A stretch of 64,000 bases of DNA. Source: Mustelus asterias (taxonomy: Eukaryota). This document shows, in pieces, positions 1 through 64,000 of the stretch (the first letter of the stretch is position 1; the number at the start of each line of letters is the position of its first letter). The position numbers were made by a program, and so were the translations under genes. The stretch lies in assembly GCF_964213995.1 (NCBI RefSeq), contig NC_135825.1, positions 11,842,001-11,906,000 on the forward strand, in the 5' to 3' direction. The notes under the pieces were generated by a model, which worked only from the letters and a program-made list of their open reading frames with translations, searched no databases and was not told the origin of the DNA.

Positions 1-192
1 ATTCTCTGGCTGTGCATGCCAATGGGATTTTCCAGTCCCGCTGCAGTGATTTGGCTGAGTGCCAAATTCTCCAGTTTTGCCAGCAATGGCGTTTCAGCGT
101 GAATGGTCAGAAAATTCCGGCCAATGTCTTTAGGTGCTGTTGGGTACAGGGGCAAATATGATAAGAAAAGTGCCCTGAGATATTTTATGTCA

Positions 193-303
193 TGATGTGG
201 AGATGCCGGCGTTGGACTGGGGTAAACCTGTTCCGAAAGCTCGTGGCTTTTGCGACCAAATAAACCTGTTGGACTTTAACCTGGTGTTGTTAGACTTCTT
301 AAC
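193..303. mobile_element. Penelope-derived short inverted element
   Basis: 13-bp TSD ATATTTTATGTCA (180-192, 304-316); starts GATGTGGAGATGCCGGCGTTGGACTGGGG. Confidence 0.75.
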
Positions 304-1469
304 ATATTTTATGTCACCAGAACAGGTTGACAGGATCACAACTCCTTATCTGGAAGCAACCACTGTCCTTCAGTGTCAGGGTAAGGATTAGCGTGGAATG
401 GGGCCTGAAACTTTAACCCAGCTGAGTCAGAGATATCTGAGATACCTTGACGGCCCACAGTGTGAGATCTTTGTGACTCAGAAATGCTGTTGTTGGCCAG
501 GTTATCAAGAAAAGCTCTCCTACTTTTCTTTGAAATAATATCAAGAGACCTTTTCTGTCCAACTGAGAGAGAAGACAGGTTTCATCTGAAAGGCAGCACC
601 TCTGACAATTCCTTAATAATGGACGGGAGCATCAGGTTAGATATTCGTGCTGGAGTCTCTGGAACATGACTTCAGTCCACAACCTTCTAAATCAGAAACA
701 GAGGGCTGGACTTTTGGCCATGCTCACCCCAAAACCGGAAAACCCTGGCCAAGGTCAATGGACTTTTGCATGTTTCGCCCACTACCCACTATGATTCTCG
801 TGGCAGGCAGGATGGAAAATTTCCCCCGTAGAGTGCGACCAACTGGAAAGCAGCAGGTGCTAGAAACAGAAAGAGCTTTGTGTATTATTCCAAAAGGAAG
901 AGGGGCGAAGTGAGAACACATTTGGAGGAAGAGCGCTACTTTTAAACTAATGGAGCTGTACCATTCAAATGCTGCCTCATTTGGGACTTCCTCATAGCTT
1001 ACGATTTGAAACAGGAAGTTGCATTTATATAACATTTCTCAAGACTTCAGTACCTTAAACTAGTCTTGTGGGATTCTTTTAGGTCCAACTAAAAAGAAAA
1101 AAACGGACTGCAATTTAACATTTCATCCAAAAGGCTGCATTGTCGACTGAAATCTCAGCCTCGATTATCTGCTCTTAGTGCATGGAGTGGGACTTGAACC
1201 CAACCATTCTGAATCAGAAGTGAGATTTTACCATTGGCACCTAAATGTTAACTGTACTGATAAAGGGTTTTATTTTTGCCAGTGCTGTAGCGTATGTGTC
1301 TGTGGCGGTGAATGATGTGGAACCTGCGACAGGACTGCAAAGAGCTGGTTGTGCATGTTCCATTATAGCTCACAGTGACCTGCCCAAACCTGGGAAGAAA
1401 CAGAGATAGGGAAAAATGACGAGGAACAGATAATTAACACAAACAGCAGAAGAAAAAAAAGTGATTTGT

Positions 1470-1870
1470 ATTTGCTTAGCACCTTTTACAACCACAGGGC
1501 ATTTTACACCCATCGAAATCTTGCTGAAGTATGATGTTGGAAATTCTGCAGCCAATTTGTGCACGGCATGCTCCCAGAAACTGCAATATAATAATGAGCA
1601 AACCATCTCTTTCAGTGATGCTGATTGTGTAACAAATATTGGTCTGGACATCAAGAATAACTCTGCTCTTCAAAATAGTGCCATGTGATCTTTGAAATCT
1701 ACCTGAGAGAGCAGAGTGGGCCTCAGTCTCATATTTCATCTAAAAACAAAGGCATCTTCAACAGTGCGGCACTCCCTCAGTGCTGCACAGGAGCTTCAGT
1801 CTAGATATTTGGGCCGGGGTGTCTGGAGGTTGCCTTCAAACCGCAGCCTTCTGACTCAGAGGCTAGCTGA
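1470..1870 (-). mobile_element. Deu-domain SINE (SacSINE1-like); other degraded copies at ~430-715, 18790-19062 with 23031-23122, and 26030-26160 with 28231-28400
   Basis: Reverse complement resembles the Deu core (GATGA...GAGGCCC...CTCTCAGGT...AAAGATC.CATGGCACTATTT.GAAGAGCAG). Assignment from recalled consensus. Confidence 0.65.
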
Positions 1871-3872
1871 CTCCAAGGAAAAGGGAAACAGCAGAAGTAT
1901 CGATGTTAGTTGTTCCAAAAGGAAGCGGTGCAAAGGGAGAACATAGTATGAGAAAAGCGAGTGGTAAATTCAAACAGTGCTAGTTTTAAATCAATAAAGA
2001 ATGAAATGAAGAAATTGTGGTATATAGTAACCAATGGATGCAGGCAACCGGCAATCAATCATTTTGCATTTTAGCCCATATCAGCACGCTGTGTTTATCT
2101 CCCGAGAGAGAGAGAGAGTGTAATTAATCAAACCTGTCTTTCTGTCATCTTCAATGAGATTTCGGGATACCTGTTTCCTCCCACAGTCTGAAAGACGTGC
2201 TGGTTAGATGCATTGACTCGAACAGACGCCGGAGTGTGGCGACTAGGGGAATTTCACAGCAACTTCATTGCAGTGTTCATGTAAGCCTTACTTGTGACTA
2301 ATAAGTAAGCGTTACTTTACGTATGAAGGCTGTGGCCAGTGTCCTCAACACAGTCACACGGGACACTGCTGGATTTCAACAAGGGTTTGGCCACATGTTC
2401 TAGTTTTACCATGCTCAATGCCTGCTTCAGAATTTGTAATTCCCGGCTTTTGGCTACACCAGAGGTGGCCAACCTGGAGCCACAACCATACCTGCGGATC
2501 TCCAGCCTTGACAGTGTAGCCTGGATAAAGTCGCCCTATCGATATTCCTCATTTTCGGGTCTGTTGTTTGTGAAATAAACATGAATCAGAACATCCAGAT
2601 CCATGAGCAGAGATGCAAATTAACGGGAATAAAGAGAATATAGTGAGGATGCTGGAAATCTGAAATAAAAAAAATAAAGTTTTTCTTTGTTCATTCATGG
2701 CATCGCTGGCTGGGCCAGCATTTATTGCCCATCCCTGAGAGCAGTTAAGAGTCAACAACGTTGCTGTGATTCTGGAGTCACATGTAGGCCAGACAATTTC
2801 CTTCCCTAAAGGACATTAGTGAATCAGATGGGTTTTTATGACAGTGGTTTCATGGTTATCGTTAGACTTTTAATTCCAGATTTTTAATGAATTCAAGTTT
2901 CACCATCTGCCATGGTGGGATTTGAACTTAGATCTCCAGCGCATTACTCCGAGTCTCTGGATTACTAGTTCAGTGACAATACCACTATGCCACTGCCTCC
3001 CCTCCGACGGAAAGTGCTGGGAAAAATCTGCAGGTCTGGCAGCCTCTGTGGAGAGAGAAACAGAGTTAACATTTTGAGTCAAATATGACTCTTTTCAGAA
3101 CTCCAAATGAAGGAGAACAATGATTTAAACTTCAAAGTGTGGAATTTCAGATGTCTGTCTTCCGAGGCACACTGATTTGGGGCAGAGATCAAATACCTGC
3201 CTGAAGACAATTGGGGAAATGCAGGTGTAAGCGTGTGACAATGCTGGAGGAGGTAGAGTGAGGTAAACATGCTCTCCAATAGGATGTGAGCAGTAGAGTT
3301 TGAATGGGCTGCAGTCTGTAAGGACTGGAGGATAGGAGGCCACCAGCATTTTATACATCAAATTTGGAGTCTTTTTATTCCAGTAGAATGAAGCTAGAGG
3401 ATGGATTTACAAATCACTGGAAAGGGATAGAAATGCTGGATGCAGAAGAATTATTTCCCAGCAGAATCCCCTACCCCTGCTGCACTGTGAATATTTTCAT
3501 TTTGTTGTAATTCTTCCTTCCAAGCCAAATAAATAATTTATCACGGTAAGGTGAGGAACATTTAAAATATAATCATGAGAAGTTGGTTTGGGGACTGCCA
3601 CTCAGGGTGCTGTTTCTTTCACTGAGAGCCTAATTTCAGAAAATGTGTGTCAATGTTCATCTCCATCATACACCGAGCCTGGCAGTTTGCAGAGTGCAAC
3701 ATGGCCAAAAATCCACTGTGCTCAAAATATACTATCGGAAGTCATTTTAACTTTGATTCCTGATGTTGAAGCTTGTATTAGGACAATGATCTTTCACCCA
3801 ATATGTAACGTGTGTCCTGGATTGCAAGGCCCAAAACTGTGCATGGAGATCTGTTCAAAGTGCCCAAGCCAT

Positions 3873-4669
3873 TGTGATGATACTGTACCTTTAAGAAACC
3901 CATTTGAGTCATGTATCTTATGCAGGATTGTTTTTTTAACAGTCTGTTCTAACCATTGCCCCGGGGTCTATAACTTGTCTTGTTACTGCAGCAGCATAAT
4001 TGATTGTAATTGCTAGAATGTTTGTTTTAATCTGGACTAATATTGTTCTATTGTTTTAGTGTTCCCCTGGGATTTTGCAGAGTAGGGCTTGATTAACAGG
4101 TAAGGTCATGTGACTGGGTGGAGCTCGGCTTACAGAATATTCAAGTTTAAACACTACTTGGAGCTGGAGAGAGCAATGCCTCTCTTTTACCATCTCTGTA
4201 GTCTGGAGACTGGGAGCTGCCAGAGACTAGGTTTACTTCTCTCAAATTTTGCTGTTTTGAGGATATATCCTTCTCTGGAAACTGCTGTCTGTATCTCCAT
4301 CCAGAAGTGTTAAAAGGCTGGAAATCTAGCATCATGTGAGTATACTTGTTTTTGTGTTAACTAATTCTGAGAAAAGGTGCATATCTATGGGAATATTGCT
4401 TTAAATTGGAACAATAGAGACGGTTAGCTGTTAAGAATTATATTTTGTCATGTTAGTATTTTAATTGGTAAAAGTTATGCAAATTCTTTTTGCAATATTC
4501 TAACTCTTAAATAAAGTTTATTTTGAGAAAAGCTTCCTAGTAGGCTACTTGAATCGTACCTGGAGTGAAACACTTTACGCTCACCCTAATGCTAAAATCA
4601 AATGTAAAAGTTGGGGTCGAGGCTAACTTCATACTATACCACGGTATATTTCTGGCCTGGTCTTTAACA
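3873..4669 (+). mobile_element. Solo LTR related to 46872-47606
   Basis: TGTGATGATACTGT...TTAACA, CCAT/TCAT flanks, shared CCTGGAGTGAA block, AATAAA. Confidence 0.65.
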
Positions 4670-5558
4670 TCATTTCTGTGCCTCCTCCCATCAATTCCTG
4701 TTTTCTACTGTGGCAATTATTGTGACTTTTCTTTTCCCGATAGCTCCAAGAATCCCATCAATTAGTTTCCAGTGGAATCCTCACCTTCTGGGACTGTCAA
4801 ACTTTCATCTACACGCTGAGATTAATTCCAAAACCTTAATGGAACAAGGCTTGGGAAGTGATGGGAATATTATTTCTGCAGAACTCAACTCGACAATATA
4901 GCTGCTAAATTAGCACCACTGATGAGGGCTTCTGTGATGTAGAGAGACTGGAGAAGATGGAGTTCTTCTTCAGAGAGAAGAGAAGGTCATGCAGAGATTG
5001 AATAGAGATATTCAATATTGTGAAGATGCAGTGGCAGGAACATCAGCAACTAGTGCAACCGATTGGTAATGACAACCAGAAGTGAGCAAATTATGAACTG
5101 GAGTGCGCTGCCTGAAAGGGCAGTGGAAGCAGATGGAATAATACCTTTCCAAACAGGGTAGTATATATACTGGACAAGGTTTTGCGGAAGAGTGGGACTA
5201 ACTCTTTCAAAGAGCCAGCACAGGCATGAAGGCTGAATGGCCTTCCTCTGTGCTCAATGGTTTGCTCCCTCCCCTCACCCCACCCCGTGTCTTGTTTTCT
5301 GGCAGTGGAGACAGCTCACAATTGGCTGCCAGTGGGATCTTCTGGTCTCACGGATGTCTATGGCAGTTTATGTGGCTCACCCATCCTGCCGCTGGTGAAC
5401 CCTCCATGGGAGAGATGCCTTCAGTGGGACAGGAAGATCCTGTGGTGGGAGGGGCTGGAAAATCCCACCCACAGTTGCTGCAGCTGTTTTGTTACACGAA
5501 GATAAAATTGGTGGATTCATTCCATCAGGACCATCGTGAGCAGAGTTGAGTAGGTTTT

Positions 5559-5880
5559 GGGTGGCACAGTAGCAAAGTGGTTAGCCCTCCTGACTCACAG
5601 CTCCAGGGACCCAGGTTCAATTCCAGCCTTGGGTGACTGTGTGGAGTTTGCGCGTTCTCCCAATGTCTGCCTGAGTTTCCACCGGGTGCTCCGGTTTCCT
5701 CCCACACCTCAAAGATGTGCAGGCTAGGTGATTGAAACATCGTAAATTGTCCCTTAGTGTCAGGAGGATTGGCAGGGTAAATATGTGGGGTTACAGGAAT
5801 AGGGCCTGGATGGGATTATTGTCAGTGCAGGCTTGATGGGCTGAATGGCCTCCTTCTGCACTGTAGGGATTCTAGGTTCT
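5559..5880 (+). mobile_element. HE1-type V-SINE
   Basis: tRNA-like head with A/B boxes, V-domain GGGTTTCCTCCGGGTGCTCCGGTTTCCTCCCACA-like core, CR1-like tail. Confidence 0.85.
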
Positions 5881-6836
5881 GCAGACCTGTGTCATTTTGG
5901 TGAAGACTGCACGGGCGTAACTTGGATTGGCTGAGTGGCTCTGTTGGTTGAGAATCAGAGGCCACATCCTTGAAGAAAGGTGCTGGACCCTCTGATCAGA
6001 TAGTTTCACAGCGGTACAATTCTGGAAAGGGGTAAATAAACATGTGCAGCAAAGAATCAGGTTTCACTAATTATAAAGGGTGTCATAGTACCTTTCTGAA
6101 ATAGAGTGTAATTGCACTGTGAGACAGATGTAATTATAAATATTTTCAGTGCTGCAGCTGTGTGATTTATGTTGGGATATCAGCATTCATCCTTCTCTCG
6201 TATCATCAATAATGTACAGAAATATGTAAAGGTGGAAGGTCAGGCTGGAGGGCTATTCAAAAAAAGAAAATTGCATCCTTAGCGTTATTAATAAGGGAGT
6301 AGAGAATAAAAGTAAGGAAATGCTTTATAAATGTTAAGCCTCTACTGCGTTCAATTCAAGACATTACAGGAATGAAATAAATGCAGAATATAGTTTTTGC
6401 AGGGTTACATTTGGTGTAAATGATACTTTGAAACTGATATAGTTGTGCATATTCTTTTTATTGCATTTTATTCATTCTTGAAGAAATTATAGTATCACAT
6501 GCTTTATACCAGCACCAGACAATATATAGATAACTCAATAAAATAAGGTACACTTTAATGAATACACCAATGATACATAAATTCAAAATGGCTCAGTTGA
6601 AATTAAGACAACATTTTTTGGGAAAAAAAAACTGGAAAACACAAATGAATAAAGCTAAAATTATTTAAAACACTGGCACAAGTTTGCATTGAATTGCATA
6701 GAATGTTCAGTATAAAAATAGGCCAAGTAGCTGTGCTGTTAATGCTCCATACAAGTTTCTTTCCATTCTATCTACCTGATCTCATCTTGTTACTCCCTTT
6801 TCTCTCATATGGTTTCCATTTGTAAGCATCAAAGTT

Positions 6837-7072
6837 TGTAATAACTCCTCCGAGGTCGGTGTCCCTTCACCCAACATGGATTTATTTACATAAGTCAGCA
6901 ACTCTCAGACAGGTATTTCCTCATACAGAGTAAAACCCGGAGTGCCAGTAACCCTGACACTCAATATTATATACACATGCAGGCCTTCCTGATTGAGCAA
7001 GCCATTACTGCCTTAATCAGGGAGCTCATATTCTAAGAGGTCCACATTGTGTACCTTGTCAAAGTCATTACA
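6837..7072 (-). mobile_element. Candidate short solo LTR
   Basis: TGTAAT...ATTACA inverted ends, with minus-strand TATA-like and AATAAA motifs. No clear TSD. Confidence 0.45.
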
Positions 7073-7171
7073 TTGTTATTTGCATCAATCGCTTCCTTTG
7101 ATTGCAGTACTCTATTGTCTATGTAAAGAGATTTCTCCTTTTTTCCCTGTTGGATTTCTTAGTAACTACAT

Positions 7172-7458
7172 GTTGGCACAGTGGTTCGAATTGCTGCCTC
7201 ACAGTTTCAGGGACCTGGGTTCGATTCCCGGCTTGGGTCACTGTCTGTGCGGAGTTTGCATGTTCTCTATGCGTCCGCGTGGGTTTCCTCCAGATGCTCC
7301 AGTTTCCTCCCACAGTCTGAAAGACGTGCTGGTCTTTCGTGCTAAATTCTCCCTCAGTGTACCCAAACAAGTGTCGGAGTGTGACAAATAGGGGATTTTC
7401 ATAGTAACTTAATTGCAGTGTTAATTTAAGCCTACTTGTGACATTAATAAATAAACTT
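7172..7458 (+). mobile_element. V-SINE variant with alternative tail (also ~2172-2320 +, 36820-36958 -, 52440-52730 -, 53700-53998 +)
   Basis: Same head and V-domain as HE1, but the tail is ...GTAACTT(C/A)ATTGCAGTGTTAAT..AAGCCTACTTGTGAC...AATAAA. Confidence 0.8.
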
Positions 7459-7869
7459 TAAAAAAAAACTTAAGGCCTGAATTCTCCACTTCACACACCC
7501 TACTACCACTCCCAGTGGAAACAGAGAACTTGACACACAGCCAAATCTCCATTCACAGCGGTGGGACTGGAGAATCCCAGCCGCAGGCGAGGTCGGAGAA
7601 TTCCGGTCTACATTTATAGTCCTTAGTTTTGCATTGTCCAACAAGTGGAAACATTCATCTACATCAATTCAGCAATTTGCCCTTAGAGTCCATGTGAATT
7701 AATCTTTGTCATGAGTCTATTGTACAGTATCTTATCAAATATTTCTTTAAAATCAAATAACATTACATATGGCATATTAACCTTCATTAACCATCTTCAA
7801 AAAATACTATTGAGTTAGGCATTTTGCGATTCATGTTGACTATTTTTAGTTATATTTTCTTTTTAAAAA

Positions 7870-9265
7870 AATCCAGTTATAGGATATGTGTATCGCTGGC
7901 TAGGCCAGCATTTATTGCCTGTCCCTATTGCCCTTGAGAAGGTGGTGGTGAACTGCCTTCTTGAACCACTGTAGTCTCTGTGATGTATGTACATCCACAG
8001 TGCTGTTAGGGAGGGAACTCCAGGATTTTGACTCAGTGACAGTGAAGGTACGGCGATATATTTTCAAGTCAGGATGGTGAGTGGCTTGGAGGGGAACCTG
8101 TAGGTGGTGGTGTTCCCATGTGCCTGTGGCCTGTGTCCTTCCTATGTTAATGGTTTTGGGTTTGGAAGATGCTGCCTCAGGAGCCTTGGTGAATTCATGC
8201 AGTGCATCTTTTGATTGTACACACTGCTGCCACTCTGCATCAGTGGTGGAGGGAGTCAATGTTTGTGGAAGGGGCACCAATCAAGAGGACTGCTTTGTTC
8301 TGGATGGTGTTGAGCTTCTTGAGTGTTGGTGGAGCTGCACTCATCCAGGCAAGGGGAGAGTATTCCATTACACTCTTGATTTGTGCCTTGTAGATGGTGG
8401 ATGGGCTTTGAGGGAAGCCAGGATGTGAGTTGCTCACTGCAGGATTCCTTGTCTCTGACCTGCTCTGGGAGTCACATTATTTATATAGGTAATCCAGTTC
8501 AGTTTCTGGCAAATGGTAACGCCCAGGATGTTGATGGTGGGGGATTCAGCAATGGCAATGCCATTGAATGTCAAGGGGACATGGTTAGTGAGGTAACTTG
8601 ACATAAGTAGACAAATTTGTTTTGATGCTTAACCTTCTTTACTTAACAAAAATATAAAATAAACAGTACAGCATGGACACTGACAACTATGCACAGGTCA
8701 TTCATGGCTACAGTAATAACCTGCATAATCCCACACTACCAATGACATCACTTGCGCATGCTCACACTTACTAAAGACATCAGCATACATATTCAAATAG
8801 GAAAATGCTTACTGTACCCACTGTTAGTTAGATTTTCTCTTGTTGGAGATGGTCATCGCTTGGTGTGGCATAAATGTTACTTGCCACTTGTTAGGCCAAT
8901 CCTGGATATTGTCCAGGTCTTGCTGCATTTGGACATGGATTGTTTCAGTGTCTGAGGAGTCGCAAATGGTGTTGAACATTGTACAATCATTAGTGAACAT
9001 TCCCACTTCCGGCGTTATGATGGAAGGAAGGTCACTGATGAAGCAGCTGAAGATGGGGAGGCCCAGAACATTCCCTTGAGAAACTCCTGCAGTGATGCCC
9101 TGGAACTGAGATGATTGACCACCAACAACCACAACCATCTTCCTTTGTCTAGGTATGACTCCAACCAGTAGAGAGCTTTGTCCCTGATTCCCACTGACTC
9201 CAGTTTAGCGAGGCCACACTTGCCTTGATATCATGGGCAGTCACTCGCACCTCACTGTGGAATTC
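7870..9265 (-). mobile_element. Degenerate L2/CR1-clade LINE 3' end
   Basis: GVSQGNVLGLPIFSCFISDLPS, IYKAQIKSVMEYSPLAW; 3' tail GGCAATAAATGCTGGCC. Unrelated insertion at ~8590-8825. Confidence 0.8.
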
Positions 9266-9733
9266 AGCTGTTTTGTCCACATTTGAAACAAGAACAGAAA
9301 ATGCTGGAGAAACTCAGCAGGTCTGACAGCATCTGTGGAGAGAGAATAGAACCAAGGCTGCACTGAGGTCAGAAGCTGAGTGCCATCAACTCCTGACCTC
9401 ATTATAGATGTTCTTCGGTCACTAACTTAGAGCTCAAACATATAATTTCCTGACTTGGAGACAAACATTTGATGTTCAACAAAGCAGACCTCTTAGAGCT
9501 GTTATATTATGGAGGGCTTGTTTGGGTATTTGGGGAAATAAGCACTGGTTTGGGTGCCATAAGGCTTGATATTGGGAACACTACTATTTCTCATTAATAT
9601 AAATGACCTGGACTCAAAACTCAAGCTAAATTGATCTCATTTGTTGATGATACCAAACTGGGATGATCAGTGGAAATGGCAGAAATAACTCTCAAGTGAT
9701 AAGAGTTGCATGGGGTCACGACTCAGGTGACTC

Positions 9734-10063
9734 CATAGAACCACAGAACCCCACAGTGCAGAAGGAAGCTATTTGGCCCATCGGGTCTGCACCGATCACA
9801 ATCCCACCAAGACCCTATCCCCATAACCCTATGCATTTACACTAGCTGGTCCTCCTGACACTAAGGGGCAATTTAGCATGGCCAATCCACCTAACCTGCA
9901 CATCTTTGGACTGTGGGAGGAAACTGGAGCCCCCGGAGGAAACCCACACGGACATGGGGAGAGCATGCAGACTCCACACAGACAGTGACCCAAACCGGGA
10001 ATCGAACCCAGGTCCCTGGCGCTGTGAGGCAGCAATGCTAACCACTGTGCCATCGTGCCGCCC
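9734..10063 (-). mobile_element. HE1-type V-SINE just downstream of the gene A stop
   Basis: Full-length reverse-complement match to the other copies. Confidence 0.88.
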
Positions 10064-10157
10064 AGTCTTCTGACTCTTGTCATAAGAAATTCAATGCAAC
10101 TGAAATACAAAGTAAGATGGAACAGTAGAAAACACTTGCAACACATGAATGATGTTC

Positions 10158-10466
10158 CTACCGATTAACAGTAGCATAAACTGTCATTTGAGAATCTTGC
10201 GGAGTATTGAGTGATGGAGCTGTTTTGTTGGGTTGGCTTTGAACACTGATGGTACTGTAGGTGACTGTGTCCGTGTTGTTAACTGAGTGCCTTTCCACCT
10301 CACCACTCAGTGCTGGGGATTTCTTTTGAAACTGCACTGCTGCATAAGTAATTTTGCTTTCATTATTATTGAACTGGATGTTTCCCTCGCTGTGCGTTCC
10401 TGCGGAGATACTTCGAATGGCATTTATGTTTGCATATACAGTGCTCCCTTCCGCTGCTTCCAGTTG
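10158..10466 (-). CDS. Gene A exon 7, cytoplasmic tail with four tyrosine motifs
   Basis: ttttatattgtag|CAACTG...[20 protein letters not shown]...KITYAAVQF...TVTYSTI...[10 protein letters not shown]. Not in the ORF track because the frame has no early start codon. Confidence 0.9.
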   Translation of the reverse strand, partial: QLEAAEGSTVYANINAIRSISAGTHSEGNIQFNNNESKITYAAVQFQKKSPALSGEVERHSVNNTDTVTYSTISVQSQPNKTAPSLNTPQDSQMTVYATVNR

Positions 10467-13400
10467 CTACAATATAAAAGAAATACATAATCCAATTTAT
10501 TTCTGATGAACTTGAACAGTGATTTGTGCTGTTATGATGAGAAATGTCTTTTTTGATTATTATGTCAGTTTATAAAGCGTTGAAATGTATTTATAGCACA
10601 GAAACAAGCCATTGGCCCAACAGGTCAATGCTGGTGTTATTCTCCTCGATGTGGAGATGCTGGCATTGGACTGGGGTGGGCACAGTAAGAAGTCTCACAA
10701 CACCAGGTTAAAGTCCAACAGGTTTATTTGGTAGCACGAGCTTTCAGAGAATCGCTCCTTCTTCAGGTGAGTGAAGAGTTTGAAGAAGTCTGAAGAAGGA
10801 GCGATACTCCGAAAGCTTGTGCTACCAGATAAACCTGTTGGACTTTAACCTGGCGTTGTGAGACTTCTTACTGTTATTCTCCTCACCAGTCTCCTCCCAT
10901 CCTTCTTCATCTAATCCTGCCAATTTATCTTTGTTCCTTTCTTCCTCATTTGCTAATCCAGCTGCCCCTCCAACAGATTTATGGTATTTGCTTCAACTAT
11001 TCTCTGTGATAATGAAGATTGAAGAGTGGGCAAACATATTGGGTGGGGGGGGGGGATCTTACCGGCTCATCATGGCAGTCAATCGGCATGGCCAGTAAGA
11101 TCGCCCAAGAGGCAAAAAACCAGGTTTGTGCCAAGTTTCTCACCTCTCATGATGTTAGCGGCCCTGTTCTGTTGGGTGCGAAGTTAAGTTTAATATTCAT
11201 GAGCTTATTTTAATATTATTAGTGAGCCTGGGATGCAACCGTCCGGGCGTACTTGCCTTAACCGCCTCACCGGTGGAGGTCCTCGCCGGCGTGTATTACA
11301 TATGCTCCCCAGCAACAGGGATCCGATGTGATGGCCTTGCCAGTGGGACTGGAGGCCATTAAAGCCTCTGGGTGGTTGGGGCAGGTAGTGTCCCTTGGGC
11401 AGTGCCAACTTGGCACTGCCAGACTGGCACTCTCATAGTGCCCACTGCACACCCAGGCACTGGCCACTGGACAGTGCCAAGGGATGAGGCCCAAGGGGAA
11501 GTGCGGGGCCTAAGGGGAGGGGTGGGGCTTGAACGGGAGGGGTGGGGCCTGAACGGGGGGCAAGGCATGGGGAGCTCCATGCTCTGCATCAGGGATTACC
11601 GGGGTGGTGATTTGTGCAGGTGTGGGGTGGGGAACGGGGGGCCAGTGGGTCATGGAGGGAAATTGGGGGCAGTGAACGGCTAGGTGGGATCCTATGTGGC
11701 GATTGGGGGAGTTGCAATCAAGGATGGTGATCAGGCGTATTGCCATTGGGGGATGGGGGGGCGATGTCTGGGGGGGGGGGGGGGGGGGGGGGGGGGGAGT
11801 GCCAGATCCCTAGTGCACTATGTACTCTTGTACACAGTACACTGGGAGATCGGAGCGCAAGCACAATAGCCCCATCTATCAGTCAGCAGCTTGCTACCTG
11901 GCATGAATAGACTGTCCACTCCCCCTATTGGCGAGAATCACAACTAATCTTTTTCTTTCTAAGTGACATGAGATTGCATCTGGGAGCTTGCCCAAAAAAT
12001 GGGCGCAACTCTTTCCTGTTTTCACGCGTGTTCGGCACTTAGAATTTTTTTGTTAAGATTGCCCCCGTTGAGTTTTCAGTTGACGCAGAAAGAATTGCCA
12101 CAAACAGCTGTGGTTCCCTGAGACAGATGTTGTTCATGGACCAAAGATGTACATGAGTTTCCAATTGTTAATACAGTTCCAGAGTCTGATTTCTCATAGC
12201 GAAACTATTATTCCTGGCTATGGTGATGTTGGATATGGTGATAATTTCTGCATCCATCACACCTGTACACCACATTGCTGTAAATTAGCCAAGGCTAAAG
12301 AATTGCTCAGACTTCCCTTTATCTTTTCTAATGATCAGTTGTGGCAAATCGTACCATTACAATTAGCTGAAAACTAGGTAAGCACATGAGGAAGGTGGTG
12401 CCATAGTGGTATTGTCACTGCTCTAGTAATCTAGAGGCTCAAGGTAATGCTGTGGTGGATGCGAGTTCGGATCCCCCCCATTGCAGACGATGAAATTTAA
12501 ATTAAATAATCTGGAATTAAAAATCTAAGGTTGGCCACAAAACCATTGTCGTAAAAAACCCATCTGGTTCATTATTATTATCCTTTAGGGACAGAAACCT
12601 GCTGTCCTTCCCTGGTCTAGCCTACAAGTGACTCCAGACCCACAGTAATGTGGTTGAGTTTTAACTCTCCCCAGGGATGGGCAATAAATGCAGGCCCAGC
12701 TAGTGATGTGCACATCCCATGAATGAATAAAAACAAGAGGGAGAGGAGAAGATGAGGAAATGCTGATAGGGTTAGAGGAATCAGTGAGACTGAATGACCT
12801 GTTTCTGGGTCTATCTCACCCAGTTCCGCAAATTTCCAAACATTGTTCAGAGAATTCATACTTAATATCCTTACCCGATTATCATTTCGAGTCTTGTCTT
12901 TTCGATGAAATTCATTGGCATTTGTATCTGAAAAATTACAATGTTATTGTTGAAAGAACTGTAACAAGGATATTTAATATGCTTAAAATCTCTAAACTGA
13001 TAGTGTCTTGCAGTGTGCGTAACATTAGATTGATCTTCATTCATATGAACTTCATTTGGTTTCCCTATATAGTGCAAAATTGGTTTTGGTTATTTTGCCT
13101 AATGATCAGAAAGGGTGGAGGTAACTTTCACCCGAACCATCTGGCAGAGCAGAAAACCTGCCCGTTATAATCGATTCTGATTTTCATCACATTTATCCCT
13201 ACATGGTGCTCTATCAGATCACTGACCCAAATGTGAAGGTAAAATTCAACCCCTGTCCCCATATGTTTAGGATTTTGCAGGACAAAAATCCTTCAATTCT
13301 ACTCTGAAAAAGAGCTCTTGTTCTGTTGCACTATCAGTGAGAGACCAAACAATACAGGGAAAAATCAGTACCCAATTTGAACTCAAATTGCATTCACTCA

Positions 13401-16400
13401 CACAGAGTTAAAAGTAGGCTCTGTCCGTTGATTCACTGGGATAAAATTTTCCAGTCCTGCCGGCCGTGGGAATTGTCCCAGTCGGACAGAGGATTTGGCG
13501 GACCATTTTAAAGGTCTTTTGATCGCGAGTGGGAAGTTCTGGACAGGAATGACTGGAAAATCCCGCCCACTGATTTTATTGGAGACAAGGAGGAACCAAT
13601 TTATCAAACAAAATCTATTGACTCAGCACACAATTAAGTGAATGAAGTGAAGGGTCTACTCGAAAAGTGCACAGCAGCAAACAGTCTGCAGAATCTACTT
13701 TGAAAGAATCCCTGCTAGATGGAGCAAACAGAATAGATGACAGAAAATAATTCAAATTCTCATTTTAAAACCAGGGTTATTTTTCCAGTAAAATCAGTGT
13801 GGAATGCAAATTTTGTCCTTGTAGTTAATTCTAGTCTGTTACTGGATGGTTTCTACCGCAATCTATTGCTGATCCTGTGCACTTACTAAACTGAAGTGTA
13901 GTGAAATGTGGTCAAGTTGACTAATCCTCCTGTGACTTGCTGCAGCATCGGTGATGAGGTGCAGCCTTGTTAATACAATCACTTCCACTCAAACCTACAT
14001 GCAGAATCAAGATTAATTGCTGCAGAGTAAAAGTGAGAGCAATGATGGGTGAAAAATGAGAAAATAATGGGTTCTAATAGATTTTCTAAACATCTTGTCG
14101 TGCTGTCTCTGCTTTAATTAACATCCCAGCCTACACCATGCCATCCTTTAGTGCTCAACCTTTGGAATTACATGTCTGGCTTTAGCTTCAGATGTCAAAG
14201 CCAAACACATCTGGATGCCTGCTGTACAAAGTTTTGACTTCAAACTTGAACTGTTTCAATCAGTAGCTATTTTTTTTAAGAATTGGTTCCACAGGGGAGA
14301 TAGTTTGATCCGCACAATTTTTTTGTGTGGCCTTTTGATGCACTCTCAACAAATTCAGGCACGCATCAATTTAAGGCAATCATTCCATTCATGGCTCCCT
14401 TAACCTATTGCAGACGGAGATTTGGTGAACTTACAAAAGGCTTTTCTCCTGAAAGATTACTCATTGAAAGATTTCACCTCTTAGGATTTAGGGAAGAGTG
14501 GGCTTGAACCTAAATAGACCTGTGGGCGGCATGGTGGCACAGTGGTTAGCACTGCTGCCTCACACCACCAGGGACCCAGATTCAATTCCAGCCTCGGGTC
14601 ACTGTCTGTGTGGTATTTTCACTTTCTCCCCGTGTCTGCATGGATTTCCTCTGGGTGCTCTGGTTTCCTCCCACAGTCCAAAGATGTTTAGGTTGATTGG
14701 CCATGCTAAATTGACCCGAGTGCCAGGGAGATTAGCAGGGTAAATGCGTGGGGTTACGGGAATAGGGCCTGGGTGGAATTGTGGTTGGTACAGACTTGAT
14801 GGGCCAAATGGCGTCTGCCTGTACTGCAGGGATTCTATGATCCTGTGCAGTACAAAGAGTAGCCAAGCAGAATTAGATTACATTCATATAACCCACAGAC
14901 AAACTAAAAAATCCTTGAGTAACTCACCAAGGCTCCTCAGAGAGTACCCTCCAGACCTACTACCATCAAGAAGGACAAGGACAGCAGATACATGGGAAGA
15001 CCACCATCTGGATGCTCCCCACCAAGCCACTCACCATCCCATTCCTTCGCCCTTGCTGGGCCAAAATGCTGGCACTCCCTCCCTAATAGCACTGTGGGGT
15101 ACCTACACCACAGGGACTGCAGTGATTCAAGAAGGCATCTCACAACCACCTTCTCAAGGGCAATCAGGGATTGGCAATGAATGCTGACTGAGCCAGCTAT
15201 GCTTACATCTCTTGAATCAATAAAAAAGCAAGCCTTTTAATATTAGTCATCTGACTCCCAAACTAATTCCTTTAAAGAAGAAATACTGATTCTGTATTTG
15301 ACTGCAATTTATTATGATTGGGTTGAATCAGACAATAATTAGCTCATTAAATTCTCAACACTTTCAATTACAAAGGCCATGTATCAAAACCTCAGGGCAA
15401 AATCTCAGTCCCGCCAGCAGTGGGAATCGTGGTGGACAGATGAACTTAATTTGACGGGAGGCCAGAAATCTGTTTTTGGACTTCGGAATGAACTGTTGGA
15501 ATCTTGTTAGCCCAATGAGCGGCACTTTGTCAAGATAAAAGACAATGGCACAAAATCAGGAGTATAATCACAAAGGAGCAAAGTTCAGGATGGAAAACAC
15601 GTCAAAATGGAAAAAAATTCTCAGCAGAGAATTTCTCAAGTTGAGGAAAAAAATCTCAGTTTTTTTTCTGTGTCTGAATTGCTGATTCTGTTGTCAATTT
15701 CAATGTCTTTTGTAAATTTCTCATTGTCCAGCTTCCGTTCTTCAAGCTCTTATTCTCCTGATTCGATTCTCCACTGGACTAGTCCTTATTTTCTGGTTGC
15801 TTTTCATGGACTTTAGCTTATTCTCCATTGCTTCATTAACTTCTCTTATCTTCTTAGCTTCATTTTTGTCAACTGTTGCAATTCTCTTTTTCCAAGTTTG
15901 CTGTCAGTCATTTCACCTTGTTGTTTTAATCTCATAGAGTCTTAGAGTCATACTGCGCAGAAAAGGCCCTTCGGTCCATTGAGTCTGCACTGACAATAAC
16001 TACCACTAAAGGCGTACTAATCCCATTTTCCTGCACTTAGCCTATTCCTTGAATGTTATGATATTTCAAGGGCACATGCAAATATTTTTTAAAGGCTGGA
16101 AAGTTTCCGGCCTCCACTACCTTCCCAGGCAGTGCAATCCAGATTCACACCACTCTCTGCGTCAAAAGGGTTTTTCTCAAAAACGAAAAGATGGAAAATC
16201 TCTACCATCTGCACAAAGAAGCAGAACCTCTTACCCACCCGACTCCCACACACCAAAACCTTTGCACAGCAAAGGTGCAATCCACAAAGGTGCAGATGGT
16301 AGAGGTTTTTAAAACTGTTCAAGAATATGGGATCATTAAGGCAAAAGCACATCATATAACTTCTCCCATTGGGAATTTTTGAGCAGATGAATTGACAAAA

Positions 16401-19400
16401 CAAGGTGCTTGAAAAGGACAACCATGGCAGCCTCCAGTGGATGAACAGATAGATACTGTTGCTGTTAGCCAGGTGAGCATGGAAGATCTTAAACAGGTTC
16501 AGTGTGGTGATGATGATTCAAAACAGCTACAGGATGGAGCACACCCTGCTTCTTATGGCAAATGGAAAGATAAGTTCCAACCACAGGATGGGCTTGTTCT
16601 TAAGAATGGACAGTATGTGGTGCCAACCCAAGATCATAATCAAATCATTTACCAATGCCATGATTTTCAGGGTCATTAAGGAGCAGAAACAACCTTGAGA
16701 AAGCTGTAGAACAATTGCTTGGGAATGTTCAAGCTACTCAGATGTCCGCTGCTGTTAAAAATGGGACAAAAAAGAAAGCAGAGTAAGGCTTATTTTGATG
16801 GTAAAGTGAACCCTATAGAGTACAAGGTGGGACAACAGGTTATGCTTCCAATTTACTAACCTGGTACATTATTATCCCCCAGATATTCTGGGCCTCACCC
16901 TATTGTAGATGAAGTTAGTCCATCAGTGTATAAGGTCTTAATGGATTCTGGAAAGACTGGATGATATCATGTTAATCAAATGAAAGCCTATAATGTTCAG
17001 AGTAGTCATCAATATCGTGTGATGCTGGAAGCATATAATCTAAATAATGGCAGTGATATTTGCCAGTTTGATTCTAGTACATTGGATTCATCATCATGAA
17101 CTTTGCATTTAGATAATGAGTCACTAAGTATTTGGGCAGGGAGTTCATCAGATGCTTCATCAGTTCAGTCACAGGATGCAGTAAGATTACGATAGTTACG
17201 AGATGAGGAAAATCTAGTTAATGTGCTAGATGAGACAGAGAAAAGGGATGACGTTGAGGATGATGATGATGAGGAGAATGATGAGGAAGTGAATGTCCAG
17301 GTTACAGGAAAGCAATGTCAGGGTCAGATAGTGGAACAGAAAGTTGAACAGAAAGTTGAACCGGAGGTTGAGCAAGCAATGGAGCCAACAGTTGGGCAGC
17401 TTTAAACAATGAAACGATTCACTCCTGCTCAGCACAGAGCTTAGGAAAAAGCTGTTTCTAATGCCAGGATAAGGTTGTTTCTAATGCCCTCCTTCTGCTT
17501 GATCCCGATTAGTAATCATGATCGTGGTAGGTAGCAATTGCTGCTCGGAACACCTTCCCCCACCATTCCCCCCACCACCACACACACCCGTTCCACCTAC
17601 CCCCCCACCCCACCCCCATCCCCATCCCCACAGCCTCTGCTGTGATCGGGAGCCTGTCTGTTCCAGCCTCTTCCTTTCCCCATGCCTCTGGGACAGGTCC
17701 CTGGGCATTTCTCCTTTTTTTAAACTTTAAACACTGCTCTCTCTTCTCTCCTTTCTAATTATTTTCTTTTAAAAAAACTCAGCAGCAATTTCCTATCTTG
17801 TTTTTTTTTACTTGAGTTCCACTTTCTTTTTAAATCAACATCACAGCTTTTGCTTCTAAGGGCTATTTTCTCTTCACTTTTTCCTTACGGATTTCTAAAC
17901 CTCAGACTGTACTGACCAGCTCATGTTTGCTCTGCATCCATCCCCCAAGGTCTGGGCAAGATCTCAACACATCATTGAGCCTATTTACCCAAAAGCAGGC
18001 ATTCGACTGAGTATCATTTTTCTTCAGACTTCAATTAAAACCAGATACTCACAGGTTGCCTATGTCATCAGAATGCATTTTATCCTCATTGCCAGTGTAA
18101 TAATGCACTCGACAGACTTTGTCAGGAACACAAAGGGTGATTATCAACAAGGAAAAGCTCTATAGAGGCCGGCAGCCTGCCCTGCACATCCCCAGAGTAC
18201 CCCAGCCCCTACCTGTCTACTACATGCCTGTAGTCTGCCTTCTGCCTAAGAGACAGCTATACCATAGAATCCCTGCAGTGCAGAAAGAGGCCATTTGGCC
18301 TCACTTGCCCTCAGTCCCAATTTGTCCCTCAAGACAGGTGACCCTTGTGCTGCCCTTAAAGGGACAATCGCCGCAAGGGTCAAATAATTATGGGTTGTGC
18401 ATCAAGATTTTTAAAAAAGGATTAAAATATGAGCAGCCCCAGAGCTCGTGAAAACACAGTCACTCCCACACTTACATCACGTGACCCCCCAGGTCTTCCA
18501 TTTTGAACACATTTGAATTAGATGTGCAGAATACTACAATCGTAGGATTCCAAACAACTATATATTCTTTATTTTTTGCGACAAATTACCGACATGGAAT
18601 GAAATGATTGAAGGGAAATAGAATCTCACCCTTGTTGATTTTCTTCAGGTACAACAGTAGAGAAACAGCGAATACAGTAAGAATGGCCCCCAGCACAGCG
18701 AGCACAATGTAAGTCAGACTGTGATACAGAGAATAGGAAAGGGTCAGTGCAGGTTCACAATTGATTCGTGGCCATTTAGTTAAATTAAAGTACGTTTTAT
18801 ACTTGTAGAACATCTTTGAAGATTTCAGGACATCTCGAAACACTTTATAAGGTGGAGGAACTTTAAGGTGTAGTTACTGCTGTAATGTAGGAAATGTGGC
18901 AGACAATTTGCATACAGCATGGTCGCTGAAATAGAAATCAGAGTGACCAGATAATCTGTTCTTTTTAAAAATAAGGGATAATTATTCACCTAGCCATCAG
19001 GGAAATGTCCTTTGTTTCTTCAAAGATTATCACAAGGTTTGTTATATCCACCTGAGGGGACAAAGGGGAAGCAAAGGGCTAATGGTATTATCGCTAAACT
19101 ATTAATCCAGAAACTCGGTTAATGTTCTGGGGATCCAGGTTCGAATCCTGCCATGGCAGATGGTGGAATTTGAATTCAATAAAAAATATCTGGAATTAAG
19201 AATCTACAGATAACCATGAAACCATTGTCGATTGTCGGAAAAACCCATTTGGTTCAAAGCAACAAGTATTCTGCTTTGGATACGGTTGAGGGGGACGACA
19301 TACCAGTGGTGAGCCGCAGTGAGAGGATCTCCAGCACTGTATCCGTCTCTGTGGCTCGGGAGAGTAAGGGGGAGAGCGGGAGGGCAATAGTTATTGGGGA

Positions 19401-22400
19401 CTCGTTAGTTAGAGGGATAGATAGGAGGTTCTGTGGCAGCAAAAGAGACTCACGGATGGTATGTTGCCTACCGGATGCCAAGGTCCGTGACGTCTCAGAT
19501 CGTGTTTTCTGGATTCTTAAGAGGGGAGGGGAAACAGTCACAAGTCGTGGTACACATTGGTACCAACGACGTAGGTAAGAGAAGGGACGGGGATTTAAAA
19601 CAGGAATTTCGGGAGCTGGGCTGGAAGCTGAGAGCCAAGACAAAATATGTGGTCATCTCTGGTACGTTGCTGGTGCCACGTGATAGCGAGTTGAGGAACA
19701 GGGAGAGAGTGCAGTTAAACATGTGGTTGCAGGGATGGTGTAGGAGGGAGGGTTTCAGATACGTGGATAATTGGAACACATTCTGGGAAAGGTGGGACCT
19801 GTACAAACAGGACGGGGTGCACCTGAACCAGAGGGGCACCAATATCCTGGGAGGGAAATTTGATACGGCTCTTCAGGGGGGTTTAAACTAATTTGTCAGG
19901 GGAGTGGGAAAAGGAGTTGTAGTCCAGAAGTCAGTGTTGAGGGTGGTGAGGTATTGGGGAAGGTATCAAGGTCAAGGGTGGGTACCGGTAGACAGGAAGG
20001 TGGGTTGAAGTGTGTCTACTTCAATGCAAGGAGCATCCGGAACAAGGTAGATGAACTTGGGGCGTGGATTGATACTTGGGACTACGATGTTGTGGCCATC
20101 ACAGAGACGTGGGAAGATCAAGGACAGGAATGGTTGTTGGATGTTCCGGGGTATAGATGTTTCAGTAAGTGTAGGGAAGCTGGTAAAAGAGGTGGAGGAG
20201 TAGCATTGTTATTCAAGGATAGTTTAACGGCTGCAGAAAGGCACTTCGAGGGGGATCTGCACACTGAGGGAACATGGGCTGAGGTTAGAAATAGGAAAGG
20301 AGCGGTCACGTTGTTAGGAGTTTACTATAGGCCCCCAAATAGTAATAGAGATGTGGAGGAAGAAATTGCTAAGCAGATTATGGATATGTGTGGGGGTCAC
20401 AGGGTAGTTGTCATGGGGGACTTTAACTTTCCAAATATTGATTGGAACCTTTGTAGGTCAAATAGTTCGGATGGGGCAGTTTTTGTGCAGTGTGTGCAGG
20501 AGGGTTTCCTGACACAATATGTGGATAGGCCGACAAGAGGTGAGGCCACATTGGATTTGGTACTGGGAAATGAACCGGGCCAAGTGTTAGATTTGGTTGT
20601 GGGAGAGCACTTTGAAGATAGTGACCACAATTTGGTGTCTTTTGTTATTGCAATGGAGAGGGATAGGGCCATACGGCAGGGCAAGGTTTACAATTGGGGG
20701 AGAGGTAATTATGATGCGATTAGGCAAGAATTAGGGGGCATAAGTTGGGAACAGAAACTGTCAGGGAAAGGCACAAATGAAAAGTGGAACTTTTTCAAGG
20801 AACAAATACTGGGTGTCCTTGATAGGTATGTCCCTGTCAGGCAGGGAGGAAATGGCCGAGTGAGGGAACCATGGTTCACGAAAGAGGTGGAATGTCTTGT
20901 GAAAAAGAAGAGGGAAGCTTATGTAGGGATGAGGAAACAAGGTTCAGATGGCTCGATTGAGGGTTACAAGTTAGCAAGGAACGAGCTGAAAAAGGGGCTT
21001 AGGAGAGCTAGGAGGGGACATGAGAAGTCCTTGGCGGTTCGGATCAAGGAAAACCCCAAGGCCTTTTACTCTTATGTGAGGAATAAAAGAATGACCAGTG
21101 TGAGGTTAGGGCCGGTCAAGGACAGTAGTGGGAACTTGTGTATGGAGTAAGTAGAGATAGGCGAGGTGATGAATGAATACTTTTCTTCAGTGTTCACCAA
21201 GGAGAGGGGCCATGTTTTTGAGGAAGAGAAGGTGTTACAGGCTAATAGGCTGGAGGAAATAGATGTTCAGAGGGAGGATGTCCTGGCAGTTTTGAATAAA
21301 CTGAAGGTCGATAAGTCCCCTGGGCCTGATGAAATATATCCTAGGATTCTTTGGGAGGCAAAGGATGAGATTGCAGAGCCTTTGGACTTGATCTTTGGGT
21401 CCTCGCTGTCCACGGGGATGGTGCCAGAGGACTGGAGAATGGCGAATGTTGTTCCTCTGTTTAAGAAAGAGAATAGAAATGACCCTGGTAATTATAGACC
21501 GGTTAGTCTTACTTCGGTGGTTGGTAAATTGATGGAAAAGGTCCTTAGGGATGGGATTTACGACCATTTGGAAAGATGTGGATTAATCCGGGATAGTCAG
21601 CATGGATTCGTGAAGGGCAAGTCATGCCTCACAAATTTGATTGAATTTTTTGAGGAGGTAACTAAGTGTGTTGATGAAGGTAGGGCAGTTGATGTCATAT
21701 ACATGGATTTTAGTAAGGCGTTTGATAAGGTCCCCCATGGTCGGCTTATGATGAAAGTGAGGAGGTGTGGGATAGAGGGAAAGTTGGCCGATTGGATAGG
21801 TAACTGGCTGTCTGATCGAAGACAGAGGCTGGTGGTGGATGGAAAATTTTCGGATTGGAGGCAGGTTGCTAGCGGAGTGCCACAGGGATCAGTGCTTGGT
21901 CCTCTGCTCTTTGTGATTTTTATTAATGACTTAGAGGAGGGGGCTGAAGGGTGGATCAGTAAATTTGCTGATGACACCAAGATTGTTGGAGTAGTGGATG
22001 AGGTGGAGGGCTGTTGTAGGCTGCAAAGAGATAGGATGCAAAACTGGGCTGAAAAATGGCAAATGGAGTTTAACCCTGATAAATGTGAGGTGATTCATTT
22101 TGGTAGGACTAATTTAAATGTGCATACAGAGTCCAAGATAGGGTTCTGAAGACTGTGGAGGAAGAGAGAGATTTTGGGGTCCACATCCACAGATCTCTAA
22201 AGGTTGCCACTCAAGTGGATAGAGCTGTGAAGAAGGCCTATAGTGTGTTAGCTTTTATTAACAGGGGGTTGGAGTTTAAGAGCCGTGGGGTTATGCTGCA
22301 ACTGTACAGGACCTTGGTGAGACCACATTTGGAATATTGTGTGCAGTTCTGGTCACCTCACTATAAGAAGGATGTGGAAGCGCTAGAAAGAGTGCAGAGG

Positions 22401-25400
22401 AGATTTACCAGGATGCTGCCTGGTTTGGAGGGTAGGTCTTATGAGGAAAGGTTGAGGGAGCTAGGGCTGTTCTCTCTGGAGTGGAGGAGGCTGAGGGGAG
22501 ACTTAATAGAGGTTTATAAAATGATGAAGGGAAAAAATAGAGTGAACGTTCAAAGACTATTTCCTCGGGTGGATGGAGCTATTACAAGGGGGCATAATTA
22601 TAGGGTTCATGGTGGGAGATATAGGAAGGGTATCCGAGGTAGGTTCTTTACGCAGAGAGTGTTGGGGTGTGGAATGGACTGCCTGCAGTGATAGTGGAGT
22701 CAGACACTTTAGGAACATTTAAGCGGTTATTGGATAGGCACATGGAGCACACCAGGATGATAGGGAGTGGGATAGCTTGATCTTGGTTTCAGATAAAGCT
22801 CGGCACCACATCGTGGGCCGAAGGGCCTGTTCTGTGCTGTACTGTTCTATGTTCTATGTTCACTAATGTCCTTTAGGGAAGGAAATCTGCCATCCTTACC
22901 TGGTCTGGCCTACATGTGACTCCAGAGCCACAGCAATCTGGTTGACTCTCAGCTGCCCTTGGGCAAGTAGGGATGGGCAATAAATGCTGGCCAGCTAGCG
23001 ATGCCTCTGTCCCACAAATGAATAAATAGAAATGGGGCCTAGGTTTAACATCGCCTCCTCAAGGTGACACCTCTGGCAGCACAGCCCTCTCTCTGTACTG
23101 CACTGGAGTATCTGCCCAGATAATGGGGGGAATTCTCCGGCCTCCCAGCTGTGTGTTTCTCGGGGGCAGGAGGTGGCGCGCTGTTCACTGGCGGCGGGAT
23201 TCTGCAGTCCCACCGCTGTCAATGGGATTTTCCATTGATGTCACCCCACGCTGCTTCTGGGTGGGGGGGGTGGGGGGTGAGGTGGGGAGCTGGGGAAGGG
23301 GGTGAGATTTTGTTGGTACTCAAAAGGACAGGAACTTTGACTTGATTAGTGGGACGGGAAATTCTGATCAGGCAATGATAATGTCAGAGACATGCTTGTG
23401 GCGTATCAAGCCTCACGTGTTAGCCTGTGATGAGTTCCTACTTGGGATACATTTGCACTCTGCGAATACTCAATCGTGTCAAACATTTCATTAATTATGT
23501 CCTACTTTCTGGACTCCTGACTGTGGTGGTGGTGGGGGGAGGTGGTTTGGGACAGTCAGTCAAGGTAAAAATATAAGGAGCCTAAAGGTCTGTGTCAGTA
23601 CTCTCCAGATGTGTATCCGTCCCAGGGTATTGTCAGACAGAGCTCTTCCAAGGCTTTGGGTTTCTCATTGAGTGTCCTCAGACAATGTCCTATACAATGC
23701 ATGGGCCAGCTTAGCCTGCAAGTTCAGCCATGCCGCACAGAGTCGCAACTACAACAGTGGACACTGACATAAACATTCAATAAAGAGTCGACAAAAAAGT
23801 CGCAATACTGTTCCTTCCGCAATAAAGGAAATGTCCCTAAACCTCCTGTCCCCATCAAGGTGAGGTGTGCCAGCAATTTCGCTCTGTGCTAATAAAGTCT
23901 CAACAAATAATGATGACACACACACAGGAATAAAATGAAAACAATGCAATGTGGACTATTTCCAGGTGAGATTTAATTTTCACCCGTGCTACCTTTGTGC
24001 TCTTTGTTGATGGCAAGGGAGTTGGGCAGGAAATTTGTGGATGTGATGTACAGCCACTCTGTCTGGTCTGCTTGTAGATACAGCATCATCAACCGATAGT
24101 GGTTTCACCAATGTAAAGCTTTCTCTTGCTATTAAATCACAAGTGTTTTGCACGCTCTCCCTAGCACATGAAATTTTAACCGCAATTGAATGGGGAAATG
24201 TAAAAAGAGAGAGACAGTTCCGATTACGACATTGGGAATGAAATCCTGTTGACAAAATTCCGGCTGTTGTATTTTTCTTATGGAAACTGTACCAATCAAT
24301 CCAGCAGCAATGAGAACATTGTACCTTGTGGATCCTGAAGTTTGGTCTTGATTCTCAGTGGGATATATATTTGTATTCATGGATACTGTTGAAGAATCTT
24401 GACAAGAATATTCAGGTCCTGTTAAGACAGGGAAATAATGTTCAGATTCACCTCATTTTCACTGCTCGCTAATCAAGAGAGCATCATTGTCAACTGGAAC
24501 CTACAGAAAGAGCCTGGACGATATAATGGATTTGGATGATTTAATTTCTCTCTTTCCTCTAGCAGTTAGAACTCATGATGACACCTGGCTGAGGCTCATT
24601 CTTATGATAATTTCTGTTTCTTTCCCACATCTGAGAGTGGTGCTACAGAGTTACTGCTGGAGCAGTTAAAGGGTGGACTACAATCCAGATATATCCTTTT
24701 GTACCGTGTGAAAACATAGGCCCAGATTTTCTCCTTGATGGTGAGCTTTACTGTTGTGGCAAAAATCCTTTGGAGAGTAAGGTACCCCTTCAATAGGGTC
24801 CCAGCATACCTTCGGGGAGGTTCGGCACCATTTAGGATTGCTAAAGTTAAAAATGATGATACACTTTTTATGGCTCAAATGCATTGGAACTGTCAAGCTG
24901 TCAAAGAACTGTCCAGCAGTCAGTTGGCATAGGCCAGCATAGCTAGGGCATAGGGAGTGTTTGGGGGGCCAGGGTGAGGGCTGGAGGGCTGCTTTTTGGT
25001 TTAAACTATTTTTCTATTTGCTTAAACACAAATGCCTTCCACCCAGCCCTCCTCCTCATCCAGCAATTTTCACAACAATTCTGGGCAGAGGCTGCAGGTG
25101 GTCACTTTTGAAGGTCAGGTTTGCAGAGCCACCCCCCCCGCCACTCCGTCTGCTGAGCCCTTGCCATTCTCCTGTGTCTGCACACCTGGCCCAGAAGCAA
25201 AAATCCAGGCCATAAAGTAAAGTTCCAGGCAGCGAGCTGGCCTCTGATCCCAATGGAAAATGTATTTCTGGGAACCCAGCAACCATGATCCTACCCTGGA
25301 AAGATGTCCTTGAGGGAAAAGGAATATAAGTTGGGCATTGACTGCAAAAAGAAATCAAGCAGTTGATGTTTGTGTTAAAAGAATGCTTCTGTTAAAAGAA

Positions 25401-28400
25401 TGTATTTATTAAAACAATTGACAGCCAAATGCCATCCCATCATACGAAACAGTCACCTGCGAAAATAGACAATGGTCATTTTCTGTCTTCTGTGTCAGTA
25501 TTCTGGCCTTGCAGTAACAATGGGAAACTTCACCTCACTGGCAGCGGCTATCACAAAATTCAACCACTGATTTTCTGTTTACTAATTATGGGCCAGAATC
25601 TTACCACCGTTCACGCCATTAGGATTTTCCCATCCCGCTGCACAGAGCTGAGATTTGGCTGGCTGCCAAATTCTCCGACCTCCCTGCAGCGGGAGTGTGG
25701 CGTGAACAGCCAGTCAGATCGCGCCCATCATATTTTGTGTAGTTGGTGTTTGAGCCTCCCCACCTCCAGTGAGCATTCAGGTCCAGTGGAGCCCCGATTT
25801 TACGCGCCCCGATTTAGTGCGAAATCGGATATTACGCGATCGCGCGACGGACCCTTTTTTAAAACTATTTCCGGTTTCGTGAATTAGCGCGATCCCGATG
25901 ACATTCGCGATCACATTTTATGGACCCCAACCATCGCGTTAAAAGAGGGCTCCACTGTAACTGACTTTGGGGAGTTTGAAGTAAAACATTGATTTCAAAA
26001 TGGACAAAAGTTACTTTAATTTCTATAGTATCTTTCACAAAACGCTTCGCATTGGAGAACCCAAAATGCTTCGCAACCAATAAAGAACTATTCTGAAGTG
26101 TCGTCATTGTTTTGTGGCAGGGAAATGTGAAAGCCAATTTGCACACAGCAAAATCCCACAAGAAGCCATAAGACGAAGGTACTGCTTGGAGTCAGTGGGC
26201 TGGTCAGTATTTAAAAACCCTGTGACCAGCCTGAACGAGTACGCCACTACAGTGACTGACTTCATTAGTAAGTGTGTAGAAGACTGTGTGCCAAAGAAGC
26301 AAATCTGTGTGTTCCCCAACCGGAAACCATGGATGAACAGGGATATCCACTGCTTGCTGAAGTCCAGGTCTGAGGCGTTCAAGTCAGGAAACCCTGACCT
26401 ATACACGAAAGCCAGATATGATCTAAGGAGATCCATCAAGGATACCAAAAAACAATACCGGACCAAGCTAGAGTCCCAGGCTAGCCACACCGACCCCCGC
26501 TGACTATGGCAAGGTTTGCAAGACATAACAGGCTACAAGATGAAGGCATGTAAAATTGCCGGCTCCAACGCACCCCGCTCTGATGAGCTCATTGCATTCT
26601 ACGCTCGTTTTGAGCAAGAGGTCAGCGAGAGCATGCCCTCCACCCTGGAAGCCCTGGATGAACCTGTATCTGGAGTCACCATTGCAGATGTCAGAGCAGC
26701 TTTCTCGAAGGTCAACCCACGGAAAGCGACTGGCCCGGTTGGGGTACCCGAACAAGCACTCAGATCCTGCGCGGATCAGCTGGTGGGGGTATTCGCAGAC
26801 ATCTTCAACTTCTCTTTACAACAATCTGAGGTCCCTATCTGCTTCAAGAAGACGGCCATCATCCCGGTATCTAAGAAAAGCCAAGCAACGTGCCTTAATG
26901 ACTATCGGCCGGTGGCTCTGACATCCTTCATTATGAAGCCCTTTGAAAGGACATGGCATGAATCAATTCTAGCCTCCGGACTGCCTGGATCCACTACAGT
27001 TTGCCTACTGCCGCAACAGGTCCACAGCAGACGTCATCTCCCTGGCCCTACACTCAACCCTGGAACACCTAGATAACAAAGACACCTATATCAGACTCCT
27101 ACAGCTACAGCTAACTAAAGCTCAGCCTTAAACACCATTATTCCTATGAAACTCATCTCCAAACTCCATGGCCTGGGCCTCGGCTCCTTCCTCTGCGACT
27201 GGATTCTGAACTTCCTAATCCACAGACCACAATCAGTAAGGATAGGCAACAACACATCTTCCATGATCATCCTCAACACCGGTGCCCCACAAGGCTGTGT
27301 TCTCAGCCCCCTACTATACTCCTTATACACCTATGATTGCGTGGTCAAATTCCCCTCCAATTCGATTTTCAAGTTTGCTGACGACACCACCGTAGTGGGT
27401 TGGATCTCAAACAATGACGAGACAGAGTACAGGAATAAGATAGAGAATCTGGTGAACTGGTGCGGTGAAAAAAATCTCTGCCTCAATGTCAACAAAACAA
27501 AGGGGATTGTCATTGACTTCTGGAAGCGTAGAGGAGAGAACACGCCCCTGTCTACATCAATGGGGACGAAGTGGAAAAGATTGAGAGCTTCAAGTTTTTA
27601 GGTGTCCAGATCACCAACAACCTGTCCTGGCTCCCCCCATGCCAACACTATAGTTACAAAAGCCCACCAACGCCTCCACTTTCTCAGAAGACTAAGGAAA
27701 TTTGGCATGTCAGCTACGACTCTCACCAACCTTTACAGTTGCACCATAGAAAGCACTCTTTCTGGTTGTATCACAGATTGGTATGGATCCTGCTCTGCCC
27801 AAGACTGCAAGAAACTACAAAAGGTTGTGAATGGAGCCCAATCCATCATGCAAACCAGCCTCCCATCCATTGACTCTGTCTACACTTCCTGCTGCCTCGG
27901 CAAAGCAGCCAGCATAATTAAAGACCCCATGCACCCCAGATATTCTCTCTTCCACCTTCTTCCGTTGGGAAAAAGATACAAAAATCTGAGGACACGTACC
28001 AACCGACTCAAGAACAGCTTCGTCCCTGCTGCCGTCAGACTTTTGAATGGACTTACCTTGCATTAAGTTGATCGTTCTCTACACCCTAGCTATGACTGTA
28101 ACACGACATTCTGCACTCTCTCGTTTCCTTCTCTATGAACGGTATGCTTTGTCTGTATAACGCGCAAGAAGCAATACTTTTCACTGTATGCTAATACATG
28201 CGACAAAAATAAATCAAATCAAATCAAATCAGAAATCTGTTCCAGTGCCATTGGTTAAAAGCTTGGCAGGGCTCCAAATTCTTCTTTGAACAATATCATG
28301 GAATCTGATACATCCATGTGACTGCGAGGGGCAGTGGATAGTTATTTAGTTTTGCGTTCCATCTGGACATCAGCGCCTCCAACAGCAGAGCAAAAGCTCA

Positions 28401-31400
28401 GTGTTAGGCAGTGGTTTCTGGTTCAATTCGAACTGTGGCGTACCTCAGGGATTAGTGCTGGGACCTTTGCTGTTTGTAATATATATAGATAATTTGGAGG
28501 AAAATGTAACTGGTTTGATTAGTAAGTTTGTGGATGACACAAAGGTTGGTGGATTTGCGGATAGCAATGAGGACAATCAGTGGATACAGCAGGATATAGA
28601 TTGGTTGGAGACTTGGGCGGAGAGCTGGCAGATGGAGTTTAAGTCATGATGTGGAGATGCCGGCGTTGGACTGGGGTAAACACAGTAAGAAGTTTAACAA
28701 CACCAGGTTAAAGTCCAGACTTTAACCTGGTGTTGTTAAAGTTCTTACAGATGGAGTTTAATCCAGACAAATGTGAGGTAATGCATTTTGGAAGATCTAA
28801 TACAGATAGGAAATATACAGAAAATAGCAGAACCTTTAAGAGTATTGATAGGCAGAGGGATCTACATGTACACAGGTCACTGAAAGTGGCAACGCAAGTG
28901 GAGAAGGTAGTTAAGAAGGCATACAGCATGCTTGCCTTCATTGGCCAGGGCATTGAGTTTAAAAATTGGCAAGTCGTGTTGCAGCTTTATAGAACCTTAC
29001 TTAGGCCACACTTGGAATATAATGTTCAATCCTGGTCACCACACTACCAGAAGGATGTGGAAGCTTTGGAGAGGGTACAGAAAAAATTTACCAGGATGTT
29101 GCCTGGAATGGAGGGCATTTAATATGAGGAGAGGTTGGAGAAACTTGATTTGTTCTCACTGGAACGACGAAGGTTGAGGGGCGACCTAATAGACGTCTAT
29201 AGGATTATGAGGGGCATGGACAGAGTGGATAGTCAGAAGCTTTTGCCCAGGGTGGAAGAGTCAATTACTAGGGGGCATAAGTTTAAGGTGCGAGGGGCAA
29301 TGTTTAAAGGAGATGTACGAGGCAGGTTTTTTACACAGAGAGTAGTGGGTGCCTGGAACTCGTTGCCGGGGGAGATGGTGGAAACAGATACGACAGTGAC
29401 TTTTAAGGGGTGTCCTGACAAATACATGAATAGAATGAGAATGGAGGGATATGGGGAAGGGTAGGGGGTTTTAGTTCAGTCGGGCAGCATGGTCGGTGCA
29501 GGCTTGGAGGGCCAAAGGGCCTGTTCCTGTGCTGTAATTTTCTTTGCTCTTTGTTCTTTGTTCTTCAACATTATTTGGGCCCAGTATTCAAAGACATCTG
29601 ACAATGATGCTTCAGAATAAACCCCTGGTGACTCCTATAGGATGACTGCAGTTTACTGGGGAAATTTCTACTTGTTCTTGATATTCTTTTCTGACAGCAA
29701 TAGCAAGAGCAACATTGGTATCTGGCCAGAGTCAATATTTGCATATGCTAATTTATACTGTTCAAGGGGAAAGTTAATTTGTCTTTTTTTTTTACCATAT
29801 TGATGTATCTAGGCACAACCAATCATGAATACTCTGTGGAAAATTGAACGGGCGGCATGGTGGCACAATGGTTAGCTCTGCTGCTTCACAGCTCTAGGGA
29901 CCTGGGTTCGATTCCCAGTTTGGGAGACTGTCTGTGTGGAGTTTGCACATTCTCCCCGTGTCTGCATGGGTTTCCTCCGGGTGCTCCAGTTTCCTCCCAC
30001 AGTCCAAAGATGTGCGGGTTAGGTGGATTGGCCATGCGAAATTGCCCATTGTGTCCTGGGATGTATAGGTTAGAGGGATTAGCGGGGCGGCACAGTGGCA
30101 CAGTGGTTAGCACTGCTGCTTCACAGCTCCAGGGACCTGGGTTCGATTCCCGGCTTTGGTCACAGTCTGTGTGGAGTTTGCACATTCTCCTCGTGTCTGA
30201 GTGGGTTTCCTCCGGGTGCTCCGGTTTCCTCCCACAGTCCAAAGGTGTGCGGGTTAGGTTGATTGGCCATGCTAAAATTACCCCTAGAGTCCTGAGATGC
30301 GTAGGTTAGAGGGATTAGCGGGTAAATATGTAGGGATATGGGGGTAGGGCCTGGGTGGGATTGTGGTCAGTGCAGAGTCGATGGGCCAAATGGCCTCTTT
30401 CTGCACTGTAGGGTTTCCATGTTTCAAATGTGTGGGGTTGTGGGGATAGGGCCTGGGGTGGAATTGTTGTTGGTGCAGACTCAATGGGCCGAATGGCTTC
30501 CTTCTGCACTGTAGGGTTTCTATGATTACCACAAATTAAGCTAATATCGCCCAGAACCGGGGTCAGTAGTTTATCTTGATTGAGTAATTCTTCTTTTTTG
30601 TACATGGAAGTCTGAGATTTTGACTGCCAATTTAGAATGGTAGAATGTCACAGAGAGAAAGTTCAGACCATTATTCTTCCACTCTCTTTGAAAGAGCTCC
30701 CTACTTAATTCCATTGACCTTCTCCACACACTTCAAATGTGCTTCTTTTAACTTCCCTTTTAAAAGTTATCATTGAACCTGATTCTGACATTAGGGCGGA
30801 ATCTTCCCAAAATTTGGCTCAATGCCATTTGTGGCATCGATTCCTGGCCTTTTGCCTCAGATCAAACGTCAGATGAAGCCCAAGATGGGGTGTAGTGCCT
30901 TCTCTTGTCAGCTTGGATCTTGTTTGTCTCTCAGGTGGGGACCATGAATTGGATTCATTTGGATTTTGAAGTTGTTTTTTTGCAATAAGCAAGGAATGGA
31001 TTTGGATTTGCCCGGTTTACTCTCAGCACTGGTTTTGTAACTTCAAATAGAGTAAAATAAATGTTTTTATTAAGCAGTTTTTGGTGCGAAACCTGGAGAG
31101 AATCCCACCAGCCCTGTCAGTGCGACCTAGACCAGAATTGTTAGATACGAGAAAAATAATTTGTTCACCAGGATACCCCCATGCCCCGTAGCGTTATGTG
31201 TCTGACTCGGTCGCCCCTCCAATGCCAGTATATCTTTCCTTAGAAAAGGGGACCAAAGTTGTTCACAATATTTCAGGTGTGGTCCAGTTAGTTCTTGTAT
31301 AATTTTATACAAAAAATATTTTTTTGTTACTCCATTCCCTTTGAAATAAAGGCCAACATTGCATTTGCCTTCCCTATTACCCACTGAACTTGCATGCTAG

Positions 31401-34400
31401 CTTTTTGTGACTTATGTACGAGGACCCCCAAATACCTCCATGCTGCAACTTTCTCCATTTAAATAATATCCAGCTCCTTTATTCTCCTACCAAAGTGCAT
31501 AACTTCACAGTTTCCTACATTATATTCCATCTGCCAAGATTTTCTCCACTCACTCAACCTACTGACAAACCAAATAAAGTGAATTCGGTCAGATCCTGTA
31601 ACTTGGAGTGACTGACGTAACTTAACCTGCGACCAGTTTGGATAAACATTAATTTAACAATTCAGACACCAAATGGTTTTGTTTACAGTAACACTTACCA
31701 ATGCTGCTGACTTCTATCACATAACGGCAGTCATTCTCTGGCCTGTCGATCACTGACACTGTAACCATTTCACTGGATTTTTCTTCCTGGTTATTTGAGG
31801 CTGTGCAGTAATATTGATGCTGTTGCTGTGTGAAGGATTGACAATGTAGATCCAGTTCATTGGTGTCAGAGATCTTTGGATCTTCAGACGGGGACCTTTC
31901 ATACCATTTGTACAGAATGGTAAGTGATTCCTGGACAGACTCACAGGAGATGGACACTGAGCCCCCAGAACATGAGGCATTTGGTGGTGATAGAAATCTA
32001 AGTACAGGAACAGGTTCTGTGGGAAAGAAACAAACATTCAGAAACTGAGTGAACATCCAAACTTCAAATACTCTCCATTTTTCACAACTCCTGTATCCCA
32101 CCAGGGCCTGTTTGTTGGAATTTCACTAGCAGATCTACCTCTCCATATCTCCCCACGCACTTGCATCCTAAACCACTTTATTATATCAGAATTTCAGGTC
32201 TCTGGTTGAAGCAAGCAGCAATGATACTGAGAACATCTCAATGTGAAAATCAAGGCTAACAATATCTCTCAGTCACAGATCGCCAGCCTCCAATGCTATT
32301 TGATAGTCTAACTCTCAAATGAAACGTCGACATAGTCCCAGAGGACCATAGGCTGCTCTGCCCTTTGAGGGGGAGAGCTGACTGGTGGTGATGAAACTTG
32401 AGGACCACCACACCTCAGGTGAGGGGCAAGGTTGAGAAAGCATTGCCTCCATGGATAACTTCAGCCAGTACGGGAATTGAACCTGCGATGTTGGCATCGC
32501 TTTGCATCACAAACCAACCATCTAGCCCACTGAGCTAACTGACCCTGACACTCAAATGTGATCTGGTAATGTATTTTTGATATGCTGATCTACAATTCTC
32601 TCCAATCAGATCACTCTCAAATGTGAACTGATTGGAGAGAATTGTGGATCAATACATCGATAAATTATGGAAAAATTGCCAGATATCAGTTACAGACTTT
32701 GTAGATTTGCCCTTGGTTGGGGGAACAAGAGGGGGAGGGGGGAGGGTGTCGAAGGAGCCCCGCTCCTCCGTAACCATGTATGGGGCTGGGAATACACTTC
32801 ATAGAATCATAGAATCCCTACATCAAGTCTGCATCAACCACAATCTCACCCAGGCCCTATCCCCATAACCTCATGCATTTACCCTAGCTAGTCCCCCTGA
32901 TATTAAGAGACAATTCAGCATAACCAATCCACCTAACCCACCTTTGGACTGTGGAAAGAAAAGGAGTACCTGGAAGAAACCCATGCAGACACGGGGAGAA
33001 TGTGCAGACTCCACACAGACAGTGACCCAAGACTGGAATTGAACCTGGAAGTCCCTGGCACTGTGAGGCAGCAGTGCTAACCATTGTGCCACCATGTCGC
33101 CTGCTACAGTGAGAAATTCCCCACTGCTTTCAGCATTCCAGTCTCCCAAACCCTGGGAAACACAGCCCACAACCATTAGATTCAAATGGATCCCAAAATG
33201 GGATCCTTAGTTAAATGTAATAGTCATTAATCCGTCTCTACAGAGTGAGATACTCGGACATCTTGAAACCTGTCAGTTAAAAAGAAATGCATTTATGGTC
33301 GGCTCACTTGTGTCAATTTAAGACCCCCACCTGACCCTCTCCTGTCTTTTGGAGATATGGACACCGGAAGCTTCTTCCTTGAACTCTGTACCAGAGGAGG
33401 AGTCGAAACGCAAAGGGAACCAGATTCACTAACAATTTTTCTTGAGAGTCGATGGCGCTTCAATACTGTCACTGTGACAAACTCAGAAACAGTTTGGACA
33501 AAAGACACTCAGAAACTTGGCAGTCTGGGCAGTACGGTGGCACAGTGGTTAGCACTGCTGCCTCACAGCACCAGGGACCCAGATTGGATTCCTGGCTTGG
33601 GTCACTGTCTGTGTGGAGTTTGCACATTCTCCCCATGTCTGTGTGGGTTTCCTCTGGGTGCTCCGCTTTCCTCCCACACTCCAAAGATGTGCGGGTTAGG
33701 TGGTTGGCCATGGTAAATTGCCCCTTAGTGTCGGGGGACTCGCTAGAGTGAATTCATGGGGATAGGGCCTGGGTGGGATTGTGGTCGGTGCAGACTCTAT
33801 GGGCCGAATGTCCTCCTTCTGCACTGTAGGGATTCTATGATGCTATCTTTGAAATGCTACAGGCTATCCCTGAGCTCTTTGCTTCTCAAGCCCCTTTCCA
33901 TTGGATAATAAACAGAGGTCTGGGAAATAGCTGAGAAGATAAGTCATACAATCTCTGTTCTGCCATTCAATTAGATCATGCATGGTCTGAACACAATCCA
34001 AGCAAGAAGACAACGTCACAATGCCCTTTCGACATCAACTCACTCAGCTTTGAGCTGGACTCCTCCATTCTTTGCACAGTTGTGGACAATGTGTGTGGGA
34101 GGCCTGTCAGTGCATCACAGGTTATCCACTGCCACCTCAATGATCACTTTTTCCAACAAAGGCTTCCGGGGCAGAGGCCTGTGTCCGGCTGAGCACAGTT
34201 AGCTCTGCCCCCTGATGCGACAGTGAAGGAATGGTGAGATATTCCCAAGTCAGGAATGTGTGTATTTGGAAGGGAATTTGCAGGTGGTGGTAGTCCCATG
34301 TATCTGCAGCCCTTATCCTTCAAGGTGAGAGAGATTGTGGGTTTAGGAGCAGCTGTATATTATCTGTCTATTAGTTTTAGCCTCATGCAAACATTTGATA

Positions 34401-37400
34401 CTGTGATATTTAACAATATAGCACCAAACCCTGTAATTCTTGCTGATATGAGTCTGATCCATCACACAAGGGAGCCAATCAAACATGTTAAGCTCTGTCA
34501 AGTGATACTATTTTAATATTTGCTGGGAAGTTAACTCTTGTTGTTCATTACTTTGATTATTTGTGGATATTAATTTTAGTGATGTTTAATGCAGTTCATA
34601 GAATCCCTGCAGTACACAAGGAGGCCATTCGGCCCACCAACCACAATCCAACCCAGGTCCTATCCCTGTAACCCACACAATTTATCCTGATTAAGGGGCA
34701 ATTTAGAATGCCCAATCAACCTAACCTGCACTGACTGTGGGAGAAAACCGGAGCACCCGGAAGAAACCCACGCAAACACGGGGAGAATGTGCAAACTCCA
34801 CATAGACAGTGACCCAAGGTCGGAATTGAACCTGGGTCCCTGGTGCTGTGAGACAGAAGTGCTAACCACTGTACTAGCATGCCACCCATAGACAGAGAGA
34901 GAGAGAGAGAGAGGTATGGTGAGCATCCCACATGACATTTGGTCCGATGCCCTAGAGTTAAAGGAATTGTTAGTCTGAACACATTTGAAGTTCTTGGTCA
35001 GAAAGTTATACAGGCCAAAGATTGGGTTTGTGTCACATGAGTCGGATTATCCAAACTCTGCCCTCTAGCTGTGAGACTCTGCATTGAGTCATAGATCATA
35101 GAATCATAGAAACCCTACAGTGCAGAAGGAGGCCATTCGGCCCATCGAGTCTTTACCAACCACAATCCCAGCCAGGCCCTACCCCCACATATTTACCCGC
35201 TAATCCCTCTAATCTATGCATCTCAGGACTCTAGGGGGCAATTTTTAGCCTGGCCAATCAACCTAGCCCGCACATCTTTGGACTGTGGGAGGAAACCGGA
35301 GCACCCGGAGGAAACCCACACAGACACGAGGAGAATGTGCAAACTCCACACAGACAGTGACCCAAGCTGGGAATCGAACCCAGGTCCCTGGAGCTGTGAA
35401 GCAGCAGTGCTAGCCACTGTGCTACCATGCCGCCCCATTGCTGCGGAGCCTCAGGATATCGGAGCTGTCAATGTTTCCTCGCGGATAAAACATGGAGAAA
35501 CATTTCAATGGAGAATAATAAAGAAAATCATTGAGAAATGTACCATCAATTATTTGTAGTTGTACAGCAAATAATTCATCGAGTCCAGATTTACCAATTC
35601 CACAGCTGTACCATCTTTCATCGCTTGACTGAAGATTCTCCATAGTAACGACAAATATCCCTTGTGAATTGTTATCTGTGATCGACATTCTCCCTCGATG
35701 TCCACCTGGATCATCCGTTCTCACTAAATATGAGCACCCACGACCTGAACCCTGACACCAATATTTCATATTATTGCTGAACTTCTCTGCATCATAGTGA
35801 CAATTTATTGTGATCGATCTTCCCAAAATTCCTGTTACTTTTTCTTCTGCCCTCAATGCACCTGAAACTGAAGAGACAACATTTCAGAAATTGAACTAGA
35901 AATAACTGCTTAAGACAAACAGATCCATTTTGATAGAAGTTCTCGCTGTGTACTGAGGAAACACTTCACCACATCTTCAAATGCAGTGAAATTCCTTCAA
36001 GTTTTTGATACAAGAAAATATTGCGACTTCTCACAGCCTCAGGATGTGACAAAGCATTTCACAGCCAATGATTCACTTCTGAAACTTTTGGGGTATTTTA
36101 ACTTTCTTGATCCGATGGCAGCAGTGGGTGTTGGGAGGGAAAGGGGAACCTTGAAATCAGGATTGTGTCGCATACCGTGAAGATTAACTTCGTTGCGTGT
36201 GTGCGATGTCACTGACTGATTGACCGTCGTGGCTTCCATTTGGGTGGGAACCTTCTGGAGCAGAGCACAGGACCAAATTGGTCTCCATCCATCCCGCAGA
36301 GCGTGGAATGGGGTTGGGTTGCAGAAGGCCAGGGGGTAGGGGTGGATTTGGAATCTGGTTGGATGTGGGGCTGGAGGCCTTGGAGTTGGGCCAGTGATGA
36401 GTGGCTTTGGGAGAATCGTTGAGTTTTGCGGTGGGCAGGGGGGGTGGAAAATGGAGACCCACTGCTTGAGTTGTGGTGTTGCTGCCTTCATGGCTTCACT
36501 CACCCATGAAGATTAGTTCTTGGCCCGTAATTGTTCATTATTTACATGAATGACCTGGAGGAAGGAACAGAATGTAAGGTTTCCAAATTTGCTGATGATG
36601 TGAAGACAGGTGGAAGGGCAGGTTGTGATGAGGATATTGCGATTCTGCAATGGAATATAGAGAGATTGAGTGACTGGGCAAAAACCAGGCAAAATGGATT
36701 TTAATGTGAGCTGGTGTTGAGGTCATGCATTTCGGTAGGAGGAATCAAAAGGCAAGTTATTACCTAAATGGTGAGAGACTGCAGGGGAGTGAAGTAAAAG
36801 TTTTTAAATGTTATTTATTAGTGTCACAAGTAGACTTACATTCACACCGCAATGTGAAAATCCTCTAGTCACCACACTCTGGCCCCTGTTCGGGTACACT
36901 GAGGGAGAGTTGAGCATGGCCACTGCACCTAACCAGCACGTCTTTCAGACTGTGGGAGAATCATAGAAAGCCTACAGAGCAGAAGGAGGCCATTTACCCC
37001 ATCGAGCCTGCACCGGCAATAATCCCACCCTAATCCCTCTAACATGCACATCCCAGGACACCAAGGCACAATTTCGCATGGCCAATCAACCTAACCTGCA
37101 TATCTTTGGACTGTGGGAGGAAACCGGAGCACCTGGAGGAAACCCACGCAGATACGGGGAGAATTTGCAAACTTCACACAGACAGTGACCCAAGCCAGGA
37201 ATTGAGCCCAGGTCCCTGGCACTGTGATGCAACAGTGCTAATCACTATGCCACTGTGACTTGGGTGTTTGAATTACAAAAAGCTAGCAAGCAGGTCCAAC
37301 AAATAGTTAAGAAGGCAAACAGCATTTTGGCATTTGTTGCAAAGGGGTTGGAGTTCAAAAATAGGAGGTTTTGCTGTAATTGTACAGGGTAGTAATGCAT

Positions 37401-40302
37401 ACAGTTTTGGTCCCTTTACCTTTAAAAAGATATAGTAACCTTGAAGGCAGTCCAAAGGAGATTCACTAAGCTAATTCCTGGGATGAGAGGGTTGTCCATC
37501 AAGGGAGATTAAAGAGTCTGGTTCTGTATTCCTTGGAGTTTAGAAGAGTGAGGGATGACTTTCTTCAAACATATAAGATCCTGAGGAGGCTTGACAGGAT
37601 GGATGGTCAGATGTTTTTATGAGTGGGAGAGATTAGAACAAGGGGACACAGCTACAAAATTAACAGCTGGTCATTTAAAACTGAGGAGCACAGAAATTTC
37701 TTCTTGCAGAGGGTGGTAAACCTTTAGAACCTTTTGCCCCAAAGGGTAGTTGAGGCTGGGTCATTCAAAATATTCAAAGTAGAGTTGTATGAGTATGATA
37801 GATTGAGGAATAGAGGGCTATGGGAAATGGCACAGAAAAGACGTTGATGCAGGCCTAGGTCAGCCATGATCGTATTGAATGGCAGGGCAGGCTTGAAGGG
37901 TCTGGGGGCTTATTCCTGCTTCTATCTCTTGTGTTCTTGTGATGCACTCTCCACCACCCTAGTTATTCGATTCACTAGAACATTGGTCCCAGCTCAGTTC
38001 AGGTGAAGACTGTTCTAACAGTACAGCTCCCACTGGTGCCAATGCCTCATGAATTGTAACCAATTTCTCCCACACCAGTCTTTGAGTCATGCATTCAACT
38101 CTCTAATCTTATTGACACTACACCAATTTACTCATGGCTCAGGTAATAAGATAGAGTTGTTTTTTTAACCTTTGATGACCTGAGCATGTAAATGCTGACA
38201 AATAAATACAATTTTATCCAACTGCAACAACAACTTGAGTTTGAGATTGTTCCCCAATTCATTCATCAATCTGGCAACTTTCAAATCAACTACCATCTTC
38301 TCAACTTTGTTGGTTGTAACCCATACTGCAGGAGGATATGAAAAGGGAAGGGGTCATATTTCTTACAAACAAAGGACGTAGAAAGGAAAAAATAAATACG
38401 TTTCAACAAGGGAGTTTCAGGTCTTGAAGATGCAGTGATGAGCAAGTTCCAGAGGATAGTAATTCTCAGCATCACATGGCAGTCTGTTTAAGAATAGTAA
38501 GATCGGAGAAGTAATTCTCTGGCTGCAGGGATGGTTCAACAAGAAAGGATTTAGATTTATAGCACATTGAACAAGAAATAAAGAACAAAGAAAAGTACAG
38601 CACAGCAACAGGCCATTCTGCCCTCCAAGCCTGTGCCAATCATGATGCCCTAACTGAAAAAATCCTTCTGCCCTGACTCAATCCATATCCCTCTATTTCC
38701 TCCCTATTCATGCACCTATCCAGATGCCTCTTATATGTTGCGAATGTGCCTGTTTCCACGACGTTCCCTGGCAGCGCGTTCCAGGCACCTTCCACTCTCT
38801 GTATGAAAAACGTCCCCCGCAATTTTACTTAAACTTTCCCCCTCTCACCTTGAACCTGTGCCTCCTGGTAATTGACATTTCCTCCCTTGGAAAAAGCCTC
38901 TGACCATCCACCCTGTCTATGCCTCTCATAATTTTAAAGACCTCTATCAGGTCTCCCCTCAGCCTCCGTCTTTCCAGTGAAAACAATGCTAGTTTATTCA
39001 ATCTCTCCTCATAGCCAACACCATCGAGACCAAGCAACATCCTGGTGAATCTTCTTTGCACTCTCTCCAAAGCTTCCACGTCCTTCTGATAAAGTGGTGA
39101 CCAGTCTGATGATGTGGTGGTGACCAGTTCTGGAAGAGGAGCAGCTGCAGAGGATGGGGGGACTTGAACAATTATTAGACCAATGATTCTGCTGGGAGAG
39201 GAACTTGCAGGTGGGGGAATATTTTACACTGAAATGGCACACTAAAAACAAAGGAATGAGACAGAGAGAAGAAAAGGTAAAAAAAAAAGTTTGAAGAGAT
39301 GAGAGAATAGTTCCGTTGAGAAAAAGGAAGTATTGAAAAGAGGAAGATTGTCAATGGACAGATGCACACATCAGTTGAATGTCCAGAAGCACGTAAAATG
39401 TTCTGCATAAAATTGGTAAACTAAAGGTGTTAATTTTATTTGGAGTTTTGATTAAATAGAATTAATAGAGTCAAGATTTAGAGCCTTCTGAGAGTCTAAC
39501 ATTACTGGATAGAACATTTATTCATCACAAGTGCTAGCATTGATCAAAAATTCCACTGCAGTCTTATTTTATAAGATTAATATAGAGTAAGAGGGAAACA
39601 TCAAAAGAGAGTTGTTTAATCTAAATGGGTGAGAAAAAAAATCATCACCCATTGGAAGGGAAATATAGATCAACAATCTACCAGTGTCTTATAAAGCCTT
39701 ATTTTATATGGAGCACTTTAAACAGCAGAAGCAATTGTAAATTCGTGACATGTTCGGTTTGAAGGATGGTTCGCAGTCTAGAACATAGAACAGTACAGCA
39801 CAGGACAGGCCCTTCGGCCCACGATGTTGTGCCGAGCTTTATCTGAAACCAAGATCAAGCTATCCCACTCCCTATCATCCTGGTGTGCTCCATGTGCCTA
39901 TCCAATAATCGCTTAAATGTTCCTAAAGTGTCTGACTTCACGAGACATCACTTTTTACAGATTAAAGCAGATTACCTGATGTTTAGTTAGTTCCTCATCG
40001 AGCTTTTTAAATAACTAAATTAGTTTTCTGTTTAACAATCACAGTTCATAATAAAGTTAACTATATATGAATAAATATCTCTGTGTTACAATAGTATAGT
40101 TGAAAGGGAAACAAGACTTCACACAAATGTCATTCATTTATTCCTGCCCAGATTCTTGTGCCTTTAGAGATCTCCAAGTATTGAAACATCTCTGTCACAT
40201 AACCTGCAGATGAGAGTTAAACTAACACTGATTATCTGGACTAAGCAGCTCTGGCTTTTACTCACCGGGCAAAGAGCAGATGACGAGAATCAAAATCCAC
40301 AT
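10158..40302 (-). CDS. Gene A (multi-exon): inhibitory CD300/pIgR-like (MDIR-like) Ig receptor, leader-IgV-IgC2-stalk-TM-ITIM/ITSM tail, 407 aa
   Basis: join(40302-40266,35867-35544,32016-31699,24418-24325,18718-18630,12927-12875,10466-10158) = 1224 nt. All introns are GT-AG, phases 1,1,1,2,1,0 chain without internal stops, from ATG to TAG. Confidence 0.88.
10648..10874. mobile_element. Penelope-derived hairpin element with two opposed hammerhead-like cores
   Basis: 13-bp TSD TGTTATTCTCCTC (10635-10647, 10872-10884); ~85-bp inverted arms. Confidence 0.8.
10735..10770 (-). ncRNA. Minimal type I hammerhead ribozyme motif
   Basis: CAC-CUGAAGA-A-GGAG-cgauu-CUCU-GAAA-GCUC-GUG: conserved core, stem II, palindromic AGCU stem III, CAC/GUG stem I. 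A mirror copy lies at 10790-10822 (+). Confidence 0.6.
11050..12066. mobile_element. GC-rich element with GG..GATCTTA / TAAGAT-GCCCC inverted ends; contains a 28-nt poly-G run
   Basis: Inverted termini. Similar shorter palindromic repeats occur at ~13437-13570, 25588-25735 and 57825-58358. Confidence 0.5.
12394..12733 (+). mobile_element. Second tRNA-derived SINE family (also ~2680-3000 -, 19063-19256 with 22861-23030 +, 40900-41287 -, 57405-57750 +, 63908-64000 +)
   Basis: GGTGG(C/T)G..AGTGGTATTGTCACTG head with a GTTCG B-box; tail GGGATGGGCAATAAATGC.GGCC...CACATCC. Confidence 0.8.
12875..12927 (-). CDS. Gene A exon 6, juxtamembrane cytoplasmic exon
   Basis: aatttttcag|ATACAAAT...AATCGG|gtaagg. 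53 nt supplies the required phase 1 to phase 0 bridge; [18 protein letters not shown]. Confidence 0.75.
14524..14841 (+). mobile_element. HE1-type V-SINE
   Basis: GGGCGGCATGGTGGCACAGTGGTTAGC...GGGATTCTATGA. Confidence 0.88.
16270..17405 (+). mobile_element. Degenerate retrovirus-like or LTR-element pol remnant (RNase H end, integrase Zn-finger, GPY/F region, acidic extension)
   Basis: IIKAKAHH...[12 protein letters not shown]; CHDFQGH*G; YKVGQQVML...[11 protein letters not shown]...YHVNQMKAY. Multiple stops; the integrase core is deleted. Confidence 0.75.
18630..18718 (-). CDS. Gene A exon 5, uncharged transmembrane segment
   Basis: ctctgtatcacag|TCTGACT...AACAAGG|gtgag, 89 nt. [30 protein letters not shown]. 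Confidence 0.9.
19257..22860 (+). mobile_element. CR1/HER1-type LINE, 5'-truncated, with disrupted ORF1 (SGNH esterase-like) and ORF2 (APE endonuclease + RT)
   Basis: ORF1 [10 protein letters not shown]...HIGTND...DGVHLN. ORF2 [37 protein letters not shown]. Stop at 21148-21150 plus frameshifts. (TTCTATG)n tail; GTTCA at both ends. Confidence 0.95.
24325..24418 (-). CDS. Gene A exon 4, Ser/Thr-rich stalk
   Basis: cttaacag|GACCTGAA...ACAAG|gtac, 94 nt. [31 protein letters not shown]; homologous to 51233-51329, including flanking intron. Confidence 0.85.
25784..25957. mobile_element. Tc1/mariner (Tigger/pogo-like) MITE
   Basis: ~23-bp imperfect TIR CAGTGGAGCCC...TTACGCG, TA on the right flank, CpG-rich. 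Confidence 0.7.
26161..28230 (+). mobile_element. Rex1/Babar-like LINE, 5'-truncated, frameshifted RT
   Basis: [45 protein letters not shown]; (AAATC)n tail. Confidence 0.85.
28410..29565 (+). mobile_element. CR1/HER1 LINE 3' fragment
   Basis: [23 protein letters not shown]; tail GGGCC-AAGGGCCTGTT...(TTCTTTG)n. Interrupted at 28643-28747. Confidence 0.9.
28643..28747. mobile_element. Penelope-derived hairpin element inserted in CR1
   Basis: 14-bp TSD CAGATGGAGTTTAA (28629-28642, 28748-28761). Confidence 0.8.
29850..30526 (+). mobile_element. Nested pair of HE1 SINEs (inner copy ~30085-30425)
   Basis: Two heads in series followed by two tails. Confidence 0.85.
31699..32016 (-). CDS. Gene A exon 3, IgC2 (FCRL/PECAM-like) domain
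   Basis: cccacag|AACCTGTT...AGCATTG|gtaagt, 318 nt. [27 protein letters not shown]...YKWY...QYYCTASN...SSEMVTVSV. Confidence 0.93.
32315..32545 (-). mobile_element. Third tRNA-like SINE family (also ~50750-50968 +, 55370-55580 +, 61871-62081 +)
   Basis: Shared GGTTCAATTCCCGTAC.GGCTGA.GTTAT.CATG...CTCAACCTTG.CCCTC.CCTGAGGTGTGGTG block. Confidence 0.7.
32798..33101 (-). mobile_element. HE1-type V-SINE
   Basis: Reverse-complement match to the other copies. Confidence 0.85.
33527..33842 (+). mobile_element. HE1-type V-SINE
   Basis: Match to the other copies. Confidence 0.85.
34597..34888 (-). mobile_element. HE1-type V-SINE
   Basis: Reverse-complement match; adjacent (GA)n at ~34894-34913. 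Confidence 0.82.
35089..35436 (-). mobile_element. HE1-type V-SINE
   Basis: Reverse-complement match with (TTCTATGA)n tail. Confidence 0.88.
35544..35867 (-). CDS. Gene A exon 2, CD300/pIgR-type IgV domain
   Basis: ctcttcag|TTTCAGGTGCA...ATTGATG|gtac, 324 nt. [25 protein letters not shown]...[11 protein letters not shown]...RMSITDN...[20 protein letters not shown], with the extra KYWC-x6-C cysteine pair. Confidence 0.93.
36530..37940 (+). mobile_element. Old CR1 fragment interrupted by two SINEs (~36800-37256)
   Basis: SKFADD-like codons at ~36580, CR1 3' end at ~37860-37940. Confidence 0.7.
38575..39105 (-). mobile_element. CR1/HER1 3' fragment
   Basis: [14 protein letters not shown]...[18 protein letters not shown]. 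Confidence 0.85.
39778..39940 (-). mobile_element. Short young HER1 3' end
   Basis: Nearly identical to the reverse complement of 22700-22860. Confidence 0.85.
40266..40302 (-). CDS. Gene A exon 1, signal peptide [12 protein letters not shown]
   Basis: ATG TGG ATT TTG ATT CTC GTC ATC TGC TCT TTG CCC G|gtgag. A hydrophobic 37-nt phase-1 leader exon typical of IgSF genes. Confidence 0.85.
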
Positions 40303-41289
40303 CGTTTTGTTGGAGATCAGATCAATGCTTGTCGTCAGTCGCCCAGCTCTTGTGTCTCATGTTGAAATAAATCTCAGGAATAAATGGGCAAAGAATTAGA
40401 AGAGGAAGGACATAGCAGGAAATTAAATGACAGTAAACTGTCTGATGAAATAAGGACATCAGAAGGAGAAGCAGGAATCGCCCATTCTGCCCCCTCGAAC
40501 CTGGTCAATACAATCATTGTTCATCATTTTCCTTACCCCCAGTTTTCTGTCCTCTTCCCAAACCCCTTGACAACCTGTGAGGCTAAAGCTCTGTCCGTCT
40601 CACCCTTAAGTATTGTCGGGGTTAATCATCACTTTTTTTGAGGCAGACACATTGCAAAAGAAAAATAACACAGGAAACAGAAAAGGGAAACAGAGAAACA
40701 GATGGAGAGTCCACAGTGTTCTGAGGTGGAGAATATCGAAAGACTCACATCCCTTTGAGTGAAATAACTTCCCATTTCATTTCTAAATGATTGGTCCCTT
40801 ATTGTAACTCTGTGCTCCATCAGTCCCTTAAGTCTCTTCAGAATCCAATAGGTTTCAATCAGGTCACTCCTTGTCACTTCTAAACTCCAGAGAGTATTTT
40901 TTTCTTTATTCATTGATGGGACGTGGGTGTCGCTGGCTGGGCCAGCATTCATTGTCTCCCTCATCACCCTTAAACTGAGTGGCTGACTAGGCCATTTCAG
41001 AGAGCATTGAAGTGTCAACTACATCTCTGTGGGTCTGGAGTCACTTCTAGGCCAGACGAAGTAAGAAGGGCAGATTCCTTTCCCGACAGGACATTAGTGA
41101 ACCAGATGGGTTTTTATGACAATTGACAAAAGTTTCATGGTCATCATTCGATTTTTAATTCCATATTTTTATTGCCATCAAATTTCACAATCTGCCAATG
41201 GTGGGATTTGAATCCGGGTCCCGAGAGCATTAGCAATGGCCCTGGTTCTCCGCATCACCAGTTCAATGACAATACGACTACGCCACATA

Positions 41290-41810
41290 GGCCCAATTTA
41301 CTTCACCTGTCAGCTTCGGATAACCCTCCAATCTCAGGAACCCAGCCAGTGAATATTTCCCGCACCACCTCCAACGCAAGTATGTCCCTCCTTCAATATG
41401 GAGAGTAAAGCTACACACAGCATTGAAGGCGTGATCTCAACAAAGCACTGTTCACTTCTAACAAGATTCTTATTCTCCAATTCCCTTGCAATGAGTTGCC
41501 TTCCGAATTGCTTGCTGAATTTTTATGCGGACTTCTCTGTTCCTCGTATGAGTACACCGCGTTTCTCTGAACACCAATATCATCAATTTTATGCCTTTTA
41601 AAAAATATTCTGCTTTTCCATTCTTATTACCAAAGCAAATAACGTCACACAACTCCACTTCATTCTTCATCTGCCACATTGTTTTCCACTCAGTTATTCT
41701 GTCTTTATCTTTTTGCAGCACATTTGTGACCTCTTCACATTTGATATTCCCACCTAGATTTGCATCATCAGAAGCCTTAGATATATTATTCTCTGTCTGC
41801 TCCTTATCCA
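41290..41810 (-). mobile_element. Old CR1 RT fragment
   Basis: ISKASDDANLGG...LQKDKDRITEW, a degenerate FADD region. Confidence 0.65.
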
Positions 41811-41969
41811 ACCCAAGGCCGGAATTGAACCTGGGTCCCTGGTACTGTGAGGCAGCAGTGCTAACAACTGTGCCACCACGCTGATACGTGATCTCAGACT
41901 TTTGTGTCTTTTTTCTAATGGAAGAAGGTGGAAGAAAATATATTCGGTGTGCGTGGGGTCCTTTATTAT

Positions 41970-42291
41970 CATCATAGAAACCCTACAGTGCAGAAGGAGG
42001 CCATTCGGCCCATCGAGTCTGCACCGACCACAATCCCACCCAGGCCCTACCCCCACATATTTTGCTCACTGATCCCTCTAACCTACGCATCCCAGGACTC
42101 TAAGGGGCAATTTTTAACCTGGCCAATCAACCTAACCCGCACATCTTTGGACTGTGGGAGGAAACCGGAGCACCCGGAGGAAACCCACGCAGACCCGAGG
42201 AGAATGTGCAAACTCCACACGGACAGTGACCCGAGCCGGGAACCGAACCCGGGACCCTGGAGCTGTGAAGCAGCAGTGCTAACCACTGTGC
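41970..42291 (-). mobile_element. HE1-type V-SINE
   Basis: Reverse-complement match to the other copies. Confidence 0.88.
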
Positions 42292-42580
42292 TGGCTGCTT
42301 TTCAGAGACAGTGGGAAGTGTAGACAGAGTCAATGAATGGGAGATGGTTTGTGTGATGGACTGGGCTATGATCACAACCCTTTGTAGTTTCTTGTGGTCT
42401 TGGTCAGAGCAAGAGTCATACCAAGCTCTGATGCATCTGGATAGTATGCTTTCTATGTTGCATCTGGGAAAATTGGTGAGTGTTGTCGTGGACATGCTGA
42501 ATTTCCTTAGCCTTTTGAGAAAGTAAAGACGTTAGTGTGCTTCCTTAACTATAGCATCGGCGTGGAGGGGCCAGGACAGG
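42292..42580 (-). mobile_element. Rex1/Babar-like LINE fragment
   Basis: MSTTTLTNFPRCNIESILSRCIRAWYDSCS, homologous to 27700-27900. Confidence 0.75.
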
Positions 42581-43320
42581 AAAGTGAAATAGAGTTAACG
42601 TTTCAAGTCGATATGATGTTTCTACTTGTTTAGAAGCTGCAAACACAATGAGAATCAAACAGCTTTGGCTGTTGCCTGTGTTTGGGATTGCTCAATGTTA
42701 TGTGCCCGTGTGCAGGCCTTTCGCAAACTTCTGTAATGTCCATTGGTCAGTAGTTGGCAGCAATTTCATTGGGAGCCGAAAAATCTGCAGAACAGTTCCC
42801 GGAAGTTATGTAAATCTTGAGCTCTGCAGGATCCAAAGATGTGCGGGTTAGGTTGATTGGCCATTGAAAAATTGCCCCTTAGTGTCCTGAGATGCGTAGA
42901 TTAGAGGGATTAGTGGGTGAAATATGTAGGGATATGGGGATAGGGCCTGGGTGGGATTGTGGTCGATGCAGACTCGATGGGCCGAATGGCCTCTTTCTGT
43001 ACTGTAGGGTTTCTATGATTCTTTCTATGATTCTATGATGATCGATAACTTTACTGACAACACAGTTTAACTGCTGACAGCTTCTTCAATGCTTTTGGAA
43101 GAACATCACTTAGATCAATTAAAAATTCTTTACAATATCCTTGGTATTGTTAGATTGATATAAAGTACTTAATGAATCTTCAAGAGATACCTGAAACAGA
43201 AAGCTAACTGGAACACATCTTACTGATCTGGATTACACCATCTACACACTGTATCAAAGAACAAATCATGCTATGTTGCATCATTTCCTGTGATGATGTA
43301 CACAGTATATGGTTAACATG

Positions 43321-43392
43321 TTTAGCAGTGTAGTAGCGCCACTCACAGAACTCTTAAAGAAGAACAAGCACTTTATCTGGACGGAGGATTGT
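43321..43392 (+). mobile_element. Gypsy RT-thumb fragment
   Basis: FSSVVAPLTELLKKNKHFIWTEDC. Confidence 0.6.
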
Positions 43393-43656
43393 TAAACAAT
43401 TAGAATTAAGCCATTAACAACACAATTGCCAGGATTCTCCCAAATAAGTCCCCAATTTGCAGAAAAATGGGAGTAAATCCCGCTGGTTTTTTTCACAATA
43501 ACTTCATTGCAGTGTAAGCCTCCTTGTGACACTAATAAATAATCTTAAAACTTCCTTCCGTTGCTCATCAACCATTGAAATATTTGAGGAGTCATTGGAA
43601 TTAGGCTAAAATGTGTTCATTTAAAATGGAACATTCAATCGCAGCGTCCTTTACAC

Positions 43657-44129
43657 CAGTGGTTCTCAGCCAGTGTGCTGTGAAGAATCCCCAAGTGTGC
43701 CATGAAAAAAATATTCAACATTCATTTTATTAAATTAAAGCTGACCTTCGTCTTCAGTCTGTGGTCAGCATCTCCAAACCTGATGAATCTGGGCCTCCTG
43801 CGCGTGTGCCGACTGGGAAAGAGCTGCACATGCGCGGTTTAGATTTTTATGTTGGTCAGGCCCACGCCAATGACCAACGGGATTTGGAGCTGCAGACAAA
43901 GACCTCCCATGTGCCCGCACAATAAGCAAAAACTCAAAAAAGATGCAAAAATTCCCTGGAAGAAGCGATAGGGACAGGGAGAGGATAAAAAAAACACAGG
44001 CAAGCGGACAGGTAGAGGTTAAAAGCTAAGTTCCCAGTAAGGGAGAAAGACAGAGAATATAGCAGATGCACCGCAAAATATTGTCTTGTATAGAGGTGCG
44101 CGATGAGATATAAAAGTTGGGAACCACTG
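43657..44129. mobile_element. hAT (Charlie-like) non-autonomous element
   Basis: TIR CAGTGGTTC(T/C)CA; 8-bp flanks CTTTACAC / CCATACAC. Confidence 0.7.
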
Positions 44130-45324
44130 CCATACACTGTTGCAATCCCAGCTGATGTTACTACTGGACAAGTCAGACCCCAGTTTGATAGATCATAATT
44201 TTTATTTTATGTTTAGATACATGGAAGGCAGCGACTGAACAGAGTCACAGGAGTCAGCTGATGAACTTTTAACCAAAAGAATAAAACATTTATTAAACAA
44301 GAAAAGATGAACTATTTTACACTACTCCTTCACTCCAACTTTACTTCAAGGATACAGACAGGTTCATATAGATAACACACATTACAAAACTATCCTTTAG
44401 CAAAATAAAATCATGATAACATTGGATGCGCTAAAATAAAGAAAAACTCAATCTTATTTACACCAGTGGGTCTCCCTGTCTTCTACCGTTAGAAAGGTCC
44501 ATTCTTCCATCTCAAATCAATGCACAATTTACTGTTGAGAAACTGGTTTCCATTGAGTGAATAACTCAAGTGTCCAATTTCTTACAGAATATTGTTCATG
44601 CGTTTGTGATATTCACAAGCTTAAAAATTAACGCAAAATATATGACAAAAAAGGGAAACAAGAAATCACCTGGTGCAGACAGAAAGAGGGTAAACAGATA
44701 AATTATTCCCAAGATGGAGACAGAGTGACACCAACTAGAAAGTTCCAACCATCATTTTGGATCTTGATTCTTCCTGCAGTAACTTCACGGTCAAAATAAT
44801 TTGATGACAAAATCCACTTTATTGGGTACCATTGGTTAAAATTAATGTTCAAAGCCGGCTGAATAATGAATCTTTGATCAGGAGACAAAATTCCATCAAC
44901 GTAGATGTGAGCTGGGAATCTTCATTTTCCCACATTGGTCGCATTGGGAGCATCGGATTCACTGAGTGACTGGAAAAGAAAATATTTCATGCGTCAGATT
45001 TAAATGCGACAGAGAATAACGCACCATGTTCCATGTCAGTTCTGAACATGGTGTTGGAACTGGCAGAAAATTGAGTCGAAGTTTGTGAGGAACTGGAGCG
45101 ATGTTGCGATCACACTGCTCCCACCACCCCCATCACCCATTGCATTGGTGCTGGGAAAAGGTGCCAGTTATATACCCCCTTGAGGATGTGTGCCGCCATT
45201 TTCTCAAAGGGAACTAATGCTTCCCTGCAGCTGTTGCACAAATGTCAGCAAAAATAACACTGACACGGCAGTTTAATTAAATATATTCCACACCATCCAG
45301 TCAAGCTTCCCGGTAACTATAGCA

Positions 45325-45411
45325 TCACTGTCTGTGTCGGAGATAGTTGGTGTTCGAGTGGATCAATTTTAGTCCCCGTATTCTGTTTTGAAACCAATTG
45401 TCTCTGGTGTC
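45325..45411 (-). CDS. Gene B candidate terminal exon (short tail, no ITIM)
   Basis: actttattgtag|GACACC... in phase 0 gives DTRDNWFQNRIRGLKLIHSNTNYLRHRQ*. Supported only by the acceptor, phase and non-repeat context. Confidence 0.4.
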   Translation of the reverse strand, partial: DTRDNWFQNRIRGLKLIHSNTNYLRHRQ

Positions 45412-48400
45412 CTACAATAAAGTACTTTTTGTTTCATCTTTCCCATTTCCTTCCTTTGTTGTAGCGATTGTTGAATAACAATGGATTGCAAGTTGGGAGA
45501 GATCTCTAACAGGTGGATTATATCTGAACATAGCAACAAGAGCAACCCATTCAACTTCTTCAGCCTGTTCCAACATTCAATTAGATCACAACTAAATTCT
45601 CAATTCCACTGACTCGCCATTGATTCATCTCCTGACTCGACAAATACCTATTGATTTTAATAGTGTGAACTTTAATCAGCCCAGCATGCTCTGGATGGGA
45701 CTGGCCTGAATTACTATACAGAGAGTTTCTGCATCATTGCAAAAATGGTGGACAAGCCCTGAAATTGGAAGTCCTGCGTCCGAACACACCACTTGCTATG
45801 TGTGGGGACGGGACTGATGCTGGGTCAGGGTTCGTGCATACATGGTTGATGGAGGCAGCTGGCTATTCAACTCATCAGGTGCCTACACCAATGTGGTATA
45901 TCGATAGGCCAGGAGTGTGAAACCTGGCGTGGGCAGATTAGACCAGTGAGATTCTGCAAGTTCAGTCACTGGCTGTCCTGTCTGGAGACAATACACATTT
46001 CTTTAACCTGTGCCTAATGCTCTCTCCACTCACATTGTCTGTATCTTTAAGACTTGATTAGCTGTAAATATTCACATTCTAATCAGTATTCTGAACCTTG
46101 ATTTTGTGTCTCTATGAGCCTTATTTGTGAGCAGATATCCACTCCATCTGGCGAAGGAGCAGCGCTCCGAAAGCCAATGGCATTTGCTACCAAATAAACC
46201 TGGTGGACTTTAACCTGGGGTTGTTAAAACTCTTTCTGTGTTAACTCACAGGCTTTGCAATTACATGTGCCGCAAGTGCGCCCTCTGCAGTTGCAGCATT
46301 AGATAACTCTGTCTTTTCAGACTCTGTCCTCCTGTCGTGGAATCACAAACAGTCTCTGTATCTACCTGTCTATATTGTATCCCTCAATCATTTTAAATTG
46401 CTCAATCAACTCACCCCTGAATGAACTTTCCAAGCTCAAGGCAATACAAGCCAGGTTTACGCATTCAATTATTTAAATTTGTCCCTTCAAGCTCTGGAAT
46501 CAATCTGGTGAATTTACACTGCTTCCTTTGCAAAGACAATGGGTGGGATTCTCTGTCACCCCCACCCCCATGGCGTGTTTCTTGGTGGTGGGAGGCAGCT
46601 GTTGGTTGGTAATGGGGTCTTCTGGTCCTTCTGCTGTCAATGGGATTTCCCATTGAATCCGCCGCCCCTCCACCTCCCCAACGTGGCGGGGAGTGCACCA
46701 TTGGTGGGACTGGCACATCCCACCAGCAGGAAAGGTGAGAAATTCCCACCAGTTCCCGAAATCTTCCAGCCTCCTTTCCCATTGGCAGGATCATCCGATC
46801 CCACCAAATGTGACCTTCCACAGCATGTTCCCAAGAGGTGAGTATGGAACACACAAAACCTCGTAGACATCTGTGACGATACTGTGCTCTTGATATATTT
46901 TATGTTTAAGGGGATTGTTTTAAAGTGCAGTTTGTTCTACAGGCAGTTGGTATGTCGGGTGGGAATACAGCTCAGATGCTAGGAATGCAGGATAATTGCT
47001 CATTTTAGCCATGTCGTGTTGATTTAGGGGAGGGTTAATGAACTCTTGTTTACAAAAGGAAAGGTCACCTGGGGTTTTTTGATTAAAGGAATGGAAGGTG
47101 GCTTTAGGTATGCATGGTCATGTGATATGTGGTTAATGGGAGTAGCTAGGTTTGCAGCAGAGAAACTGTGTGCAGTTTCTGGTTGGGGTATTTGAAGACA
47201 GAAATCTGTGAGCTGATCTTAAAATCAAAACCTCTCTAAAAGCTTCAAAACTGTTGACATAAGTTATAGCAAGTATGCCTGGTCTTAATAACTGTATTTA
47301 AAGTGGCAGTTGAATGTAAGCGGAAATGTTGCTCATTTGGAACGGACATAGTGGTGTTTGAAACTAAAGTGGTTTCTTTTCATTTTTTAACTATTGTTCA
47401 ATGGTTAAAAGTTAAGCTGCTTCATTTTGTGAGAGTTACATTTAAACTGTGTTGTGAATAAAGCTTGTTTTGATAAAAAGATTCCTAATTTGTCAGTAAA
47501 ATCGCTCCTGGAGTGAAGCATCCTATCTTCATATTTATGCCAAAAGAGAAAAATTGTAAGGGTCTAATCTGACTTCCTAATGGGATTTTATTCCAGGACC
47601 CCAACACATCCGCAGGACTGGAAAATCCCAGCATCGGCTAACGGCGGGCCGCATCCACCGTGTGGAGGGTTGGCCCGGAAAATCCCACCCAGTGTTTCCT
47701 TCCTGTGGCTCACTGCGCAAAGGATGATACAGAATTCTGGAGTGGGTTAGACCAACACTCTGTAAAATTAAAACACCACTTCCTCATTTTGGAAATCAAC
47801 CTCCTGAAAGTAAAAGCCAACATTCCATTAGCCTTTTTGATCATTTTCTGTACCTGTGCAGTAATGGTTAGTGACCTGTGTATACGGACAAACCCAGCAC
47901 TTTAATTCCTCAGATCTTCAAGTCTCTCACCATTGACAACTCATTCTGAGTTGCCTTTCTCAGATCCAAAGTAGATGAACTCACACTTCCCCACGTGGAG
48001 GCTCCATCTGCCATTGGTTAACCCACTCACTTTGTCTCTGTCCTTCTGTAACATTCTGTCCCCATCCCAATTTACGATCTAGACCAGGAGGCTGATCCTC
48101 TCTGTGACATTACTGCCTTTGCTGTGAAGATGACAATTTAATCGACTGGCTCCAATTGGAAATACAACACTGCTCATATGGAGTTATGCAGCTGGGATTC
48201 AGGCTCTTTGGTCAGGGAATGCAGCACATAATCTCAGCTGACACCTCAGCACTGGGCAGGGATTGTGTTCTATTGTCAGCTGAATCGTCATCTACAGTCT
48301 AAGGTGGGAAAATGTGAAATTGTCCATTTTGGCAAGGCAAATAAAAAAGAAGATTGTCATCTAAATGGTGAGAGATTGCAGAACTCTGAGATGTAGAGGA

Positions 48401-51400
48401 ATCTGGGTGTTGTCATGGGGCAAAGACCTCACTATTTTCATAACGTATGAATATTCACATGGCTAACTTCTAAAATTTGAAAAAGTGGACAATGACACTA
48501 TCAAAAATCATTGTATCTCGTTATCTCTGAAGTGACCCTAAGGAACCCCGGTGGGCTGCATCGTCCAAATTCAAAGGGAACCACACAAAGGCCTTTCAAG
48601 TTTCTTAAGACAGACCCAGGACACCCTTCATCAAAGCCAAAGTGGAGGGGTGGGAATCGTGAGACACTGCCATCCCTTCCCCACCCATGCCCCCACTCTG
48701 CCCACTCCCCCTTGGTGCTGGAAGCGGTAATATTACCTTGCGAGTCTGCCATCATTCCATCTACCAAGCAGCAGCATCCCAGTAAAGCATTTCTGTCTGG
48801 GCTTGAATGCCGGGACCCATATACACTGTATCCAGTGGAAAATATGCACCATTTCAGGGAGAGATTAGGAGAAATCTTTGCTCTCAGACGGTCCAAAAAA
48901 TGGTGTTGGAAGAGTTGTCTCTGAATATTTTCAAGGTCGGGGCTGATAGATTCTTGGGAAGCAAACGGGTGAAAGGTTATTTGGGGCAGATTTGAATGTG
49001 GAGTTGAGGATATAGTCTGATCAGCCATGATCTTATTGATGGTGGAGCAGGCTTGAGGGCTGAATGGCCAACGTCTGATTCTAATTTACGTCTTTATATG
49101 TATGCATATTCGTATGAATAAGGAACCTACTTGATTTTCCTACTTGACATCAGTAATGACTCAAAACAAACTCATTATTGGCTGGAAAATATTTTGATTC
49201 ATGCTGACAACATGAATGGATTTATATAAATGTAAGTTTTTTTTACAATATCTGTGATCAATATCTTTGAAAGAATTGGTGGAACAATTCAGATGATGTC
49301 CATAACACCTACCTTAGATTTTCCTGGATACCATGTGACGGTAACAGCACAAATCACCAGGAGAGCAAAGAGTCCCCAGCGAATCACATTCCAGATAATG
49401 TAACTGAGCAAAATGGTAGAAATACAAAGTCATTTGCAGGAAATGAGAATTCATCATGTTTGATGCATTAAGTTGCTATTTACGTGATAATCTTTGTTTA
49501 TTGTAGCACAGACTAGGGATTATAGCGAGAAAATTAAACTGAGGTTGACTAATGAAGGGCGGCACGGTGGCACAGTGATTAGCACTGCTGCCTCACAATG
49601 CCAGGGAGCTGGGTTCGCTTCCTAGCTTGGGTCACTGTCTGTGTGGAGTTTGCACGTCCTCCCCATGCCTGTATGGGTTTCCACCCAGTTCTCCAGTTTC
49701 CTCCCGGAGTCCAAAGATGTGTGGGTTAGGTTGATTGACCATGCAAGATTGACCCTAGTTTCAGGGGGATTAGACAGGAGGGTACAACTCCTCCACGCCA
49801 ACCCCCAGTACGCCTACGTGCAGTACCTGGACGGGCGGGAGGACACAGTATCTATCCGTGACCTAGCGCCCGCAGGTGACTCAGGGACCCCTATAGCCCC
49901 CAACCCTTCACCCCCAACCCCCGACTTTGTCCCTACCATGTCAGAATCACTGCCCACTCCTCTCGCCCGCGAGTACAGCTCGCCTGAGCCCCAGGAGTCG
50001 TCACCACGCACCCGAGGGTTGGATGAAAACACGGATGACAGCTCTGTTCCGGCGCCTGAAACGACACCGCGACCTGAAACCACGTCGGAACCGGTACCAC
50101 AGAGATCGCAGCGGAAGAGCAGGCCTCCGGATAGACTCAATCTGTAAATATTGTTCACTCTGCCTCACCCCTGACGGACTCTTTTTTTTAAACAGGGGGT
50201 GAATGTGGTAAACCACTGTTACATGTTATCTGTCGTGGTTAACCACTGTAGTTAGTATTTCTCAGTACCTGTATATGTGGCACATCCCTGTCGGTTCCGC
50301 CCAAGTCTCCTCCCCCTGGTCTGGGTATAAAGGCGGTGGCTCCTCCCCCTTGCCCTCAGTTCAGACCAGATCACCGACAGGGATGGCTCCAAGTTCTTGC
50401 CAATAAAAGCCTATTTGTCTTGCTCACAACTAGTCTCGGCTCGATTGATAGTGCATCAGAGAGAAAGGTCCACCCCAGAAAAGCAGCAAAACTGGAGCAA
50501 CAGGTCTCTCAGTGAGTGATCCGGATAAACCTCAAGCTCCTGAGGTTTGAGACCTGATGCTGCTCCACCTTTCACCCACAGTCAGTTTTAAAGGATTTGT
50601 GGTGAAAAACCGAGCCTGGGCCCACTGACCCCAGGCTCTGGTGATTGGAGCTGTCTACAACTCCCTCACCCAGGGCCCGGTTGGAGGTTCAGGAACAGCA
50701 CTCCAGTAAACTCCAGCAACACTACACCCCCAAACACCACTGCCTGAAGCTTAGCTCAGTTTGCAGGACAGCTGGTTCGTGATGCAGAGTGATGCCAACT
50801 GCGGGGGTTCAATTACTGAACAGGTTGAAGTTATTCATGAAGGCCCTGCATTCTCAACCCTGCCCCTCACCCGAGGTGTGGTGGTCCTCAGGTAAAATCG
50901 CCACCAGTCAGCTCCCCCTCAAAGGAAGAGCAGCTTATGGTCATCTGAGGCTGTGGTGGTTTTACCTTGAATCAAGATGAATAATGAAAACAGCACCACC
51001 TGAGGGAGAGCAAACTGGAGACATTCACTTCTTCCCCTCATTCCCAGCACCATAAATTGCTCCTTCATTGGGAGGATTGCAACATCATGACACAATTCCT
51101 GCCACCATTTCCATTCTGATAAATTCTACTCTGAAACAGTAAATTATTATAAACAATTACGCTAAAACTTGGAACCATTGATTCTCATTTGAAAGCAATG
51201 CCAATAAAACATCCACAATGGGAACAATGTACCTTTTACTGACAAATGTAGATCCTGAAGATGTGGTTAATGTTGTTGGTGATATGGTTGTTGATATGGT
51301 TGTAAAATCTTCACAAGTATATTTAGGTCCTATTGAGACAGAAGGATAACATTCAGATTCATCCGATTCTCACTCAGTCGACTAAGAAAGCATTCTGCTC

Positions 51401-54400
51401 AAATGGAACCTCAGTATTTGGGAGGATGGATTTGGGTGTTTTAACTATCTCCCTCTCTGGTAGCAAGGAGAGAGGCTGATGACATGTACCGGAGACCCAT
51501 TTTGCTGCTGATTTCTTATCCATCCCACATCTGAGAGTTGTTGGTGCAGCAATGGTGAGTTTCTGTGCCGTATGTTCCCCTTTCCGCCTCGGCTGTTTTC
51601 CTGGCAGTCGGATTTCAATCTGTCCACCATACCATGACCTCATCACTGCGTTACGCCGGGGGGCCATATTTAAACTGCAGCCATGTGCGCACCTCAGTGA
51701 ATCCAATCCACTGAAGACATTGGCCCTGTATTGCTGTGTGTGCTGAACTCCATTGCTGATGCCAGAGTTGGCAGCGCAGGTGCAGACGTTACCCTAGCCC
51801 GTCCTGCAAGACTGCGCCGTTCATTTGAACCATGTCGGAGACTGATCCCAACCTGAATGATAACATTGCAAAGGGGGTGTGAGTGCTTCCACCAGTGATT
51901 GTTCCATGGCGAGGATTCACAAGGAGATTGTACCACTGGTCCAGTCATCCAAATGTTCTAGAATCATAGAAACCCTACAGTGTAGAAAGAGGCCATTCGG
52001 CCCATCGAGTCTACACCGACCACAATGCCACCCAGGCCCTACCCCCATATCCCTACATATTTACCCGCTAATCCCTCTAACCTACCCATCTCAAGACACT
52101 AAGGGGCAATTTTAGCATGGCCAATCAACCTAACCCGCACATCTTTGGACTGTGGGAGGAAACCGGAGCACCCGGAGGAAACCCACGCAGACACGAGGAG
52201 GATGTGCAAACTCCACACAGACAGTGACCCAAGCCGGGAATCGAACCCAGGTCCCTGGAGCTGTGAAGCAGCAGTGCTAACCTCTGTGCTACCGTGCCGC
52301 CCCCCCCCAAAACATTTATTAATTTGCAGTCTCTGCCTGAGGGGTAAAAGATTCAGGAGCGTTTGACGGCCCGTTCGTGCCTCTGGATTCCTTGAGTGGA
52401 AAGATCAGCTAAAGGCCCGACTCCGAGCATAAAGTTAAAGTTTTAATCACAAGTAGGCTTATATTAACAGCGCAATGAAGTTACTGTAAAAATCCCCTAG
52501 TCACCACATTCCGGCGCCTGTTTGGGTACATTGAGGGAGAAGTTAGCATGGCCAATACATCGAACCAGGATGTCTTTCGGACTGTGGGGGGAAACCAAAG
52601 CACCCGGAGGAAACCCACGCAGACACGGGGAGAACGTGCAGACTCCACACAGAGAGTGACCCAATCCGGGAATTGAACCCTGGTCCGTGGAGCTGTGAGG
52701 CAGCTGTGCTAACCACTGTACCACCGTGCATGTCAATGGAGCTGCGATGAACTGTCTGAGCTGTGGAATAATGCTCACTTTCACAGAATTATAGAATCCC
52801 TACTGAAAGTGGGGGCATGTGTTGGTCATTATATCTGAAAAATTAGTTTAAAACTCGAGTATATGTTTACTATTTCCACGATTTACTAAAAGGGTTTGAA
52901 AATTCCTCAGTTCCGTCTGTGAGAGGCAAGCTGTTAGCTGCAAGGAGGCACCCCAAGGGTAAAATCAGCTAGGGTCTAATTCGTAGGCAGGACGTTACAA
53001 GTGTTAGATCTCAAGGTCAATAAAAACAACCTGGCATTGTTCTCCCAATTGATGTGACAACCAAATGGTGTAAGATAACATAATGAGGCAACACTATTTA
53101 CAGCTTAAACATAAGGATTTGTTTGTCTGCCAAACCTCTCTAACTTGAGAGAATTCATCTAATATTAGGGGCCTTGGACATGGGGAGGATAATTGATATC
53201 CCCAAGTCAGACACGAGTTGTTATGTTAAGGACAAATTGTCGCCAGTAGTAAATCAGATGAGACAGCATGTATCAGCATTGAGTATAGAAATTGGCAGGT
53301 GATGCTGCAGCTGTACAGAAACTTAGTTAGGCCTCATTTAGAATATAGAACAGTACAGCACAGTACAGGCCCTTCGGCCCTCGATGTTGTGCGGGGCTTT
53401 GTCCAAAACTAAGAACCTTGTCAGTTCCACTTGTTTTTCACATTCATGTCTATCATTAACAGTCAGCGGTCCCTGACCTCACTTGAAGAGCTATTGCAGC
53501 TCTTCCAGGAGGATTCCAGGCCTCTAGAAATAACACCAGCAATTTTACACCTTTTCCTCAAATGTCTACAGCCCATGAGTCATGACTTGGAAATCCTAGT
53601 GATGAAAAGTTTGAAGCCAGCTACACCTTTCCACTTGCAACTGGCTCCACGGACCGCGAATATGCAAAGTACAACCTGTTCTGCTCGCACTGCTACTCCC
53701 GTGGCACAGTGGTTAGCGCTGCTGCCTCACAGCACCAGGAACCTGTGTTCAATTCCTGGCTCGGGTCACTGTCTGTGTGGAGTCTGCACGTTCTCCCCGT
53801 GTCTGCGTGGATTTCTTCCGGGTGCTCTGGTTTCCTTCCACAGCCCAAAAGATGTGCTGGTTAGATGTATTGGCCATGCTAAATTCTCCCTCAGTGTACC
53901 CAAACAGGCGCTGGAGTGTGGAGACTCGGGGATTTTAACATTGTGCTGCTAATTTAAGCTTGCTTGTGTCAATGATAAATATACTTTTAAACTTTAAACT
54001 CCCAGTGGAAATGGTGGGTGTTGGGTTCGGGAGCTGGGCTTCTGGGGTCAGGGTGCCCGTGCCATTTTAGCTTTACAGTATTCACTCTTTAATCTCCATT
54101 GCCATGCTTTTTTCCTCATAACTAAAATGTCTCAGCCCAGGTTTTTCTTAAGTTCAATTCTTCCAGGTTAGATGTGAGAGGTTACTTTGCACAATTTCAT
54201 TTGTTAGGATTGTTTTTTAATCATGCAATGTGAGCATCACTGGTAAAGTAAGAATTTGTCTCCCAGCTCTAATTGCTTTTAAACTTGCCCGGCCATTTCA
54301 GAGGATATTTAAGCCGCAATCACATTGCTGTTGGTTTGAAGTCACGTGTCGGCCAGACCAGGTGAAAATGACAGATTTCAAGAACAAAAAACAAATAAAA

Positions 54401-57400
54401 TTACTGCACAGGAACAGGCCCTTCGGCCCTCCAAGCCTGCACCGACCATGCTGCCCGACTGAACTAAAACCCCCTACCCTTCCGGGGACCATATCCCTCT
54501 ACTCCCAACCTATTCATGTTTTTGTCTGGCCCCCCCGTAAAAGTCACCATCATATCTGCTTCCACCACCTCCCTTGGCAATGCGTTCCAGGCACCCACCA
54601 CCTTCTGTGTAAAAGATTTGCCTTCTACATTTCCTTTAAACCTTGCCCCTCGCACCTTAAGCCTGTGCCCCTCGTAATTGATTCTTCCTCCTTGGGAAAA
54701 AGCTTCTGACTACTCACTCTGTCCATGCACCTCATAATCTTGCAGATTGCTATCAGGTCACCCCACAACCTTTGTCGTTCCAGTGAGAACAAACAAAGTT
54801 TCTCCAACCTCTCCTCATAGCTATTTCTTACCCTAAAGGGCATTAGTGAACAATTGTTGACATCTTCATGGTTTTCATTACTGATCATAGAACCATAGAA
54901 TCCTACAGTGCAGAAGGAGGCCATTCAGCCCATCGAGTCTGCACTGACCACAATCCCACCCAGGCCCGATCCCCATAACACCATGCATTTACCCTAGCTA
55001 GTTCCCCTGACACTAAGGGGGAATTTAGCATGGCCAATCAACCTAACCTGCACATCTTTGGACTGTGGGAGGAAACCGGAGCACCCGGAGGAAACCCACG
55101 CAGACACGGGGAGAATGTACAAACTCCACACAGGCTGTGGCCCAAGCCGGGAATTGAACCCGGGTCTCTGGCGCCGTGAGGCAGCAGTGCTAACCACTGT
55201 GCCACCGTGCCGCCCATTTGGTGATATTGGCTTTCAATTCCGGATTTATTAATTAATTGAATTTCAATTCCATCAGCTGCCGCGGTGGGATTTGAACCCA
55301 TGCCCCGAGAGCATTAGCCTGGGCCTCTGGATTGCTAGACCAGTGGCATTAGCGCAATGCACTTTCACTCAGGGCAGGCTCAGTCGGCTGAACGACTGGT
55401 TTGTGGTGCAGGGCGATGCCAACAGCACAGGTCCAATTCCCGTACCGGCTGAGGTTATTCATGAAGGCCCCACCTTCTCAACCTTGTCCCTCGCCTGAGG
55501 TGTGGTGACCCTCAGGTTAAGTCACCAGCGGTCAGGTCTCCTCCTTAAAGGAGGAGCCTCTGGTCATCTGGGACTTTACCTTTGCATTATCTCTGAAATG
55601 GGCATTTAGATTTATGCTGCTCAGCAATTAAAAGCTATTTTCATTTCATGGGATGATTGAGTTGCAATATTTATTCATCTTCTGGCAATACTTTTTGATC
55701 CTGTCATTTTCCATGAAAAATGAAAATCAATGATTTTTCAGATTGATAAATAAAATTAACTGGCAACCAGTATGGATGGACATTAATCATAAAAATCATT
55801 AACCCCATTGTTAGTTGAAAGTAACACTTACCAATGCTGCTCTGTATCACATAACTGCAATTCCCAGTTGGATCGAAGACCAACACATTAACCATTTCAC
55901 TGGATTTTTCTCCCTGGTTATTTGAGGCTGTGCAGTAATATTGATGATGTTGCTGTGTGAAGGATTGACAATGTAGATCCAGTTTATTGGTGTCAGAGAT
56001 CTTTGAATCTTCAGACGGGGTCTTTTCATACCATGTGTACTGAATGGGAAGTGATCCCTGGACAGACTCACAGGAGACGGACACTGAGCCCCCAGAACAT
56101 GAGGCATTTGGTGGTGATAGAAATTTAAGTTCAGGAACAGACATTGGTTCTGTGGGGAAGAAACAGACATTCAGACACTTGAGTGAACATCTAAGAATCA
56201 AACAATCTGTGATTTTTATCCCTTCAGCATCTCAGCCAGGGGCGGCCATGTTGGAATCTCACCAGCACATCCACGTCTCCACGGGGGCGAATGCTTAACT
56301 GGGGTTTGTACGTGGGAAGTGTGTTTGTGCTGTCCAGAAAGTTAGAAATACCCAGGAAAGTCGAGTTTGTGCTGAATTTAACAGCAAAATCTGATCAGAA
56401 CTCTTCCAGAATTGAGAGTCTGGCTGGAGTTTCAGCAGAAAAGTCTGTCGTGTAAGATTTGGAATTGGTGGGAGTGTGAGTTCGGGGGTCAGTAGCGAGG
56501 AGGGAATCAGGGAGGCTTTATTGGTTGGGGCAGAGTTAGCCAATCATGGGGGTGGGGGGGGGCGGGGGGGCGGTGATTGTACAATATATTTGCCTGGGGG
56601 CCAGGGTGAAGCACTCCTGTGCCCCAGGGACCCGAATCCGTGTTGGAAAAGCTGCTGGACCCATCAAGTCCCACCGCCATGAACACATTGGAGAGTTTGG
56701 TCCTGTACTGCTGTGTGTGCTGAACTCCATTGCTGCTGCCCTAGTTGGCAGCTCAGGTGCAGACATTCCCCTAGCCCGTCCTGCAAGTCTGCACCCTTCG
56801 CTTGAACCATGAGGCAGACTAACCCAAACCTGAATGTGAAACATGTCGTGCTGAGGTCATGTTGGTGAGGGTGGTATATTCACCGTGTGGGGATGATCCC
56901 AATGGCAGGCATGATGATAAGGTGCAAATGGATTAAAATTACGTTCTCGCCATTTGACTAAACCAGACTGATTTTTAACCATTCCGCCATATTTTCCGTT
57001 CACGATGCCAAGCGCGCCCATTACCAACTCCGCACAGTTCCTCTTCTGGCCACTGCTGTGTTGTTGCTGCAGGAACTGGATAGTTGTCAGCCAATCAGAT
57101 TAGACTCTCCAAGGCAGACTCCCTCCGGAGCGAGGGGCGGATCTCTCACCCAATAAGAATCAGCACACATACGAGCGTTAAATGACATCACGCTATCCCA
57201 AAAATTCAGGCCCCCGGATCCTGTTAAATTCTGTCGATTGATTCTATTTTATTATATTTGAGGGAATTATACCAGAAGGTACAACTGGCTCTTAACTATT
57301 TGTCCTTTTGTTTTAATCTAAAAACAAACACCTGACAGTGTGACAAGTTGGTCAGTCCATGAATTGGGTTTGTGGGAGGCAGATTTCCCCAACTTTGCCC

Positions 57401-60400
57401 TCTGAGGGGAGCTGGTGGCGTGGTGGTATTGTCACTGATCTAGTAATCCAAAAAACCCAGGGTAATGCTCTGGGGACCTGAGTTCGAATCCTGGCACGGC
57501 AGATGAATTTGAATTCACTAAAAATCTGGAATAAAAAGTCTAATGATGACCAAGGAACAATTGTCATAAAAACCCAACTGGTTCACTAATGCCCTTTAGA
57601 GAAGGAAATCTGCCATCCTTCCCTTATCTGGCCTACATGTGACTCCAGATCCACAGCAATGTGGTTGAATCTTAAAATGCCCTCAGGGATGCTACTAATA
57701 AATGTTGGCCCAGCCAGTGATGCGCACATCCCATGAATCAATGAAAAAACAAGCTGCCAGACTCTGCACTGCAGTGGATCCTCGGGATACCGGAGCTGTC
57801 AATGTTTCCTTCCAGAGAAAACCATGGCCTGAATTTTTCGCTCATCATGTGTGTGCACTCAGCGAGTCTGGACGCGGGTACGAAACCTCAGCCCCGAAGC
57901 GCAGTTCCACACTGGCTGTCCAATGAATGGGGGAAGAGCCACTGTGGAGCTGTCTCAGGGAGCTGTTGACCTGTGAAAAATATCAATGTTAAAACGATAC
58001 CGCGAGTGTCAGGGCAGCACGATCACACACACAGCTTAGGCCCCAGACACATTTCTTACTTTAATATGAACCCTGACCTTTCATTCCGCCCTGGATCGAG
58101 GTTGCAGCTAAAATGTAAAGGTCACCTGGCCAATTGGCCCACCCGCCAACTGTAAAGGCAGACGGGCAACTTAAAGTCCTGGACAATTGGTGTTTAATGA
58201 ATTTAAATTGACTTTTGCATGGCTGGCAGCCGCACTTCCGACTTGCGCATGTGCCTGGCGACTGAAATATTGAGAGAAGGCATATTGCCGTCGGGGTGTG
58301 ATTTTACCCACATTCGGGTAGGGCACACGCCTGATCTTTATACATAAAATTCTGGCCATTGATCAGAGATTTCAGTCAAGAGTAATAAAGATAATCACTG
58401 AGAATAACGCACCGTTAGATATTTGTAGGTTTACGTTATACAATGGATCGAGACCGGATGCTTCAATTCCACAGCTGTACCATCCTGCATCTCCTGAGCG
58501 AAGATCCTTCATAGTGACAACAAATACTCTTCGTGACTTGTTATCTGTGATTGATATTCTTCCATTTTGCCAATTTGTCTTTGCTACAACATCACATTGG
58601 CGATTCCAGCCGCGACACCAATATTTCACGTGTGACCGGTACCACACACCATAGTGACAATCGATTGTGATCGATCTTCCCACAATTCCTCTCACTTCCT
58701 CTTTTGCCCACAATGCACCTGAAACTGAGGAGACAACATTTCAGGAATTGAACAGGGAATAATTGCTTCATTCAAACAGACCCATTCTAATGAGTTAAAT
58801 TCCATGCAGCTTGTGATGAAAATAAACATTAATATAGACATTTATCACAGTCTCAGAGTGTCAAAAGCATTTCTGTCAATTATTAATTTAAAAAAATATT
58901 TGATGTATTTTCCTGAACCAATGACAGGGGCTGGGGGAGCAGGGATGGGGGGCGGGGGGGCCTGGAAATTGGGGTTCTGCCTCACATTGTGGGCCTTCAC
59001 TCCAGAGTGTGATTGTGAGACATCATCAAGAGGTTTCAGACCCAGAAACAAACCTAATTGACGGGTCCAACTTGCAGTTAGTTGGGGAGCAGCCCGGAGG
59101 AGATGACAGGAGCAAAGAGGTCCTTGATCTGACCTGAGAGGTGGTGTAGGCAGTAGGGATGGGATGTGACTCACACATTAAATCCTGGCAGGAGGGGGGT
59201 TTTCAGATCTTGGGTGGGTTTGGGATTTCAGGAGGTGAAGATTGCCGACCTCGGTGATGGTGCACGGGATTGGTGGCCTTGGAGGATGGCTGGAGGTCTT
59301 AGGTAACAATTTAGATGCCTGCTGAGAAGGAGACTGGAAACCTGGGGAGGTTTGGATGACTTAGGGGAAATGGAGGCCTGGGTTTGGGCCATGGGTGGCC
59401 TGGGGGGACATGAGACCCCTTGGAAGGATGGCAATGGAACGACGGGTGTATGGACAATTTGAAAGCATGTTTTGTTGGAGGTGATGCAGATTTCATGGGG
59501 AGGTCAGGTGACAAATTGTAATGATTGGGGCGGTGAATGGGTTCGCATCAAGTGGGAGTTGGGCAGTGTAACAAATCTGCGGAGGCAGAAGTCCCTTCAC
59601 CAAAATCCCTTTATTTACAATTCCAACAGCAGTACACAGGGTGCTTTCTGTCAGCAGTCTACCTTCGGGAGTGCCAGAGTGATGCGCAATTAAATCACTC
59701 GGGAGGCTAGATTGTACCTGGGAAATAAAGGCTTTTATTACTGACAAGAATGGAGCACACTATACACAATACAATTCCAGACTAAAGGGTCACCAGGCAG
59801 TGCAGTGACCTTTATACTTCCCCTGGTAGGCGAAGCCAACTGGAGTGTACCACAGAACAATATCAACAGGTAGAACAGCCCAACCCTAACACCAACAGTA
59901 ACTACAGTAACATATCTACAAACACCCATAGTGCTGACCATCCATGGCTCAGCACTCATAGTGGTAACCAACTATGGTTCACCACATTCACCCCTCCTTT
60001 AAAACAAAGGCCGGCGGGGCTAAAAAAAACAGAACAACTGTTCATATATTCACAAGTTCAGTCGTATTGGAGGACCGCGGTAACGTCGGTTCTGGTAACC
60101 GTGGTGACCTTCTCTCCAAGGCGGTGTCCAGTGACTCCTCCAGTTCCTCACGGACAGGTGGACCACGAGGTGGCGACAATCTGCTGGACTCGAGCACGCC
60201 TCGAGGTGGTGACAATCTCCTGGACTCAGGCAAGCTGTACACGGGAGTAAGAGGATTAAGTGGTGGTCCCGATACTGCCCGCGCCGTGTCAGGAGGGGAG
60301 ATAAGGGTCGGGGGGTCCCTAACTAGGGGTGTGGAAGCGACTGCGGTTTCCAAGTCCCCTGCAGGCGCCAGATCTCTAATAGAGACCATGTCTTCTCGCC

Positions 60401-63400
60401 CGTCAGGATATGCCACATAGGCATATTGAGGGTTGGCGTGGAGGAGATGGACCTGTTCAACCAAAGGGTCGGACTTGCGGGTCCTAACATGCCGCCGCAG
60501 GAGGACAGGTCCTGAGTGCGTCAACCAAGACGGTAATGAGGTCCCAGAGGAAGAGTTCCTAGGGAAGGAAAACATCCTCTCATGTGGAGTAGCGTTGGTT
60601 GCCGTACACAGGAGTGAGCAGATAGAATGGAGCGCATCAGAGAGTACCTCTTGCCAACAGGAGACTGGAAGACTTTTAGACCTCAATGCCAGTAAGACAG
60701 CCTTCCAGACTGTAGCATTTTAATCATGCAATGTGAGCATCACTGGTAAAGTAAGAATTTGTCTCCCAGCTCTAATTGCTTTTAAACTTGCCCGGCCATT
60801 TCAGAGGATATTTAAGCCGCAATCACATTGCTGTTGGTTTGAAGTCACGTGTCGGCCAGACCAGGTGAAAATGACAGATTTCAAGAACAAAAAACAAATA
60901 AAATTACTGCACAGGACAGGCTCTTCGGCCCTCCAAGCCTGCACCGACCATGCTGCCCGACTGAACTAAAACCCCCCACCCTTCCGGGGACCATATCCCT
61001 CTACTCCCAACCTATTCATGTTTTTGTCTGGCCCCCCGTAAAAGTCACCATCATATCTGCTTCCACTATCTCCCTTGGCAATGCGTTCCGGGCACCCACC
61101 ACCTTCTGTGTAAAAGATTTGCCTTCTACATTTCCTTTAAACCTTGCCCCTCGCACCTTAAGCCTGTGCCCCTCGCAATTGATTCTTCCTCCTTGGGAAA
61201 AAGCTTCTGACTACTCACTCTGTCCATGCACCTCATAATCTTGCAGACTGCTATCAGGTCACCCCACAACCTTTGTCGTTCCAGTGAGAACAAACAAAGT
61301 TTCTCCAACCTCTCCTCATAGCTATTTCTTACCCTAAAGGGCATTAGTGAACAATTGTTGACATCTTCATGGTTTTCATTACTGATCATAGAACCATAGA
61401 ATCCTACAGTGCAGAAGGAGGCCATTCAGCCCATCGAGTCTGCACTGACCACAATCCCACCCAGGCCCGATCCCCATAACACCATGCATTTACCCTAGCT
61501 AGTTCCCCTGACACTAAGGGGGAATTTAGCATGGCCAATCAACCTAACCTGCACATCTTTGGACTGTGGGAGGAAACCGGAGCACCCGGAGGAAACCCAC
61601 GCAGACACGGGGAGAATGTACAAACTCCACACAGGCTGTGGCCCAAGCCGGGAATTGAACCCGGGTCCCTGGCGCCGTGAGGCAGCAGTGCTAACCACTG
61701 TGCCACCGTGCCGCCCATTTGGTGATATTGGCTTTCAATTCCGGATTTATTAATTAATTGAATTTCAATTCCATCAGCTGCCGCGGTGGGATTTGAACCC
61801 ATGCCCCGAGAGCATTAGCCTGGGCCTCTGGATTGCTAGACCAGTGGCATTAGCGCAATGCACTTTCACTCAGGGCAGGCTCAGTTGTCTGAACGACTGG
61901 TTTGTGGTGCAGGGCGATGCCAACAGCACAGGTCCAATTCCCGTACCGGCTGAGGTTATTCATGAAGGCCCCACCTTCTCAACCTTGTCCCTCGCCTGAG
62001 GTGTGGTGACCCTCAGGTTAAGTCACCAGCGGTCAGGTCTCCTCCTTAAAGGAGGAGCCTCTGGTCATCTGGGACTTTACCTTTGCATTATCTCTGAAAT
62101 GGGCATTTAGATTTATGCTGCTCAGCAATTAAAAGCTATTTTCATTTCATGGGATGATTGAGTTGCAATATTTATTCATCTTCTGGCGATACTTTTTGAT
62201 CCTGTCATTTTCCATGAAAAATGAAAATCAATGATTTTTCAGATTGACAAAAAAAAATAACTGGCAACCAGTATGGATGGACATTAATCATAAAAATTAT
62301 TAACCCCATTGTTAGTTGAAAGAAACACTTACCAATGCTGCTCTGTATCACATAACTGCAATTCCCAGTTGTATCGAAGACCAACACATTAACCATTTCA
62401 CTGGATTTTTCTCCCTGGTTATTTGAGGCTGTGCAGTAATATTGATGATGTTGCTGTTTGAAGGATTGACAATGTAGATCCAGTTTATTGGTGTCAGAGA
62501 TCTTTGAATCTTCAGGCGGGGTCTTTTCATACCATGTGTACTGAATGGGAAGTGATCCCTGGACAGACTCACAGGAGACGGACACTGAGCCCCCAGAACA
62601 TGAGGCATTTGGTGGTGATAGAAATTTAAGTTCAGGAACAGACATTGGTTCTGTGGGGAAGAAACAGACATTCAGACACTTGAGTGAACATCTAAGAATC
62701 AAACAATCTGTGATTTTTATCCCTTCAGCATCTCAGCCAGGGGCGGCCATGTTGGAATCTCACCAGCACATCCACGTCTCCACGGGGGCGAATGCTTAAC
62801 TGGGGTTTGTACGTGGGAAGTGTGTTTGTGCTGTCCAGAAAGTTAGAAATACCCAGGAAAGTCGAGTTTGTGCTGAATTTAACAGCAAAATCTGACCAGA
62901 ACTCTTCCAGAATTGAGAGTCTGGCTGGAGTTTGAGCAGAAAAGTCTGTTGTGTAAGATTTGGAATTGGTGGGAGTGTGAGTTCGGGGGACAGTAGCGAG
63001 GAGGGAATCAGGGAGGCTTTATTGGTTGGGGCAGAGTTGGCCAATCATGGGGGTGGGGGGGGCGGGGGGGCGGTGATTGTACAATATATTTGCCTGGGGG
63101 CCAGGGTGAAGCACTCCTGTGCCCCTGGGACCTGAATCCGTGTTGGAAAAGCTGCTGGACCCATCAAATCCCACCGCCATGAACACATTGGGTCCAGAGT
63201 TTGGTCCTGTACTGCTGTGTTTGCTGAACTCCATTGCTGCTGCCCTAGTTGGCAGCTCAGGTGCAGACATTCCCCTAGCCCATCCTGCACGTCTGCACCC
63301 TTCGCTTGAACCATGAGGCAGACTAACCCAAACCTGAATGTGAATCATGTTGTGCTGAGGTCATGTTGGTGAGGGTAGTATATTCACCGTGTGGGGATGA

Positions 63401-64000
63401 TCCCAATGGCAGGCATGATGATAAGGTGCAAATGGATTAAAATTACGTTCTCGCCATTTGACTAAACCAGACTGATTTTTAACCATTCCGCCATATTTTC
63501 CGTTCACGATGCCAAGCGCGCCCATTACCAACTCCGCACAGTTCCTCTTCTGGCCACTGCTGTGTTGTTGCTGCAGGAACTGGATAGTTGTCAGCCAATC
63601 AGATTAGACTCTCCAAGGCAGACTCCCTCCGGAGCGAGGGGCGGATCTCTCACCCAATAAGAATCAGCACACATACGAGCGTTAAATGACATCACGCTAT
63701 CCCAAAAATTCAGGCCCCCGGATCCTGTTAAATTCTGTCGATTGATTCTATTTTATTATATTTGAGGGAATTATACCAGAAGGTACAACTGGCTCTTAAC
63801 TATTTGTCCTTTTGTTTTAATCTAAAAACAAACACCTGACAGTGTGACAAGTTGGTCAGTCCATGAATTGGGTTTGTGGGAGGCAGATTTCCCCAACTTT
63901 GCCCTCTGAGGGGAGCTGGTGGCGTGGTGGTATTGTCACTGATCTAGTAATCCAAAAAACCCAGGGTAATGCTCTGGGGACCTGAGTTCGAATCCTGGCA
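45325..64000 (-). CDS. Gene B (5'-partial, multi-exon): activating-type paralogue, [leader, V outside window]-C2-V-C2-stalk-TM(Arg)-short tail
   Basis: Exons 62650-62333, 58724-58413, 56149-55832, 51329-51233, 49403-49313 and tentatively 45411-45325. GT-AG and phase compatible. No leader exon found in the window. Confidence 0.78.
45960..46242 (+). mobile_element. Penelope-like element 3' end with degenerate hammerhead
   Basis: CTGGCGAAGGAGCAGCGCTCCGAAAGCC...ACCAAATAAACCTG-TGGACTTTAACCTGG, the same terminal sequence as the hairpin elements. Confidence 0.65.
46872..47606 (+). mobile_element. Solo LTR
   Basis: TG...CA ends, exact CATC target-site duplication, internal AATAAA. It interrupts a MITE-like repeat. 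Confidence 0.8.
49313..49403 (-). CDS. Gene B transmembrane exon with charged Arg (NxxR)
   Basis: ccattttgctcag|TTACATT...TCTAAG|gtaggt. SYIIWNVIRWGLFALLVICAVTVTWYPGKSK. Confidence 0.87.
49557..49775 (+). mobile_element. HE1-type V-SINE, 3'-truncated and fused to a Gypsy remnant
   Basis: Head and V-domain present, then an abrupt switch to integrase codons. Confidence 0.8.
49776..50458 (+). mobile_element. Gypsy-like LTR retrotransposon 3' remnant: integrase C-terminus, PPT and 3' LTR (50204-50458)
   Basis: VQLLHANPQYAYVQYLDGREDTVSIRDLAP. Purine tract AAACAGGGGGTGAA, then TG...CA LTR containing TATAAA and AATAAA. Confidence 0.85.
51233..51329 (-). CDS. Gene B mucin-like stalk exon
   Basis: ctcaatag|GACCTAAA...AGTAAAAG|gtac, 97 nt. 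GPKYTCEDFTTISTTISPTTLTTSSGSTFVSK. Confidence 0.85.
51958..52303 (-). mobile_element. HE1-type V-SINE
   Basis: Reverse-complement match to the other copies. Confidence 0.88.
54380..54825 (-). mobile_element. CR1/HER1 3' fragment (duplicated at ~60883-61326)
   Basis: [24 protein letters not shown] plus CR1 tail. Confidence 0.8.
54886..55215 (-). mobile_element. HE1-type V-SINE (duplicated at ~61387-61716)
   Basis: Reverse-complement match to the other copies. Confidence 0.88.
55832..56149 (-). CDS. Gene B IgC2 exon
   Basis: cccacag|AACCAATG...AGCATTG|gtaagt. [41 protein letters not shown]...[10 protein letters not shown]. Confidence 0.92.
58413..58724 (-). CDS. Gene B IgV exon (CD300/pIgR type)
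   Basis: ctcctcag|TTTCAGGTGCATTGTGG...TCTAACG|gtgcgt, 312 nt. VSGALWAKEEVRGIVGRSITIDCHY...KYWCRGWNRQC...DAGWYSCGI. Confidence 0.92.
59680..60718 (-). mobile_element. Gypsy-like LTR retrotransposon 3' remnant: integrase, PPT and 3' LTR (59680-59986), cut at the duplication junction
   Basis: WQEVLSDALHSICSLLCTATNATPHERMF...LLHANPQYAYVAYPDGRED. PPT AAAGGAGGGGTGAA; TG...CA LTR. Confidence 0.88.
60718..64000. repeat. Recent tandem duplication, copy 2 (truncated by window end), of ~54215-57496
   Basis: Near-identical colinear sequence at offset ~6501-6504, including the CR1 fragment, HE1 SINE and C2 exon. Confidence 0.95.
62333..62650 (-). CDS. Gene B duplicated IgC2 exon (upstream copy)
   Basis: 318 nt with intact acceptor and donor; three nucleotide differences from 55832-56149. 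Confidence 0.85.

Follow-up and report, generated by a model that had tools for sequence, protein, structure and literature searches.

The 64,000-nucleotide stretch of the Mustelus asterias genome analyzed here (the window) very probably carries two adjacent genes of the chondrichthyan modular domain immune-type receptor (MDIR) family, each with a CD300/pIgR-type V domain and an FCRL-like C2 domain; gene A appears to be of the inhibitory type, while gene B appears to be of the activating type and to extend past the window. This shark locus therefore sets side by side immune receptors with related outer parts, one inhibitory-type and one activating-type as judged by sequence. As the family has already been described, first in skates, the locus is an ordinary though tidy example of it. 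An earlier sequence-only reading had described two head-to-tail Ig-receptor genes on the minus strand, and all of the elements that it described are present (Table 1).

Gene models and signalling modules

The exons of gene A are bounded by AG/GT intron ends throughout, with introns of phases 1, 1, 1, 2, 1 and 0, and sum to 1224 nt, equivalent to 407 aa and a stop; the predicted product is thus a full type I membrane protein of that length. The donor of the leader exon reads G/gtgagt. The V exon matches the Pfam V-set profile (E 2.1e-12), and the C2 exon gives Ig_3/Ig_2 matches that both fall below the Pfam cut-off; against homologues the V and C2 exons reach approximately E 1e-25 to 1e-52, placing the Ig domains beyond chance. 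The neutral transmembrane (TM) segment and four tyrosine motifs previously ascribed to gene A were both seen in hydrophobicity and motif scans. The hydrophobic core of the TM contains no charged residue, and its exon is matched in tblastn by the homologues P0109 (E 8.8e-6) and P0210 (E 4e-8); exon 6 is matched by the cytoplasmic segments of P0162 (E 4e-6) and P0193 (E 4e-5) in tblastn of an 8.3 kb interval.

Table 1. Predicted exons and duplicated segments, in window positions.
Feature	Position	Strand	Length	Phase	Content or evidence
Gene A	40302 to 10158	minus			complete model, 7 exons, head-to-tail with gene B
Gene A exon 1, ATG and signal peptide	40302-40266	minus	12 aa + 1 base	1	tblastn of homologue leaders
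Gene A exon 2, V-set Ig, CD300/pIgR type	35867-35544	minus	324 nt	1-1	
Gene A exon 3, C2-type Ig, FCRL-like	32016-31699	minus	318 nt	1-1	homologue tblastn
Gene A exon 4, stalk, (G) + 30 aa	24418-24325	minus	94 nt	1 to 2	aligns with gene B stalk exon and the intron upstream of it
Gene A exon 5, uncharged TM, 29 aa	18718-18630	minus	89 nt	2 to 1	hydrophobicity scan
Gene A exon 6, small cytoplasmic, (D) + 17 aa	12927-12875	minus	53 nt	1 to 0	
Gene A exon 7, cytoplasmic tail including stop	10466-10158	minus			motif scan, ORF, tblastn P0109 E 2.8e-25
Gene B V-set exon	58724-58413	minus	312 nt	1-1	Pfam V-set E 9.7e-9; 80-81% identity with P0160 V domains
Gene B C2 exon	56149-55832	minus	318 nt	1-1	
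Gene B stalk exon	51329-51233	minus	97 nt	1 to 2	(G)PKYTCEDFTTISTTISPTTLTTSSGSTFVSK
Gene B TM exon	49403-49313	minus	91 nt	2 to 0	(S)YIIWNVIRWGLFALLVICAVTVTWYPGKSK, one Arg
Gene B candidate terminal exon	49080-48977	minus			no significant match to the 24-tail activating profile (E 6.7)
Gene B weaker candidate terminal exon	47484-47422	minus			..SQHSLNVTLTK and stop; 4th in activating-tail profile search, E 5.4
C2' exon, duplicate of gene B C2	62650-62333	minus		1-1	
Duplication copy 1	54215-57496				self-blastn; holds gene B C2 exon
Duplication copy 2	60718-64000				self-blastn; holds C2', reaches window end

The consensus of an ITIM is [S/I/V/L]xYxx[I/V/L]. The tail of gene A contains two motifs of this type, ITYAAV and VTYSTI, and thus the at least one ITIM by which inhibitory receptors are recognized, together with two of the ITSM type (TxYxx[IV]), TVYANI and TVYATV; the four are spaced 27-30 residues apart. 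Of 256 retrieved proteins, 41 match the gene A tail exon, and in these Tyr41 is kept in all 41, Tyr11 in 34, Tyr70 in 35 and Tyr97 in 24, the remaining 17 terminating earlier. We infer from these motifs that on engagement the tail tyrosines would be phosphorylated by Src-family kinases, and that the phosphorylated tail would bind, and so recruit, tandem-SH2 phosphatases of the SHP-1/SHP-2 type, damping activating signals.

The TM of gene B, YIIWNVIRWGLFALLVICAVTVTW, carries a single Arg, as had been read before; it lies in the motif WNVIRW in the outer third of the segment, and the exon is matched in tblastn by the homologues P0078 (E 1.7e-11) and P0160 (E 1.3e-9). A profile search with 24 activating tails gave no significant match for the terminal exon, and two candidates are listed in Table 1. 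The first can be read as NQTLAIQPSSLLHHQ followed by a stop, or as (E)SDVGHSALKPAPP...ICPK and a stop, the latter needing a weaker donor at 49309 and lying in the frame that looks like the family tail; a YxxL (RLYPQL) is present in one of the readings. From these candidate exons the tail of gene B would be short and without an ITIM.

The V, C2 and stalk exons have phases common to both genes (1-1, 1-1 and 1-2), and, as originally proposed, their flanking introns are homologous, with identities of 73% (35502-35929 vs 58369-58786), 82% (31619-32145 vs 55753-56281) and 69% (24382-24641 vs 51293-51541). The TM and tail exons of the two genes show no detectable homology: the TM exons with 120 nt flanks share only chance matches of 7-9 nt, their exon-exon alignment score is equalled by 7 of 500 shuffles, and tblastn found no second copy of the gene A TM or tail in the window. 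At the protein level the V domains are 55% identical (57/103) and the C2 domains 80% (82/103). The proposed paired-receptor layout therefore holds in a broad sense, in that two neighbouring paralogues join homologous ectodomain exons to modules of opposite signalling potential, but not in the strict sense, as the ectodomains are not near-identical; with V domains only 55% identical, a ligand shared by A and B is not implied.

The upstream structure of gene B

Comparison of the window with itself revealed a tandem duplication with a period of 6503 nt, the copies of which are 98.78% identical over 3286 columns, with 33 mismatches and 7 gap positions (self-blastn). The C2' exon in the second copy differs from gene B C2 at 3 of 318 nt, every one non-synonymous, and its phase of 1-1 makes it able to splice to the V exon downstream. 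No leader exon of gene B was found in the window, where the only family-type leader, at 40302, belongs to gene A; as the duplication places C2' upstream of the gene B V exon with no leader between them, gene B probably extends past the window. Its most likely structure is V'-C2'-V-C2-stalk-TM, starting beyond the window and giving a V-C2-V-C2 ectodomain with predicted splicing of C2' to V. Such an arrangement would have arisen by a recent 6.5 kb tandem duplication of a phase 1-1 V-C2 exon pair upstream of the gene B V exon, and relatives have 1-4 V modules and as many as 3 of C2.

We consider it unlikely that the assembly created the duplication artificially, for instance by joining two haplotypes in tandem, and that gene B is a plain leader-V-C2-stalk-TM gene with its leader just past the window. 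The 98.8% identity of the copies and the fact that the second runs off the window are what such an artefact would give, and in gene A 4.4 kb separate the leader from the V exon, a distance that, measured upstream from the V exon of gene B, lands in the duplicated copy. However, there are no N runs in the window and no gap between the copies, the 1.2% divergence is high for alleles, and multi-module relatives are common, including skate MDIR5 (V-C2-V-C2) and Mustelus P0160 (V-C2-V-V-C2).

The Arg-containing TM and the status of the two genes

A regular-expression search for W-x-[VIL]-x-R-W recovered 41 stretches in 40 shark and ray proteins; the position of the Arg in this set is fixed by the search pattern, while the residues that follow it (L/V-L-F-x-L-L) hardly vary between sharks and rays, which indicates a conserved intramembrane partner. 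According to two studies, in Xenopus, birds and mammals alike FcR-gamma is a partner of TMs that carry NxxR at the N-terminal end, and the association has been demonstrated by co-expression for Xenopus XFL2 and XFL1.7 (PMC2413239, PMC4536121). The TM of gene B has NxxR at its N-terminal end, as in this FcR-gamma-associated class. Across the family the first position of the motif is N in 2 of the 41 stretches, K in 20 and D in 9; since N is not a family feature, the Arg and where it lies are the main basis for assignment to FcR-gamma. By analogy, an adaptor of the FcR-gamma type is most likely for gene B: the Arg would pair with an acidic residue in the TM of an ITAM adaptor, and engagement would activate the cell.

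There is little likelihood that the Arg-TM form acts outside ITAM-adaptor signalling, as a decoy, a co-receptor or the partner of another membrane protein. The N of NxxR does vary across the MDIR family, and MDIR5 was reportedly not classed as activating in the original MDIR paper. The near-invariance of the residues after the Arg from sharks to rays argues against such a role, as do passages that link NxxR-type TMs to FcR-gamma (PMC2413239).

Expression of the genes and recruitment of the adaptor are presumed from their structure. That one or both loci are instead unexpressed copies, young pseudogenes in a fast-turnover cluster whose open frames are fortuitous or whose selection was only lately lost, seems quite improbable. 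The cluster is clearly in flux, as the tandem duplication attests, gene B is without a leader in the window, and its terminal exon has no clean family-type reading from the strong donor; yet 7 of 7 gene A exons and 5 of 5 in-window gene B exons are open, with canonical AG/GT ends and consistent phases, and neither the conserved Cys and Trp nor the Arg-TM and Tyr motifs have been lost. It is extremely unlikely that A and B form one transcription unit with inhibitory and activating isoforms made by alternative 3' exon sets: the phase 1-1 of all Ig exons would keep splicing from the B Ig exons into A in frame, and RefSeq models of some relatives fuse neighbouring units (e.g. P0018 and P0001), but gene A begins with an ATG and signal-peptide exon of its own that matches homologue N-termini, this leader lies downstream of the gene B stalk, TM and all candidate tail exons, stops included, and single-unit homologues of 304-418 aa are known for each form.

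Family membership and comparison with known receptors

MDIRs have been described as a multigene family with activating and inhibitory forms (PMC3031540), and the sequence matches support A and B as members, in line with the initial proposal. MDIR2, MDIR3 and MDIR5 of Rostroraja eglanteria align to the window V and C2 exons in tblastn (E 1e-23 to about 1e-39) and were recovered with the Heptranchias homologue P0109 as query (E 5e-101 to 4e-185); the gene A tail exon is matched by MDIR2 (E 2e-5) and MDIR3 (E 0.012), and the gene B TM exon weakly by MDIR5 (E 0.023, 42% identity over 43 aa). MDIR ectodomains combine two kinds of Ig module (CD300/pIgR-like V and C2) in variable number, and the window agrees with this in its V and C2 exons, all of phase 1-1, and in the extra C2'; both signalling forms occur in the window, as ITIM-type gene A and Arg-TM gene B. 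The window exons match full-length homologues one by one (tblastn), both inhibitory (Heptranchias P0109, Heterodontus P0178, Scyliorhinus P0192 and skate MDIR2 P0217) and activating (Scyliorhinus P0078, Amblyraja P0123, Mustelus P0160 and skate MDIR5 P0186). Sharks and rays have RefSeq models of both forms, and a chimaera has the inhibitory one; among these predicted proteins both signalling modules are conserved across sharks and rays, and the inhibitory tail also in the chimaera.

The suggestion that A and B diverged by exchange of the signalling module is borne out at the level of the family. The signalling label must change 16 times on the V tree and 14 times on the C2 tree, and at least 11 changes on each are forced by strongly supported branches, which fits repeated module exchange. 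A recent swap between A and B themselves is not shown, as the two form no tight pair: within the sharks, V(A) groups in a well-supported set of 9 rows containing both signalling types, and V(B), in another V lineage, is sister to the Mustelus activating model P0160 (100/96). A further branch of the V tree (100/99) separates all batoids, including MDIR2, MDIR3 and MDIR5, from all sharks and the chimaera.

Comparison with solved structures confirmed, at the sequence level, the CD300/pIgR-type assignment of the V domains: V(A) and V(B) match pIgR at E 4e-47 and 3e-46, summed over several domains, and CMRF35-like molecule 1 (CD300f) at E 1e-17 and 1e-19, with CMRF35-H antigen matches of E 7e-11 to 3e-13. 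CD300 has been described as a clustered family of activating and inhibitory receptors; its proteins have a single V domain and are not known to carry a C2, and activating members have a TM Lys or Glu. The window genes resemble CD300 in their related V domains, but C2 follows V in both, which sets them outside the CD300 family proper, and the charged TM residue of gene B is Arg. For both V exons the highest summed match is to pIgR, every domain of which aligns, but pIgR is a chain of V-like domains, whereas in the window genes V and C2 alternate and the signalling modules are of the ITIM or Arg-TM type. Most of the automatic names given to homologues derive from pIgR. Among solved structures, gene B C2 matches Fc receptor-like protein 5 best (E 1.8e-40 over six stretches), and this C2 relationship and the NxxR at the N-terminal end of the gene B TM recall the FCRL / LRC NxxR class; NxxR proper is, however, rare in the MDIR family (2/41), and FCRL proteins are not known to have a CD300-type V domain.

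The skate MDIRs agree in architecture. MDIR2 (P0217, 416 aa) has the leader, V, C2, Cys-pair stalk, uncharged TM, small basic cytoplasmic segment and Tyr-motif tail of gene A, with identities to the window of 50-58% in V, 54-61% in C2 and 35% in the tail (tblastn); it lies on the batoid side of the V tree, is no one-to-one orthologue of gene A and has Arg at the first Tyr position of the tail. MDIR5 (P0186, 501 aa) combines V-C2-V-C2, a stalk, an Arg-TM (SYISWKVGRW...) and a short tail, the probable architecture of gene B, but has KxxR in place of NxxR and belongs to the batoid clade. The nearest relatives found are two Mustelus asterias RefSeq proteins, P0160 (activating, 611 aa) and P0210 (inhibitory, partial), both computed gene models with generic names (pIgR-like, uncharacterized). 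P0160 differs from gene B in its order of domains, but identity to gene B is 74-81% for its V domains and 81-82% for its C2 domains, and both TMs read FIWNVIRWGLF, while the TM of P0210 is 74% identical to that of gene A.

Exon organization of genes A and B

DNA was read at each exon and small exons were placed by tblastn of natural homologues, with searches for both genes run exon by exon. The window contains no runs of N; ORF listing and Pfam searches across it found, all on the minus strand, two V-set exons (around 35.5-35.9 and 58.4-58.7 kb) and three C2-type Ig exons (around 31.7-32.0, 55.8-56.1 and 62.3-62.7 kb). The introns of gene A, the inhibitory-type gene, have phases 1, 1, 1, 2, 1 and 0, with AG and GT ends throughout. 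Its exon lengths sum to 1224 nt, encoding 407 amino acids plus the stop, a predicted length close to that of the single-unit inhibitory homologues (408-418 aa). Two placements were rejected: a small cytoplasmic exon at 13210/13198-13158, in favor of the homologue-backed exon at 12927-12875, and a V acceptor at 35861, replaced by 35867 on the basis of homologue N-termini.

Exons, duplicated segments and repeats in the window
Feature	Position	Strand	Length	Remark
Gene A leader exon	40302-40266	minus	37 nt	
Gene A V exon	35867-35544	minus	324 nt	
Gene A C2 exon	32016-31699	minus	318 nt	
Gene A stalk exon	24418-24325	minus	94 nt	
Gene A TM exon	18718-18630	minus	89 nt	
Gene A cytoplasmic exon	12927-12875	minus	53 nt	homologue support
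Gene A tail exon	10466-10158	minus	309 nt	including stop
Gene B V exon	58724-58413	minus	312 nt	
Gene B C2 exon	56149-55832	minus	318 nt	
Gene B stalk exon	51329-51233	minus	97 nt	
Gene B TM exon	49403-49313	minus	91 nt	
C2' exon	62650-62333	minus		upstream of gene B V exon
Gene A Cys pair	31699-31760; 24390-24418			C2-exon end (..NDCRYV..); stalk start (..EYSCQ..)
Gene B Cys pair	55832-55890; 51300-51329			C2-exon end (..GNCSYV..); stalk start (..KYTCE..)
Tandem duplication	54215-57496; 60718-64000			period 6503 nt
Retroelement-like ORF	60042-60686	minus	214 aa	beside junction 60717/60718
LINE-like element	19954-22691	plus		gene A stalk-to-TM intron
RVT_1 fragment	27146-27601	plus		
SINE-like repeat, example copies	9734-10064; 14523-14852; 30085-30425; 33526-33846; 35097-35436; 41971-42292; 51959-52302; 54886-55216; 61387-61717	both	~330 nt	copies 75-94% identical to each other

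The exon phases of gene B, the head-to-tail activating-type neighbor, equal those of gene A up to and including the stalk. No convincing leader candidate for gene B was found upstream of 58724 within the window by a family-type regular expression, by a scan for ATG followed by a hydrophobic stretch and a phase-1 donor, or by blastn-short with the gene A leader region; the sole family-type leader in the window, at 40302, is that of gene A. As all Ig exons are also phase 1-1, gene B most likely continues upstream as V'-C2'-V-C2, where C2' is an extra C2 exon and V' a presumed distal V exon past the window end.

The gene B TM exon reads (S)YIIWNVIRWGLFALLVICAVTVTWYPGKSK. Approximately 230 nt 3' of it lies a stretch, ..KLESDVGHSAL.., that resembles the family tail (..ESD/E..HSA..). 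Using the strong donor AAG/gtaggt (49313) and an acceptor at 49080, the candidate tail would be NQTLAIQPSSLLHHQ, ending at a stop; the weaker donor at 49309 gives V-ESDVGHSALKPAPP...ICPK, also followed by a stop. A motif-guided scan placed a second candidate terminal exon at 47484/47463, in a region that is not a duplicate of the first. When 270 ORF pieces were searched with a profile built from 24 activating tails, none matched significantly (lowest E 1.8); the 49093 piece that holds the ..KLESDVGHSAL.. stretch had E 6.7 and the 47484 piece E 5.4. All candidate tails are short, and the longer reading has one YxxL. A sequencing-run search with positions 48800-58799 of the window listed no run recorded as RNA: 16 runs shared a small part of its words (0.05-0.08; type guessed as RNA), and four runs from one organism, with 0.25-0.73 shared, look like genomic DNA.

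The C2' exon owes its position to a 6.5 kb tandem duplication, the two copies of which are 98.78% identical over 3286 columns, with 33 mismatches and 7 gap positions. This duplication is recent. Between C2' and its counterpart in gene B there are three differences in 318 nt, all non-synonymous (S/P, T/K, P/T), and the flanks around the C2 copies differ at ~1.2% of positions. The retroelement-like ORF directly beside the junction could mark sequence that mediated the duplication. Elsewhere, ORFs of the LINE-like element, which lies on the opposite strand to gene A, match Pfam Exo_endo_phos (E 5e-23) and RVT_1 (E 3e-32), and the dispersed SINE-like repeat, which makes up a large share of intron and intergenic sequence, is the source of many spurious ORFs.

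Family membership and domain types

The gene A V exon matched 2220 proteins at E <= 0.001 in a full-library HMMER search, and its single-unit matches are elasmobranch RefSeq models named pIgR-like, CXADR-like, FCRL5-like or uncharacterized. A Heptranchias inhibitory homologue (P0109) used as query returned 124 proteins at an E cut-off of 1e-10, from sharks, rays and the chimaera Callorhinchus; these include Modular domain immune-type receptor (MDIR) 2, 3 and 5 of the skate Rostroraja eglanteria. In tblastn searches the three skate proteins match the V and C2 exons of the window at E 1e-23 to 3e-39, in agreement with the MDIR/CD300-like identity originally proposed for the pair. The gene A tail exon matches MDIR2 (E 2e-5) and MDIR3 (E 0.012), and the gene B TM exon matches MDIR5 (E 0.023). 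Skate MDIR2 (416 aa) has the same architecture as gene A. MDIR5 (501 aa) has a V-C2-V-C2 ectodomain, a TM that reads SYISWKVGRW and a short tail, and MDIR3 (701 aa) a V-V-C2-V-C2 ectodomain and a tyrosine-bearing tail. Neither gene A nor gene B is a one-to-one orthologue of a skate MDIR.

Among solved structures, pIgR is the best match of both V exons (E 4e-47 and 3e-46, summed over pIgR domains), followed by CMRF35-like molecule 1 (E 1e-17 and 1e-19); the V exons also match CMRF35-H antigen and, more weakly, TREM2, TLT-1 and a chain titled NK cell activating receptor. For the C2 exon, the matches are Fc receptor-like protein 5 (E 1.8e-40, six stretches) and FCRL4 (E 2e-5). By these matches the ectodomain joins a V domain of CD300/pIgR type to an FCRL-like C2 domain, which is the MDIR layout.

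A pair of membrane-proximal cysteines is split between the end of the C2 exon and the start of the stalk exon in both genes; of the 256 relatives fetched, 112 contain a C-x(10-17)-C motif, loosely defined. The conserved pair may close a small disulfide loop in the stalk or link two chains. Two RefSeq models of relatives are irregular: Mustelus P0001 (1254 aa) strings together many V-C2 units without a TM, and Hemiscyllium P0018 fuses two complete receptors. Automatic annotation therefore cannot be relied on in MDIR-type clusters, and the number of domains in such a model needs cDNA support.

Signalling modules and ectodomain lineages

The sequence-only reading had described two genes with shared ectodomain exons and unrelated signalling exons, and both halves of this description hold. 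Homology between the genes covers the V, C2 and stalk exons and extends into the introns beside them (35502-35929/58369-58786, 73%; 31619-32145/55753-56281, 82%; 24382-24641/51293-51541, 69%). No relationship was detectable between their TM and tail exons, and tblastn of the gene A TM and tail exons found no second copy in the window. Comparison of the two TM exons with 120 nt flanks gave only chance words of 7-9 nt, with an alignment score reached in 7 of 500 shuffles. Neither gene was found to retain traces of the TM or tail exon of its neighbor, and in tblastn against the window 150 family representatives matched only the tabulated exons, apart from plus-strand retroelement matches. The contrast in signalling type also stands as first read. 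The TM hydrophobic core of gene A is free of charged residues, and its tail exon carries TVYANI, ITYAAV, VTYSTI and TVYATV at residues 11, 41, 70 and 97; the only Arg of the gene B TM exon lies in its outer third, and every candidate tail of gene B is without an ITIM.

Each module recurs among the relatives. Of the 256 fetched proteins, 41 match the gene A tail exon (domain E <= 1e-3); among these, Tyr41 is kept in 41/41, Tyr11 in 34/41, Tyr70 in 35/41 and Tyr97 in 24/41, the 17 proteins that lack Tyr97 ending before its position. The Arg-TM pattern W-x-[VIL]-x-R-W was found in 41 stretches from 40 proteins; the search itself forces its two W and its R, and the unforced positions that follow, (L/V)-L-F-x-L-L, are nearly invariant. 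Three residues ahead of the Arg, 20 stretches have K, nine have D and two have N; the NxxR arrangement is therefore a feature of gene B and its Mustelus relative and not of the MDIR family. As a homology query, residues 556-611 of that relative (the TM module of the activating model P0160) returned P0160 alone, short queries being weak in the index used. Both modules are thus conserved across sharks and rays, the inhibitory one also in a chimaera, and they are shuffled relative to the ectodomains.

Trees were built from one membrane-proximal V and one C2 domain per protein, with proteins typed as activating or inhibitory by regular expression (MDIR2 by hand) and with the exclusion of isoforms P0151 and P0153 and of 13 typed proteins lacking a species-code match, nearly all of which lack a C2 match. 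The V tree (57 rows) needs 16 changes of label, at least 11 of them forced by well-supported branches, against a shuffled mean of 19, a value as low being reached in 45-52 of 500 shuffles. For the C2 tree (62 labelled rows) 14 changes are needed, again with at least 11 forced, against a shuffled mean of 20.9, and 0-2 of 500 shuffles are as low. Sharks and the chimaera are split from batoids in the V tree with support of 100/99. Well-supported sisters of opposite type occur within single species: P0167/P0225 in Hypanus, P0123/P0166 in Amblyraja, MDIR5/MDIR3 in the skate and P0155/P0109 in Heptranchias. This pattern would be expected under repeated recombination or homogenisation of ectodomain versus signalling exons.

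V(B), the V domain of gene B, is sister to that of P0160 (100/96), and V(A) falls in a well-supported set of nine rows, comprising six inhibitory and three activating proteins from several shark orders. Identity between the two genes is 55% in the V domain and 80% in the C2 domain. Genes A and B are therefore neighbors with opposite signalling types whose ectodomains belong to different lineages, and not a recently split pair. At the level of the family, the forced label changes in each tree support the proposed exchange of signalling modules; for A and B themselves the data point to no recent swap.

Proposed signalling and relation to known receptors

ITIM- and ITSM-bearing receptors act through tyrosine phosphorylation and subsequent recruitment of tandem-SH2 phosphatases. 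Gene A may signal in this way, with phosphorylation of its tail tyrosines leading to phosphatase recruitment, and the motif spacing of 27-30 residues would suit a tandem-SH2 partner. The TM Arg of gene B would pair with an ITAM adaptor. N-terminal NxxR TMs are described as associating with FcR-gamma in LILRA2, PIR-A, NKp46, GPVI, OSCAR and FcalphaR, and Xenopus XFL proteins with NxxR-type TMs as shown to do so (PMC2413239, PMC4536121). FcR-gamma would be the likelier adaptor for gene B and DAP12 the alternative; we go no further than likelier because the N of NxxR is not conserved in the family. The literature searched offered nothing specific on cartilaginous-fish adaptors.

Should the Arg-TM exon share ancestry with the NxxR TM exon of tetrapods, the coupling of Ig receptors to FcR-gamma would be older than the split of cartilaginous and bony vertebrates. 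This is part of a broader proposal, which we regard as speculative and rather unlikely, that the MDIR cluster keeps an ancestral set (CD300/pIgR-type V, FCRL-type C2 and FcR-gamma-type Arg TM) later split among vertebrate families. Under that proposal the Arg-TM module with a short tail and the uncharged-TM module with a four-Tyr tail would be ancient cassettes that have passed between ectodomain lineages no fewer than 11 times during chondrichthyan evolution, and the 6.5 kb exon-pair duplication in the window a fresh example. The locus is a reasonable start for dating ITAM-adaptor coupling and ITIM inhibition on CD300/pIgR-type domains.

The MDIR family was originally described in Immunogenetics in 2006, as cited in PMC3031540; a literature search on shark, CD300 and ITIM had nothing on the family among the matches listed. 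The present analysis provides a hand-checked, exon-level model of inhibitory and activating MDIR genes side by side in a shark, and corrects generic automatic names of relatives (such as pIgR-like, FCRL5-like and CXADR-like). Of greater interest are how often two possibly ancient signalling cassettes have been re-assorted and the recent duplication of an exon pair. Genes A and B are themselves a well-formed shark example of the family described in skates, already present in many RefSeq annotations under generic names, and not a new kind of system.

Follow-up and report, generated by a model that had tools for sequence, protein, structure and literature searches.

Tandem duplication of a V-C2 cassette in a predicted activating-type MDIR gene of the shark Mustelus asterias

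Exon structure of the doubled gene

The window analyzed here is a stretch of 64,000 nucleotides (NC_135825.1, contig C25, 11842001-11906000) of the 3.68 Gb Mustelus asterias genome; positions above 64000 continue the window along C25. A gene of eight exons is located on the minus strand. It begins with a leader exon (72146-72110, in the spliced frame), followed by a membrane-distal V exon (65228-64917), a C2-type Ig exon of the same unit (62333..62650, 318 nt), a membrane-proximal V-set Ig exon (58413..58724, 312 nt, PF07686) and its C2-type Ig exon (55832..56149, 318 nt, PF13927). A Ser/Thr-rich stalk exon (51233..51329, phase 1-2), a transmembrane (TM) exon (49313..49403, phase 2-0) in which an arginine lies close to the N-terminal side, and a short cytoplasmic tail exon (44922..44969), which carries the stop codon and does not encode tyrosine, complete the gene. 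The proximal V is CD300/pIgR-like, has four cysteines and possesses a second in-frame acceptor 6 nt inside the exon. All splice sites are AG/GT, the phases match and the predicted frame of 510 amino acids contains no stop. Much of this had been proposed from the letters of the window: the second V exon, placed by the original prediction at about 64.9-65.2 kb, is present there with an open frame, the phase 1-1 of the C2 exon at 62333 and of the V exon at 58724 was confirmed from the exon ends (the proximal C2 exon is likewise 1-1), and the TM arginine together with the tail agrees with the activating type claimed.

Between the C2 exon at 62333 and the V exon at 58724, the cluster's own exons gave no BLAST match to a leader, stalk, TM or tail homologue, in line with the earlier statement that leader, stalk and TM exons are missing there. 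A separate gene fed by its own leader or promoter at V 58724 was rejected for this reason; the sole hydrophobic frame there falls within the LTR.

The spliced 510 residues are identical letter for letter to residues 540-1049 of XP_078098057.1, labeled by NCBI as 'Fc receptor-like protein 5 [Mustelus asterias]', which already includes the doubled cassette. Since this model of 1049 aa omits the TM (81890) and tail (79393) exons of the upstream gene and reads through the leader of the doubled gene, it was treated as a fusion of two genes and rejected as a single one. NCBI assigned the names 'FCRL5' and 'pIgR-like' automatically, and they do not imply orthology. Among the neighboring genes which we take to mark pIgR/CD300 orthology (SARG, OTU1, IL10, EBP50 and Tweety), SARG lies on C25 but 8 Mb off and OTU1 on C7, while IL10 gave no match and EBP50 and Tweety are absent from C25.

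The tandem repeat, its junction and sequencing depth

In a BLAST comparison of the window with itself, positions 54215-57496 matched 60718-64000 with 98.8% identity over 3286 nt. When the flanking genome was included, the full unit was found to be 54215-60721 repeated head to tail at 60718-67254, which bears out the claim of an intragenic tandem duplication of about 6.5 kb. The lower copy (6507 nt including both TTTT ends) comprises part of the post-C2 intron, the C2 exon, the V exon and the 3' part of a Gypsy element; the upper copy leaves the window at 64000 and contains the second V exon in its outer portion. The copies differ by 57 substitutions (37 transitions, 20 transversions) and five gaps in 6504 aligned columns, corresponding to a divergence of 0.88%. 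Three sites differ between the V exons, one being an Ile/Val change and two silent, and three between the C2 exons, every one of them residue-changing.

The left breakpoint (54215..54218) and the junction (60718..60721) each consist of the tetranucleotide TTTT. The left edge reads ..TTGTT-TTTT-AATC, the junction ..GTAGCA-TTTT-AATC and the right edge ..GTAGCA-TTTT-CTCG, so that this microhomology of 4 nt, common to all three breakpoints, links Gypsy integrase sequence to the post-C2 intron, as had been read before; a match of at least 4 nt has a chance of about 1.6%. No further homology was found between the 300-nt breakpoint flanks (ungapped identity 21-22%). As these flanks are unrelated, unequal crossing-over between repeats was ruled out as the cause. 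It is likely that the tandem duplication arose by a microhomology-mediated event: the breakpoints share no longer homology, and the single V-C2 cassette may have been copied at TTTT by end joining or template switching.

The Gypsy fragment in the new C2-V intron (59680..60721, minus strand, thus in gene orientation) comprises the integrase end, the polypurine tract and the 3' LTR (approximately 59680-59986, with TG..CA ends read from the sequence). The right breakpoint lies inside the integrase of a Gypsy element in intron 1 that has the same orientation as the gene. Beyond the window, where the rest of the element was expected, pol runs on to approximately 70114 with protease, RT, RNase H and integrase and one interrupting stop. 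This order, the polypurine tract and the LTR are features of Ty3/Gypsy LTR retrotransposons; a second Gypsy LTR was not found within 65900-72300. The fragment is a passenger, one breakpoint having landed within an element already residing in intron 1.

The 30-mer at the junction occurs once in the genome assembly. The first 202 kb from the window start are free of N letters, and a single assembly gap was detected across 758 kb, at 484896. Contigs from four public runs (X1-X4) were placed on 55600-61300. X1 and X2 stem from one sample, which is possibly the assembly source; even so, their depth does not depend on how the assembly was made. For each of these two runs, the mean word depth of four contigs was modeled, three inside the unit and one likely crossing the left edge, assuming that the 308 unaligned letters of the edge contig represent the left flank. 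Two real copies imply a haploid depth of 12.8, 12.0 and 12.8 inside versus 11.1 at the edge for X1, and of 7.7, 7.4 and 7.5 versus 6.9 for X2. A false duplication implies 25.7, 24.1 and 25.6 versus 15.0 (X1) and 15.3, 14.8 and 15.0 versus 9.3 (X2). The implied depth is constant under the two-copy model and not under the other, and the reservation in the original prediction that depth across 60718 might betray a false haplotype duplication was not substantiated. With contig means from one sample, depth likely reflects two real copies rather than a false haplotype duplication; contigs of X1 carry alleles of both copies.

An assembly artefact, i.e. two haplotypes placed in tandem, is accordingly very improbable. 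A divergence of 0.88% is within the size that may be expected of alleles at a polymorphic immune locus, and none of the contigs listed, which are the longest among over 56,000 pieces, crosses the junction. The contigs listed at 60718, one each in X1 and X2, stop at that position and probably belong to the left edge; on the Gypsy side of the junction depth exceeds 100,000, and contigs break at the high-copy Gypsy. On the other hand, relative to the edge contig the unit is covered 1.6-1.7 times more deeply than an artefact allows, there is no gap near the repeat, and the junction is a new join with microhomology, half of it in Gypsy, which haplotypes lying side by side would not create.

Age and history of the copies

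At the mutation rate of the epaulette shark, given in the excerpted text of PMC10587355 as 7e-10 per site per generation (95% CI 1.4-14.1e-10), a divergence of 0.88% corresponds to approximately 6.3 million generations (3.1-31), the rate being borrowed from another species. The duplication can be described as recent by comparison with most of the cluster's cassette pairs. Larger duplications of the cluster, blocks of 28-36 kb with 99.3-99.7% identity, are equally young or younger.

One stretch of 1163 nt is identical between the copies (P=0.0003). Of 28 substitution sites with an outgroup, 20 carry the derived letter in the upper and seven in the lower copy, with one tie (p=0.02; weak outgroups), while 29 of the 57 sites have no outgroup. 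The identical tract and the uneven derived changes do not fit one clean event with even drift ever since; both point to conversion or recombination. It is conceivable, at rather less than even odds, that the real duplication segregates as a copy-number variant, with V-C2 and V-C2-V-C2 haplotypes and conversion or recombination between copies, which would be compatible with the preferred reading of a genuine duplication. Besides the history just described, a model with the duplication on one haplotype is compatible with the contigs (at best 15.0-15.9 versus 12.7 for X1 and 9.0-9.3 versus 7.9 for X2). At all informative sites that they cover, the X4 contigs listed carry the upper-copy allele, and those of X3 show a mixture of alleles and five letters found in neither copy. 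Yet the four contigs are best fit by two copies on both haplotypes, and the low depth of X3 and X4 (3-10), together with contigs that keep one path per bubble, means that copies cannot be counted from them.

Predicted receptor and signaling

The genuine duplication of a segment with one V and one C2 exon, giving a predicted receptor with the order leader-V-C2-V-C2-stalk-TM(Arg)-short tail that likely signals activation via an ITAM adaptor, is the reading we favor, with a probability of roughly 0.8. The V and C2 exons share phase 1-1, and on this basis in-frame splicing of the copy is predicted, with the distal C2 exon joined to the membrane-proximal V exon. The TM arginine may pair with the aspartate of an adaptor of the FcR-gamma/CD3-zeta type; the genome contains two PF11628 adaptor TM exons with aspartate as candidate partners. 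A basic TM residue and a short tail without a tyrosine motif, both present here, are features of activating paired receptors, and in the consulted part of PMC3031540 a short tail with a charged TM residue is described as a mark of stimulatory receptors. As the units differ by one conservative change in V and three changes in C2, two nearly identical V domains would bring no new specificity but a longer reach or higher avidity toward one and the same ligand.

The new intron contains four sense AATAAA motifs (62176, 61751, 59739 and 59615), two lying in LTR pieces; some transcripts could terminate prematurely at these motifs. A main transcript other than V-C2-V-C2-TM, in which one unit is skipped or polyadenylation in the sense LTR pieces yields a secreted V-C2 form, is nevertheless unlikely. 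All V and C2 exons being of phase 1-1, skipping would keep the frame, and the AATAAA motifs are in place. However, the two units have the same, canonical splice sites, the first V exon is already preceded by the same LTR in intron 1, identical intronic signals also follow the last C2 exon, and the skate proteins MDIR5 and MDIR3 possess C2-to-V joints. Exon joints were not seen among the contigs listed for X1-X4, which cover introns.

The MDIR cluster and known relatives

Exon-type mapping of 758 kb revealed 19 genes running from leader to tail. The family comprises both activating- and inhibitory-type members: 12 of the 19 genes have an arginine TM exon, and seven combine an uncharged TM with a long tail. 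Each of the 12 activating-type TM exons retains W-N-V-I-R-W. At least two V-C2 units (2, 3, 6, 7 or 11) are present in 13 of the genes, and five are exactly V-C2-V-C2 with an activating-type TM, namely the doubled gene and g7-g10; g16 has this architecture and type plus an extra partial C2 match. All 55 matches of the C2 exon in the genome are located on C25 at 11.87-12.58 Mb. By V exon, the doubled gene is nearest to g19, an inhibitory-type gene with a single unit (94.8%), followed by the activating-type gene g3 (94.4%); in the tree, the fork of g2 and g19 has modest support (91/80). A stop in V4 of g5 (202424) falls within a full-length match. Apparent V stops in g16 and g18 were not counted, their exon matches being 1 nt short and the stops likely offsets.

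The doubled gene stands out solely in that the step from one to two units has left both of its breakpoints readable. It is a rather doubtful proposal that the locus preserves the seeding step of a domain array with intact breakpoints, in which a microhomology jump from one to two V-C2 units enabled the unequal crossing-over that led to the neighboring receptors with three to 11 units. The gene in which this step occurred would be the activating partner of an inhibitory receptor that has one unit and a 95% identical V exon, and the step may still segregate in the species as a receptor-length polymorphism tuning activation versus inhibition. The gene serves as a clean worked example of a change in ectodomain length in shark MDIRs, in which the breakpoints can be read and a simple PCR marker of copy number is available, while the wider value lies in the cluster, whose 19 genes with one to 11 V-C2 units and mixed signaling types are called 'FCRL5', 'pIgR-like' or 'titin-like' by automatic annotation, which here fuses across genes. 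A literature search confined to main texts and with little coverage of subscription papers found no published description of the 6.5 kb duplication.

The founding paper on the MDIRs is reportedly that of Cannon et al. from 2006. Judged by its predicted protein, the doubled gene belongs to this family by every feature tested. PF07686 and sequence matches to solved structures make its V domain CD300/pIgR/TREM-like: pIgR and CD300f are the best matches (E 1e-19 for single-domain CD300f), and TREM2 was also matched. The best structure match of C2 is FCRL5. CD300 proteins have one V domain and pIgR has five without C2. Neither of these mammalian proteins, the former also called CMRF35-like, alternates V and C2, unlike the doubled gene. 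The corresponding likeness of MDIR V domains to CD300/pIgR/TREM is stated in the available portion of PMC3031540.

Among the 120 homologues listed of 136, which include MDIR3 and MDIR5, 78 have at least two V domains and 29 are V-C2-V-C2. In four of these 29, namely MDIR5 of skate along with one protein from Heptranchias and two from epaulette shark, the TM is of the activating type. The search was confined to longer proteins and is biased to multi-domain forms, most of them automatic models that can fuse genes. A V pair of at least 95% identity occurs in 17 of the 78 multi-V homologues listed, 12 of these from other species. Clearnose skate MDIR3 (ABC86797.1) and the inhibitory-type genes of the cluster share the repeated order of V and C2 modules but have an uncharged TM and a long tail with tyrosine motifs, both lacking in the doubled gene. 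The genes g7-g10 (approximately 292-430 kb, continued coordinates) share its architecture and TM arginine; the V exons within each pair belong to other V subtypes and share 81% identity, and these genes multiplied as wholes of 36-37 kb (99.3-99.7% identity).

The closest counterpart in architecture is clearnose skate MDIR5 (ABC86800.1), which is 56% identical over 510 columns and colinear from leader to TM. It has the same leader-V-C2-V-C2-stalk-TM order, W-x-V-x-R-W, a short tail and a C2-to-V joint read VSGALW, though the stalk is longer in the doubled gene. While the V pair of MDIR5 is 70% identical, that of the doubled gene reaches 99%, and its doubling would thus be a separate, younger event or have been homogenized. 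The novelty implied by the original prediction was set too high: the duplication is an ordinary V-C2 tandem duplication in an MDIR cluster and reveals no new receptor architecture or mechanism. Nor is the V-C2-V-C2 shape of the receptor new in kind: skates are known to have it, and it occurs commonly in this cluster.

Identical tract within the duplicated unit

The two tandem units of the MDIR (modular domain immune-type receptor) gene do not differ at a single position over 1163 nt (window 56874-58036), where about 10 differences would be expected (P=0.0003). Because of this deficit, gene conversion or recombination between the copies is likely.

MDIR genes on the same contig

Exon-type mapping of the contig (C25) at 11.85-12.59 Mb, i.e. 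10172-744850 in window numbering carried past 64000, revealed 19 MDIR-type genes on both strands, each with 1-11 V-C2 units. Twelve are of the activating type and seven of the inhibitory type, and public models label the cluster's genes FCRL5, pIgR-like, titin-like or uncharacterized. The same mapping detected leader-like exons at continued positions 112208, 244651 and 551141, none of which is followed by its own V-C2 gene.

The adjoining minus-strand gene (window 10172-40302) is inhibitory-type and has one V-C2 unit, its exons being leader (40302), V (35861), C2 (32016), stalk (~24449), TM (~18740) and two tail exons. On the plus strand, window 19864-22146 contains LINE-type frames for an endonuclease and a reverse transcriptase, with a single stop between the two; part of this element has a 96.5% copy at continued 181834-183405.

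Upstream, the NCBI model XP_078098057.1 (continued 72110-112208) fuses the neighbouring gene g3 with the gene that carries the tandem units, leaving out the TM and tail exons of g3. Since the last C2 exon of g3 (84460) lacks the usual phase-1 donor, g3 may be defective. At continued 265087-439190, five gene copies (g6-g10) of 35-37 kb each stand in tandem with about 99% identity, as assembled. All five share the same ectodomain in this assembly; the first, g6, carries an inhibitory-type TM and tail, and g7-g10 are activating-type.

Synteny and candidate adaptors

Closer synteny was not supported by the marker genes probed besides SARG (C1orf116). SARG, which neighbours PIGR/FCAMR in the human genome, is located at 20.66 Mb of C25, 8 Mb from the cluster.

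In a 2014 publication, FcR-gamma was reported as not found in sharks (PMC4016189). The genome (G000) contains two PF11628 adaptor TM exons, L072:5056-5148 on contig C275 and L071:5226-5312 on contig C17. We take the former to resemble FcR-gamma and the latter CD3-zeta.
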